Below are positions 1 through 64,000 of a stretch of 64,000 nucleotides of DNA, piece after piece (position 1 is the first letter of the stretch; the number at the start of each line of letters is the position of its first letter). Under the pieces are notes generated by a model. The model made no database searches. It worked only from the letters and a program-made list of their open reading frames with translations, and was not told where the DNA came from. This stretch comes from Hydrurus foetidus (lineage: Eukaryota), in assembly GCA_900617105.1 (NCBI GenBank), contig UYFQ01000001.1, positions 3,286,001 to 3,350,000 of the forward strand. The letters run 5' to 3'. Made by a program: the position numbers and the translations under genes.

Positions 1-13
1 CAGGAGATGCACC

Positions 14-466
14 ATGACTTTTTTACGCACGCTTGGCCTGACCGTTTTGTTGGCTGCTGGCACACTGGCCCAAGCCGCTGACGGCATGGTGGAGATAAAA
101 AGCCCATACAGCGCCGCAGTCACCATGACGCGCTTGGAAGACGCTGCCAAACAACGCGGCTTGGTGGTGTTTGCACGCATCGACCACGCAGCGGGTGCCG
201 CCAAAATCGGCAAAACGCTGCGCCCAACTGAGGTGCTGATTTTTGGCAATCCGCAAGGCGGCACGCCATTGATGGAATGCGCGCAAACCGCAGGCATTGA
301 TTTGCCTTTGAAGGCGCTGGTGTGGGAAGACGCGGCGGCCCAAGTTTGGGTTGGCTACAACGACCCCGCGTTTTTGGTGCAGCGCCACGGCGCGCCGCAA
401 TGTGCAGTGGTCGACAACTTGCGCAAAGCACTGGCCGGGCTGGCTGACACCGCTGTAGCCAGGTAA
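14..466 (+). CDS. DUF302 family exported protein
   Basis: AGGAG RBS, signal peptide, motifs VFARIDH, IFGNPQGGTPLM, DLPLKALVWED. Confidence 0.85.
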   Translation: MTFLRTLGLTVLLAAGTLAQAADGMVEIKSPYSAAVTMTRLEDAAKQRGLVVFARIDHAAGAAKIGKTLRPTEVLIFGNPQGGTPLMECAQTAGIDLPLKALVWEDAAAQVWVGYNDPAFLVQRHGAPQCAVVDNLRKALAGLADTAVAR

Positions 467-489
467 AAGCGCATGTCAGTTAGCGCGTG

Positions 490-765
490 TCAGTTTGGCG
501 GCTTGCCGCTGAAGGTGAGTTTCATCACCAAAATTGCAATCGCCAATGCCAGCGTAATGGCGTTAGCCACCACAATTGGCCACGCACCCATCAACAGGCC
601 GTATACCAGCCACAGCGCCACGCCTACTGTGAAGGCGCTGTACATGCCCAGCGACACACCGCTGACGTTGCGGGTTTTAAAAATCAGCCACACCTGCGGC
701 ACAAAGCTGGCCGTTGTCAGTATGGCGGCAACGGTGCCAATGATGTCGACGGTGCTGGGCGCCAT
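490..765 (-). CDS. SemiSWEET / PQ-loop transporter
   Basis: 91 aa, 3 TM segments, TTASFVPQV and LWLVYG...PIVVAN motifs. Confidence 0.9.
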   Translation of the reverse strand: MAPSTVDIIGTVAAILTTASFVPQVWLIFKTRNVSGVSLGMYSAFTVGVALWLVYGLLMGAWPIVVANAITLALAIAILVMKLTFSGKPPN

Positions 766-767
766 GC

Positions 768-2249
768 CTACTTGCTGCCTTCTTTCACAGCCCAGTCCAC
801 CAACGCCTCAAGCGCCGGGCGGGCGGCTGCCGCGTTCGGGTGATTGATCACACTGACCACCACCAGGCGACGGCCGCTTGGCGTGTGCACGTAGCCAGCC
901 AGCGCCGTAGCGTCGCGCAGGGTGCCGGTTTTTAAATGGGCGAGGCCTTGCGACACGCGCGACTTGCTGCGCCGCAGCGTGCCGTCTACGCCGGTAATCG
1001 GCAGCGACGTCATCAGCTCGGGCATCACACTAGACGCATACGCGGCTTGCAACATGCGCGCCAGCCCTTGGGGCGTGATGCGCTCCTGGCGCGACAAGCC
1101 CGAGCCGTTGTCCAGCGTGGGCAGATCTTGCTCGCCAAAACGTTCGCGCCACCAGCTGCGCACCACCTCGCGTGAGGCTTCAAAACTCGCTGGCCCCGTG
1201 TTGGTGTTGCCTACGCGCGGCAAACTCAGCGTTAAAAAAAGCTGCTGCGCCATCACGTTGTTGCTGTATTTATTGATGCCTTCAATCGTGTCGGCCAGTG
1301 TGGGCGACGTGACTTCAAACACCGGGCGCACACCAGTTGGGGCACGCCCTTCGCGCACCCGGCCGCTTAATTTGCCGCCAATTTCTTGCCACATGCCTTG
1401 CACGGCACGTTCGGCGTAGCTGGCGGGGTCGGCATACGCAACAGGCCATACCTTTTCGCCACAGGCTGGCGAGTAAGTGCCTTTAAAACTGATGCGAAAC
1501 GGGTCACTGAAATCAGCCGCCAGCGCGCCCCGGTAGTCACCACAATCAGCCAAAGCAGCGCCGTTTTTACCCGCAGCCAGCGGCACACTGGCCTGCATTT
1601 GCACGTTGGCCAGCGGCGGCTCAAAACTGACGCTGGCCACGCCTGCACCGGGGTTGGGCACAAACGTCATGACGACCGATTTGAAGTTGATCAGCAGCGC
1701 ATCGGGCGCGGCGTTGTAGGGCCGCAGCGGCTCGCCGTCAAAGTCTGCCGGGTTAGGCGGCTGCGTGGCAAACGCGCTGCGGTCCAGCAAAATATCGCCG
1801 CTGATGGTTTTAATGCCCAGGCCCTGCACGCGCCGCAGCAGCAGCCACAGCCGCTCCAGCACCAGCTTGGGGTCGCCCTTGCCCTGAATAATCAGGTTGC
1901 CATTGAGCGTGCCGTTGGCTATGGCGCCGTCGGTGTACACGGCGGTGTTCCAGGTGTAGACAGGGCCGAGCAAATCAAGCGCCGCGTAAGTGGTCACTAG
2001 CTTCATGACCGATGCGGGGTTAACCTGCGCGTTGGCGCGGTAGCTGAGCAGCGGCACCCCCTTGCCGTTCAAGGCCGGGGCGGCATCAATCACCACAGCG
2101 GCCAGCGCTTCGGGCGGCACCTTGGCGCGGGCCAGTGCGGCGCTGACTTCAGGCGGCAGCGTTTGGGCGCTGGCGAGCAGGCTGAACGTAGCAAGACAGG
2201 CCGCCAGCAGCGGTCTAGTGACTTGGGCGGCGTAAGGTGATGGGCGCAT
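768..2249 (-). CDS. dacB: D-Ala-D-Ala carboxypeptidase/endopeptidase PBP4 (S13)
   Basis: PASVMK, SNN, DNGSGLSR, KTGT motifs. Confidence 0.95.
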   Translation of the reverse strand: MRPSPYAAQVTRPLLAACLATFSLLASAQTLPPEVSAALARAKVPPEALAAVVIDAAPALNGKGVPLLSYRANAQVNPASVMKLVTTYAALDLLGPVYTWNTAVYTDGAIANGTLNGNLIIQGKGDPKLVLERLWLLLRRVQGLGIKTISGDILLDRSAFATQPPNPADFDGEPLRPYNAAPDALLINFKSVVMTFVPNPGAGVASVSFEPPLANVQMQASVPLAAGKNGAALADCGDYRGALAADFSDPFRISFKGTYSPACGEKVWPVAYADPASYAERAVQGMWQEIGGKLSGRVREGRAPTGVRPVFEVTSPTLADTIEGINKYSNNVMAQQLFLTLSLPRVGNTNTGPASFEASREVVRSWWRERFGEQDLPTLDNGSGLSRQERITPQGLARMLQAAYASSVMPELMTSLPITGVDGTLRRSKSRVSQGLAHLKTGTLRDATALAGYVHTPSGRRLVVVSVINHPNAAAARPALEALVDWAVKEGSK

Positions 2250-2320
2250 GCGCAGATTATCGGGTGGGCCATTGGCAGCTCGCGCTGCAGGCGGGATAAT
2301 CAGGTTCGGGTTGAAACATA

Positions 2321-2375
2321 TGCTACGTTATTAATAGCTGCTCGCGCCCGTATTTATTGTCTAAAACCCTTATTT
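2321..2375 (+). repeat. Dispersed 55-bp repeat, copy 1
   Basis: tgctacgttattaatagctgctcgcgcccgtatttattgtctaaaacccttattt. Confidence 0.85.
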
Positions 2376-2376
2376 A

Positions 2377-3138
2377 ATGCTTAAAAACGGCCATTTTCTT
2401 GCGTTTGATACCTCAACCGACGTGATGTCGATTGCGCTGACTGACAAAAGCTGCGCGGGAGGCCGCGTGTGGCAGCACACCGGGCCGGGCGGCGCCAAGG
2501 CGTCGACCACGTTGATTCCCGCCATTTTGGCTTTGCTGGCTGAAGCTAATCTGGCGCTGGGCGACTTGCAGGCGATTGCGTTTGGTCGGGGGCCGGGGTC
2601 GTTTTCAGGGCTGCGCACGGCGTGTGCGGTGGCGCAGGGCTTGGCTTTTGGGGCCAATCAGGGGGCGGGCATTGCCGTGCTGCCGATTGATACGCTGCTG
2701 GCCGTGGCTGAAGAGGCGCGCTTTCTATCTGGCCCCGGCTTGCAGCGCATCACGGCCTTGCTCGACGCCCGCATGGACGAAATGTATGTACAGCGCTACA
2801 CCTTAAGTAGCGGTGAGTTGATTGCAGACGGGCGCTGCGAGTTGATTCGGCCTGAAGACTTGCCAGTCGATGCGGCGGCGCAGTTGTTTGCTGGTAATGT
2901 TTTTACGGTGTACGCTGACAAGTTGTCTTTAAGCCTGACGACGCTCACCTGTTTGCCCACCGCCACGGCTTTGTTGCGTTTGGCTCCCGCGTTGGCGGCC
3001 AGCGGGCACTGCGTGCGTGCTGAGCTGGCGCTACCGCTGTATGTTCGCGATAAAGTAGCGCTGACTACCGATGAAAGAGCAGCAGTCAGCCGTGCAAAGC
3101 AAGCGCTTGCCCAAGCCAGCGCAGTACCGGCAAATTGA
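2377..3138 (+). CDS. tsaB: tRNA t6A biosynthesis protein TsaB
   Basis: LAFDTS, GPGSFSGLR, LDARMDE, PLYVRDKVA; lies upstream of rimI. Confidence 0.93.
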   Translation: MLKNGHFLAFDTSTDVMSIALTDKSCAGGRVWQHTGPGGAKASTTLIPAILALLAEANLALGDLQAIAFGRGPGSFSGLRTACAVAQGLAFGANQGAGIAVLPIDTLLAVAEEARFLSGPGLQRITALLDARMDEMYVQRYTLSSGELIADGRCELIRPEDLPVDAAAQLFAGNVFTVYADKLSLSLTTLTCLPTATALLRLAPALAASGHCVRAELALPLYVRDKVALTTDERAAVSRAKQALAQASAVPAN

Positions 3139-3145
3139 AAGCACC

Positions 3146-3649
3146 ATGAGCGCCGTTTTTAAACCTGTTGAATCGCAAGAGGCCCAGTTTGAGCCCATGA
3201 CCGCCGCGTGGCTGCCGCCCGTGGTGGCGGTGGAGCGCAGCGCGTACACCTACCCGTGGACGCTCGGTAACTTCAGCGATTCAATCGCGGCCGGGTACCA
3301 GGCGCAGTTGCTGACTGGCGGTGCGCCGCACCCGGTGCTGCTCGGCTACTTTGTGGCCATGAAGGGCGTGGACGAAACGCATTTGCTCAACATCACGGTG
3401 GCGCCTGCGCATCAGCATTGCGGCTGGGCGCGCGTGATGCTTGACGCGCTGGCGATGTGGTCCCGGGCCGAAGGCGCGCTGTGGCTGTGGCTGGAAGTGC
3501 GCGCCAGCAACGCGCGTGCAAAATTAATCTACGAGCGCTACGGCTTTCGCGCAGTTGGCCTGCGCAGCGGCTACTACCCCGAAGGTGGCAAAGGCCTGTT
3601 GGGCGGGTCCGCGCGTGAAGACGCGATTGTCATGAGTTTTAAATTGTGA
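3146..3649 (+). CDS. rimI: Ribosomal protein S18 N-acetyltransferase
   Basis: YPWT, HLLNITV, LEVRASN, YY...EDAIVM; start moved to the ATG at 3146. Confidence 0.92.
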   Translation: MSAVFKPVESQEAQFEPMTAAWLPPVVAVERSAYTYPWTLGNFSDSIAAGYQAQLLTGGAPHPVLLGYFVAMKGVDETHLLNITVAPAHQHCGWARVMLDALAMWSRAEGALWLWLEVRASNARAKLIYERYGFRAVGLRSGYYPEGGKGLLGGSAREDAIVMSFKL

Positions 3650-3659
3650 GCAGTGCGCT

Positions 3660-4421
3660 ATGAGCCTAGCTTTAGGCAACCGGCAGTTGGCCATGCTGCG
3701 CGAAATGGGCGTGCGGGTGTGGCAACCTGCGCCCCCAAGCAAGGCGGATGCAACCGCCACCGTGCCAATTGCCACTGCACTGCGGCCTGCAATTGCTATT
3801 AATACAGGAGCTGCTAGCGCCCGAATTGAAGGCGTCACAGGCACTTTAGAGCCTAAAAAACGGCCTGCAGCGGCCGATTTGGCTCCACCGCCTTCAGCTG
3901 CGCCGCCAGACGGCACCCGTGCCGAGTCGGCTTGGCAAATCGGCGCGCTGCAATCGTTGTATCCCGCGCCAGAGGCCAGCACCGCGCCCCGCTGGCTGGT
4001 GCTGCTAGAAGCCCCCGCCAGCGCCTTGCAGGCTTCGTTCAACGCTTTTGAAGGTGATGCAGGCAAGCTATTGGGCAACATGCTCCGCGCCACGGGCATG
4101 CACACACTTGGCACGGTGCAGTTGGCGCCGCTGGTCAGGGGCAGCAGCGCGAGTCAAGCCTTGCCCGGTGCATTGCTTGAGTTGCTGGCCAGCCAGGCGC
4201 CCGATGTGCTGCTCGTGATGGGGCGGCTGGCAGCGCAGGCGGTGCTGCAGTCGGCCGAGCCGCTTGCCAAGCTGCGCGGCCAGGTTCATGCTGTGCCAGG
4301 CGAGCAACGTGCCATACCAACCATCGTGACGCTAGACCCCGCATATTTGCTGCGAAACCCGCTGGATAAAGCCAAGGCCTGGGACGACTTGTGCCTGGCG
4401 CTGAGTTTGAAGGCTGCTTGA
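3660..4421 (+). CDS. Uracil-DNA glycosylase family-4-like protein, degenerate
   Basis: AGKLLGNML, LRGQVH, PAYLLRNP.DKAKAWDDLC; Fe-S cysteines and catalytic His not seen. Confidence 0.8.
   Translation: MSLALGNRQLAMLREMGVRVWQPAPPSKADATATVPIATALRPAIAINTGAASARIEGVTGTLEPKKRPAAADLAPPPSAAPPDGTRAESAWQIGALQSLYPAPEASTAPRWLVLLEAPASALQASFNAFEGDAGKLLGNMLRATGMHTLGTVQLAPLVRGSSASQALPGALLELLASQAPDVLLVMGRLAAQAVLQSAEPLAKLRGQVHAVPGEQRAIPTIVTLDPAYLLRNPLDKAKAWDDLCLALSLKAA
3794..3848 (+). repeat. Dispersed 55-bp repeat, copy 2 (in frame in the UDG-like gene)
   Basis: tgctattaatacaggagctgctagcgcccgaattgaaggcgtcacaggcacttta, translated AINTGAASARIEGVTGT. Confidence 0.8.
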
Positions 4422-4423
4422 TT

Positions 4424-5320
4424 TCAGCTTGACGTTTTTAACTGGCGCGGGCTGCTTGAGGCCAACACCGTCACAATTGCCACCGCCATCAGCACCACGG
4501 CCGCCCAGTCTTGCCAGTGCAGCACTTCGCCTAACCACAGCGCGCCCGTAAACACACCCACGATGGGTACCATCATTGTGCTTAGGGTGGACGCAATCGG
4601 CGGCAAACTGCGTGCCAGCGTGAACCAAGCCGCGTGGGTAAAACCAAAAATCATCACGCCGTTGTAAACGATTGCGCCCCAGGTTTGCGCGGGCGGCATG
4701 CGCCATTGGTCGCGCTCAAAAATGGCCGACAACACGCTCAGCACCACCGCAGCCAGCAGCGTCATCCAAAAAGAAATGGTCAGCGTGCTGGCTGGCAGTT
4801 TCGTCATCCGCAGCCGCTGCGTGCCGACTGCCCACACCGCCGCTGCCGTCAGTGCGAGTGCCACGCCCAGCGGCTTGCCGGCTAAATTGGTCAGCTCATT
4901 AAACAAGAGCAGCGACACGCCAACAGCCGCAGCTGCCACGCCCAGCCACTGCAGCGGTTTGAGGCGCGTTCGGTAAAAAAACGCGCCCAGCACCGCCGAA
5001 AAAACCGGCATGGTGTAGCCCAAAATAGCGGCCCGCCCGCTGCTGAGCAAACTCACTGCCACAATGATCAGCGCGTGCCACACAAACATGTTGGTCACCG
5101 CCAGCCAGAACAATTCTCGCCAATCGCGCCGCGCCACAAAAAACGGCACCTTCATGGCCGCCAAAGCCAGCCCCAACACCGGCACGCCCAACCACAGGCA
5201 AATCGCGCGAAAGGTAAGTGGCGGGTAGCCGGTTACGCCCAGCTTCATCACTGGCCAGTTCACGCCCCAGGTCAGGGTGACGAGCACGATCAAGATGAGT
5301 TGTTTGCGGCTGAGGTGCAT
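4424..5320 (-). CDS. DMT/EamA family transporter
   Basis: About 10 TM segments, WGVNWPVMK, two EamA halves. Confidence 0.9.
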   Translation of the reverse strand: MHLSRKQLILIVLVTLTWGVNWPVMKLGVTGYPPLTFRAICLWLGVPVLGLALAAMKVPFFVARRDWRELFWLAVTNMFVWHALIIVAVSLLSSGRAAILGYTMPVFSAVLGAFFYRTRLKPLQWLGVAAAAVGVSLLLFNELTNLAGKPLGVALALTAAAVWAVGTQRLRMTKLPASTLTISFWMTLLAAVVLSVLSAIFERDQWRMPPAQTWGAIVYNGVMIFGFTHAAWFTLARSLPPIASTLSTMMVPIVGVFTGALWLGEVLHWQDWAAVVLMAVAIVTVLASSSPRQLKTSS

Positions 5321-5378
5321 TCGTTGTGAAGATCTGAATAGGCAGGGCCTTGATTGTGTAGCTTCTTACAATCGCAGC

Positions 5379-6221
5379 ATGAGCACTTCCCCGACCTTTC
5401 TCGACATGCTGCGCGCCACCGAGCATCAAAATCAATCCCTGCTTTGTGTGGGCCTGGACCCCGAGCCCGCGCGCTTTCCGGCCAAGCTTAAAGGCGACGC
5501 CAGCAAAATTTATGATTTTTGCGCCGCCGTGGTCGACGCAACGGCTGACCTGGTGATTGCTTTCAAGCCGCAAATTGCCTACTTTGCCGCACACCGCGCT
5601 GAGCAGCAGCTTGAGCAGCTCATGGCCCACATGCGCCGCGCTGCGCCGCATGTGCCGATTATTCTGGACGCCAAGCGCGGCGACATTGGCAGCACGGCTG
5701 AGCAGTACGCGATTGAAGCATTTGAGCGCTATGGCGCAGACGCAGTCACGCTGTCACCGTTTATGGGATTTGACTCGGTCGCCCCTTATTTAAAATACCA
5801 CGGCAAAGGCGCTTTTTTGCTCTGCCGCACGTCTAACCCCGGCGGCGATGACTTGCAAAACCAGCGGCTCAGCTCGGTTAAAGGTGAACCCTTGTTGTAT
5901 GAGCATGTAGCCGCACTGGCCCAAGGCCTATGGAACTTAAATGGCCAGCTTGGGCTGGTAGTGGGGGCAACTTACCCGTTTGAAATTGAGCGCGTACGGC
6001 GCGTAGCGCCCACGTTGCCGCTGTTGATACCCGGCATTGGCGCGCAAGGCGGCGACGCAGCAGCGGCGGTGCGGGCGGGTTATCGGTCAGGCGCGCCAAT
6101 TATTGTCAACTCATCGCGGGCCATTTTGTATGCGGCGGCGGGTGACGATTTTGCTGCCGCGGCTCGAGCCGAGGCCTTGAAAGCTCGGGATGTGCTGCAA
6201 AAAGCTAAAAACATCGCGTAA
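5379..6221 (+). CDS. pyrF: Orotidine-5'-phosphate decarboxylase
   Basis: LCVGLDP, DAKRGDIGST, PGIGAQGG, NSSR; start moved to 5379. Confidence 0.96.
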   Translation: MSTSPTFLDMLRATEHQNQSLLCVGLDPEPARFPAKLKGDASKIYDFCAAVVDATADLVIAFKPQIAYFAAHRAEQQLEQLMAHMRRAAPHVPIILDAKRGDIGSTAEQYAIEAFERYGADAVTLSPFMGFDSVAPYLKYHGKGAFLLCRTSNPGGDDLQNQRLSSVKGEPLLYEHVAALAQGLWNLNGQLGLVVGATYPFEIERVRRVAPTLPLLIPGIGAQGGDAAAAVRAGYRSGAPIIVNSSRAILYAAAGDDFAAAARAEALKARDVLQKAKNIA

Positions 6222-6306
6222 CACTTTTTCGGGCATAACGTCCTGTTAAAGCCGTGACTACATAACGGCGAGCCATTAACCTACAGGTCTTGATGACTTC
6301 TGGTTA

Positions 6307-8292
6307 ATGCCCATGCTGGATATTTTAGAAACGCAAGCTTCGGTTTGCGATCAGAGCACTGCTGTACCCCTTGCTTCTTTACCCATTGCAACCGCGCGCA
6401 ACCCGGGCGGCGACCCAAGTAACCCGTTGTCGGCCGATGCATCAAGCTTGAAGCTCAGCTCAGTTGCCGCGTTGTCTGCCGCCCTGCTGGCAGCCTGCGG
6501 TGGTGGCGGGGGCGGGGGCGGTGCTGGCACCAGCCCAGTGGGTGGTGGGGTGGCCACTGCGCCTTCCGCGGCGACGGAAGACATCAATACCAACATTGGC
6601 CCTGCGCCCACGGTCAAGGTGCCGCCAGCGGCAGGTTTTAACAACTTCGCCAAAGCGGACACTGATGAGCAGGCCGCGCGCTTTTTGCTGCAAAGCCAGC
6701 TCAGTGCGTCTGACCAAGACATCAGCAACCTCAAAGCCGGTAACTTTGCCGGCTACCTGCAGCAGCAGTTTGCGCGTCCCGCCAGCCAAAGCGGCTGGGA
6801 CTGGCTGGAAAGCCGGGGCTACGGCGTATCAGACGCGAATCGCTACTTTTTTACCACTTACCCGGCCGAATACATGCTGTGGAAGCAACTGTTCACCTCG
6901 CCAGACGGCATGCGTAAACGCGTGGCGCTGGCGTTGTCTGAGTTTTTTGTGTCGTCCATGCAGTCGGCAGAATTTACCTGGCGCAGCCATTCGTATGCGC
7001 AGTACTGGGACATATTGGTGGGCAACGCGTTTGGCACTTATCGGCAGTTGCTCGAAGAAGTCACGCTCAGCACCGCCATGGGTTACTTTTTAAACACGCA
7101 GGGCAACCAGAAAGAAGACACCAAGAGCGGCCGCGTACCCGATGAAAATTACGCTCGTGAAGTCATGCAGCTGTTTTCTATTGGTACGGCGCAACTGAAC
7201 CTGAACGGCACCGAAAAAACCGTCGGCGGCAAAAAAGTTGACTCGTACACGCAAGCCGATGTGACCAACCTCGCCCGCGTTTTCACCGGATACCAGTTCG
7301 ACAATTCCGATGGCGAAAGGCTACCGGTTTACAGAGAAGACGGCAGCACCGAGAACTACACCGTTGACGGCCGCCAGTCCGTGCGCAAACGCATGGCGCT
7401 AAATGAAGGCCGACATTCGACTTTAAGCGCCACCTTTTTAGGCGTGACGATTGCAGCCAACACGCCGGGCGCCTTGGCGCTGAAGACTGCGCTCGACACG
7501 CTGGCCAACAACGAAAACACCGGGCCATTTTTTGCCAAGCAAATGATTCAGCGCCTGGTCACCAGCAACCCCAGCCCCGACTACGTTGAGCGTGTGGCGC
7601 GCGCCTTCAACAATAACGGCGCAGGGGTTCGCGGCGACTTAAAAGCCGTTTGGGTGGCGATTTTGCTCGACGACGAGGCGCGCGGCACGACGTCTCTGGC
7701 CAGCCCCACGTTTGGCAAACTGCGTGAACCTATGGTGCGGTTCATTCAATGGGGCCGCACGTTTGGCTTGGCTTCTGGTTTTAATTCGTGGAAGGTCAGC
7801 GCTACCCGGGGCACCGACGACTCGCTGGGGCAAAGCCCGCTGTTTGCACCGTCGGTGTTCAATTTCTTCAGGCCCGGATTTGTGCCGCCCAACACCGCGT
7901 TAGCCACCGCCCAAGCGCCTGCGCCGGAGTTTCAGTTGGTCAATGAGACCACCGTGGGCGGTTATTTGAACTACATGCAAAACGTGATTCGCGGCGGCAT
8001 TTACGTGCCCAACCCGGACGTAGCGGCAGGCACGTTCAAAAATTATCTGCCTGATGTGAAAGCCACTTATGCTGCCGAGCTGCCGCTGGCAACCGACGCG
8101 GCGGCGCTGGTCAAACGCTTAAAGCTGCTGCTGTGTGCAGGCCAACTTTCTGCTGCTACTGAAAAAATCATGGTCGATGCACTCAATGCCAAGCCCGTCA
8201 CAGCCAGCAGCAGCGCCGACGAAAAACTCAATCGCATTGGCGCGGCTGTATTGATGGTGATGGGCTGCAGCGAATATTTAATTCAAAAATAA
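6307..8292 (+). CDS. DUF1800 family protein (possible lipoprotein)
   Basis: PDENYAREVMQLFSIG, LVTSNPS, GKLREP, SVFNFF motifs; LLAACGGG lipobox-like segment; start uncertain. Confidence 0.88.
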   Translation: MPMLDILETQASVCDQSTAVPLASLPIATARNPGGDPSNPLSADASSLKLSSVAALSAALLAACGGGGGGGGAGTSPVGGGVATAPSAATEDINTNIGPAPTVKVPPAAGFNNFAKADTDEQAARFLLQSQLSASDQDISNLKAGNFAGYLQQQFARPASQSGWDWLESRGYGVSDANRYFFTTYPAEYMLWKQLFTSPDGMRKRVALALSEFFVSSMQSAEFTWRSHSYAQYWDILVGNAFGTYRQLLEEVTLSTAMGYFLNTQGNQKEDTKSGRVPDENYAREVMQLFSIGTAQLNLNGTEKTVGGKKVDSYTQADVTNLARVFTGYQFDNSDGERLPVYREDGSTENYTVDGRQSVRKRMALNEGRHSTLSATFLGVTIAANTPGALALKTALDTLANNENTGPFFAKQMIQRLVTSNPSPDYVERVARAFNNNGAGVRGDLKAVWVAILLDDEARGTTSLASPTFGKLREPMVRFIQWGRTFGLASGFNSWKVSATRGTDDSLGQSPLFAPSVFNFFRPGFVPPNTALATAQAPAPEFQLVNETTVGGYLNYMQNVIRGGIYVPNPDVAAGTFKNYLPDVKATYAAELPLATDAAALVKRLKLLLCAGQLSAATEKIMVDALNAKPVTASSSADEKLNRIGAAVLMVMGCSEYLIQK

Positions 8293-8352
8293 CCCGCCGC
8301 CTCAACGTAGTTCAATTTCTGGCCTCCCAGTTAACCAAAAAAGATATCCAGC

Positions 8353-9837
8353 ATGTATTTGATTGATCCCCAAAGTCATTCCCGCCGCGCTTTTTTGCGC
8401 CGCTCTGCACAGCTTGCTTTTACAGGTGTGGCGCTACCTACCGCACTTAATTTGGCGTCAATGGGCGAGGCCGCTGCCTTCGGCGCTGCTGATGGCACTT
8501 ACAAGGCGCTGGTTTGCGTGTTCATGTACGGCGGTAATGACTACGGCAACACGCTGATCCCGTACGACGACGTCAGCTACAACAAATACAGCAACATTCG
8601 TGGCGGCGGAGGTGGGCAAACTGCGGGGGGAATTGCGCTGGCTAAAGCGGATTTGGCGGCGACGCTGCTCGACTCAACGGCGGGCTTGCCTGCCGGCCGT
8701 CAATACGCTTTTCACCCGTCTATGACTGGCCTGAAAGGTCTTTTTAACAGCGGGCAAGCCGCTGTGCAACTGAACGTGGGCCCGCTGGTGGTGCCACTGA
8801 CCAAAGCGCAATACGAAGCAAAAGACCGCACTACGTTTCCACTGCCGCCCAAACTTTTTTCGCACAACGACCAGCAAAGTGTCTGGCAATCGTCATCGCC
8901 TGAAGGCTCAACCATTGGCTTTGGCGGCAACATGGGCGACCTGGCCATGGCGTCTAACACCAACTCGTTGTTTACTTGTATTTCAGTGACCGGCAACGCG
9001 GTGTTTTTAGCCGGCGACTCCGCGCTGGCCTACCAGGTCAGCTCGAACGGCGCGGTCAAAATCAATAGCCTGGCCAACGGCGTGTACGGCTCGTCTGCGG
9101 TGCAGGGCGCAATGAGCCAGTTGATTCAGCAAAACCGCACGCACGTGCTGGAGGCTGAATACAACAACATCACCCGGCGAGCGGTAGGCGCGGAAGGCAG
9201 CATCACCTCGGCAATCGGCACCAGCGCGTCAGTGGACGCAGACGCCCGTTTTGCGCCTTTTGCCGGCATAACGAATAACGCCCTAGCGTCGCAGATGAAG
9301 ATGGTTGCCCGCCTAATTGCCGCGCGCGGCAGCTTGGGTGCCAAACGGCAAGTGTTTTTTGTGTCGCTCGGCGGTTTTGACCTGCATGACAAGCTCATGA
9401 CCAACCACGTCACCAACATGACGCGCGTGAGTGACGCGATGACTGCTTTTCATCAAACCACGGAAAAATTGGGCGTAGCCAACGACGTCACCGCGTTCAC
9501 AGCATCAGACTTTGGCCGCACCCTTACCAGCAACGGCGACGGTTCAGACCACGGTTGGGGCAGCCACCACTGGGTAGTGGGCGGCGCTGTAAAAGGCAAG
9601 GCGTTTTACGGCACTGCACCGCCCGTAAGCGTGGGCAACACCGACTCGCCAGACGATCAATGGCATGTTGACCAAGGGCGCTTGTTGCCGAGTACATCGG
9701 TTGACCAGTACGCCGCCACATTAGCGAAATGGTTTGGGGTGTCTGAGGCTGAAATGAAGGATGTGCTGCCCAATATCAACAGCTTTGGCGTAGCTGGGGG
9801 TCGGCCAGATTATCCAATTGATCTTGGGTTTTTGTAG
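8353..9837 (+). CDS. DUF1501 family Tat-exported protein
   Basis: SRRAFL Tat motif, LVCVFMYGGND, LFSHNDQQ, SDFGRT, GSDHGWG. Confidence 0.9.
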   Translation: MYLIDPQSHSRRAFLRRSAQLAFTGVALPTALNLASMGEAAAFGAADGTYKALVCVFMYGGNDYGNTLIPYDDVSYNKYSNIRGGGGGQTAGGIALAKADLAATLLDSTAGLPAGRQYAFHPSMTGLKGLFNSGQAAVQLNVGPLVVPLTKAQYEAKDRTTFPLPPKLFSHNDQQSVWQSSSPEGSTIGFGGNMGDLAMASNTNSLFTCISVTGNAVFLAGDSALAYQVSSNGAVKINSLANGVYGSSAVQGAMSQLIQQNRTHVLEAEYNNITRRAVGAEGSITSAIGTSASVDADARFAPFAGITNNALASQMKMVARLIAARGSLGAKRQVFFVSLGGFDLHDKLMTNHVTNMTRVSDAMTAFHQTTEKLGVANDVTAFTASDFGRTLTSNGDGSDHGWGSHHWVVGGAVKGKAFYGTAPPVSVGNTDSPDDQWHVDQGRLLPSTSVDQYAATLAKWFGVSEAEMKDVLPNINSFGVAGGRPDYPIDLGFL

Positions 9838-9897
9838 CAGCAAGGCTCTCAGGCCTTGATCAGCGTCGCGCTGCAGCTTGAGCGTTGAGCTCAAATC

Positions 9898-9952
9898 TGC
9901 TACTGTATCAGTAGCTGCTAGCGCACGTATTTATTGGGCTGAAGCCGTATTC
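9898..9952 (+). repeat. Dispersed 55-bp repeat, copy 3 (overlaps the alkB-like stop)
   Basis: tgctactgtatcagtagctgctagcgcacgtatttattgggctgaagccgtattc. Confidence 0.9.
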
Positions 9953-10998
9953 ATGTCGTTTTCTGACGTTACGGACAACTTTGCAAGCCGTGCGTGCATC
10001 ACGGCAAACCACACTGGCGGAATCATCGCCAACAGCAAGCAACCCGCATAGCCGGTGGGCAATTGCGGCCCAGGCAGTGGCTCCAAAGTAGCGTAGGGCT
10101 TCCATGCGTGCATGTGGTGGTCTGAGTGGCGCTGCAAGTTGGCCAGCATCGAATTGGTGGCCACGTGGTCGGCGTTCCAGGCGTGCATCATGCCAAAGGC
10201 TTCGCGCTTGCCGTTGGTGGTGTTGCGCTGCAAACCGTAGTGCTCGATGTAGTTAACGATTTCTAGCAGCAAAAATCCTACAACTGATTGAAGTACAAAA
10301 AACGCTATTACTTTAGGAGCTGCTTGCGCCGGTAAAAATAGGGCTGCAGCTACTATTGCCGTTATTGATACGGCTGTGCTCCACGCCAGAGGGCTGCGCA
10401 GCCAGCTGCTTTTCATTTGCTTGATGCGCCGCGTCTCAAGCTGCCAGCCGCTTTTCAGACTGCCCCACAACGTGCGCGGCAAAAAGCGATACAAACTCTC
10501 CCCAAAGCGAGAGGTTGCCGCATCGTTGTGCGTGGCAGCGCGCGGGTGGTGGCCGCGATAATGCTCCACCATGAAGTGGCCGTAGCACACGCTGGTCATC
10601 AACACCCAGCCGCACAAGCGGTCGATTTTTGATTTGCTGTGGCCCAGATCATGCGCAAAGGTAATGCCCTGCGAGCCAGTGATAAACCCCACGCTGAACG
10701 CCATGCCCAGCACAGTTACCCAATCGGCCTGCATGGCGGCATAAGCGCCTGCGCCAATCAGTGCCAGCTGCAGCAACACATACAGCCGCAGTACGGCGCT
10801 GAAATACGTCATGCGCGTGTTCGCGTCAATCGCAGCCGGCGAGCGCTTACCGCCCGGCATCATCACGTCTACCAGCGCAATGCCCCACCAGATGGCGAGC
10901 GTCCACAACGCTGCCTGCGTAGGCAAGAACGTCACGCTATAAATACTTAACGCTGGCAGTAGCCAAGCTACTAGAAATCGGAGGTCTGATATGCGCAT
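9931..10998 (-). CDS. alkB: Alkane 1-monooxygenase-like membrane di-iron hydroxylase
   Basis: His boxes HDLGH, EHYRGHH, NYIEHYG, LQRHSDHH; PQLPTGY. Confidence 0.85.
   Translation of the reverse strand: MRISDLRFLVAWLLPALSIYSVTFLPTQAALWTLAIWWGIALVDVMMPGGKRSPAAIDANTRMTYFSAVLRLYVLLQLALIGAGAYAAMQADWVTVLGMAFSVGFITGSQGITFAHDLGHSKSKIDRLCGWVLMTSVCYGHFMVEHYRGHHPRAATHNDAATSRFGESLYRFLPRTLWGSLKSGWQLETRRIKQMKSSWLRSPLAWSTAVSITAIVAAALFLPAQAAPKVIAFFVLQSVVGFLLLEIVNYIEHYGLQRNTTNGKREAFGMMHAWNADHVATNSMLANLQRHSDHHMHAWKPYATLEPLPGPQLPTGYAGCLLLAMIPPVWFAVMHARLAKLSVTSENDMNTASAQ
10303..10357 (+). repeat. Dispersed 55-bp repeat, copy 4 (in frame, antisense, in the alkB-like gene)
   Basis: cgctattactttaggagctgcttgcgccggtaaaaatagggctgcagctactatt; the gene reads AAALFLPAQAAPKVIA. 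Confidence 0.78.
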
Positions 10999-11093
10999 AG
11001 CGTCAAGATCCCATAAAGTGTCAGCGTCTGCAAGGGCAGATAGCCCTAAAACCCCGGCTCTTGCCAGGGGGTTATGAAGCTCTCTTTGACGCC

Positions 11094-12326
11094 TTAGCGA
11101 CCCAGTTCTTTGAGGTAAATCGCTCGGGCAGCCAGCGCCGTGTCGCCAAAGTCGCTGAACAAGCCATCCAGCCCAAGGCGGTAAAACTGTAAGTATTCAG
11201 CCACTGGGTCGCCTTTGTAGTCCAGCGCGAGGCGGCGTGCCTCGTTGCGAAAGGTGTAAGCGTGCACAAACAAACCCGCTTTGTGCGCATCGTCAATTAG
11301 CGTGGTGGGCGGCTGGGTACTAGCATCGGCGTAGTCGACTTTGCCGTCACCGTTCATATCCTTTAAGTTACCTGCTGCATCCAGCGTGCCTTTGATCGGC
11401 ACGATGTAAGGCTTCCACGGGCCAATGCCGTCGGCGTATTGCTTGATTTCAGCCAGGCCAGCAGGCGTGACCATCGCGCTGAACAAGCGGGTATCGCCCA
11501 TCAAAAACCAGTCATACGGCCGGTCGTAAGGCGCGGCGAAGGTCAGCTTGCCGGTTTTCAGATCGTAGTCATCGGCATCGATCAGCTGGATCAGTTTGGT
11601 CTGCAAGCCTTTGGCCTTCATTTGCTTTAAGCTGCTGGGCTCAAAACTCTGTACGTACACCGGCGAGGTTTTGTTGTTCCAGCCAGCAGCCGTGATGATG
11701 GCAATGAGCTTGTCTTCAAGCGGCAAGCCAAGCGCGCGGTGGTAGCTGGGATTTTTGGTTTCTGGGTAAACGGCAATCGTGCGGCCCAGCTGCGTGCTGC
11801 GCAGCTTGACAAAATCGACCAGCTCCTGAAACGTGATGACTTTGAACTTGCCGTCATTGCTTTTGTCGCGGGTAGCGTCGGTGGTGATGATGGCCCCTAG
11901 CGTTTTAATTTCAGCCAGCGTGAAGTCACTGGCGAACCAGCCAGTTTGAGTTTCACCATCGACCTGGGTGGTCTTTTTACGGCTCGCAAATTCTGGCCGC
12001 TTGGCCACGTCGGTGCTGAAGTCCAGGTTCGGGTCATGCCGCGCAATCAGCACACCGTCCTTGGTGCTGACCAGATCGGGTTCAACCACATCAGCGCCAA
12101 AATCAATCGCACGGGCATAGGCTTCAAGTGTTTCTTCGGGTAAAGCACCCGAAGCGCCCCGGTGGGCGATCACGATGGGCTGAAGGTTGTCCAACGTTTT
12201 AAAAGGCAGTGGCGCACTGCTGCCAACGCTAACACCGCTGCCACCGCCGCAAGCGGCCAATGTCAACAAGGCTGCGCTGAAAACAAGCGACAAGCGCACG
12301 GCGCGCTTGGGGTAGTTGATCGACAT
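11094..12326 (-). CDS. Glycerophosphodiester phosphodiesterase (lipoprotein)
   Basis: IAHRGASG, EPDLV.TKDG.LIARHD, YPETK, QSFE; LAAC lipobox; start moved to 12326. Confidence 0.93.
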   Translation of the reverse strand: MSINYPKRAVRLSLVFSAALLTLAACGGGSGVSVGSSAPLPFKTLDNLQPIVIAHRGASGALPEETLEAYARAIDFGADVVEPDLVSTKDGVLIARHDPNLDFSTDVAKRPEFASRKKTTQVDGETQTGWFASDFTLAEIKTLGAIITTDATRDKSNDGKFKVITFQELVDFVKLRSTQLGRTIAVYPETKNPSYHRALGLPLEDKLIAIITAAGWNNKTSPVYVQSFEPSSLKQMKAKGLQTKLIQLIDADDYDLKTGKLTFAAPYDRPYDWFLMGDTRLFSAMVTPAGLAEIKQYADGIGPWKPYIVPIKGTLDAAGNLKDMNGDGKVDYADASTQPPTTLIDDAHKAGLFVHAYTFRNEARRLALDYKGDPVAEYLQFYRLGLDGLFSDFGDTALAARAIYLKELGR

Positions 12327-12369
12327 GTTGAATTCCCATAATATTTTGAGAATTACAGTGTCAGGTTTG

Positions 12370-12391
12370 TTTGTGACAGATTTTTGAAAGA
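12370..12391 (-). promoter_or_regulatory. Putative Pho box
   Basis: Minus strand gtcttcaaaaa-tctgtcacaaa: two 11-bp units with TCA in phase, upstream of the phosphodiesterase. Confidence 0.5.
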
Positions 12392-12436
12392 CTGCCGGTC
12401 GCTCAAAAACCTGATTTATACCGCCCGCCGCCGCCC

Positions 12437-13366
12437 TCAGCGCCTCTTTGCCAGCCCGCCCAGCATCACGCAGGCCAGCGCAGCCACCACCAGCGCAATA
12501 CCGACCCATTGCCAGGTCGTGATGCTTTCGCCCAGTACCAGTATGCCGGTGGCCAGCCCGACGACTGGCACGCCCAGACTAAAAGGCGCTACTTTATTGG
12601 CGGGGTGGTGTTTGAGCAAGCCTGTCCACAGGCTGTAGCCCAGCACAGTGGCTATCCAGCCCAGATAGGCCACAGCCAGCCAGCTTGACTCGCGTGCGTC
12701 AAGCCACTGCCAGCGAATGTCTGGTGCGTCAAAGGCCATCGACAAAGCTATAAAAGGCACGATGGCCACTGAGCTGCTCCACACCACAAATGCCACGGGC
12801 GAATAGTGGGTGTAGAGCTGCTGCACGCGCCGCGCCACGATGTTAGACATGGCCCACATGGCTGCGGCGCACAGCGTTAGCGCAAAACCCAGAAGCGTGG
12901 TGGCGTTGCCAGCTCCAGCTTTAAGGTTGACGTAATTCAATGCAAAGCAACCCAGCCCCAGCGCAGCCAGCAACATGCCCACTTGCAGCGGCTTGTTGGC
13001 ACGTTCGTGCAGCAGCACAAAGCCAAACAGGGCAGTAAAAAACACCTGGGTTTGCAGCAGTACTGATGCAAGTGAAGCGGTCATGCCGACCTTGAGCGCC
13101 GTGAACAAAATACCGAACTGCCCCACGCCCTGAAAAGCGCCATACAGCAGCACCCATTTCCAGTGGATGCGCGGCGGCTTTATCAGCAGGATAAGCGGCA
13201 ACACCGCAAACACATAGCGCGCGGCACCCAGTTGAAAAGGGCTGAAGTCACGCAGCGCAAACTTCATGACGACGAAGTTCAGTCCCCACACCACCACCAC
13301 GACAAGTGCAGCCAGCAGGTCGCGACGCGTCAGGGAATCGCTTTTCACGTTATCGATTTGAGTCAA
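12437..13366 (-). CDS. EamA family exporter
   Basis: WGLNFVVMK, QFGILF, PFSLGVPV; start uncertain (TTG 13366 or GTG 13348). Confidence 0.9.
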   Translation of the reverse strand: MTQIDNVKSDSLTRRDLLAALVVVVVWGLNFVVMKFALRDFSPFQLGAARYVFAVLPLILLIKPPRIHWKWVLLYGAFQGVGQFGILFTALKVGMTASLASVLLQTQVFFTALFGFVLLHERANKPLQVGMLLAALGLGCFALNYVNLKAGAGNATTLLGFALTLCAAAMWAMSNIVARRVQQLYTHYSPVAFVVWSSSVAIVPFIALSMAFDAPDIRWQWLDARESSWLAVAYLGWIATVLGYSLWTGLLKHHPANKVAPFSLGVPVVGLATGILVLGESITTWQWVGIALVVAALACVMLGGLAKRR

Positions 13367-13372
13367 GCAAAT

Positions 13373-13822
13373 TTAGGCCATTGGCTGCGAGGCTCTGGCC
13401 AAATCAATATGGGTTTTGACATATTGCGCCAGCGCCACATCGCCGGGAGTTTCGGGTTGCCAGGTGTCAATCGGCAGTGCTCTACCGTCCAGGTCAACCG
13501 CTACAAAAACCGCCACGCATTCGGTGATCTTTTCCATCGGGCCAACCTTCATGTCACCAGCGCGCACCTCGACTGACATGTTCATGCTGGTCGTGCCGGT
13601 GTAAGCCAGGCGTGCCTCAACCTCCACCAGGCCGCCCATCATGATGGGCTTTTGAAACCGAATGCTGCCGACCGACACCGTGACGCAATGGCGCTTGGCC
13701 CAGCGCGTAGCGCATGCGTGACCCGCTTCGTCAATCCATTTCATGACAGTGCCGCCAGGCACCTTGCCGCCAAAGTTGACGGCGCTGGGTTCGGCTAGGA
13801 AGCGCAGGATGATTGACGACAT
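13373..13822 (-). CDS. Acyl-CoA thioesterase (hotdog fold)
   Basis: NFGGKVPGG.VMKWIDEAG, YTGTTSM; GGAG RBS. Confidence 0.9.
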   Translation of the reverse strand: MSSIILRFLAEPSAVNFGGKVPGGTVMKWIDEAGHACATRWAKRHCVTVSVGSIRFQKPIMMGGLVEVEARLAYTGTTSMNMSVEVRAGDMKVGPMEKITECVAVFVAVDLDGRALPIDTWQPETPGDVALAQYVKTHIDLARASQPMA

Positions 13823-13841
13823 ATTTTTCTCCTGGGAGTTT

Positions 13842-13896
13842 TGCTATTTAAAAAATAGCTGCTAGCGCCAATAATCATTGGGCTACAGCTTTTTTT
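13842..13896 (+). repeat. Dispersed 55-bp repeat, copy 5
   Basis: tgctatttaaaaaatagctgctagcgccaataatcattgggctacagcttttttt. Confidence 0.9.
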
Positions 13897-13993
13897 AACG
13901 AGGCAGACAACAACAGCGCCAAATACTGTCCGGTACGGCTATCAGAGTTGGCGGCAATATCTTCCGGAGTTCCCACACCCATCGCCATGCCGC
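13875..13993 (-). pseudogene. Displaced duplicate of the uvrA 3' end
   Basis: [29 protein letters not shown] versus Uvr[30 protein letters not shown]; 68/89 nt identical to 15303-15391 (hand count). Confidence 0.88.
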
Positions 13994-14080
13994 AGCTTAC
14001 TGTAAGTCGGTTAGTTAAGGTAACCCGAAAATTTCCAAAAACTTCCAATCCATCAAATGACATGGCAGCGGGTAATCCGA

Positions 14081-14308
14081 CTATAAATTTTGAACTTTTG
14101 CGATCAATTCAGAGGCGCTCGCTTCCAGCGCGTCGCACCAAGATACGAAGTCGATTACATCCAGATATCGCTCTCCAGTTTCAACTTTTGATACAAAAGA
14201 TTGAACCTTATGCAACGACTGCGCCAATTCGTACTGCGTCAAGCCTGCCCGCAACCTGGCATCCACCAATTCTTGGCGAAGGGCAATGTAGCGGGGTTTA
14301 TAAAGCAC
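14081..14308 (-). CDS. XRE-family helix-turn-helix regulator
   Basis: AGLTQYELA...QSFVSKVETGERYLDV; start uncertain. Confidence 0.8.
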   Translation of the reverse strand: MLYKPRYIALRQELVDARLRAGLTQYELAQSLHKVQSFVSKVETGERYLDVIDFVSWCDALEASASELIAKVQNL

Positions 14309-14321
14309 AAAATCATGGTAA

Positions 14322-14352
14322 ATTCCGATTCGGAATATCCCATTTTGGAATA
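14322..14352. promoter_or_regulatory. Tandem palindromic operators between the XRE gene and the lipoprotein gene
   Basis: attccga-t-tcggaat immediately followed by tatccca-ttt-tggaata. Confidence 0.5.
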
Positions 14353-14400
14353 ATTTTTACATTCCACGCAGTTTTTACATATTTATAAAAGGGAAAAATT

Positions 14401-15171
14401 ATGAGTTTTGTACGTTCCGGCCTTGCGCTTTTCGCTTCAATATCTTTACTCGCGGCCTGCGGCGGTGGAGGCTCATCAACACCAGCGGCGGTCACGCCGC
14501 CAGTCTCCAAAATTGAAGGCTTTTACGCGGGAAACGTTTCAAGCGGTAAACAATTTCAATTGCTAGCCTTGGAAAATGATCAGGTGTATGCCTTGATTGG
14601 CAACACAAACGCGGCGGGCTATTTCGTCATAAGCAGTTTTATAGAGGGTTTGGGGACCTCAGCTAACGGCAGTTTCTCCGTTGCGAACGCGAAAGAGTAC
14701 CTCCCCAACGGACAAGCTTTAACTGGCAACGTCACCGGTACGTTTAGCCCCCGCGCAACGATTATGGGAACAGTGCAGTCCCCGTCGGGTACCGCAAGCT
14801 TTACCGGTACCGCTCCAGCAGCATCCTCCTATAACTACGATGTGGCCACGCCCATCAGCGCTATTGCAGGCAATTGGTCCGGTACGTCGCTGGCTGGTGA
14901 AGCAAATCCTTTCGCAATTACAGCCTCAGGTGCCATAAGCGGGCGATCCGCTCTAGGCTGCACTTTTACTGGCACGGCGGCCCCAAGAGCCTCTGGTAAA
15001 AATGTATTTGACGTCACCATTACCTTTGGCCCTGCACCCTGCGTGCTGCCCGCCGCCCTGGTCACTGGCGGTGCAGTCACCAACTTGATACCCGATGGGC
15101 GGCGACAGCTAATCGTTGCCCTGACCAATTCTGGCCGCACCGCAGGAACGGTTATCGTCGCCCAACGCTAA
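14401..15171 (+). CDS. Hypothetical lipoprotein, Gly/Ser/Thr-rich, probably beta-rich
   Basis: LLAACGGGG lipobox, GCTFTG...CVL; AT-richer than its neighbours. Confidence 0.8.
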   Translation: MSFVRSGLALFASISLLAACGGGGSSTPAAVTPPVSKIEGFYAGNVSSGKQFQLLALENDQVYALIGNTNAAGYFVISSFIEGLGTSANGSFSVANAKEYLPNGQALTGNVTGTFSPRATIMGTVQSPSGTASFTGTAPAASSYNYDVATPISAIAGNWSGTSLAGEANPFAITASGAISGRSALGCTFTGTAAPRASGKNVFDVTITFGPAPCVLPAALVTGGAVTNLIPDGRRQLIVALTNSGRTAGTVIVAQR

Positions 15172-15299
15172 AGCACTGCCACAAAGATTAACCATGATGT
15201 AGTCGTCAACCCGATTACATCATGCGTGGCGCTCAAGCGCGAGTTGCTAAGCATTTGTGCTCAAAAATCTTCCCCATTTTTACTCGAGTCGCGGCGCTA

Positions 15300-18200
15300 T
15301 TAAGACAACAACCGCTTCAAATACAGCCCCGTGTGGCTGTCAGCATTCGCCGCAATGTCCTCTGGCGTGCCCACGCCCACCACCATGCCGCCGCCCGCGC
15401 CGCCCTCGGGCCCCATGTCAATCAGCCAGTCGGCGGTTTTGATCACGTCCAGGTTGTGCTCAATCACCACAATTGTGTTGCCCGCGTCGCGCAGTTGGTG
15501 CAGCACTTTGAGCAGCAGGTCAATATCGGCAAAGTGCAGGCCGGTGGTCGGTTCGTCCAGTATGTACAGCGTGCGGCCGGTGTCTTTCTTGCTCAGCTCA
15601 AGTGCTAGCTTGACGCGCTGCGCCTCGCCGCCCGACAGCGTGGTCGCGGCCTGGCCGAGCTTGATGTAGCTCAGGCCTACATCGAGCAGCGTGTGCAGCT
15701 TGCGGGCAATGGTGGGCACGGCTTTGAAAAACTCGGCGGCAGCTTCTACCGTCAAGTCCAAAATTTGCGCAATGTTTTTGCCTTTGTACTGCACCTCCAG
15801 CGTTTCGCGGTTGTAGCGCATGCCTTTGCATACGTCGCATGGCACATACACGTCGGGCAAAAAGTGCATTTCAACTTTTACCACGCCGTCGCCCTGGCAG
15901 GCCTCGCAGCGGCCGCCCGCCACGTTGAAGCTGAAGCGGCCCGCACCATACCCACGCTCACGCGCGGTGTTCATTTCAGCCAGCAGCTCGCGAATGGGCG
16001 TGAACAAACCTGTGTAGGTAGCCGGGTTGCTGCGCGGGGTGCGGCCAATCGGGGACTGGTCAACGTTGATGACTTTGTCAAACTGCTCAATGCCCTCGAT
16101 CGCCTCGTGCGTGGCGGGCTCTTCATGCGCGCGGTACAGCGTGCGAGCCACGGCGGCGTAAAGCGTGTCGTTCACCAGTGTTGATTTGCCTGAGCCGGAC
16201 ACACCGGTTACGCAAGTGAACAAACCCACCGGGAATTCAACGCTGACGCTTTTCAGGTTGTGGCCGCTGGCGTTGATGACCCGCAGTGCCTGCATGTCGC
16301 CCAGCGTGGCCTGGTGCTGGGCTTCGCGCGCTGCGCGGCGCTCGTATGCCGGGCTGGGTGCAAAACGCATGGGTTTTTTAAGCGTGAAAGCGTTTTCTTT
16401 TTTCACTGTCGGCAGCCAGGCGGTGCGGTGCGTGGGCACCGCGATTTTCAACGTTTGCGCGAGGTATTTGCCCGTCAATGAATTCGGGTTGTCACGCACC
16501 TGCTCGTACGTGCCTTGCGCCATCACGCGCCCGCCGTGTACGCCCGCACCCGGCCCCATGTCAATGACGTGGTCAGCCGCGCGAATCATGTCTTCGTCGT
16601 GCTCAACCACCAACACGCTGTTGCCAATGTCACGCAGGTGCTTGAGGGTGCCGATCAAGCGGTCGTTGTCGCGCTGGTGCAGGCCAATGCTGGGCTCGTC
16701 CAATACATACATCACGCCGGTCAGGCCGGAGCCGATTTGTGATGCCAGGCGAATGCGCTGGGATTCGCCGCCCGACAGCGTTTCAGCACTGCGGTCCAAG
16801 CTCAAATAGTTCAGCCCTACGTCGTTCAAGAACTTCAGGCGCAAGCCAATCTCGCGCACCACTTTGCCCGCAATCTCGCCTTTGGCACCAGACATTTTGA
16901 GCTGGTCAAAATAGGCAAAGCTCTCGCGCAGCGTGATGCGGCTGATGTCAAAAATGGCGCGCTTGGTTACCGTGCCGTCGGCTTCTGGCGAGCCGACCAA
17001 ATACACATGCCTTGCCTCCACCCGCAGGCGCGTGCCGTGGCAGTCGGGGCAGGGCTGCACACTGCGGTAGCGGCCCAGCTCGTCGCGCACCACGCTCGAA
17101 TCGGTCTCGCGGTAGCGGCGTTCAAAGTTGGTGATGACGCCTTCAAACGGGTGCTTTTTGTTGACTTTTTTACCTTGCGACGCACCCGAATCCATCACGT
17201 ACGAAAACTTGATTTCCTCATCGCCCGAGCCGTACAGCACCACCTGTTGCACGTTGGCGGGCAAGTTTTCAAACGCGGTTTCAATGTCAAACGCGTAGTG
17301 CTTGGCAAGGCTTTCCAGCATCGAAAAATAGTAGCCATTGCGCCTGTCCCAGCCCTTGACCGCACCGCTGGCCAGGCTGAGCGAAGGAAAGGCGACGATG
17401 CGTGCCGGGTCAAAAAACTCTTTGTGGCCCAAACCGTCGCAGCTCGGGCAAGCGCCTACGGGCGAGTTAAATGAAAACAGGCGCGGCTCCATTTCAGCCA
17501 GCGAATAGCTGCACACCGGGCAAGAGAACTTGGCGCTGAACAAATGCTCTTTTCCCGTGTCCATTTCCAGCGCCAGCGCCTTGCTGTCGGCCAGACGCAG
17601 CGCGGCTTCAAAGCTTTCGGCCAGGCGTTGCTGCATGTCGGCTTTGACTTTGATGCGGTCAATCACCACATCGATGTTGTGCTTTTCAGTTTTTTTGAGC
17701 TTGGGCAATTCGTCAAACTCATACGTCGCGCCGTCGACCCGAAAGCGCACGTAACCTTGCGATTGCATCTCAGCAAAAAGCTCTACAAACTCACCTTTCT
17801 TTTCACGCGCCACGGGCGCCAAAATCATCAGCTTGGTGTCTTCGGGCAGCGCCAAAACGGTGTCAACCATTTCACTCACGCTTTGGGCTTGCAGCGCCAA
17901 ATCGTGCTCGGGGCAAAACGGCGTGCCCGCGCGTGCAAAAAGCAGGCGCAAATAATCGTGAATTTCAGTAACTGTGCCCACGGTAGAGCGTGGGTTGTGT
18001 GACGTGGCTTTTTGCTCAATCGAAATCGCAGGCGACAAACCTTCAATCATGTCGACATCAGGTTTGTCCATCAGCTGCAAAAACTGCCGTGCATAGGTGC
18101 TCAAGCTTTCAACGTAGCGGCGCTGGCCTTCGGCGTACAGCGTGTCAAACGCGAGTGATGATTTGCCGGAGCCGCTCAAACCCGTGATCACCACCAGCTG

Positions 18201-18317
18201 GTTACGCGGAATATCGAGGTCGATGTTTTTCAGGTTGTGCGTGCGCGCACCGCGAATGCTGATCCGCTGCTGAGCCAGCGCGGTAGCCAAGTATTTGCTG
18301 TCGTTGGGAGAGTTCAA
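15300..18317 (-). CDS. uvrA: Excinuclease ABC subunit A
   Basis: Two ABC cassettes ([23 protein letters not shown]) and zinc fingers; start TTG 18317 or ATG 18350. Confidence 0.98.
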
Positions 18318-18421
18318 GGTGGCGATAGTTTTAGGGCAACCTTTAATCATAGACCCAAGCCGCCTTTTCGGCAGGGCTGGGGTCAGGCGGGTAAACTGGG
18401 CGAAACCTCGGAGAACACACC

Positions 18422-18913
18422 ATGGCATCGATCAACAAAGTCATCATCGTCGGCAACCTGGGCAAAGACCCCGAGATGCGCAGCTTTCCTAACGGCGACC
18501 AGATCGCCAACGTGTCGATTGCCACTACCGACCGCTGGAAAGACAAAACCAGCGGCGAAATGAAAGAGGCCACCGAGTGGCACCGCATCAACTTCAATGG
18601 CCGCCTGGCTGAAATTGTGGGCCAGTACCTGAAAAAAGGCTCGCAGGTGTACGTGGAAGGCAGCCTGCGCACCCGCAAGTGGACCGACAAAGACGGCGTC
18701 GAAAAATTCACCACCGAAATTCGCGCCGATCAAATGCAGATGCTGGGTAGCCGCCAAGGCATGGGCGGTGGCTCGCCAGACGGTGACGATGGCGGCAGCA
18801 GCAACTACAGCGCCCCGCGCGCGGCCCCGGCTGCTCGACCTGCAGCGGCCAAACCCGCGGCCGCCAAGGCTGCCAGTGGGTTTGACGATATGGATGACGA
18901 CATTCCGTTTTAA
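18422..18913 (+). CDS. ssb: Single-stranded DNA-binding protein
   Basis: [16 protein letters not shown]-terminal DDDIPF. Confidence 0.98.
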
Positions 18914-18958
18914 AGCCTTGAAAGCGAGGCAAGCCTGGTTTGCCTCGCTTAGAGCCTT

Positions 18959-18985
18959 AAAAAACCCGCTGCTGGCGGGTTTTTT
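18959..18985 (+). terminator. Intrinsic terminator, probably bidirectional
   Basis: aaaaaacccgc-tgctg-gcgggtttttt; a second hairpin lies at 18922-18950. Confidence 0.85.
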
Positions 18986-19016
18986 GTTGCCTGTTGATGG
19001 CGGTGAAGCAAATAAA

Positions 19017-19071
19017 TACTATAAATTTAGTAGCTGCTCGCGCCCGTATTAATTGGGCTAAAGCACAATTT
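19017..19071 (+). repeat. Dispersed 55-bp repeat, copy 6
   Basis: tactataaatttagtagctgctcgcgcccgtattaattgggctaaagcacaattt. Confidence 0.92.
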
Positions 19072-19096
19072 AGACCTTAAAAACAGCCTCGAAACA

Positions 19097-20266
19097 CTAT
19101 TGGGGCGTGTTTTGCACGTTGCTACTGTCAATCACGCCGCCGCCCAGGCACACCTCGCCGTCGTAGAGCACGGCTGATTGGCCCGGCGTCACGGCCCACT
19201 GGGCGCTAGAAAAGTGCAGATCGCAGGTGCCAAGTGTGGCGCTTTGCAGGGCGCACTCCGCATCCGCTTGGCGGTAGCGGGTTTTGGCCGCCAGCTCGCC
19301 CAGCGCAGGCGCGGCGCAAGCCACCCAGCTGCAGTCTAGCGCGCTGACCTCGGTTGACTGCAGCCAAGGATGGTCGTGGCCTTGCACTACCCACAGCGTG
19401 TTGGTCGCCATGTCTTTGCGGGCAACAAACCAAGGCGGGTGCTCGCCCGCGCCGCGCTGGCCTTGGGCTTGCAAGGCTTTCAGCTCGGCGCCTTTGGCTT
19501 TTACGCCGCCAATCCCTAAACCTTGGCGCTGGCCGAGCGTGTAAAAGCTCAAGCCTACGTGTTCGCCGAGCGTGCGGCCTTTGTCGCTTTTGATCGGGCC
19601 GGGCGCCTTAGCGATGTAGCGGTTTAGAAAGTCTCTGAACGGCCGCTCGCCAATGAAGCAAATGCCGGTGGAGTCTTTCTTTTTGGCGTTCGGCAGGCCG
19701 ATTTCGTCAGCGATACGGCGCACGTCGGTTTTTTTCAGCTCGCCCACCGGAAACAACGTTTTTGACAACTGCGCCTGGTTGAGGCGGTGCAAAAAATAGC
19801 TTTGGTCTTTGGCCGGGTCGAGGCCTTTTAGCAGTTCATGTAGCTGCGTGGCTTCGTTCAGCCGAACGCGGGCGTAGTGCCCGGTGGCAATCTTTTCTGC
19901 ACCCAGGCGCATGGCGTGGTCTAAAAACGCTTTGAACTTGATTTCGGCGTTGCACAAAATATCCGGGTTGGGCGTGCGGCCGGCTTCGTATTCACGCAAA
20001 AACTCGGCGAATACGCGGTCTTTGTAGTCTGCCGCAAAGTTGACGTGTTCAATTTCAATGCCCAGCACATCGGCTACGGCGGCGGCGTCGATGAAGTCAA
20101 CGTTTGATGAGCAGAACTCGTCTGAGTCATCGCCCTCCCAGTTTTTCATGAAGATGCCGATGACTTCATGGCCTTGCTGTTTGAGCAAATAGGCGGTGAC
20201 GGAGGAGTCAACGCCACCGCTCAGGCCGACTACTATGCGTTGTTTTGGTGTGGATTTCTGTCCCAT
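19097..20266 (-). CDS. mnmA: tRNA 2-thiouridylase
   Basis: [36 protein letters not shown]. Confidence 0.98.
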
Positions 20267-20290
20267 GTGGTGATTATCGTATTTAATGCA

Positions 20291-20345
20291 GTTTTTGGAT
20301 ATTGCTCAATAGATACGGGTATTAGTAGCTCTTTAATTTGTAGCG
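20291..20345 (-). repeat. Dispersed 55-bp repeat, copy 7
   Basis: Reverse complement: cgctacaaattaaagagctactaatacccgtatctattgagcaatatccaaaaac. Confidence 0.75.
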
Positions 20346-20347
20346 GA

Positions 20348-20411
20348 TCGCCTTCATTGAGAGTGCCGGGGGTAGCCGCCGGGCTACCCCCGGCAAACCA
20401 CGTGAAGGCGA
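20348..20411. repeat. GC-rich nested hairpin between repeat copies 7 and 8
   Basis: Perfect 14-bp stem tgccgggggtagcc/ggctacccccggca with a 4-nt loop, inside an outer 9-bp stem tcgccttca/tgaaggcga. Confidence 0.85.
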
Positions 20412-20414
20412 ACG

Positions 20415-20469
20415 TGCTACAAAATCAAGAGCTGTTAGCGCCCGAATTTAGAACGCCAAAGCCAAATTC
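20415..20469 (+). repeat. Dispersed 55-bp repeat, copy 8
   Basis: tgctacaaaatcaagagctgttagcgcccgaatttagaacgccaaagccaaattc. Confidence 0.78.
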
Positions 20470-20974
20470 AACCAGAAAAAACAGAAACATCAGTAGTAAC
20501 CAAATCCAAAGGAAACCGCTGCCCACGCAAATAATCCTCAAGACAAGTCAACAGCAACGGACTTCGATGCATTCCAGTGCACCCCCGAATCTCGTCTGCC
20601 GTCAACCAAACCGCCCGAACAATCCCCACATCCAGCGCCTGGCCTTTAACGTGCGCACCCAACTCGCCGCAAAACGCAAACCGCAGGTAGGTGATGTCCT
20701 CTTGCTTGCCAGGCTCGTCAGGGTGGGCGCGCTGAAAGCGGGACATGTACACACCCACCAGCGCCGTGGGCTTGAAGTGGTACGCGGTCTCTTCCAGTGT
20801 TTCTCGGGCACAACCGTTAGCCAGGCTCTCGCCGGGGTCGAGGTGGCCGGCTGGGTTGTTGAGCCTTAGCCCATCACGGGTATCTTCTTCAACCAGCAGA
20901 AATTTTTGAACGCCACTGAAGTCTTTTGCAATCACGGCGGCTACCGTTACGCTGGGTTTGAAGTGTCTGATCAT
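20468..20974 (-). CDS. nudJ: NUDIX hydrolase (NudJ-like)
   Basis: KPSVTVAAV, PAGHLDPGES...ARETLEET, RSPLL; lies upstream of mnmA. Confidence 0.85.
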   Translation of the reverse strand: MIRHFKPSVTVAAVIAKDFSGVQKFLLVEEDTRDGLRLNNPAGHLDPGESLANGCARETLEETAYHFKPTALVGVYMSRFQRAHPDEPGKQEDITYLRFAFCGELGAHVKGQALDVGIVRAVWLTADEIRGCTGMHRSPLLLTCLEDYLRGQRFPLDLVTTDVSVFSG

Positions 20975-21015
20975 AGAACTCGGTTAGTTGTCTGGAAAGA
21001 GCCATTTTTAGTGTA

Positions 21016-21070
21016 AATAAATGCTATTGCCCAATATTTACGGGTGTAAGCAGCTACTAAATTTATAGCA
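21016..21070 (-). repeat. Dispersed 55-bp repeat, copy 9
   Basis: Reverse complement: tgctataaatttagtagctgcttacacccgtaaatattgggcaatagcatttatt. Confidence 0.9.
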
Positions 21071-21243
21071 TTTTATATTTAATCGCGGCGCATTATCACA
21101 TCAAAATTTGGCTTTGCCAGTATTGTTGAACTTGGGCCGTTGTCCAGCCCGTGGGGCGCATAACCTCTAAAATTGGGGTTTTACACGAAACCTGCTGCTG
21201 CTTAGCGGCTCGGCGCCACCGCGCTTACCCCACAAGGATTTTC

Positions 21244-22773
21244 ATGCCTGCAAACGCCTCAGTTACCGCACCCGCCATTGGTCATTTCGTTAATGGGCAA
21301 GCGCTTGCCGGGGCTTCGGGCCGCAGCCAGAGCGTGTTTAACCCGGCAACCGGCGCGGTGTCGGGCCAGGTTACGTTGGCCAGCGCAGCCGAAGTCGGTG
21401 TCGCCGTGGCTGCCGCGCAGGCTGCGTTTCCTGCTTGGGCCGATACGCCGCCCATTCGCCGCGCTCGCGTCATGTTCAAGTTTTTAGAGCTGGTCAACAT
21501 CCACAAGGACAAGCTGGCACACCTGATTACCGCTGAGCACGGCAAGGTGTTTACCGATGCGCAGGGCGAGGTCTCGCGCGGCATCGACATCATTGAGTTT
21601 GCCTGCGGCATTCCGCAGTTGCTCAAAGGCGACTTTACTGATCAGGTCAGCACCGGCATTGACAACTGGACACTGCGCCAGCCGCTGGGCGTGGTCGCAG
21701 GAATCACGCCGTTTAACTTTCCGGTGATGGTGCCGATGTGGATGTTTCCGGTGGCTATTGCTGCGGGCAACACTTTTATTTTGAAGCCCAGCCCGATTGA
21801 CCCGAGCGCCAGCTTGTTCATGGCTGAATTGCTCAAGCAGGCAGGTTTGCCCAATGGCGTGTTCAATGTGGCGCAGGGCGACAAAGACGCAGTTGATGCG
21901 CTGCTGGTGCACCCAGATGTCAAGGCCATTTCTTTCGTCGGCTCCACACCGATTGCCAATTACATTTACGAAACTGGCGCGCATCACGGCAAGCGCGTGC
22001 AAGCCCTGGGCGGCGCTAAAAACCACATGGTGGTGATGCCTGATGCCGACCTGGAGCAAGCGGTAGATGCGTTGATCGGTGCGGGCTACGGCTCGGCTGG
22101 GGAGCGCTGCATGGCGATATCGGTGGCCGTGCTGGTCGGGGACGTCGGCGACAAACTGGTGCCCATGCTAGCCGCGCGCGCTAAAACATTGGTGATTAAA
22201 AACGGCACGCATCTGGATGCAGAAATGGGCCCCATCGTGACCAGCATTGCGCACAAGCGCATCACGGGCTACATCGATGCGGGTGTGCAAGAAGGCGCCA
22301 AGTTGCTGGTTGATGGACGAACGTTCACCGGCAAAGACGCAGGTAAAGACTGCGAAAACGGCTTTTGGATGGGCGGCACGCTGTTTGACCACGTGACGCC
22401 GAACATGCGCATCTACAAAGAAGAAATTTTTGGCCCGGTGCTGGGCTGCGTGCGCGTCAAGGACTTTGCCGAGGCTGTCGATTTGATCAACGCGCATGAG
22501 TTTGGCAACGGCGTGAGCTGCTACACCCGCGACGGCAACGTGGCGCGTGAATTCAGCCGGCGCATTCAGGTCGGCATGGTCGGCATCAATGTGCCGATTC
22601 CGGTGCCGATGGCTTGGCACGGCTTTGGCGGCTGGAAAAAGAGTCTTTTTGGCGACATGCACGCTTACGGCGAGGAGGGCGTTCGTTTTTATACCAAGCA
22701 AAAATCCATCATGCAGCGCTGGCCGGAAAGCATTGGCAAAGGCGCTGAATTCGTCATGCCCACGGCCAAGTAG
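21244..22773 (+). CDS. mmsA: CoA-acylating methylmalonate-semialdehyde dehydrogenase
   Basis: [29 protein letters not shown]; start moved to 21244. Confidence 0.95.
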
Positions 22774-22785
22774 AGCCCCCACGTT

Positions 22786-22880
22786 TTATTGGGGTCAGAT
22801 CCCAATATTGCTGCGGGGCTACGCACCGCACCCGCAGGGCGGGCCAAAGGCTTGGCAAATCTGGGCTCTGACCCCGATAA
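22786..22880. repeat. REP/REPIN-like inverted doublet
   Basis: ttattggggtcagatcccaatattgc ... gcaaatctgggctctgaccccgataa (21/26 complementary), with inner hairpin ctgcggg/cccgcag. Confidence 0.8.
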
Positions 22881-22989
22881 GCCGTTCCCCGAGGGGGCCG
22901 CTGCGCCTGCCGTCCGGCAGAGCCGGTTCCGCGGCCCCTACCTGGTGGATCAGGGATGGCGCGATGCGGTTTGTTTGACAAATTTTGGT

Positions 22990-23019
22990 TTATCGGAGTC
23001 GGATCCCAATACTGCTGCG
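22990..23019 (+). repeat. Left arm of a second REP-like element
   Basis: ttatcggagtcggatcccaatactgctgcg, 26/30 identical to 22786-22815. Confidence 0.78.
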
Positions 23020-23046
23020 CAAAGACCTGAGCGAATGCGGCAGCGG

Positions 23047-23073
23047 CAAGAAGTACAAGAAGTACAAGAAGTA
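23047..23073 (+). repeat. Short tandem repeat (CAAGAAGTA)x3
   Basis: Read directly from the sequence. Confidence 0.9.
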
Positions 23074-23109
23074 CAAAAAATGTCCTGGGGCTGGGTGAGT
23101 TCACTCGTG

Positions 23110-23164
23110 TGATGTACAGATAAGAGCTGATTGCGCCTGTATTAATTGGTCTACAGCCTGTTTT
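23110..23164 (+). repeat. Dispersed 55-bp repeat, copy 10
   Basis: tgatgtacagataagagctgattgcgcctgtattaattggtctacagcctgtttt. Confidence 0.78.
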
Positions 23165-23168
23165 GCAC

Positions 23169-24044
23169 TCAAGGCTTCAGCAGATCCCGCACAAAACCTG
23201 CTGTGGCGTTGCGCGTCGCTGGCAAGTTAAGCAGCGTGTGCGGCGCACCGGGGATCAGCACAATCACAGCCTGTTTGTTGTCTTTGAGCGCATCTCCACA
23301 ATAGCCTTTAGCGGCGTTGTTGCCCAGCCAGGCGTTGGACGGCGAAAAGAATACGTCGGTTGAACTCATCACGTTCAACACGGGCTCGGTTAGGCTTGCG
23401 GTGCGATGGTCTTGAACAAAATAGTTGTTCTCGCAGCTCCATGAATACAGCATACGGCCAGCAAACTCGTTGCCAGCGTAGCGCGCAACGGCCGGTCCGC
23501 CCTCGCTGGTGCCGGCCAACAACAGGCGCGATGTATCGGCCCACGGCGCTAAGCGCAGCGCTTGCAGTGCCAAGGGAATTTCGGACGCGCGCAAGGCGTG
23601 GATTTTCTCGTACACGTCTTTGCCTACCGGTGATTTGTAGGTCAGGCGGTCAGGCAACGCAAACGAATCAGGCGCGATGCTGGCCACGCCCAGGCTTGCA
23701 AGCCAAAGTTGCCATTCGCCAATGGCTTTGAGCTCCAGGCCCGACGAGCCGTGCATGAACACCACGACAGGCACCTTGGCTTTTGCATTTTTCGGCGCAT
23801 TGTCCAGCGTGCCAGAATAAATCGCACCGCCCGTGACACTGGCGGGCAGAACAACGGCGGCGCGGTGGGCAGCACCCAGGCTTGACGCGGCCGTGTGCTG
23901 CGTTGCCGTGCCTTTGATGTCGCCGACGGCCGTTGCTGTTTGCGAAGAGGCAGACAATACGCGCGTTTGCGCGCAAGCGGCAAGCAGTATGGCCGCCCCC
24001 GACAGGATGACAAAATTGCCCATTGTGCGAATAGTGATGAACAT
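23169..24044 (-). CDS. Alpha/beta hydrolase (dienelactone hydrolase-like) lipoprotein
   Basis: VFMHGSSG, GTSEGG nucleophile elbow, GAPH; LLAAC lipobox; AGGAG RBS before the ATG at 24044. Confidence 0.82.
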   Translation of the reverse strand: MFITIRTMGNFVILSGAAILLAACAQTRVLSASSQTATAVGDIKGTATQHTAASSLGAAHRAAVVLPASVTGGAIYSGTLDNAPKNAKAKVPVVVFMHGSSGLELKAIGEWQLWLASLGVASIAPDSFALPDRLTYKSPVGKDVYEKIHALRASEIPLALQALRLAPWADTSRLLLAGTSEGGPAVARYAGNEFAGRMLYSWSCENNYFVQDHRTASLTEPVLNVMSSTDVFFSPSNAWLGNNAAKGYCGDALKDNKQAVIVLIPGAPHTLLNLPATRNATAGFVRDLLKP

Positions 24045-24138
24045 CGAAAAACTCCTGTCAATGATGAATGAAACGACTGTAAATAGCGGCTCATCTTTCG
24101 TCCAATGCATTGATTGCCCTGATTAATAATAAAAAGCT

Positions 24139-25065
24139 ATGAATTTAAGCCAACGCCAGCTTCAGAAGTTTGTCACAACGGCAGCGCTGATGAATGTATC
24201 GCGCGCCAGTCAGGCGCTGCACATCAGCCAGCCCGCGCTGAGCCGGGCGCTGCAAGAGCTGGAATTGCAACTCGGTGTCAAGCTGCTGCTGCGCACCACG
24301 CGCCAGTTGTCGCTCACCCATGAAGGCAGTCAGTTTTTGCCCGTTGCCCAGCGCCTGCTGCGTGATTTGCAGCAGGCCGCCAGTGACTTGCTGGAGCAAG
24401 CCACGGGGCTGACGGGCGCTGTAACGCTGGCTTTGGGTACGGCCTTTGGCTGCACCGTGCTACCGGGTATTTTGCGCAGCTTTTCGCTCAGCCACCCTGG
24501 GGTGCGGCTGCGGTTGATTGATGACAACAGCGCAGGTATCTCGTCACGGGTGATTCGCGCTGAGGCCGATTTGGGCATTGGCTCCCTGTTTGGCGACACC
24601 AGCGCGTTGACCTGCCACCTGCTACTGACTGCGCCGCTGGGGCTGCTGGGCGACCCTGAACGGTTTAACCTGAGGTCGGCCATCAACAAGGGCGATTTAA
24701 GCCAACTCCCGCTGCTCAAAGAACCGCCCGACAGCAGCATCATGCAGGTGCTGCAAAACCGTGGCTCAAAGCTGGTGCAGCAGATGCAAAGAGGTGTGGA
24801 AGTTAGCAGCCTGGCGCTGCAACTGGCGCTTGCCCAAGCTGGCGCCGGCGTGGCGGTGGTGTCGGCGCTTGGCGCGTCGCACCCGCAGGCCGATGGCTTG
24901 CAGTTTTTACCGCTCAAGCCTGTGATGAAACGAGAAGTATTCATGATGCAGCGACGCGACCGTGAACTGAATCCGTCAGCACGCGCTTTTGCCAACGCGC
25001 TGCGAGGTGGGCTGGCGCAGGCCAAGCTGCTGCCTAGCGTTAGGCGCGCCATTTCAATTGGTTAA
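24139..25065 (+). CDS. LysR-family regulator
   Basis: SRASQALHISQPALSR...LLRTTRQLSLT; divergent from the hydrolase. Confidence 0.93.
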   Translation: MNLSQRQLQKFVTTAALMNVSRASQALHISQPALSRALQELELQLGVKLLLRTTRQLSLTHEGSQFLPVAQRLLRDLQQAASDLLEQATGLTGAVTLALGTAFGCTVLPGILRSFSLSHPGVRLRLIDDNSAGISSRVIRAEADLGIGSLFGDTSALTCHLLLTAPLGLLGDPERFNLRSAINKGDLSQLPLLKEPPDSSIMQVLQNRGSKLVQQMQRGVEVSSLALQLALAQAGAGVAVVSALGASHPQADGLQFLPLKPVMKREVFMMQRRDRELNPSARAFANALRGGLAQAKLLPSVRRAISIG

Positions 25066-25066
25066 A

Positions 25067-25121
25067 CGCTATAGCTACAGTAGCTGTTTGCACCCGTATT
25101 CATTGGGCTACAGCCCTAAAT
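25067..25121 (+). repeat. Dispersed 55-bp repeat, copy 11
   Basis: cgctatagctacagtagctgtttgcacccgtattcattgggctacagccctaaat. Confidence 0.88.
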
Positions 25122-25278
25122 GACATGAAAATAAATCCAAAAACGGGGTTCAAACTGTACTTTTCAGCGGTTTTTTGCCTGGTTCGCCTGCCACCGGGCC
25201 ACGCAGGCGCGCGCCTGGGAGGCTCTGGTGTCAAGACACTGGGCGCGCAGGGGTGATGGCATGGCATCCAGGGGGGTA

Positions 25279-25320
25279 GCGAGCCAAGGGCTCGGAAAAT
25301 TTGGGCTTTGACCCCGATAA
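25279..25320 (-). repeat. Right arm of a REP-like element
   Basis: gcgagccaagggctcggaaaatttgggctttgaccccgataa, 36/42 identical to 22839-22880. Confidence 0.82.
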
Positions 25321-25441
25321 ACCGTGGATTACCCACTCAATAGAAGCAGAAATCTCGGGTAAGCTCAAAGACAGGGCAAGCGGTTGCCACATCATGGCTG
25401 AAACGCCCAAAAAAATCCAACGTTATCTTGAGGAGAAACCC

Positions 25442-26560
25442 ATGCTGATTGGGGTACCTGCCGAAATCATTGACGGCGAAACGCGCGTCGCTATCACGCC
25501 GGAAACGGCTAAAAAACTCAAAGCCCTTGGCCACACGATTCGCGTGCAAACCGGCGCAGGTGTTGGTGCAAGCGTGCCCGATGACGCGTACACAGCAGTC
25601 GGTGCCGAAATGACGGATGCCGCCGGTGCTTACGCGGCCGACATCGTACTCAAAGTGCGTTGCCCGCTGGAAGCCGAAATCCCGCACGTGAAAAGCGGCA
25701 GCGTAATGGTCGGCATGCTCAACCCGTTTGATGCGGAAGGCTTGCAGCGCATGGCCACAGCGCAACTGACGTCGTTTGCACTTGAAGCCGCGCCACGCTC
25801 CAGCCGCGCACAAAGCATGGACGTGCTCTCGTCGCAAGCCAATATTGCGGGCTACAAAGCCGTGATGATGGCGGCTGACGCGTACCAGCGCTTTATGCCG
25901 ATGTTGATGACGGCTGCAGGCACGGTAAAGGCGGCGCGGGTCGTGATTTTGGGGGTGGGCGTGGCGGGCTTGCAAGCCATTGCCACTGCCAAGCGCCTGG
26001 GTGCAGTGATTGAAGCCAGTGACGTGCGCCCCAGCGTGAAAGAGCAAGTCGAGTCACTCGGCGGCAAGTTCATTGACGTGCCTTACGAAACCGACGAAGA
26101 GCGCGAAGCCGCTGTCGGCGTGGGCGGCTACGCCAAGCCGATGCCGCCAAGCTGGCTGGCCCGGCAAAAAGCTGAAGTGGCCAAGCGCGTGGCCAATGCC
26201 GATATCGTGATCACCACAGCACTTATCCCGGGCCGACCCGCGCCTGTGCTGGTGACTGAAGAAATGGTCAAGGCCATGAAGCCTGGCAGCGTGATTGTCG
26301 ATTTGGCTGCGCCGCAGGGCGGCAACTGCCCACTGACCGAACCCGGCAAAACCGTGGTTAAACACGGCGTAACGCTGATTGGTGAAACGAATATCGCGTC
26401 GCTGGTAGCGGCTGACGCCAGCGCTCTGTACGCGCGCAACTTGCTCGACTTTTTAAAGTTGATCATCACCAAAGACGGCGCGTTGAATATTGACCTGACC
26501 GACGACATCGTGGCGGCTTGCCTGATGACGCAAGCCGGGGAGGTCAAACGTGCTGCTTAA
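25442..26560 (+). CDS. pntAA: NAD(P) transhydrogenase alpha subunit, part 1
   Basis: IGVPAE...ETRVA, RAQSMDVLSSQ, GVGVAGLQA, GGYAK; GAGGAG RBS before 25442. Confidence 0.96.
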   Translation: MLIGVPAEIIDGETRVAITPETAKKLKALGHTIRVQTGAGVGASVPDDAYTAVGAEMTDAAGAYAADIVLKVRCPLEAEIPHVKSGSVMVGMLNPFDAEGLQRMATAQLTSFALEAAPRSSRAQSMDVLSSQANIAGYKAVMMAADAYQRFMPMLMTAAGTVKAARVVILGVGVAGLQAIATAKRLGAVIEASDVRPSVKEQVESLGGKFIDVPYETDEEREAAVGVGGYAKPMPPSWLARQKAEVAKRVANADIVITTALIPGRPAPVLVTEEMVKAMKPGSVIVDLAAPQGGNCPLTEPGKTVVKHGVTLIGETNIASLVAADASALYARNLLDFLKLIITKDGALNIDLTDDIVAACLMTQAGEVKRAA

Positions 26561-27278
26561 AACTACCTTGAGCCTGGCTGCTGCGTGCAGGCCCGTTTGC
26601 CTGGCGATGGTTGGTCTGCTGACGGGTTTTGTCGGCGCTGTGGCTTTAGCTCAACCTGTCGAAATTGGTCGCAGTACCCTGACACTGCCCAATGCAGAAA
26701 ACTGGAAAGTCCAAGACGCTTCCGCTGAAAGTATTCAGACTTCGGGGGATATCAATCAACCGATGCCGATGGGCACGAAACAGCTGACTTATTTTTCTGC
26801 TGACAAGTTGACGAAAGCCGTGCTCATCAGCAAGGTCACCAAAGGCGGAGTAGCTGGTGTGACCATGACTTGGACCAACCCGTGTCCGGGAGTCAAGCAA
26901 AGCAGTGTGGTTTACAAGGCCGACAAGGGAACGGTGAGTGATATCGATTGCTTGGTCGTGATAAAAGTCAACCAGTTTGACTCGTTTATCGATTCTGGCC
27001 TGCAGCTAAAAAAATCATTTGGTGACGTGCGGCCAAACACCAAAGACGGTTTCTATATTCAATACAGCAAGTCGATGGGAGCAGGTGGCTACGCATTTTC
27101 TCAAGCGTTGGTCGCAAGTGATTTCAAAGGTATTGAAGCCGACGCAGTTGAAACTGACAACACAATTTCCCCTTCGGTTTTGGCTTGGGCAACAGCTTTT
27201 GCAAAAAGCAATGCTGCTGCAATCGACAGTCTTTCAGGCAAATGGTCTATACCAGCCTTAGTTCTCAATTCTAAATAA
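26550..27278 (+). CDS. Hypothetical exported protein inside the pnt operon
   Basis: 242-codon ORF filling the pntAA-pntAB gap, signal-peptide-like N-terminus, AT-richer codons; start uncertain. Confidence 0.7.
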   Translation: MLLKTTLSLAAACRPVCLAMVGLLTGFVGAVALAQPVEIGRSTLTLPNAENWKVQDASAESIQTSGDINQPMPMGTKQLTYFSADKLTKAVLISKVTKGGVAGVTMTWTNPCPGVKQSSVVYKADKGTVSDIDCLVVIKVNQFDSFIDSGLQLKKSFGDVRPNTKDGFYIQYSKSMGAGGYAFSQALVASDFKGIEADAVETDNTISPSVLAWATAFAKSNAAAIDSLSGKWSIPALVLNSK

Positions 27279-27287
27279 GGTATCCCC

Positions 27288-27611
27288 ATGGAAGCCGTTA
27301 CTCCCACCATCCTCAATCTGATTATTTTTGTGCTCGCTATCTACGTGGGCTACCACGTAGTGTGGACGGTCACACCTGCGCTGCACACGCCGCTGATGGC
27401 GGTGACCAATGCCATTTCGGCCATCGTGATTGTTGGCGCGATGCTGGCCGCCGCGCTGACTGAAACCCCGCTGGGTAAAACCATGGGCGTGCTGGCGGTT
27501 GCGCTGGCGGCTGTCAATGTGTTCGGCGGGTTTTTAGTCACGCGGCGCATGCTGGAGATGTTCCGCAAAAAAGAAAAAAAATCTTCAGCCGCTGAAGGAG
27601 CCGCGAAATGA
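27288..27611 (+). CDS. pntAB: NAD(P) transhydrogenase alpha subunit, part 2
   Basis: PALHTPLMAVTNAIS, NVFGGFLVT.RML.MF. Confidence 0.96.
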   Translation: MEAVTPTILNLIIFVLAIYVGYHVVWTVTPALHTPLMAVTNAISAIVIVGAMLAAALTETPLGKTMGVLAVALAAVNVFGGFLVTRRMLEMFRKKEKKSSAAEGAAK

Positions 27612-29032
27612 GCATGAACATCGTCACGCTGCTGTATTTGGTAGCTTCAGTCTTTTTTATTCAAGCCTTAAAAGGCTTGAGCCACCCCACCACATCGCTG
27701 CGCGGTAACCTATTTGGCATGGTCGGCATGACGATTGCAGTGCTAACCACAGGCGCGTTAATTTTTGAAATTGCAGGCGGCAAGCTTGACGGCTTGGCCT
27801 ATGTTTTGGGCGCGCTGGTGGTGGGTGGTGCGGCCGGCACGCTGATGGCCAAGCGGGTCGAGATGACCAAAATGCCCGAGCTGGTCGCGTTTATGCACTC
27901 CATGATTGGCTTGGCGGCAGTGTTCATCGCGGTGGCTGCTGTGGCAGAGCCGTACGCCTTCAATATTGCAGTCAAGGGCGAGCCGATTCCGTTTGGTAAC
28001 CGGCTTGAACTGTTTTTGGGCGCGGCCATTGGCGCCATTACGTTCAGCGGCTCAGTCATAGCGTTTGGCAAGCTGAGTGGCAAGTACAAGTTCAGGTTGT
28101 TTCAGGGCGCGCCGGTCACATTCGCGGGCCAGCACATGGTTAACCTGGTGCTGGGGTTGATCATGTTGGGCCTTGGCCTGGTGTTCAGCTTTACCGGCAA
28201 CTGGAATGCGTTTTTTGCCATGCTCGCGCTGGCGTTTGTGATGGGCGTGCTGATCATCATCCCCATCGGCGGTGCAGACATGCCGGTGGTGGTGTCGATG
28301 CTTAACAGCTACTCAGGCTGGGCGGCAGCGGGCATTGGCTTCAGTTTGAACAACTCGATGCTGATCATTGCGGGCTCGCTCGTTGGCTCGTCAGGCGCGA
28401 TTTTGAGCTACATCATGTGCAAGGCCATGAACCGCTCGTTCTTCAATGTGATTTTGGGCGGCTTTGGCGGTGAGGCAGCAACAGCGGTGGCAGGCAGCAA
28501 AGAGCAGCGCCCGGTCAAGTCTGGCTCGGCAGACGACGCAGCCTTCATTTTGGGCAATGCAGAAACCGTCATCATCGTGCCGGGCTACGGCCTGGCCGTG
28601 GCGCGTGCGCAGCATTCGGTGAAAGAGCTGGCGCAAAAGCTGACAGACCGCGGCATCACGGTCAAGTACGCGATTCACCCAGTCGCGGGCCGCATGCCAG
28701 GCCACATGAACGTGTTGCTGGCTGAAGCTGAAGTGCCCTACGACCAGGTCCATGAAATGGAAGACATCAACGCCGAGTTTGGCCAGGCCGACGTCGCCAT
28801 TATTTTGGGTGCCAACGACGTGGTGAACCCCGCAGCGCACGTCAAGGGTAGTGCGATTTACGGCATGCCGATTCTGGAGGCGTACAAAGCCAAAACAGTG
28901 ATCGTCAACAAGCGTTCGATGGCCGCAGGCTATGCAGGCCTGGACAACGAGCTGTTTTACATGGACAAAACCATGATGGTGTTTGGCGACGCTAAGAAGG
29001 TCATCGAAGATATGGGCAAGGCCATCGAGTAG
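27608..29032 (+). CDS. pntB: NAD(P) transhydrogenase beta subunit
   Basis: IGGADMPVV, HPVAGRMPGHMNVLLAEA. Confidence 0.97.
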   Translation: MSMNIVTLLYLVASVFFIQALKGLSHPTTSLRGNLFGMVGMTIAVLTTGALIFEIAGGKLDGLAYVLGALVVGGAAGTLMAKRVEMTKMPELVAFMHSMIGLAAVFIAVAAVAEPYAFNIAVKGEPIPFGNRLELFLGAAIGAITFSGSVIAFGKLSGKYKFRLFQGAPVTFAGQHMVNLVLGLIMLGLGLVFSFTGNWNAFFAMLALAFVMGVLIIIPIGGADMPVVVSMLNSYSGWAAAGIGFSLNNSMLIIAGSLVGSSGAILSYIMCKAMNRSFFNVILGGFGGEAATAVAGSKEQRPVKSGSADDAAFILGNAETVIIVPGYGLAVARAQHSVKELAQKLTDRGITVKYAIHPVAGRMPGHMNVLLAEAEVPYDQVHEMEDINAEFGQADVAIILGANDVVNPAAHVKGSAIYGMPILEAYKAKTVIVNKRSMAAGYAGLDNELFYMDKTMMVFGDAKKVIEDMGKAIE

Positions 29033-29164
29033 ACGTGCCTAAGACGGCCGGGCAAAGGCGGGCAGGTCAAGATCGGCCAGTCAAAAAGCGGCCAGTCAGA
29101 AGCCGCACTGCCACGACGCCGCAAGATTTATTGAAACTTAAAATCCCAACAGGAGACAACCACC

Positions 29165-30853
29165 ATGGCCACAGCTACCCTTGAACGCCCTTGGCTAAAA
29201 GCCTACCCTCCCGGCGTACCCGCAGATGTTGATGTGGCGCAGTACCCGTCGCTGGTGGCGCTGATGGAAGAAAGCTTCAAGAAGAACGCCAGCAAAGTGG
29301 CGTACAGCTTCATGGGCAAAGACATCAGCTTCGCCGACACCGACAGCTTGTCAGTAGCTTTTGGCGCGTACCTGCAAGGCCTGGGGTTAGCCAAAGGCGA
29401 CCGCGTGGCCATCATGATGCCCAATGTGCCGCAGTACCCGGTAGCAGTGGCAGGCATTTTGCGGGCCGGTTTTGTGGTGGTCAACGTCAACCCGCTGTAC
29501 ACCCCGCGCGAGCTGGAGCACCAGCTCAAAGATTCCGGCGCTAAAGCCATTGTCATCATTGAAAACTTCGCCAACACGCTAGAGCAATGCCTGGCGAAAA
29601 CACCCGTCAAGCATGTGGTGTTATGCGCTGTGGGCGACCGGCTGGGTTTGCTCAAAGGCGCGCTGGTGAACTATGTCATTCGCAACGTTAAAAAAGTTGT
29701 GCCGGCATTCAGCTTGCCCAACGCCGTGCGGTTCAACGACGCGTTGGCACAAGGCACACGCGCTACGCTCAAGCGCCCCGACATTAAGCCAACTGACGTG
29801 GCCGTGTTGCAGTACACCGGCGGCACCACTGGTGTTTCAAAAGGCGCGGTACTGCTGCACAGCAACGTGATCGCCAACGTGTTGCAGTCAGAAGCGTGGA
29901 ACATGCCCGCCATGGCCAGCCTGCAGGCTGGCGTGCAGCCGGTGTATGTGTGCGCGCTGCCGCTGTATCACATCTTTGCCTTCACGGTAAACATGATGCT
30001 GGGCATGCGTACTGGTGGCAAAAACATTTTGATTCCGAACCCGCGTGACATTCCGGCGGTGCTTAAAGAATTGACCAAGCACAAGGTCAACAGCTTCCCC
30101 GCAGTCAACACGCTGTTCAACGGGCTGGCTAACCACCCTGACTTCAACACCGTGGATTGGTCACAGCTCAAAATTTCACTCGGCGGCGGCATGGCCGTAA
30201 CCAGTGCGGTGGCCAAGTTGTGGCTGGAGAAAACGGGTTGTTCAATTTGCGAAGGTTATGGTTTGTCTGAGACGTCACCCTCAGCAAGCTGCAACCCCAC
30301 CAATAGCAAAGCGTTTACCGGCACGATTGGCGTGCCGATTCCGGGTACGTGGTTCAAGTTGCTTGATGATGACGGCAACGAGGTCAAGCAGGGCGAGCCT
30401 GGCGAAATCGCCATCAAAGGCCCGCAAGTCATGGCTGGGTACTGGCAGCGGCCCGATGAAACCGCCAACGTGATGACCGCTGACGGTTACTTTAAATCGG
30501 GCGACGTCGGCATACTGGACGACCAAGGGTTTTACAAAATTGTTGACCGTAAAAAAGACATGATTTTGGTCAGCGGTTTTAACGTCTACCCGAACGAGAT
30601 TGAAGACGTTGTCGGCAAGCTTGAAGGTGTGATGGAGTGTGCCTGCGTGGGCGTGGCAGACGAAAAATCGGGTGAGGCCGTGAAGCTGGTGATCGTCAAG
30701 AAAACCGAAGCGCTGACTGAAGCGCACGTGCGTGCTTTTTGCAAAGAAAACCTGACCGGTTACAAACAGCCGAAGGTGGTGGAGTTTCGCGCCGAGCTGC
30801 CAAAAACGCCAGTCGGCAAAATTTTGCGCCGCGAGTTGCGCGACAAAAAATAA
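29165..30853 (+). CDS. fadD: Long-chain fatty acid-CoA ligase
   Basis: YTGGTTGVSKG, EGYGLSE, DRKKDMILVSGFNVYPNE. Confidence 0.93.
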   Translation: MATATLERPWLKAYPPGVPADVDVAQYPSLVALMEESFKKNASKVAYSFMGKDISFADTDSLSVAFGAYLQGLGLAKGDRVAIMMPNVPQYPVAVAGILRAGFVVVNVNPLYTPRELEHQLKDSGAKAIVIIENFANTLEQCLAKTPVKHVVLCAVGDRLGLLKGALVNYVIRNVKKVVPAFSLPNAVRFNDALAQGTRATLKRPDIKPTDVAVLQYTGGTTGVSKGAVLLHSNVIANVLQSEAWNMPAMASLQAGVQPVYVCALPLYHIFAFTVNMMLGMRTGGKNILIPNPRDIPAVLKELTKHKVNSFPAVNTLFNGLANHPDFNTVDWSQLKISLGGGMAVTSAVAKLWLEKTGCSICEGYGLSETSPSASCNPTNSKAFTGTIGVPIPGTWFKLLDDDGNEVKQGEPGEIAIKGPQVMAGYWQRPDETANVMTADGYFKSGDVGILDDQGFYKIVDRKKDMILVSGFNVYPNEIEDVVGKLEGVMECACVGVADEKSGEAVKLVIVKKTEALTEAHVRAFCKENLTGYKQPKVVEFRAELPKTPVGKILRRELRDKK

Positions 30854-30869
30854 AGCCCCTCATGCATCG

Positions 30870-30895
30870 AAAAGGCAGCGCAGGCTGCTTTTTTT
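30870..30895 (+). terminator. Intrinsic terminator
   Basis: aaaaggcagc-gcag-gctgcttttttt. Confidence 0.8.
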
Positions 30896-30912
30896 ATGGG
30901 CAAAATAACTGA

Positions 30913-31665
30913 ATGAAAAATACAGCGGCCCCTATTGCCATTTTGAGCGCGCTGCTTGAAGAACAGCGGGGCCTGATCGATCAGCTGCGCAACCCAAAAA
31001 AAGTTACCCACGCCAACCGCGATTTTTGGCTGGGCGAATGGCATGGCCACGCTGTTGTGCTGGCGTTGTCAAAAATTGGAAAAGTGGCCGCAGCCACCAC
31101 GGCTACTACGCTGATAGAGCGCTTCGGGGCCAATCGAATCGTGTTTACCGGCGTTGCGGGTGGGCTGGCGCCCGGCGTGAAGGTGGGCGACGTAGTGGTG
31201 GGGCAAAGCTTTATGCAGCACGACATGGACGCTTCGCCGCTGTTTGCGCGCTTCGAGGTGCCGCTGCACGGCAAAACCCGATTTGATGGCGACGCAGCTT
31301 TAACAGCTGCGTTGTTCAAGGCGAGCCAGGGTGCACTCGCCAATGCGCTTGTGCGGGGCGCGTATGAAGCGGCCAGCGTGCAGCTGGGCTTGATTGCCAG
31401 TGGCGACCGCTTTGTGTCTAGCGCTGCTGAATCGCAACGTTTACGCGCCGCTCTGCTCCAAGCCGGACACGACGTGCTGGCAGTAGAAATGGAGGGCGCA
31501 GCCGTGGCGCAGGTGTGCCACGACTACGGCGTGCCGTTTGCGGCAGTACGCACCATCTCAGACCGGGCAGACGACAACGCGCACGTTGATTTCCCGAGCT
31601 TTATCGACCAGGTGGCCAGCAAATATGCATTGGCTATCATTGATGGGCTTTTTAAGACACTATAA
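30913..31665 (+). CDS. mtnN: MTA/SAH nucleosidase
   Basis: IGKVAAA, FTGVAGG, SGDRFV, EMEGAA, RTISD. Confidence 0.95.
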   Translation: MKNTAAPIAILSALLEEQRGLIDQLRNPKKVTHANRDFWLGEWHGHAVVLALSKIGKVAAATTATTLIERFGANRIVFTGVAGGLAPGVKVGDVVVGQSFMQHDMDASPLFARFEVPLHGKTRFDGDAALTAALFKASQGALANALVRGAYEAASVQLGLIASGDRFVSSAAESQRLRAALLQAGHDVLAVEMEGAAVAQVCHDYGVPFAAVRTISDRADDNAHVDFPSFIDQVASKYALAIIDGLFKTL

Positions 31666-31712
31666 AAATAGGAGCTGCTCGCTCCCGTATCTATTGGGCT
31701 AAAGCACTATTT
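31658..31712 (+). repeat. Dispersed 55-bp repeat, copy 12 (supplies the mtnN stop)
   Basis: cactataaaaataggagctgctcgctcccgtatctattgggctaaagcactattt. Confidence 0.88.
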
Positions 31713-31792
31713 AATCTTGAATTTCGACGAAAAACGTGCAATTTCGGGTGCAGCAGGTCGGCTGCTGCTGTGTTGACTGCCAAAATCAAGCG

Positions 31793-32986
31793 ATGCAATT
31801 TTTTAAAGACCTCAACCTCAGCGCGTTCACCGCAGGCTTCGTCGCCGTGTTGGTTGGCTTCACCTCATCGGTCGCCATTGTGTTTCAGGCGGCGCAGGCG
31901 TTTAACGCTACACCCGCCCAAATTGCCTCGTGGATGTTTGCGCTCGGCATCGGTATGGGGCTGTGTACCGTGCTGCCGTCGCTTTACTTTAAAAAGCCGA
32001 TCATGATTGCGTGGTCAACACCGGGCGCAGCAGTGTTGGCTACGGCTGGCGCGGCGGGCGGTTTCAGCATGGCGGATGCAGTGGGCGCGTTCTTGGTCAG
32101 TGCAGCATTAATCACGCTGTTTGGCATGACTGGGTGGTTTGAAAAAGTGATGAATCGCATTCCGGTAGCGATTGCGTCTGCGCTACTGGCGGGTGTGCTG
32201 GCACGCTTTGGCATGCAGGGTTTTGCGGCGGCACAAACGGCGCTGCCGCTGGTGCTCATCATGTTAGGGGTGTATTTGGTTGGCCGACGAATCGCGCCGC
32301 GCTATGCGGTGGTGTTCACGCTGCTGGCGGGCGTGGCTTTTGCTGCTGCGCGGGGCCAGCTCGCCTGGTCGACTGTTTCGTTAAGTTTTGCTTGGCCAGT
32401 TTTCGTCATGCCGCAGTTTTCATTCGCCGCTGTCGTCAGCCTGGCCATTCCGCTGTTTGTGGTGACCATGGCTTCGCAAAATTTACCCGGTGTTGCGGCT
32501 ATTCAAGCCACCGGCTATGGCGGCCAGATTCCGGTGTCCAGAGTCATCACCCTGACCGGAGTTGCCACGCTGGTACTGGCGCCGTTTGGTGCTTTCGCTT
32601 TGAATTTGAGCGCCATTACCGCTGCCATTGTGATGGGTAAAGAAGCCCACGCCGACCCCGACAAGCGCTACACGGCTGCGGTGTGCTGCGGTGCGATTTA
32701 CCTCGGTATTGGCGTGTGCGGCGCGGCGGTGACCAGTTTGTTGACGGCTTTCCCAAAAGAGTTGGTGGCGGCGATTGCCGGGCTGGCGCTGCTCGGCACC
32801 ATTGGCGCGGGGCTGGCTGCAGCAGTTAAAGACGAGTCACACCGAGAAGCCGCATTGATTACATTTTTAGTCACGCTGTCGGGGGTGGTGATTGCAGGCA
32901 TTGGCTCGGCCTTCTGGGGTGTGGTGGCCGGCGCGTTGGCGCTGTTTGTACAACAATACGGGCAACGCAGTCCGCACAAATCATAA
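31793..32986 (+). CDS. benE: Benzoate/H+ symporter BenE family
   Basis: AWSTPGAA, PLFVVTMASQNLPG, NLSAITAAI, GIGSAFWG; start moved to 31793. Confidence 0.9.
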   Translation: MQFFKDLNLSAFTAGFVAVLVGFTSSVAIVFQAAQAFNATPAQIASWMFALGIGMGLCTVLPSLYFKKPIMIAWSTPGAAVLATAGAAGGFSMADAVGAFLVSAALITLFGMTGWFEKVMNRIPVAIASALLAGVLARFGMQGFAAAQTALPLVLIMLGVYLVGRRIAPRYAVVFTLLAGVAFAAARGQLAWSTVSLSFAWPVFVMPQFSFAAVVSLAIPLFVVTMASQNLPGVAAIQATGYGGQIPVSRVITLTGVATLVLAPFGAFALNLSAITAAIVMGKEAHADPDKRYTAAVCCGAIYLGIGVCGAAVTSLLTAFPKELVAAIAGLALLGTIGAGLAAAVKDESHREAALITFLVTLSGVVIAGIGSAFWGVVAGALALFVQQYGQRSPHKS

Positions 32987-32994
32987 AAACCGCC

Positions 32995-33948
32995 ATGCAA
33001 ATTCTTTTCGTTGCTGACTCGCTCGAGTCATTTCAAATTTACAAAGACACAACATTCGCCATGATGCGCGAGCTGCAAAAGCGCGGCCACACGCTGGCTG
33101 CGTGCGAGACCAAGGATATTCGCTGGCAGTTGGGTGAAAGCGTGACAGGTTTTGTGCGCGACATCAAATTGACGGGGGCGCCCGATGTCTGGTTTACCGC
33201 CGAGCAATCGCACCCAAACGAGCGCCCGCAAGCGCTAAAAGATTTTGGTGCAGTCGTGATGCGCAAAGACCCACCTTTTGACAGCGAATTTTTCTACAGC
33301 ACCCACCTGCTGGAGCAAGCCGAGCGCGAGGGCGCAAAAGTTTTTAACAAGCCACGCGCTTTGCGAGACCACCCCGAAAAGCTCGCCGTCATGGAGTTTG
33401 CGCAGTTCATCGGCCCCACGCTGGTCACACGTGATGCAAGCGACATCAAGCGCTTTCATGCCCAGCACAAAGATATTATTTTGAAGCCACTCGACGGCAT
33501 GGGCGGCATGGGCATTTTCAGGGTGAAAGAAGACGGCTTGAACTTGGGCAGCATGATTGAAACACTGAACAAAGGCGGCGCGCAAAGCGTGATGGTGCAA
33601 AAGTTTTTGCCCGACATTGTCAAAGGCGACAAACGCATTTTGGTCATCGGCGGCAAGGCAGTTCCGTTCAGTTTGGCGCGTATTCCGCAGGGCACAGAAG
33701 TGCGCGGCAATTTGGCGGTGGGCGGTAAAGGGGTAGCGCAGCCCTTGTCCGCACGCGACGCTGAGATTGCTCAGGCGATTGGCCCTGTTCTGGCGGCGCG
33801 CGGCCTGCTGCTGGCGGGTATTGACGTGATTGGCGACTGCGTAACCGAGATCAACGTGACCAGCCCGACGTGCTTTCAAGAAATTTTTCAGCAAACTGGG
33901 TTTGATGTGGCCGCGATGTTTGCCGACGCGTTAGAGGCGGCATTGTAA
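32995..33948 (+). CDS. gshB: Glutathione synthetase
   Basis: MRKDPPFD, KPLDGMGG, RGNLAVGG, TEINVTSPTCF. Confidence 0.97.
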   Translation: MQILFVADSLESFQIYKDTTFAMMRELQKRGHTLAACETKDIRWQLGESVTGFVRDIKLTGAPDVWFTAEQSHPNERPQALKDFGAVVMRKDPPFDSEFFYSTHLLEQAEREGAKVFNKPRALRDHPEKLAVMEFAQFIGPTLVTRDASDIKRFHAQHKDIILKPLDGMGGMGIFRVKEDGLNLGSMIETLNKGGAQSVMVQKFLPDIVKGDKRILVIGGKAVPFSLARIPQGTEVRGNLAVGGKGVAQPLSARDAEIAQAIGPVLAARGLLLAGIDVIGDCVTEINVTSPTCFQEIFQQTGFDVAAMFADALEAAL

Positions 33949-34012
33949 AACTTCGCGTCGTTTTGTTTGTCGGCGGACAGTTGGCCGGTCACTCGATTGC
34001 TTACCTATCCGC

Positions 34013-34828
34013 TCAATGGGCTGTTAAGGCGCCGCCCACAAATACCTTCAGTTCCCCCGGCGCAAACTGTTGCCAGCGCTCGTTGCTGGTCAATGGTGCG
34101 CTGACCACCACCGCCACTTTATCGGTTGCGCGGGTATGGTCGGCAAAATTGATGCTGACGTCTACATCGCTCAAAGTGGCGTGGGCAAAAGGGTGTTTGC
34201 GTTCAACGCAATACAAACCCTGCGCGGTGGTTTGAGTGGCCGCATGCGCCCACAGCGCTTGCCCGTTGCTGAGTAAAAAGTTAAACGTACCGTGCGGCGC
34301 AATATACGCAGCAAGCTCGCGCAGCGTGATGCTCAGCTCCGCCACAGGCGGCAACCCCGCGTGCGATTTGGCCAGCTCTTGCATGACCCAGCAAAAAGCC
34401 CGCTCGCTGTCGGTGTCCCCTACCGGTTTAAAGCTGGCGTGCAGCTGCGGCGCAAAACCTTTCAAGTCGCCGTTGTGGGCAAACACCCAATAGCGGCCCC
34501 ACAGTTCCCGCACAAAAGGGTGACAGTTTTCCAGCGCTACCCGGCCTTGCGTAGCCTTGCGGATGTGCGAAATAACGTTGCGGCTTTTAATCGGGTAGCG
34601 GCTGATCAGCTCGGCCACCGGCGAGGTGCAGGCGGGCTGGTGATCCACAAAGTGGCGCAGGCCTTTGTCGCTGTCTAAATCGTTCTCCGTATTACCTTCA
34701 CCTTCAAAAAACGCGATGCCCCAGCCGTCAGCGTGGTGGTCAGTCTGGCCGCCGCGCTGGGCAAATCCCCTGAAACTGAACGTGACATCAGTCGGGGCGT
34801 TGCAGTTCATGCCCAGCAACTGACACAT
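34013..34828 (-). CDS. Class II glutamine amidotransferase (YafJ/GATase_4)
   Basis: N-terminal MCQLLG, HADGWG, NCHPF, FAHNG, TDSE. Confidence 0.92.
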   Translation of the reverse strand: MCQLLGMNCNAPTDVTFSFRGFAQRGGQTDHHADGWGIAFFEGEGNTENDLDSDKGLRHFVDHQPACTSPVAELISRYPIKSRNVISHIRKATQGRVALENCHPFVRELWGRYWVFAHNGDLKGFAPQLHASFKPVGDTDSERAFCWVMQELAKSHAGLPPVAELSITLRELAAYIAPHGTFNFLLSNGQALWAHAATQTTAQGLYCVERKHPFAHATLSDVDVSINFADHTRATDKVAVVVSAPLTSNERWQQFAPGELKVFVGGALTAH

Positions 34829-34843
34829 GCGCTGTGCCCCGCG

Positions 34844-35035
34844 CTAGCTACGCGGCTCAGACCACAGCTTGCCGCCGGTAGCCCAGTTCTCGCGTTTGAT
34901 GTCGGTGATGATGATGTCCACCAACTCTGCTGCACCGCCCAAAATTTCAACGCTGACCCGAGTGATTTCAGAGACCAGCTTTTTCTTTTGCTCGATGGTT
35001 CGGCCTTCCATCATTTCAACGTGGTACGTAGGCAT
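34844..35035 (-). CDS. 4-oxalocrotonate tautomerase family
   Basis: N-terminal Pro, GRTIEQK, NWATGG; AAGGA RBS. Confidence 0.92.
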   Translation of the reverse strand: MPTYHVEMMEGRTIEQKKKLVSEITRVSVEILGGAAELVDIIITDIKRENWATGGKLWSEPRS

Positions 35036-35087
35036 GGTGATCCTTTGGTAGATATGTAGGTGGACTAAATTTTCTCAATGCAATTTA

Positions 35088-35142
35088 AGCTATAAAGTAT
35101 ATAGCTGCTTGCGCCCGATTTTATTGGGCTACAGGCCGAATT
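35088..35142 (+). repeat. Dispersed 55-bp repeat, copy 13
   Basis: agctataaagtatatagctgcttgcgcccgattttattgggctacaggccgaatt. Confidence 0.92.
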
Positions 35143-35161
35143 GTTGCCTAAAAAAGCTTAC

Positions 35162-36148
35162 TTACTTCAGCCAGCCTCGTTTTCTGAAGTACCACATCGG
35201 CACGACGGCGCTGGCGGCCATCAGCACCAGTGCATACGGGTAGCCCAGCGCCCAGTCGAGTTCGGGCATTAATTTGAAGTTCATTCCATAAACGCTGGCA
35301 ATCAGCGTGGGCGGCAAAAGCGCTACGCTGGCCACTGAAAATATCTTGATGATTTTGTTCTGATTGATGTTGATGAAACCGACTGTGGCGTCCATCAAAA
35401 AGTTGATTTTGTCGAACAAAAAGGCCGTGTGCGAGTCCAGCGAATCAATGTCACGCAAAATTTGCCGGGCTTCTTCAAACTGCTCGCTTGACAGCATTTT
35501 GCTTCGCATCATGAAGCTGACTGCGCGGCGCGTGTCCATCATGTTGCGGCGAATCCGGCCGTTCAAGTCTTCGTGCCGCGCAATTGCGCCCAGCACTTCG
35601 CCCGCCAGCACGTCGGTTACGTCACCCGAAAGCACCTTGGCGCTGACTTTTTCGAGCTCGACATAAATGCCTTCCAGTGTGTCAGCTGAATATTCGGCGT
35701 CTGCATCAAACAATTTAAGCAGCACCTCTTTGGCGTCTTCAATCAGCCCAGGCGCGCGGCGGGCGCGCATCCTCAAAAGCCGAAACACCGGCACGTCGTC
35801 ATCGTGAATTGAAAACAGCACGCCCTTGCTTTTCAGGTCGTCGTTGACCTGGTTCAATATAAAAGCGACCCGCACTGTGCGGGGGCCGTGATCGTCGGCG
35901 ACTAAAAAGTCAGACCGGATATGCAGCTCGCCGTTGTCTTCCTCGTAAAAGCGAGCCGATTCCTCGATGTCTTCATCCATCGCGTCTTCGGGAATTGACA
36001 AGCCGTAGTACTGCTTGATCCAGCGTTTTTCTTCGAGCGTAGGCGATTCAAGGTCAACCCAGATCGGCTGAAACTTGGATAATTCTTCGAGCGACTCGAT
36101 TTCTTCTTGAAAGAGCCGCCCGTTAGCGAGCGTAAAAATATTAAGCAT
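35162..36148 (-). CDS. corA: Mg2+/Co2+ transporter
   Basis: PPTLIASVYGMNF signature, IEESARF. Confidence 0.97.
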   Translation of the reverse strand: MLNIFTLANGRLFQEEIESLEELSKFQPIWVDLESPTLEEKRWIKQYYGLSIPEDAMDEDIEESARFYEEDNGELHIRSDFLVADDHGPRTVRVAFILNQVNDDLKSKGVLFSIHDDDVPVFRLLRMRARRAPGLIEDAKEVLLKLFDADAEYSADTLEGIYVELEKVSAKVLSGDVTDVLAGEVLGAIARHEDLNGRIRRNMMDTRRAVSFMMRSKMLSSEQFEEARQILRDIDSLDSHTAFLFDKINFLMDATVGFININQNKIIKIFSVASVALLPPTLIASVYGMNFKLMPELDWALGYPYALVLMAASAVVPMWYFRKRGWLK

Positions 36149-36674
36149 GACTGACTGCCAGTGGTTTCAAGGCGCTGCTTGGTAAGCGGCTACCCCGATA
36201 AAAAGGAAATGTTGGTGAGGGTGCTATTGCTTGCAACACCCTAAGCGACGTCATTCGTCAGTCTGCGGCGTTGAAAGCTAGCTAAAAGTCGACATTTTTA
36301 TGCCAGTTTTCAAGGATTTCTCCGTTGTGAAGATTTGCCGATTATGGCATTGGGCAAGGCCCGCATAAAAGCTGCTTGCCCACCCGCCTGCGCCATGCCA
36401 AGCGGGCCCGTCAGACGGTTGCCCCGTAGTGGGTTACTCAAGGTGCGTGGCTCCCACGCCACGGCACCGGATTGGCCGCGCAATTGCACCCCGTTGCAAT
36501 TTATGCTGCGCTGCAAGATTGCTTAAATGTGGATTCGGGCGCATAGTGAAGTTGAAAGTGTTGTTTCCGTCGCCATCCGTTGCAAGTCAGTGGCATTGGG
36601 TCAAGCTGGCAGCAGATGGTTTTTTTAAAACCCGTTCCTTACCCTTATCCGGTACACAACCAAGGAGTCTTTTT

Positions 36675-37016
36675 ATGAATCTGACGATCAGCGGCCATCA
36701 TCTTGAGGTAACCCCCGCTCTGCGCGGTTACGTGACGAGCAAGCTCGACAGAATTAACCGCCACTTTGACCAAGTGGTTGACGTCAAAGTACTGCTGACG
36801 ATAGACAACATGAAAGAAAAAGATGGCCGCCAGCGAGCCGAGTGCAACGTACACGTGAAAGGCCGAGACATTTACGCCGAAAGTTCACACGCCGACCTGT
36901 ACGCGGCGGTTGACGAGCTCACTGACAAGCTCGACCGGCAAGTCGTGCGGCACAAAACCAAAACCCAAGACCATCACCATGCTGCTGCCAAGCGCAACTT
37001 TGAGTTGAATTCGTAA
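36675..37016 (+). CDS. hpf: Ribosome hibernation promoting factor (HPF/RaiA)
   Basis: [29 protein letters not shown]. Confidence 0.94.
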
Positions 37017-37043
37017 CAGCTGGCCTGCACGCAGACGCAACGG

Positions 37044-37069
37044 GCCGCCACTTAGTTGGCGGCTTTTTT
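37044..37069 (+). terminator. Intrinsic terminator
   Basis: gccgcca-cttagt-tggcggc-tttttt. Confidence 0.8.
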
Positions 37070-37141
37070 ACGCCCGGCTGGCGTTGCGCTGGTGTTGTAG
37101 CCGCTCAAAGTGCATAATTTAGCGACCCCTTAAAAAGCGCT

Positions 37142-37615
37142 ATGAACCGTTTATCGCAAATACTGCCCCCGACCCAAGTGCTGGTCAGCGTTGACGCCAC
37201 CAGCAAAAAGCGTGCTTTTGAAGCCGCAGGCCTCTTGTTTGAAAATCAGCAGGGGTTAAACCGTGCGCTGATCACCGACAGTTTGTTTGCGCGCGAGCGA
37301 TTAGGCTCAACCGGCTTGGGCCACGGCGTGGCCATTCCGCATGGGCGGATTAAAGGCCTGAAAGCGCCGATGGCGGCGGTGTTTCAGCTGGCCGCGCCAA
37401 TTGGGTTTGACGCGCCCGACGAGCAAGCCGTGGCGCTGCTTATCTTTTTGCTGGTGCCAGAAGCCGCCACGCAAAAACACCTCGAAATTTTGTCGGAAAT
37501 TGCCGAGCTGCTGGGCGACAGCGAACTGCGTGAGCGGCTCAAATCGTCAACTGACGCCGAGCAACTGCATTTGCTGATTGCGTCGTGGCGCTCGGCTCAG
37601 GCGGTCAGCTCTTGA
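37142..37615 (+). CDS. ptsN: PTS EIIA-Ntr
   Basis: RERLGSTGLGHGVAIPHGR. Confidence 0.94.
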   Translation: MNRLSQILPPTQVLVSVDATSKKRAFEAAGLLFENQQGLNRALITDSLFARERLGSTGLGHGVAIPHGRIKGLKAPMAAVFQLAAPIGFDAPDEQAVALLIFLLVPEAATQKHLEILSEIAELLGDSELRERLKSSTDAEQLHLLIASWRSAQAVSS

Positions 37616-37660
37616 GTTTGTCAGGCATGTCGATGCGGCACTGCGCATGAGGCCAGTTGC

Positions 37661-38617
37661 ATGAAACCGACCGCCATCAGTGCTGATGTGCTGTTTGAAG
37701 ACCACCGCGCCAGCCTGAAATGGGAATGGATTTCTGGCTTGGGTGCGTCTGAGCGGCGCTTTGATGAAGTCGCAGTTCGGGCAGCGCGCTCGGGCGCAGA
37801 TTTGGTCGGCTACCTCAACTACATTCACCCGTACCGGGTTCAAATTTTGGGCGAACGCGAAGTCGCTTATTTGATTAAAGACGGCCTTGAAGCCTGCGCC
37901 AGGCGGGTGTCAAGAATGATCAAGCTCGAGCCCCCGGTGCTGGTGGTAGCCGACGGGCAAACCGCGCCAGACACACTGTTGTCGATGTGCGAGCGCGCGC
38001 AACTGCCGATGTTTTCCACACCGGAATCAGCAGCATTTGTGATTGACGTGCTGCGCGCTTATTTGTCCAAGCACTTTGCCGACCGTTTGTCGATGCACGG
38101 CGTTTTCATGGACATCTTGGGTTTGGGTGTAATGATTACCGGCGAGTCGGGCTTGGGCAAAAGCGAGTTGGGTCTGGAGCTGATTTCACGCGGTCACGGC
38201 TTGGTGGCCGACGATGCGGTCGACCTGTACCGGATTAACCAAACTACGCTCGAAGGGCGCTGCCCTGAGTTGCTGCGCAATTTGCTGGAGGTACGCGGCA
38301 TTGGCCTGCTAGACGTCAAAGCGATTTTTGGCGAGACCGCCGTGCGGCGCAAAATGCGCTTGAAAATGATCGTGCATTTGGTGCGCCGCGAAACACTGGA
38401 GCGCGAATACGAGCGAATTCCGTACGAGCCGTTGAACCAGGAAGTGCTGGGTATTCCGGTGCGCAAGGTCATTATTCAAGTCGAGGCGGGCCGCAACATC
38501 GCCGTGCTGGTCGAAGCCGCTGTGCGCAATGCTATTTTGCAGCTGCGCGGCATCAATACCTACGAAGAGTTTGTTGAGCGCCACCGCAAGGCCATGGCGC
38601 AAGACGAGGCCAACTAG
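37661..38617 (+). CDS. hprK: HPr kinase/phosphorylase
   Basis: [30 protein letters not shown]. Confidence 0.96.
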
Positions 38618-38627
38618 ACGCCCATAT

Positions 38628-38682
38628 TGCTATTTATTAAGTAGCTGCTCGAACCCGTATTAATTGGGCTGCAGCTCGATTT
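38628..38682 (+). repeat. Dispersed 55-bp repeat, copy 14
   Basis: tgctatttattaagtagctgctcgaacccgtattaattgggctgcagctcgattt. Confidence 0.9.
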
Positions 38683-38748
38683 GTATCTTAATCGAGACCT
38701 TTTTAGGCCTCTTCAGGCCATTTTGATCGTCATTGGCGTTATCGACAT

Positions 38749-39189
38749 TTAACGCGCAGGTGCTGCCTGCCGATTCGGGCACTTGGGTTTGGTGCAATTG
38801 GCGTAAATCGACAGCGAATGGTCGGTGATAGTGAACCCCTTGATGGTGGCCACCGCGTGCTGGCGCTTTTCAATTTCAGCGTCATAAAACTCTTCGACTT
38901 TGCCGCAGTCAAGGCACACCAGGTGGTCATGGTGCTGGCCCTCATTTAGCTCGTATACCGCTTTGCCAGATTCAAAATTACTGCGGTTGAGCAGCCCCGC
39001 TTGCTCAAACTGGGTCAACACGCGGTAAACCGTGGCCAGGCCCACGTCCGACCGGTCGTCTAGCAGCACCCGGAAAACATCTTCTGCCGTCATGTGGCGC
39101 TGTTTGCCAGTTTGAAAAATTTCCAGAATTTTCAGGCGCGGCAGCGTTGCTTTCAGGCCGGTGCTCTTGAGTTCGCTAATGTTGCTCAT
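38749..39189 (-). CDS. fur: Ferric uptake regulator
   Basis: GLKATLPRLKILE, GLATVYRVL, HHDHLVC; start moved to 39189. Confidence 0.97.
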   Translation of the reverse strand: MSNISELKSTGLKATLPRLKILEIFQTGKQRHMTAEDVFRVLLDDRSDVGLATVYRVLTQFEQAGLLNRSNFESGKAVYELNEGQHHDHLVCLDCGKVEEFYDAEIEKRQHAVATIKGFTITDHSLSIYANCTKPKCPNRQAAPAR

Positions 39190-39334
39190 GACGTGGTTCC
39201 GTAAAAGGGTTCCGTGAAGGATTCCATAATCACCAGCTCGCCTGAGCGGCCAGCCGTTTTGCATTTTGCCGGGAGTCATCAGGCGACGCCTACCCCTGCC
39301 GCTACAATGAATCATCATATCTCTACCCCATACT

Positions 39335-39907
39335 ATGCTTGAAAAATATCGTGACAGCGTAGGGTCAGCGCTCTTGGCCTGCGCCGCTTTGGTGGCCGTC
39401 AGCACGCTGGGCGCTTGCGCTGGCACCAGCGGTGGCTCAACCAACCCGGTGAACTGGATCACGCCTTACAAAATCGACGTGATTCAGGGCAACTTTGTGT
39501 CCAAAGAGCAGGTTGAAGCACTTAAAGCTGGCATGACGCGGGGCCAGGTCAAAGACGTTTTGGGCACTCCCTTGCTGGCCAGCTTGTTTCATGCTGATCG
39601 CTGGGACTATGTGTTTACGCTCAAGCGCCAAGGCGTAGAGCCGCAGTCGTACAAATACACCACGTACTTCAAGGGCGATGTGCTGGAACGCTTTGAGGGC
39701 GACGCCATGCCGACTGAGCAAGAGTTTATTTTGGCGTTGGCCAGCGCCCGCTCGCCCCGAAAAGTGCCGGTGCTTGAAGCAACGCCAGAGCAGCTCAAAG
39801 CGGCTGAAAAGCCAGCGCCAGCAGAGGCGCCTGCGGCCGCCGCACCGCCACCAGCCGCGCCGGCTGCCGCTGTGAATTACCCGCCGCTTGAAAACCCGTC
39901 GCGCTGA
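39335..39907 (+). CDS. bamE: Outer membrane protein assembly factor BamE
   Basis: LGAC lipobox, QGN, GMT..QV...LGTP, RWDY; divergent from fur. Confidence 0.94.
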
Positions 39908-39918
39908 GCGGTGCAGTC

Positions 39919-50467: not shown

Positions 50468-50565
50468 GCGCGCGTAACAATCACTTCGCGGCAGCTGGGG
50501 TCGTGTGTTGACGGGTTTGGTCGTTAGCAGGCCGGAAATGCGGTTTTAGGCCTGTTTTCGATGTA

Positions 50566-50620
50566 CTTTTGGCGTGTAGCCCAATAACTACGGGCGCGCG
50601 CAGCCCATTAATTCATAGCA
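50566..50620 (-). repeat. Dispersed 55-bp repeat, copy 18
   Basis: Reverse complement: tgctatgaattaatgggctgcgcgcgcccgtagttattgggctacacgccaaaag. Confidence 0.85.
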
Positions 50621-50775
50621 AAAATGATTGGCTCAAGGTAGTTGCTGCACTGCAACACAAACGCAATTAGTTGTACGCCAGCCGTGGGTGGTACTTGAAA
50701 GCGCTGCGGCTCGGTGCAAAATGAGCTTCCCCAAGTAACCCATTCCCGCCGCGCCACATTGGGCGGGACGTTTCT

Positions 50776-52644
50776 GTGTCAAGTCAAAAATCCTCTCTAG
50801 CGGCGCTTACTTTAGGCGCCATCGGTGTCGTTTACGGCGACATCGGCACCAGCGTCCTGTACGCGGTTAAAGAAGTTTTCAATCACGGTCACGTTGCTGT
50901 CACGCCCGACAACGTTTACGGGCTGATGTCGATTTTCTTCTGGACCATGACCGTGATTGTGTCCATCAAGTACGTGGCACTGGTGCTGCGGGCCGACAAC
51001 AATGGCGAGGGCGGCTTGATTGCCATGCTGGCGCTGGCGTCCACCGCCGTGAAAGACAAACCCAAGCTGCGGCGCACGCTGCTGATCATCGGCATTTTTG
51101 GTACTTCGCTTTTTTATGGCGACGGCGTGATTACCCCGGCTATTTCGGTGCTGTCGGCCGTTGAGGGTCTGGAAGTTGTGTCGCCTGCATTTGCCCAAGG
51201 GGTTATTCCGATCACGCTGGCAATTTTGTTTGCGCTGTTTGTTGTTCAAAAAAAGGGGACAGCGGGCATCGGCAAGTTTTTTGGCCCTATTACGCTGGTC
51301 TGGTTTTTTGTCATTGCGTTGCTGGGTGTCTCGCAAATCATTACCCAGCCCGAGATTTTGAAAGCGCTTAGCCCGCACTATGCAGTGCTGTTCATGTGGG
51401 CCAACCCCGGCACCACGTTCATCATTTTGGGCGCTGTGGTGCTGTGCGTCACCGGGGCTGAGGCGCTGTACGCCGACTTGGGGCACTTTGGTAAAAAGCC
51501 GATTCGCCTGGCGTGGTTCAGCATCGTCATGCCTTGTTTGGTGCTCAATTACTTCGGCCAAGGCGCGCTGCTGTTAAGCAACCCTGCCGCTGTTAAAAAT
51601 CCGTTCTATTTGATGGCCCCTGATTGGGCGCTGCTGCCGCTGGTGGGGCTGGCCACCATGGCCACGGTCATCGCCTCACAAGCGCTGATCACCGGCGCTT
51701 TTAGCGTAACCAAGCAAGCTATTCAGATGGGTTATTTGCCACGTCTGCGCATTTTTCACACCAGCGTGCGCGACACCGGCCAAATCTACATGCCGTTCGT
51801 TAATTGGGGCCTGTTTGTGGTGATTGTGCTGGCGGTGGTGATGTTCCGCTCGTCCAGCAACCTGGCGGCGGCTTACGGCATTGCGGTTTGCACTGACATG
51901 CTGATCACAACTGTCTTGACTTTTTATGTGATTCGCTACGGCTGGAAATACCCGTTGTGGTTGTGTCTTGCCGCAACAGGCGTTTTCTTTGTCGTGGACT
52001 TCGCGTTTTTCGCCTCCAACCTTATGAAGCTATTTGCGGGCGGCTGGTTCCCGCTGGTAATTGGCGGCGTGGTGTTCGCGCTCATGATGACCTGGAAAGA
52101 CGGCCGCCGCCTGCTGAATGAAAAAATGCGGGTCGACGCCATCGACCTGACCAGCTTTTTAGACGCGGTGTTCGTCAGCCCGCCCGCGCGAGTCGAAGGC
52201 ACTGCGGTGTTTTTAACCGCCGAGCCCGGCACGGTCCCCAATGCATTGCTACACAATTTGAAGCACAACAAAGTGCTGCATGAGCAAAATTTGTTTGTCA
52301 CGGTGCGCAACCACGAGGTGCCGTGGATAGGCATGGACAAGCGCCTGGAGATTGAATCGCTGGGCCACCAGTGTTGGCAAGTGGTGGTGAACTACGGTTT
52401 TAAAAACGATCGTGACTTACCCAAAGCCCTGCAAAACGTGAAAGGCCGTGGCTGCGGCCTAGACCCGATGATGACCAGTTATTTCTTGTCCCGAGACACC
52501 GTGGTGCCCACCATTGGGGGCGGCATGGCAGCTTGGCGCGAAAAGCTGTTTGCGCAAATGCACCACAACGCCAGCGGCGCAGCAGACTACTTGAACTTGC
52601 CGAGCAACGCGGTGGTGGAGCTGGGCAGCAAAATAGAAATTTGA
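50776..52644 (+). CDS. kup: Potassium uptake transporter
   Basis: [35 protein letters not shown]. Confidence 0.97.
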
Positions 52645-52701
52645 TAGCGGTGGGCGAGCGATTGAGTTGACCCGGTCATCTGCGCCCAGGCGGTCAGCCA
52701 G

Positions 52702-55338
52702 TCAGGCCGTCATGCCCATGTCTTCAGCAGCAAGCTTTGATGCCGCTGACTGGGCGGCTATGGGTTTGTTGTTGCCGGTGACAGCGTCTAGCGCTTGCGC
52801 CACCACACCGCTGGTGTCGACCAACCTCAGCAAGTTTTGCATCATCAACTTTTCGCAGCTGCGGCTGGTCATGGAATGGGGCTGGCCGCCGTGGCTTAAA
52901 AACATGAACAGTGTGGACTTGGTGCTGGCCCAAATCAGTTGCGCACGCAACCAGCGGCGCTTGGAATACAAGTCAACCCAATTGCCAGCGCGCAAGCCCT
53001 GCAGCATGGCCAGTGCCTGCTCTTTGGTGAAGGCTTGTGTTGCCTCAGCTTGCAATTGAACTTCGGGCGGGGTGTCTGGCGCTGCTGAGTTAAGGACTGG
53101 AACTGTTTCAGCAAAACCTTCGGGCGGTGTTTCGGCTGCCGAGTCAGCACCGGCGGGGTTCAGTGCATCGGCAATTTCCAGCGGCGATGGAAAGGTGGGT
53201 TGCGTATCTTCAAAGCCAGCGGCGTCTTGATCGTTGCGGCCCAGCCACAGCGACTGAGCTTCAGCGCGAATTTTCTCCAACCGCTCCAGCGGCGAGCTGC
53301 CGGAGTCTTGCGCATCGGGGCCGTCGGTTAACTCAAGAGCGACAGCAGAATCATCTAGCGAGCCCAGGTTGGACTCTTCAGCATCGCGCTGCGTTTTAAG
53401 TCGCCTGAGTTTGAGCACGGGTTTGTGTAGCGTCATTAACGCCTGAAAAAATGTGTCGCTTTCTTCAGGCGTTTGGCCCAGCAGTTTCAAGCCGGAGCGC
53501 AGCTTGTCGAGCATGCTGGGCACCATGGCAACAAATTTGGCGGGCTGCTTGAGTGTGGCTTCGTGTTTGACGCTCCAGATCAGGTCGGGCACTACCGAGC
53601 CATAACCTTCTGGGTCGACCTGGTTGCGCTTATCCACCAGCCGGGCGTGCGCCATCACCAGCGCCCATGGGCCAAACAAAAAGTCCAAGACCAGGCCCGA
53701 CACTTTTTGCAAATCAGACCGGGCACTCAAGTCGAACGCAATTTCGTCGGCCTTGGCTTGGCGTTCTTCGGCAAAGCGCAGCGCCTGCAGCACCGCTTGG
53801 CGCTTGTCGGTTTCTTGCCGGTCTTGCTGGTTCCAGGCGGACTCTAAAGTGTGCAGCGCCAGCGCGAACGGCTGGGTGTTTTTAACTTCGCTGTCGTTCA
53901 GCGTGTTGAAGATGGCGTTAAGCCCCGCTGGGCCGCTAAAAAACGCCACAAACTCGTCGCTGTATTCGTCGTTGTATTTAAAACTGCGCTGGGCCACGCG
54001 CTCCATTAATTGGCGGCCTACATGGCGCTCGTCGCTGAAAAAGCGCGGGTCGACCAGGGCCAGGCGCAGCAGTGACGGCTCCAGCGCAACAATGGCTTCG
54101 CGCACGGGCGCCAGCAAGCGTGGGTTCAGCGCCACCTGGTTGACCAGCTGCCGCACCACTTCCAGGCCCATGACCTGACCCACTTGGGTGGCCTCTTTTT
54201 TGAGCTGAGTGCGCACCATGGTGCGGCGCCGAGCGTGGCCATAGTTGCCCCACGCGCCGGTGCTCAGGTGGCTGGCGGCATTAACGGTGCGCTGCGGCCG
54301 GTCGACCGATGGCAGGTGCTGGTAATTGCTTGGCGGTGGGCGCTGTTCAGTCTCGTCGTCCAGTTGCTCATTAAGCGCCTGAAGCTCTTCGTCAACCTGC
54401 TCGTAATAAGCTGGCGACAGGCGCTGGCCAGAGTTGTTGCCGCCGCGGAACAAAAAATCGTCAAAAAAGTCTTCTCGAGCGCCTTGAACAGACAGGTCTG
54501 CGTACACCGACGGCTGTTGCCCGCCGCCCTGTTGGTCCCAACCACCGCCGTCGCCAGCGAACACGTTGCCGCCGTTGGCGTCGTTACCACGCCATTCACC
54601 GCCACCGGCGTTGCCGTTGCCTTGCGGCGTTTGCACCACACGGTACTGCGCCGCTTGTACGTTGGCCGACTCCAGCTGCGCCACAGCTTTCGCGTAAATG
54701 GTTTTCAGCCCCAGCCCTAAAGGCGGCGCGATGTGTTTGGCCCACAGCGCGGGAAGCGCTGCATCGCCATCGGGGGCTGTCATCAAGTTGTGCAGCACCC
54801 GCGTGAATTCTTGTGGCCTAAGCGGGTTGTGTTCGGGCCTGACATTGGGCAGTCCCAGCGCGGTGCTGATCAGCGCGTCAAGCTCGGCCAGTTTTTGTTC
54901 AAGGTCGGGCAGAATTTGCTGCAGCAGGCGCTGCGAATCGATGGCTTGCACCACCTCTGCGTCATCAACCAATGTCAAACTGTCGAGACTCAAACCACCC
55001 ATGCCGGAGCCAGCATAGCGAGACTCAGCGGCTGGAACATTTAATGTCAGGTCGGCAGCGTCCGGCACAAGACTCGTCCCTGCTAGAGGGGTCGCCGCCA
55101 CGCTCGCCGTAAAAGCGGTCAACATGTCAGCGGTGTAGCGCACCTTCCAGCTGTCTTTTCGACTGGCTAATTGACGCCAGGCATTGGCCAGCTGGTCCCG
55201 CTCGGCCACTTTCATGCTTTTGAGCGCTAGCTGCTGCAGCGTTTCCACCGCGGCATCGACGCACTTGGCCAGCAACGGCCCGCACGCTTGCGCGGTGTCT
55301 TTCAGGCAGTGTTGTAGTACGTCAGATTGCTGAGTCAT
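52702..55338 (-). CDS. DUF1631-like large helical protein
   Basis: NPLRP, LEPSLLRLAL.DP.FF, C-terminal W..AQL.W...LFMF; start moved to the ATG at 55338. Confidence 0.75.
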   Translation of the reverse strand: MTQQSDVLQHCLKDTAQACGPLLAKCVDAAVETLQQLALKSMKVAERDQLANAWRQLASRKDSWKVRYTADMLTAFTASVAATPLAGTSLVPDAADLTLNVPAAESRYAGSGMGGLSLDSLTLVDDAEVVQAIDSQRLLQQILPDLEQKLAELDALISTALGLPNVRPEHNPLRPQEFTRVLHNLMTAPDGDAALPALWAKHIAPPLGLGLKTIYAKAVAQLESANVQAAQYRVVQTPQGNGNAGGGEWRGNDANGGNVFAGDGGGWDQQGGGQQPSVYADLSVQGAREDFFDDFLFRGGNNSGQRLSPAYYEQVDEELQALNEQLDDETEQRPPPSNYQHLPSVDRPQRTVNAASHLSTGAWGNYGHARRRTMVRTQLKKEATQVGQVMGLEVVRQLVNQVALNPRLLAPVREAIVALEPSLLRLALVDPRFFSDERHVGRQLMERVAQRSFKYNDEYSDEFVAFFSGPAGLNAIFNTLNDSEVKNTQPFALALHTLESAWNQQDRQETDKRQAVLQALRFAEERQAKADEIAFDLSARSDLQKVSGLVLDFLFGPWALVMAHARLVDKRNQVDPEGYGSVVPDLIWSVKHEATLKQPAKFVAMVPSMLDKLRSGLKLLGQTPEESDTFFQALMTLHKPVLKLRRLKTQRDAEESNLGSLDDSAVALELTDGPDAQDSGSSPLERLEKIRAEAQSLWLGRNDQDAAGFEDTQPTFPSPLEIADALNPAGADSAAETPPEGFAETVPVLNSAAPDTPPEVQLQAEATQAFTKEQALAMLQGLRAGNWVDLYSKRRWLRAQLIWASTKSTLFMFLSHGGQPHSMTSRSCEKLMMQNLLRLVDTSGVVAQALDAVTGNNKPIAAQSAASKLAAEDMGMTA

Positions 55339-55583
55339 CAGAGATTGGTCAGGCGAGGTTTCTAAGCTAAAACGGCTGTGGCAGTCTGTTGAAGAGACGA
55401 ATCCGAAGTGTAAGCGGCAGTTAAATAATAGCGGCTGGCGCAAGGGTTATGTTGATGCCAGTTTATTTTGCTTACAAATAGTCAATTTCAGTGAATAAGG
55501 TCACTGACTTGCGACGTGCAAGCCGCCGCAAGCGGACCGTATTAGATCCGATGTTAGAGCGAAAAACCCCTATTTAACGAACA

Positions 55584-55638
55584 AAATAAGCCTGTAGTCC
55601 AATAAATAAGCGCGCAAGCAGCTATAAAAATTATAGTA
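55584..55638 (-). repeat. Dispersed 55-bp repeat, copy 19
   Basis: Reverse complement: tactataatttttatagctgcttgcgcgcttatttattggactacaggcttattt. Confidence 0.88.
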
Positions 55639-55674
55639 AAAAGGCTTGCGGCGAGGCTTGAGTTTTTGGCCACT

Positions 55675-57201
55675 TCAAGTCTGCACTGCTTGCCGAACGG
55701 CGTGTTCCCATTGCCACATCAAATCTGCTGCGCGGCCGGGGGTGAGGGTGGGGTAAAAAGTTCTTTCCGCCCGCCACAAGCCCGATAGCTCGGCGGTGCT
55801 GCCATACACGCCGCTTGAAAGCCCTGCCAGGTACGCCGCACCCAGCGCCGTGGTTTCGGTGATCAAAGGCCGGACTACCGGTATACCCAGTAAATCTGCC
55901 TGGAACTGCATCAGCAAGTCGTTGACGCAGGCGCCGCCGTCTACCCGCAGCTCAGCCACCGGGGTTGCGCCCGCGCTGATGGCGTCGCGGCTCATGGCCT
56001 GCAGCAACGCAGCGCTTTGGTAGGCAATGCTTTCAAGTGCGGCGCGCGCAATGTGCGCCATCGTGGTGCCGCGGGTCAGCCCGGTAATCGTGCCCCGGGC
56101 GTCGGGCTGCCAGTAGGGCGCGCCCAAGCCGGTAAAAGCCGGCACCATCATCACGCCGCCAGAATCAGGCACGCTTTCGGCAAGCGCCTGCACCTCAGTG
56201 CTGCTCTGAATGGCGTTTAAACCGTCACGCAGCCATTGCACCACTGCGCCGCCCACAAACACGCTGCCTTCAATTGCAAACTCTGGCTGCGCAGTGGTTT
56301 GCGCGGCGCTTGTGGTCAACAGGCCGTTGGTTGAGGTTTGAAACTGGCTGCCCGTGTGCATGAGGGTGAAGCAGCCCGTGCCGTAAGTGTTTTTGGCCAT
56401 GCCGGCTGTAAAGCAAGCCTGCCCAAACAGTGCGCTTTGCTGGTCGCCCGCAACGCCGCCTATCGGTATGGCGTGGCCTAGCAGCTCAGGCCGCACCACC
56501 CCAAAATGTGCGCTGGACGGCAACACGCGGGGCATCAGCGACGGCGCAATAGCTAGCAGCGCCAACAGCTCGGCGTCCCATTGGTTGGTGTGCACGTTAA
56601 ACAGCATGGTGCGGGACGCGTTGCTGACGTCGGTGCTGTGAACGGCTTGGCTGCGCGTGCTGGCCGCGCTGCCGCCGGTTAGCTGCCACATCAGCCAGCA
56701 ATCAACCGTGCCAAAGGCCAGTTCGCCGTTTTCAGCGTGTTTGCGCGCACCCGCCACGTTGTCTAGCAGCCACTTCAGTTTGGTGCCTGAAAAATACGCA
56801 TCAACCAGCAGGCCGGTTTTGGCTTGAATCAGCGGTGCTTTGCCTTGCGCGCGCAACGCTGCGCAGGTGTTTTCGGCGCGGCGGTCTTGCCAAACAATGG
56901 CGTGGGCAATAGGCGCGCCCGTGGTGCGGTTCCACACCACCGTGGTTTCGCGCTGGTTGGTGATGCCCAGCGCCCGAATGTGCTCAGGCTTGATGCCTTG
57001 AACTGCGGCTTTGGCAAGCGCTTGCCGCGCGGTGGCGAGTTGACTGTGCCAAATTTGCATCGGGTCATGCTCAACCCAGCCGGGCCGGGGGTAGATCTGC
57101 GGCAGCTCTTGCTGGGCCTGAGCCGCGATTCGCCCCGCTGCATCGAACACAATGCTGCGCGAGCTGGAAGTGCCTTGGTCAAGTGCAAGTAGATAGGTCA
57201 T
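55675..57201 (-). CDS. glpK: Glycerol kinase
   Basis: [32 protein letters not shown]. Confidence 0.97.
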
Positions 57202-57234
57202 GGCGGCTCTGAGCGATGAGTTGGAGGGCTAATT

Positions 57235-57289
57235 TGCTATTGATATAAGAGCTGATTACGCCTGTAAATATTGGGCTACAGCACGATTT
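57235..57289 (+). repeat. Dispersed 55-bp repeat, copy 20
   Basis: tgctattgatataagagctgattacgcctgtaaatattgggctacagcacgattt. Confidence 0.87.
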
Positions 57290-57312
57290 TATTAAAAATA
57301 GCGGGATGCGCG

Positions 57313-58080
57313 CTAGGCCAGCGCTACTTCACACTGCACATTGGCTTCGTCCAGCAGTGTGGCAAACGGTTCAAGCGGCGGCGCATCGGTGAACAGCCGG
57401 TTGATTTGCGACAGGCGCGCCAGCTCCACCATGGCGGGACGGTTAAATTTGCTGTGGTCGGCGGCCAGCCACACTTCGCGCGCATGGGCAATGATGGTTT
57501 GGGCAACCTTCACCTCTCGGTAGTCAAAGTCGCGCAGCGAGCCGTCGGGCTCAATGCCTGAAATGCCAATGATGGCGATGTCCACCCTGAACTGGCGAAT
57601 AAAGTCGACAGTCGCTTCGCCCACAATGCCGCGGTCTCGCGGGCGCACGACGCCGCCCGTCACGATGACTTCGCAATCGGGGTTGCCGCACAAAATTGCC
57701 GCCACATTCAGGTTATTGGTAATCACCCGCAAGCCTTTGTGGTGCAGCAGGGCTTTGGCAATTGCTTCAGTCGTGGTGCCAATGTTCAAGATAAGCGAGC
57801 AATGGTTGGGCACGCTTTTGGCCACCGCTTTGGCAATGCGTGCCTTGCCTTCAGCATTCAAACTTTCACGCTGCTGGTGGGCGATGTTTTTGGTGGTGGA
57901 GCTGGGCACCCGCACCCCGCCATGAAACCGCGTGAGCAGCCCCGCGCTGGCCATGCCCTGCACATCGCGCCGAACGGTTTGCAACGTTACGCCCAGTGTG
58001 TCGGCCAGTTGCTCTACCGACGCTGAGCCCTGCGTACGCACCACTTCTAAAAGCCTTAGTTGCCTGGGATTTGAGTTCAT
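57313..58080 (-). CDS. glpR: DeoR-family glycerol repressor
   Basis: VTLQTVRRD, RFHGG, IGTTTE, ADHSKF; start moved to 58080. Confidence 0.92.
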   Translation of the reverse strand: MNSNPRQLRLLEVVRTQGSASVEQLADTLGVTLQTVRRDVQGMASAGLLTRFHGGVRVPSSTTKNIAHQQRESLNAEGKARIAKAVAKSVPNHCSLILNIGTTTEAIAKALLHHKGLRVITNNLNVAAILCGNPDCEVIVTGGVVRPRDRGIVGEATVDFIRQFRVDIAIIGISGIEPDGSLRDFDYREVKVAQTIIAHAREVWLAADHSKFNRPAMVELARLSQINRLFTDAPPLEPFATLLDEANVQCEVALA

Positions 58081-58130
58081 TATTTTTAAACGTGTTAGCT
58101 GGTGCTTTGGGTTTGATTCACAAATGGTCA

Positions 58131-58240
58131 CACAAACGAACTGATAACTATGATACAGCGCAACAATTCGAACTTGATAAGGGTAAGTAATGAGTTAAAA
58201 CAATCAAAAACGAATAACAATCGCAAATATTCGAATCTGC
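58131..58240. promoter_or_regulatory. Putative GlpR operator cluster / divergent promoter
   Basis: AT-rich region with CGAA cores at 58137, 58169, 58211, 58232. Confidence 0.5.
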
Positions 58241-58351
58241 GTAGATTTACATTGCTGTTGGGAGTTTGCTTGTGCCGGAATTTAATTCGACTTCTTTTTA
58301 CGAGCTGCAGGTCGCCGTTGCCGGCCTCAATTTTGCGCTGGGGCAGCACTG

Positions 58352-59434
58352 ATGCAGCTTGCGCTCGAACGCGTCAGTAAAAAAGTCGGCGCGCAGCCGT
58401 GGCTGTATGAGCTGAACCTGGCCCCGCGCAGTTCTGAGGTGACGGTGCTGCTGGGCGCTACCCAAGCCGGCAAAACCAGCTTGATGCGCATCATGGCTGG
58501 GCTTGATGTTCCCACCACCGGGCAGGTGCTGGTCGACGGCGTCAACGTTACCGGCATGCCAGTGCGGCAGCGCAACGTGGCCATGGTGTACCAGCAGTTT
58601 ATTAACTACCCGTCGTTCACGGTCAAGGACAACATCGCCTCGCCGCTAAAGCTGCGTGGTGACAAAAACATCGATGCGCGGGTGCGCGAACTGGCTGAAA
58701 AACTGCACATCGACATGTTTTTAAACCGCTTGCCGGCAGAGCTTTCTGGCGGCCAGCAGCAGCGTGTGGCGCTGGCCAGGGCGCTGGCCAAAAATGCGCC
58801 TTTGATGTTGCTTGACGAGCCGCTGGTCAATTTGGATTACAAATTGCGCGAAGAACTCCGCGACGAGTTAACCGCGCTGTTTGCTGTCGGCGATTCGACG
58901 GTAATTTACGCCACCACCGAGCCGGGTGAGGCGCTGCTGCTGGGCGGCTACACCGCGGTGCTGGACGCTGGGGAGCTGTTGCAATATGGGCCCACGGCCG
59001 AAGTTTTTCACCGCCCCCAATCGCTGCGCGTGGCAAAAGCTTTCAGCGACCCGCCAATGAATTTACTGCCGGCAGTCACGGTGGCTGGTGGCGTGCAGCT
59101 CACCAGCGGGACAGTGCTGGCAGTGCCGATTGAGCAGGCGATGCTGGGCGCTGCGCAAGCGGTGACGGTAGGCATACGCGCGAGTGCATTGGGTGTGCAC
59201 TCGCGCGGCGCAAATATCGTGTTTCCTGGCCGGGTCGAGCTGGCGGAGATCTCGGGCTCAGACACCTACGTGCACGCCAGCTCTGCGGTTGGCGAGCTGG
59301 TGGCGCAGCTTTCTGGCGTGCAGCGTTTTGAGTTAGGCGCGCCAGTGGCGCTGTGTGTTGACCCTGCGCAGCTGTACTTGTTTAACGAAGCGGGGCAATT
59401 GATGCACGCACCCAGCCGTGGTCAGGTGCACTGA
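58352..59434 (+). CDS. glpS: Glycerol ABC transporter ATPase
   Basis: GATQAGKT, LSGGQQQR, DEPLVNLDYKLRE; glp context. Confidence 0.85.
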   Translation: MQLALERVSKKVGAQPWLYELNLAPRSSEVTVLLGATQAGKTSLMRIMAGLDVPTTGQVLVDGVNVTGMPVRQRNVAMVYQQFINYPSFTVKDNIASPLKLRGDKNIDARVRELAEKLHIDMFLNRLPAELSGGQQQRVALARALAKNAPLMLLDEPLVNLDYKLREELRDELTALFAVGDSTVIYATTEPGEALLLGGYTAVLDAGELLQYGPTAEVFHRPQSLRVAKAFSDPPMNLLPAVTVAGGVQLTSGTVLAVPIEQAMLGAAQAVTVGIRASALGVHSRGANIVFPGRVELAEISGSDTYVHASSAVGELVAQLSGVQRFELGAPVALCVDPAQLYLFNEAGQLMHAPSRGQVH

Positions 59435-59435
59435 T

Positions 59436-60530
59436 ATGGCACGCATTGAACTTGATCTGGCGCATGCCTACAAAGCCAATCCGCAGCAAGAGAGTGACTA
59501 CGCGCTTTTGCCGCTCAAAATGACTTTTGAAGATGGCGGTGCTTACGCCTTGCTGGGTCCGTCGGGCTGCGGCAAGACCACCATGCTCAACATCATGTCG
59601 GGTTTGGTCGCACCGTCCCAAGGCAGCGTTCGCTTTGACGGCAACAACGTGACCAACGCCACGCCGCAGCAGCGCAACATTGCGCAGGTGTTCCAGTTCC
59701 CGGTGGTCTACGACACCATGACCGTGTTCGACAACCTGGCTTTTCCGCTGCGCAACCGAAAAATGCCGCAAGCACAAATCAACAAGCGGGTAAGCAGCAT
59801 TGCTGACATGCTGGAGTTGGGCCCTCAGCTGCATCTGCGGGCCGCCGGGCTAGCGGCAGACGCCAAACAAAAAATATCACTGGGCCGCGGTTTGGTTCGG
59901 CCCGATGTGTCGGCAGTTTTGTTTGACGAGCCGCTGACGGTGATTGACCCGCACCTGAAATGGCAGCTCAGGCGCAAGCTCAAGCAAATTCACCATGAGC
60001 TCAAACTCACGTTGATTTACGTCACGCACGACCAGATCGAGGCGCTGACATTCGCTGACCAGGTGGTGGTGATGACACGCGGAAAGGCGGTGCAGGTGGG
60101 CTCGGCGGCTGACTTGTTTGAACGGCCCAGCCACACGTTTGTGGGCCATTTCATTGGCTCACCGGGTATGAATTTCATAGGTGGAAAGATTTTCGATGGG
60201 CGTTTTGAAGTTACTGGTGCTGGCGCCGTGGGTGGCGCTGTTGTACTCCTCTTGTCTGGCCGCGATTTGCCTGACGGTTACGTCAAGCTCGGCATTCGGC
60301 CTGAATATTTGCAAGTAGCAGCTGCCAACACACCTGGCGCCTTGCCTGCGACTGTTGTGCAGTTGCAGGATGTGGGCACCCACGTAATTTTGAGTGCAAC
60401 GCTGGCCGGGCAAACGCTAAAGGCGCGCTTGCCTGTAGCGGGCTCGCAGCCAGTTGTAGGCGGTGTGGTGTGGCTGCAGGTCATGAGCACGCATACCTGT
60501 TTTTACAAAAACGACCACATCATGCCATGA
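59436..60530 (+). CDS. glpT: Glycerol ABC transporter second ATPase
   Basis: GPSGCGKTT, variant signature LAADAKQK, DEPLTVID (glpSTPQUV nomenclature). Confidence 0.83.
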   Translation: MARIELDLAHAYKANPQQESDYALLPLKMTFEDGGAYALLGPSGCGKTTMLNIMSGLVAPSQGSVRFDGNNVTNATPQQRNIAQVFQFPVVYDTMTVFDNLAFPLRNRKMPQAQINKRVSSIADMLELGPQLHLRAAGLAADAKQKISLGRGLVRPDVSAVLFDEPLTVIDPHLKWQLRRKLKQIHHELKLTLIYVTHDQIEALTFADQVVVMTRGKAVQVGSAADLFERPSHTFVGHFIGSPGMNFIGGKIFDGRFEVTGAGAVGGAVVLLLSGRDLPDGYVKLGIRPEYLQVAAANTPGALPATVVQLQDVGTHVILSATLAGQTLKARLPVAGSQPVVGGVVWLQVMSTHTCFYKNDHIMP

Positions 60531-61414
60531 GCACCACGACCAAACCCGTCAATCAAAAAGCTTGGTTTTTAATTCTGCCGGTGTTGATTTGCGTCGCCTT
60601 TTCGGCAATCTTGCCGTTGATGACGGTGGTCAATTACTCTGTGCAAGACATCATTTCCCCCGAGCGCAAGGTGTTTGTTGGCACAGAGTGGTTTGCCGCA
60701 GTGATGCGCGACGAAGAACTGCATGGCGCGCTGCTACGCCAGCTGACGTTTTCTTTTGCGGTGCTGGCTGTTGAGTTGCCGTTGGGCATCATGCTGGCTT
60801 TGTCTATGCCCGCCAGTGGCTGGAAGGCTTCAGCAACGCTGGTGATCGTGGCGTTGTCGCTGCTGATTCCATGGAACGTCGTGGGCACCATCTGGCAGAT
60901 TTTTGGCCGCACTGACATTGGTTTGATGGGAGCGGCGCTGCAGCGCATGGGTGTTAACTACAGCTACACCGGCAACGCAGCCGATGCGTGGGCAACTGTA
61001 TTGCTGATGGATGTTTGGCACTGGACGCCGTTGGTGGCTTTGCTGGGCTACGCAGGTTTGCGCTCCATTCCCGATGCTTACTACCAGGCGGCCAGCATTG
61101 ATGGTGCGTCGAAATTTGCGGTTTTTCGCTACGTTCAACTGCCCAAAATGCGCGGCGTGTTGATGATTGCGGTGCTGCTGCGGTTTATGGACAGCTTCAT
61201 GATTTACACCGAGCCGTTTGTGTTGACGGGCGGTGGGCCGGGTAACTCGACCACGTTTTTGTCGCAGTTCTTGACGCAAAAAGCAGTTGGGCAGTTTGAC
61301 TTGGGTCCGGCAGCCGCCTTTTCACTGATTTATTTCTTGATTATTTTGCTGCTTTGTTTTGTTTTGTACAACTGGATGCAAAGGGTGGGCACAGCAAAAG
61401 GAGCCTGGCCATGA
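60527..61414 (+). CDS. glpP: Glycerol ABC transporter permease
   Basis: MDVWHWTP, YQAASIDGA, RFMDSF; ATGA overlap. Confidence 0.85.
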   Translation: MSTTTKPVNQKAWFLILPVLICVAFSAILPLMTVVNYSVQDIISPERKVFVGTEWFAAVMRDEELHGALLRQLTFSFAVLAVELPLGIMLALSMPASGWKASATLVIVALSLLIPWNVVGTIWQIFGRTDIGLMGAALQRMGVNYSYTGNAADAWATVLLMDVWHWTPLVALLGYAGLRSIPDAYYQAASIDGASKFAVFRYVQLPKMRGVLMIAVLLRFMDSFMIYTEPFVLTGGGPGNSTTFLSQFLTQKAVGQFDLGPAAAFSLIYFLIILLLCFVLYNWMQRVGTAKGAWP

Positions 61415-62223
61415 ATAAGCACCGCTTTCAAAAGCGCTCGGTGTTTTTGGCGGTTTACATCGTCTTTGCGCTGCTGCCGATTTATTGGATGGTCAACATG
61501 TCCTTTAAAACCAACGGCGAGATATTGGCCAGCTTTTCGTTGTTCCCACAGCAGTTCACTTGGGACAACTACCGCACGATCTTGACCGATCCGTCTTGGT
61601 ATTCAGGCTACATCAACAGCTTGATTTACGTTGCCATCAACACCGTCATTTCTCTGGCAGTGGCTTTGCCTGCGGCGTACGCATTTTCACGCTACAGCTT
61701 TCTGGGCGACAAGCATGTCTTTTTCTGGCTGCTGACCAACCGCATGACGCCGCCAGCGGTGTTCTTGCTGCCGTTTTTTCAGCTTTACACCACGGTCGGA
61801 TTGATGGACACGCATTTAGCGGTGGCACTGGCCCATTTGCTGTTTAACGTGCCGCTGGCTGTGTGGATTTTGGAAGGTTTCATGAGCGGCATTTCGCGTG
61901 AGATTGATGAAACTGCCTATATCGACGGCTATTCATTCCCCAGATTTTTTGTGACGATATTTCTGCCGCTGGTCAAAGCGGGTGTGGGCGTAGCGGCGTT
62001 CTTTTGCTTCATGTTTAGCTGGGTCGAGCTGCTTTTGGCGCGAACCCTGACCAGCGTGAACGCCAAACCCATTGTGGCCACCATGACGCGCACGGTGTCA
62101 GCTTCAGGGATGGATTGGGCCACGTTGGCGGCGGCCGGTGTGTTGACCATCGTGCCGGGCGCGATCGTGATCTGGTTTGTGCGCAATTACATTGCTAAAG
62201 GCTTCGCCATGGGACGTGTATGA
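61411..62223 (+). CDS. glpQ: Glycerol ABC transporter permease
   Basis: EIDETAYIDG, FSWVELL; ATGA overlap. Confidence 0.85.
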   Translation: MNKHRFQKRSVFLAVYIVFALLPIYWMVNMSFKTNGEILASFSLFPQQFTWDNYRTILTDPSWYSGYINSLIYVAINTVISLAVALPAAYAFSRYSFLGDKHVFFWLLTNRMTPPAVFLLPFFQLYTTVGLMDTHLAVALAHLLFNVPLAVWILEGFMSGISREIDETAYIDGYSFPRFFVTIFLPLVKAGVGVAAFFCFMFSWVELLLARTLTSVNAKPIVATMTRTVSASGMDWATLAAAGVLTIVPGAIVIWFVRNYIAKGFAMGRV

Positions 62224-62235
62224 GGGAGATTTGCT

Positions 62236-62544
62236 ATGTTTGATTGGATGGCTTGGACCACCCCCGTTGCGGTGTTTTTCGTTTGCATCGCCCTTCTGTT
62301 GGCGGCGATGACGGCATGGGAAATAAAGTCACCCACCACGTTGCGCAAAGGGTTTTTGCCCATTGATACGACGCGCGGTGACCGGCTTTTTATCTCCCTT
62401 TTATTGATGGCTTATGTAAACCTGGCCTTCATTGGTGTTAGCGGAAAACTGGTGGGTTGGCTGCATCTCCAGGCTGAGCCGTCTATTTGGATAAGTTTTG
62501 TGTTTTCTTTGGGCTTAGTGGCGCTGGTGATGCGCAAAGGCTAG
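62236..62544 (+). CDS. glpU: DUF2160 small membrane protein
   Basis: WMAWT, R.GFLPI.TTRGDRLF. Confidence 0.82.
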   Translation: MFDWMAWTTPVAVFFVCIALLLAAMTAWEIKSPTTLRKGFLPIDTTRGDRLFISLLLMAYVNLAFIGVSGKLVGWLHLQAEPSIWISFVFSLGLVALVMRKG

Positions 62545-62637
62545 CCACAACGGAACGATTGAGTTTTAAGGATCGGCTTGACCCCCTGGAGCCGTATTAG
62601 CCTTTCGACAGGGGTTTACAAACGTAGGAGACGAATC

Positions 62638-64000
62638 ATGAAATTGCGATATTCGGTATCAGCTATCGTTATTGCCTGTGCCATGACCAGCCATGGCTGG
62701 GCTGACGAGGCGGCAGCTAAAAAATGGATCGACAGCGAGTTTCAACCCTCAACGCTGGCCAAAGACAAGCAGGCCGCTGAGATGAAGTGGTTTATAGACG
62801 CGGCTAAAAAGCTGCAGGCCAAGGGAGTGAAAGAAATTTCAGTTGTTTCTGAAACGCTGACCACCCACGAATACGAGTCGAAAACACTTGCCAAAGCGTT
62901 TGAGGAGATCACGGGTATCAAGGTCAAGCACGACATCATTCAAGAAGGTGACGTGGTTGAAAAACTGCAAACCTCGATGCAGTCAGGCAAAAGCATTTAT
63001 GACGGTTGGATATCTGATTCAGACCTGATTGGTACTCATTACCGTTACGGAAAAATCCTTGCGCTGTCGGACTACATGGTCGGCAAGGGCAAGGAGTACA
63101 CAAATCCTGGCCTTGATTTGAAAGACTTTATTGGCACCAGTTTTACCACCGCTCCAGATAAAAAGCTGTACCAATTGCCAGACCAGCAGTTTGCCAACCT
63201 GTACTGGTTCCGCGCTGATTTATTCGCTAAAAAAGACCTGCAAGACAAATTCAAAGCTAAATATGGCTACGACTTGGGCGTGCCGCAAAACTGGAGCGCG
63301 TATGAAGACATCGCCGAGTTTTTTACCAACGATGTGAAAATGATTGACGGCAAGCCGATTTATGGGCACATGGATTACGGCAAGAAAGACCCGTCACTTG
63401 GCTGGCGCTTTACCGATGCGTGGCTATCGATGGCAGGCACGGCGGACATTGGTATTCCGAACGGCAGGCCTGTTGACGAGTGGGGCATTCGGGCGGACGC
63501 TGACGGTTGTCATCCGCAAGGGGCATCGGTTTCGCGCGGCGGCGCCACCAACTCGCCTGCTGCGGTGTATGCGCTCACCAAGTACATCGACTGGATGAAA
63601 AAATACGCGCCCAAAGAAGCGACTGGCATGACGTTTGGTGAGGCAGGACCGGTGCCTGCACAGGGTCAAATTGCTCAGCAAATCTTCTGGTACACCGCTT
63701 TCACGGCCGATATGGTTAAAACAGGACTGCCAGTCGTGAATGCTGACGGTACGCCAAAATGGCGCATGGCCCCCGGTCCGAATGGTCCGTATTGGAAGCA
63801 AGGAATGCAAAACGGCTACCAGGATGTGGGTTCCTGGACGTTCTTCAAAGATCACAACCCTGACAAGGTGGCAGCGGCTTGGCTTTACGCCCAATTTGTG
63901 ACCAGCAAAACCGTCTCCCTTAAAAAGTCTATTACTGGTTTGACCTTTGTGCGGGACAGCGACATTCGGCACGACTATTTCACACAAAATGCAGCCAAGT
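62638..64000 (+). CDS. glpV: Glycerol ABC transporter substrate-binding protein (cut by the window end, missing from the ORF track)
   Basis: AGGAG RBS; my translation MKLRYSVSAIVIACAMTSHGWADEAAAKKWIDSEFQPSTL...VVSETLTTHEYES...QEGDVVEK. Confidence 0.88.
   Translation, partial: MKLRYSVSAIVIACAMTSHGWADEAAAKKWIDSEFQPSTLAKDKQAAEMKWFIDAAKKLQAKGVKEISVVSETLTTHEYESKTLAKAFEEITGIKVKHDIIQEGDVVEKLQTSMQSGKSIYDGWISDSDLIGTHYRYGKILALSDYMVGKGKEYTNPGLDLKDFIGTSFTTAPDKKLYQLPDQQFANLYWFRADLFAKKDLQDKFKAKYGYDLGVPQNWSAYEDIAEFFTNDVKMIDGKPIYGHMDYGKKDPSLGWRFTDAWLSMAGTADIGIPNGRPVDEWGIRADADGCHPQGASVSRGGATNSPAAVYALTKYIDWMKKYAPKEATGMTFGEAGPVPAQGQIAQQIFWYTAFTADMVKTGLPVVNADGTPKWRMAPGPNGPYWKQGMQNGYQDVGSWTFFKDHNPDKVAAAWLYAQFVTSKTVSLKKSITGLTFVRDSDIRHDYFTQNAAK

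Follow-up and report, generated by a model that had tools for sequence, protein, structure and literature searches.

The window, 64,000 nucleotides of contig UYFQ01000001.1, comes from a Polaromonas-like bacterium and carries a dispersed motif of 55 bp. The initial annotation had listed 20 copies, and realignment places all of them where it had put them, aligned without gaps. Leave-one-out position weight matrices score the copies at 25–78 bits; scores in 20 block-shuffled windows peak at 4.6 bits. A matrix scan of the window returned no 21st copy above 0 bits. No two copies are identical, as had been reported (mean pairwise identity 65%, range 38–85%).

Between dacB and tsaB, a copy at 2321–2375 (+) stops 2 bp short of the tsaB ORF start and is identical in the nearest genome, G001 (2.7 Mb), our basis for window comparisons. 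The copies between the GATase gene and corA (35088–35142, +) and between glpK and deoR (57235–57289, +) are likewise identical in G001. Further intergenic copies occupy 13842–13896 (+; a site outside G001 coverage), 21016–21070 (−; NUDIX/aldehyde dehydrogenase), 50566–50620 (−; gshA/kup) and 55584–55638 (−; DUF1631/glpK). The copy nearest to the consensus lies in the convergent ssb/mnmA spacer (19017–19071, +), and another convergent spacer, hprK/fur, holds a copy at 38628–38682 (+). Two divergent copies form the arms of a 180-bp imperfect inverted repeat, the left at 20291–20345 (−) and the right, which abuts a NUDIX stop codon, at 20415–20469 (+). Amid them is a perfect GC-rich hairpin (20365–20394, unstranded) that is separate from the motif and identical in G001. 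The copy at 25067–25121 (+) lies 2 bp past the stop of a LysR-type regulator gene.

Five of the 20 copies fall entirely within Pfam-supported genes, all in one alanine-coding phase. These are a UDG-superfamily gene (3794–3848, +; sense, phase 2, present in G001), a fatty-acid desaturase gene (10303–10357, +; residues 214–232, antisense, phase 2), leuS (44146–44200, +; sense, phase 2, in a length-variable loop with orthologous copies in other genera) and proA twice, antisense in both cases, at residues 28–46 (46464–46518, −; synonymous codons, no indel) and at residues 305–323 (47295–47349, −; length-variable loop). Neither these intragenic copies, a quarter of the total, nor an uptake-type signal had figured in the initial annotation. 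Gene ends are overlapped by four further copies of the 20; the motif covers the 3′ end of a desaturase gene at 9898–9952 (+; present in G001, diverged), the stop of a 107-aa ORF at 23110–23164 (+) and the stop of a nucleoside phosphorylase-family gene at 31658–31712 (+).

Architecture of the motif

Both of the weak internal dyads described initially were found. The core dyad, GCTAT-N7-ATAGC, spans 17 bp inside a motif of 55–90 bp, and a second, degenerate dyad lies 23–24 bp away and is shifted or lost in some dialects. The motif has no sharp ends; across 68 copies, AT tracts recur at about positions −1, 10, 32, 54, 65, 76 and 85, with a period of ∼10.1 bp, or about one helical turn. In 99 intergenic copies of genome G313, deviations from consensus at ten W positions are A↔T swaps in 273 cases and transitions in 41, an excess that points to shape readout. 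The motif carries 56 bits of information, against 13 needed for locating its sites, and is without subfamilies.

Two small hairpins are possible within the motif. Together with the placement of copies between genes, where convergent spacers are enriched (34 of 106 vs 64 of 401) and antisense copies are favored in tandem spacers (38 vs 17), they would suit an RNA or single-stranded DNA structure acting as a terminator, stability or processing signal. We consider this extremely unlikely, because the z score exceeds −1.8 in nine of ten folds, 10 of the 12 position pairs tested for covariation show Watson-Crick combinations no more often than expected, dialects move or drop the second dyad, and the motif runs in both orientations inside genes. 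The Rfam search suggested in the initial annotation also yielded no described family for the motif, with no match at gathering threshold across the whole window and, in 18900–21200, nothing beyond weak matches off the motif.

Copies inside genes and at orthologous loci

The copy at proA residues 28–46 occupies a site with no indel in any of the 79 orthologues covering it (80 aligned). Of the motif-rich genomes, 37 of 38 have synonymous codons skewed toward the motif there (p < 0.05), as do 2 of the 9 motif-poor ones, figures that are overstated because the 50 genomes of this set are related and were hand-picked from the 80, partly by local motif matches. Three intermediate genomes were excluded from the test, and control sites gave 2 of 292. 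Judging by the alignment, the motif at this site evidently arose in place, by substitution and not by insertion. Frames are also preferred, two mirror frames being used by 33 of the 42 intragenic copies in G313 and by all five in the window.

Elsewhere, copies coincide with gains in length. The loop at proA 305–323 exceeds the short form by ∼3 residues in the window and by ∼14 in Rhodoferax-type orthologues (+3 to +14), leuS gains 6 or more, desaturase alleles with the motif are 4–5 residues longer than six motif-free homologues, and comEC of genome G318 gains about 25 at its motif loop. Point mutation alone is therefore insufficient as the origin of those copies. Whatever its reader, the motif accounts for recurrent alanine-rich peptides in host proteomes.

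The check at orthologous loci proposed with the initial annotation found all 15 alignable window copies in G001 as well, with no empty sites, and copy positions are conserved across genera. Divergence between the window and G001 is 0.071 at conserved motif positions and ∼0.115 in the flanks, a difference that is not significant (p = 0.13, 10 copies). Identity between the two is mosaic, at 74%–100% per kb, as expected under frequent recombination. Among eight dialects, 159 of 196 copies were assigned to their own genome, with high-scoring copies alone used for the AT-rich genome G171, and 9 of 12 orthologous copies best match the dialect of their own genome. Four metagenome assemblies, in which many relatives are mixed, held nothing usable on motif polymorphism.

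As initially argued, the repeat is not a MITE that has spread recently: it has neither terminal inverted repeats nor sharp ends, and neither empty sites nor young, near-identical copies were seen; the ends fade, A↔T swaps abound, codons are spelled synonymously in place, and dialects follow the genome. It is a separate proposal that an ancient small mobile element inserted in spacers and tolerant loops, and that short-patch gene conversion or selection later homogenized the copies and converted look-alike codons. Such an origin would account for the 3 to ∼25 codons gained at loop sites, the orthologous positions kept across genera, the 180-bp inverted pair in the window and a small excess of nearest-neighbor identity (0.773 vs 0.769 under the null, p = 0.005). 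We nevertheless think it improbable, given the shared occupancy with G001, the fading ends and the preponderance of A↔T swaps over transitions. Local copying showed no proximity effect beyond one marginal bin, and the best pair lies within the null (p = 0.25). The sole conserved Y1 transposase also has unrelated terminal repeats of its own, of the GGGG[AT][CG]A[CG] type; GGGGTCAGA occurs near 0 of 68 motif copies. This TIRYT-like gene is present in 75 of 80 genomes, motif-rich or motif-poor, and single-copy in 58 of 62, and several motif-rich genomes have one motif copy 3′ of it. No cognate transposase for the motif was found in the window or among the relatives' Y1 genes.

Abundance and arrangement in genomes

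The initial estimate of copies on the order of a thousand was roughly right, though on the high side for G001. A left-half pattern, which detects 13 of the 20 window copies, has 493 matches in G001 (control 0), for a corrected count of ∼760, and a 231.6-kb sample of the same genome holds 48 copies, or 1 per 4.8 kb and ∼560 genome-wide. Part of the Comamonadaceae carries the motif in abundance, at 0.2–0.35 per kb in motif-bearing genomes, and it is at background level in 200 other sampled families. Nine of the 67 genomes of an Acidovorax-centered group (L048) have at most six matches of that dialect. In five of these nine the general pattern gave 34–105 matches vs 18–42 in the control, and the low genomes tested retain few, degenerate copies. 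Density is higher in DNA of typical codon usage (rho = 0.38, 80 bins).

Dispersion is approximately Poisson (variance 1.93, mean 2.0 per 10 kb) without clumping, and there is one close pair in ∼360 kb of seven genomes (G171 excluded). Gaps under 1 kb are deficient, an effect that is significant under a first null and lost under stricter ones (p = 0.03–0.3 by null). Two single-contig genomes, with ter placed opposite dnaA, show no strand bias (leading/lagging copies 47/42 in G008 and 33/24 in G128) and no significant gradient in ori-ter position (uniformity p = 0.50 and 0.11). Replication-linked chromosome organizers are expected to show bias in orientation or position, and sites of the KOPS, matS and Chi type are so biased along ori/ter. 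The lack of either bias in these two genomes leaves a replication-linked organizer unsupported. Of the protein-binding or chromosome-organizing site proposed initially, what stands is a maintained and probably protein-read site.

A chromosomal binding site of another kind is the first rival to the uptake reading presented below, although we regard it as rather unlikely. An abundant cytoplasmic dimer of dimers, LysR-like or another nucleoid protein, would bend or wrap 60–90 bp and organize, mark or protect the chromosome, with sites under weak purifying selection and retuned along with the protein. A motif of 55–90 bp with a dyad suits a cytoplasmic dimer better than an uptake receptor, and the core dyad, a T-N11-A arrangement that may resemble LysR boxes, would fit in combination with the second dyad and the phased A/T tracts. 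It explains the dialects, the codon skew in place and the rarity of the motif on plasmids equally well, and the competence genes are not distributed in step with the motif. Set against this are the absence of replichore or ori-ter bias in the two genomes, the loss of the motif in many close relatives, the failure to find a candidate protein and the excess of information, since a single site-finding protein usually needs far less. Were the reader chromosomal, a genome with several hundred sites of 56 bits each, prevailing over codon choice even in essential genes, would bear a new kind of genome-wide mark.

Five Polaromonas/Rhodoferax plasmids (1.5 Mb) contain 10 matches vs 16 in the control, which is background, and plasmid pVEIS01 contains 1 vs 1.68 expected; a blastn search of plasmids with one copy returned just two matches, both irrelevant. 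In IMG/VR, the strict pattern found just 75 stretches, nearly all single per contig. These counts speak against the same drive acting by another route, with the motif as the packaging or entry signal of a gene-transfer agent, transducing phage or conjugative system. We judge that route very unlikely, even though any biased transfer with recombination would presumably yield in-place accumulation and dialects, and the mosaic identity of the window and G001 would fit it.

A candidate uptake sequence and known systems

The reading we favor, with a probability of about 45%, is that the motif represents a third family of DNA uptake sequences, a long one kept by biased transformation. The candidate reader would be a protein of the type IV pilus or competence machinery that recognizes the motif in double-stranded DNA, probably through bases and minor-groove shape over 55–90 bp. 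Fragments that match better would enter cells and recombine more often, and in this way sites would build up wherever genes tolerate the motif. Dialect shifts would follow changes in the reader, and the motif would decay in lineages after the preference was lost. The uptake reading is favored by the in-place spelling in proA, the preferred frames, the dialects, the lack of replichore bias and the scarcity on plasmids, and by the match of these traits to those listed for USS and DUS in parts of PMC2817400, PMC7811141 and PMC3630211. Also in its favor are the A↔T swaps, the information content, the unclumped density that rises with codon typicality, the mosaic identity of the window and G001, the comEC matches throughout the genomes surveyed and the uptake and transformation reported in Verminephrobacter and Acidovorax.

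Several observations count against it. Competence genes occur equally in motif-rich and motif-poor genomes: comEC has matches in 80 of 80 genomes (79 above cut-off), comM is found in 62 of 65, interrupted in some motif-rich and some motif-poor ones, and ComP_DUS-like pilins and ComEA are present in 5 of 5, motif-rich and motif-poor alike. None of these four shows a phyletic match with motif density, and no receptor co-varying with the motif was found among the competence proteins compared; the pilin loci compared are too variable among genomes for assignment. The loop length gains, the low-motif Acidovorax-group genomes, the even spacing that was not robust, the conserved positions that are not significantly less divergent and the antisense bias in tandem spacers also count against uptake.

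Type IV pilus-dependent, competition-resistant uptake in Verminephrobacter eiseniae and transformation of Acidovorax temperans and A. facilis are reported in passages of PMC4212676 that name no uptake sequence. If the uptake reading is true, the motif is a candidate basis for the sequence specificity reported there; if the transforming species correspond to low-motif genomes, that reading is weaker. If true, the uptake reading would also make the motif a third, far longer uptake signal in an abundant environmental family, in which molecular drive could be tested independently; it would help to predict gene exchange between species and offer a simple aid to better transformation of non-pathogenic strains. 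We propose slightly more tentatively that the Comamonadaceae may possess a third, independently evolved system of sequence-specific DNA uptake, based on a helically phased double-dyad motif of 55–90 bp with genus-level dialects, which may have recast codons and loops in hundreds of core proteins and may set gene-flow barriers among freshwater and soil betaproteobacteria.

The RPE of Rickettsia are protein-coding palindromic repeats with copies in frame within essential genes. The motif shares in-frame copies in essential genes with them but differs in that nothing is inserted at proA 28–46, and the lengthening at other sites varies and mostly falls short of the motif's own length. REP/REPIN elements with RAYT or TIRYT (TnpA-Y1 subclass 2.1; PMC6006769, in part) are similarly short and dispersed, with weak dyads and a place in convergent spacers, whereas the motif is not clustered and has no conserved hairpin or near-identical copies. 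A hairpin behind a GTAG/GTGG foot and BIME clustering were not found, given the lack of covariation and the near-Poisson dispersion, and the Y1 gene, with its unrelated ends and its presence regardless of motif density, provides no RAYT/REP link. By description only, as given in parts of the sources, the motif was also compared with BRE, dispersed repeats of Bordetella and other Betaproteobacteria that extend to Comamonadaceae and at times lie in genes (75–91 bp, GC content 69%, no more than 29 copies per genome, often tandem; PMC3110155), and with VeiPR1, an abundant palindromic repeat in a family member, Verminephrobacter eiseniae, called unique to that species (PMC3975124, citing a thesis). 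The full-text literature searched, which mostly excludes subscription papers, theses, figures and supplements, contained no description of the motif, and the passages of PMC2755013 concern CRISPR only.

Sequence-specific DNA uptake has been characterized in two families, according to parts of PMC7811141 and PMC3630211. The USS of Pasteurellaceae and DUS of Neisseriaceae have a non-palindromic core of 9–10 bp (PMC2817400, in part), unrelated in sequence to the 55–90 bp, 56 bits and dyad of the motif, and reach 0.8–0.9 per kb against its 0.2–0.35; moreover, some motif copies add codons. In the parts of these sources that describe them, USS and DUS nonetheless resemble the motif in their hundreds to a thousand dispersed copies in both orientations, which are under-represented yet present in genes, in preferred frames and with an origin in place, in the poverty of foreign DNA in such sites, in their lineage dialects and in the AT tracts that flank the USS core.

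Copies and anatomy of the repeat

All 20 copies of the 55-bp repeat reported by the initial annotation are present in the window at their coordinates, from 2321 to 57289, and align without gaps; a PWM scan of the window yields no additional copy. Their leave-one-out scores are 25–78 bits, whereas 20 shuffled windows peak at 4.6. The window belongs to the core chromosome of a Polaromonas-like bacterium, and the best relatives of its ProA (85–89% identical) are titled Polaromonas. The nearest genome, G001 (2.7 Mb), contains 493 matches to a left-half pattern that recovers 13 of the 20 window copies (control 0), and a 231.6-kb sample of it contains 48 copies; together these figures give a total of ∼560–760. 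The initial annotation could name no described family, and Rfam likewise returned zero matches. At 20291–20469, two divergent copies separated by 69 bp make up an imperfect inverted repeat of 180 bp; they surround a perfect, GC-rich hairpin whose base carries GTAG, and G001 has the same arrangement.

Taken over 68 window and G001 copies, the motif runs from a dyad, GCTAT-N7-ATAGC, through TGCTnGCGCCCG, an AT-rich 7-mer and TGGGCTAnAG into additional AT tracts at about positions 54, 65, 76, and 85, fading with no sharp end. In the Polaromonas genome G313 (that of locus L018; 160 copies taken from 800 kb), it carries 56 bits of information, compared with 13 needed for locating sites, and has an AT period near 10.1 bp. 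Non-consensus letters at ten W positions of 99 intergenic G313 copies comprise 273 A↔T swaps, 41 transitions, and 17 other transversions. This pattern is unlike decay from a master sequence and would be expected if selection favoured tracts with a narrow minor groove that a protein reads. That a cytoplasmic chromosome-binding protein reads the motif is possible, albeit unlikely; the strand bias relative to ori/ter raised in the initial annotation did not emerge in two single-contig genomes, which have neither a leading/lagging bias nor a significant ori–ter density gradient. Covariation in the weak dyads, also raised there, was not borne out, with no Watson-Crick excess at paired positions in 10 of 12 tests, and folds of motif copies were unremarkable in 9 of 10. 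We therefore consider the motif to be read as double-stranded DNA, and an RNA role appears very improbable.

Origin and re-spelling of sites

All 15 window copies alignable to G001 are also present there, and the empty sites expected of an ordinary MITE were found at none of them. Residues 28–46 of proA contain no indels in 79 covering orthologues, and synonymous codons there follow the motif in 37 of 38 rich genomes (those with many matches) versus 2 of 9 poor ones (near control) and 2 of 292 control sites, in a test that excluded three intermediate genomes and used genomes that are kin and were selected partly by local matches. At loop sites the allele with the motif is longer than the allele without, by about 3 residues for the second proA copy of the window (14 in Rhodoferax-type orthologues), at least 6 in LeuS, 4–5 in a desaturase, and about 25 in one ComEC. 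These gains are the chief observation left unexplained by pure point mutation; an ancient insertion with later conversion is an improbable source of the sites. The ComEC loop has an orthologous copy in 9 of 11 rich genomes and 0 of 9 low or poor ones (L118–L123, L129, L136, and L137); the long loop kept in G341 and G346 may be a decayed motif remnant.

Positions 22–45 are spelled differently genome by genome, and classification by these dialects assigned 159 of 196 copies to their own genome. Orthologous copies mostly fit their own genome's dialect best among eight (9 of 12), while copies inside one genome have almost no subfamily structure and no effect of proximity on similarity. From this we infer that old sites are continually retuned to a genome-wide preference.

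Between 1 and 61000, the window matches G001 as a mosaic, at 74–100% identity per kb, a pattern suggestive of frequent homologous recombination involving divergent relatives. A 166-aa ORF between proA and gshA (47804–48304, minus strand), with a weak PD-(D/E)XK match, does not align to G001 and has thin coverage in the metagenome assemblies compared.

With G313 genes predicted by a simple purpose-made caller, 42 of 158 classified copies lie within genes, where two mirror frames account for 33. Copies are over-represented in convergent spacers, antisense orientation exceeds sense in tandem spacers (38 versus 17), and motif density increases with codon typicality.

Distribution and a candidate mobiliser

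The strict pattern has at least 50 matches in about 50 of 301 Comamonadaceae genomes, a count made by eye with a pattern blind to other dialects. The general dyad pattern is bimodal among genomes behind 50 of 80 named loci, with 85–690 matches per strand in 41 and 0–25, near control, in 9. The same split recurs in 80 more family genomes, also inside genera; outside the family, none of 249 genomes from 200 other families of the class exceeds 5 matches. Around an Acidovorax genome, 58 of 67 genomes have more than 6 matches of its dialect, and 5 of the 9 low genomes retain just a few degenerate copies. Matches on five named plasmids of Polaromonas and Rhodoferax do not rise above background, as judged against the control pattern and with host chromosomes outside the count (10 matches versus 16 control in 1.5 Mb), and IMG/VR contains 75 stretches with a strict match. 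Two exact sequences, many times repeated, make up most dyad matches in low-count G601 (contigs C2, C13, and C24) and are perhaps a motif remnant carried by a multicopy element. A different repeat in G609 (L317–L324; near-identical copies, 8–9 per 160 kb), unrelated to the motif, is more like an ordinary mobile repeat.

A single-copy Y1/HUH gene in 58 of 62 genomes is bordered by GGGGTCAGA-type repeats that fit the TIRYT description in the relevant part of PMC6006769. We rejected it as mobiliser because these repeats are its own, unrelated to the motif and beside none of 68 copies, and because the gene is present irrespective of the motif (75 of 80 genomes). In several rich genomes (L229, L230, L238, L243, and L246) a motif copy overlaps the right (3′) terminal repeat, ∼65 bp past the TIRYT stop, the repeat taking the place of the first dyad's outer arm, and the Y-x-x-x-NP catalytic motif is altered in two poor genomes (G350 and G096); we read both as probably incidental. 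The gene looks domesticated. It is kept across the family with intact terminal repeats (L228:1473–2186 in G001; L229–L247), with conserved downstream sequence and variable upstream neighbours.

Comparison with uptake signals and known repeats

Uptake sequences, as described in parts of PMC2817400, PMC7811141, and PMC3630211, originate in place, prefer certain frames, occur in both orientations, are scarce in foreign DNA, include AT tracts, and form dialects, all of which the motif shares with USS/DUS. In Verminephrobacter eiseniae, pilus-dependent uptake resists 1500-fold salmon DNA, and two of four Acidovorax species were transformed (PMC4212676, which in the parts covered names no uptake signal). 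Based on these shared traits and reports, we adopt the reading, at a probability of roughly 0.45, that the motif is a putative DNA uptake signal that would be maintained by molecular drive. Against it, competence genes fail to follow the motif's distribution, the motif's dyad and length are atypical, loops gain codons, even spacing of copies and extra conservation of the motif are not established, and some genomes of the Acidovorax-centred group, which may include the transformable species, are nearly bare. Another biased transfer route is a distinctly improbable driver. comM is in two distant pieces in both rich and poor genomes (G128, G336, G627, G291, G349, and G622), as expected from integrated elements.

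The motif is a real, family-level signal, undescribed in the full-text literature searched (a scope outside which lie figures, supplements, the thesis cited for VeiPR1, and ISfinder). The present analysis itself tested codon spelling against motif density across genomes, documented the A/T-swap signature, classified orthologous copies by dialect, excluded the TIRYT gene, ran the plasmid and replichore tests, and drew a candidate link to a published, unexplained sequence-specific uptake phenotype in Comamonadaceae. VeiPR1, the palindromic repeat of V. eiseniae, was compared by its description in a single passage of PMC3975124; BRE, as covered in part of PMC3110155, differs from the motif in length, GC, and copy number. 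Known uptake signals differ from it in length and in its possession of a dyad. Judged by sequence comparison, the motif appears to work like an uptake signal on every clear comparative test, the exceptions being the architecture of its core and the lengthened loops, and its membership of that class is putative.
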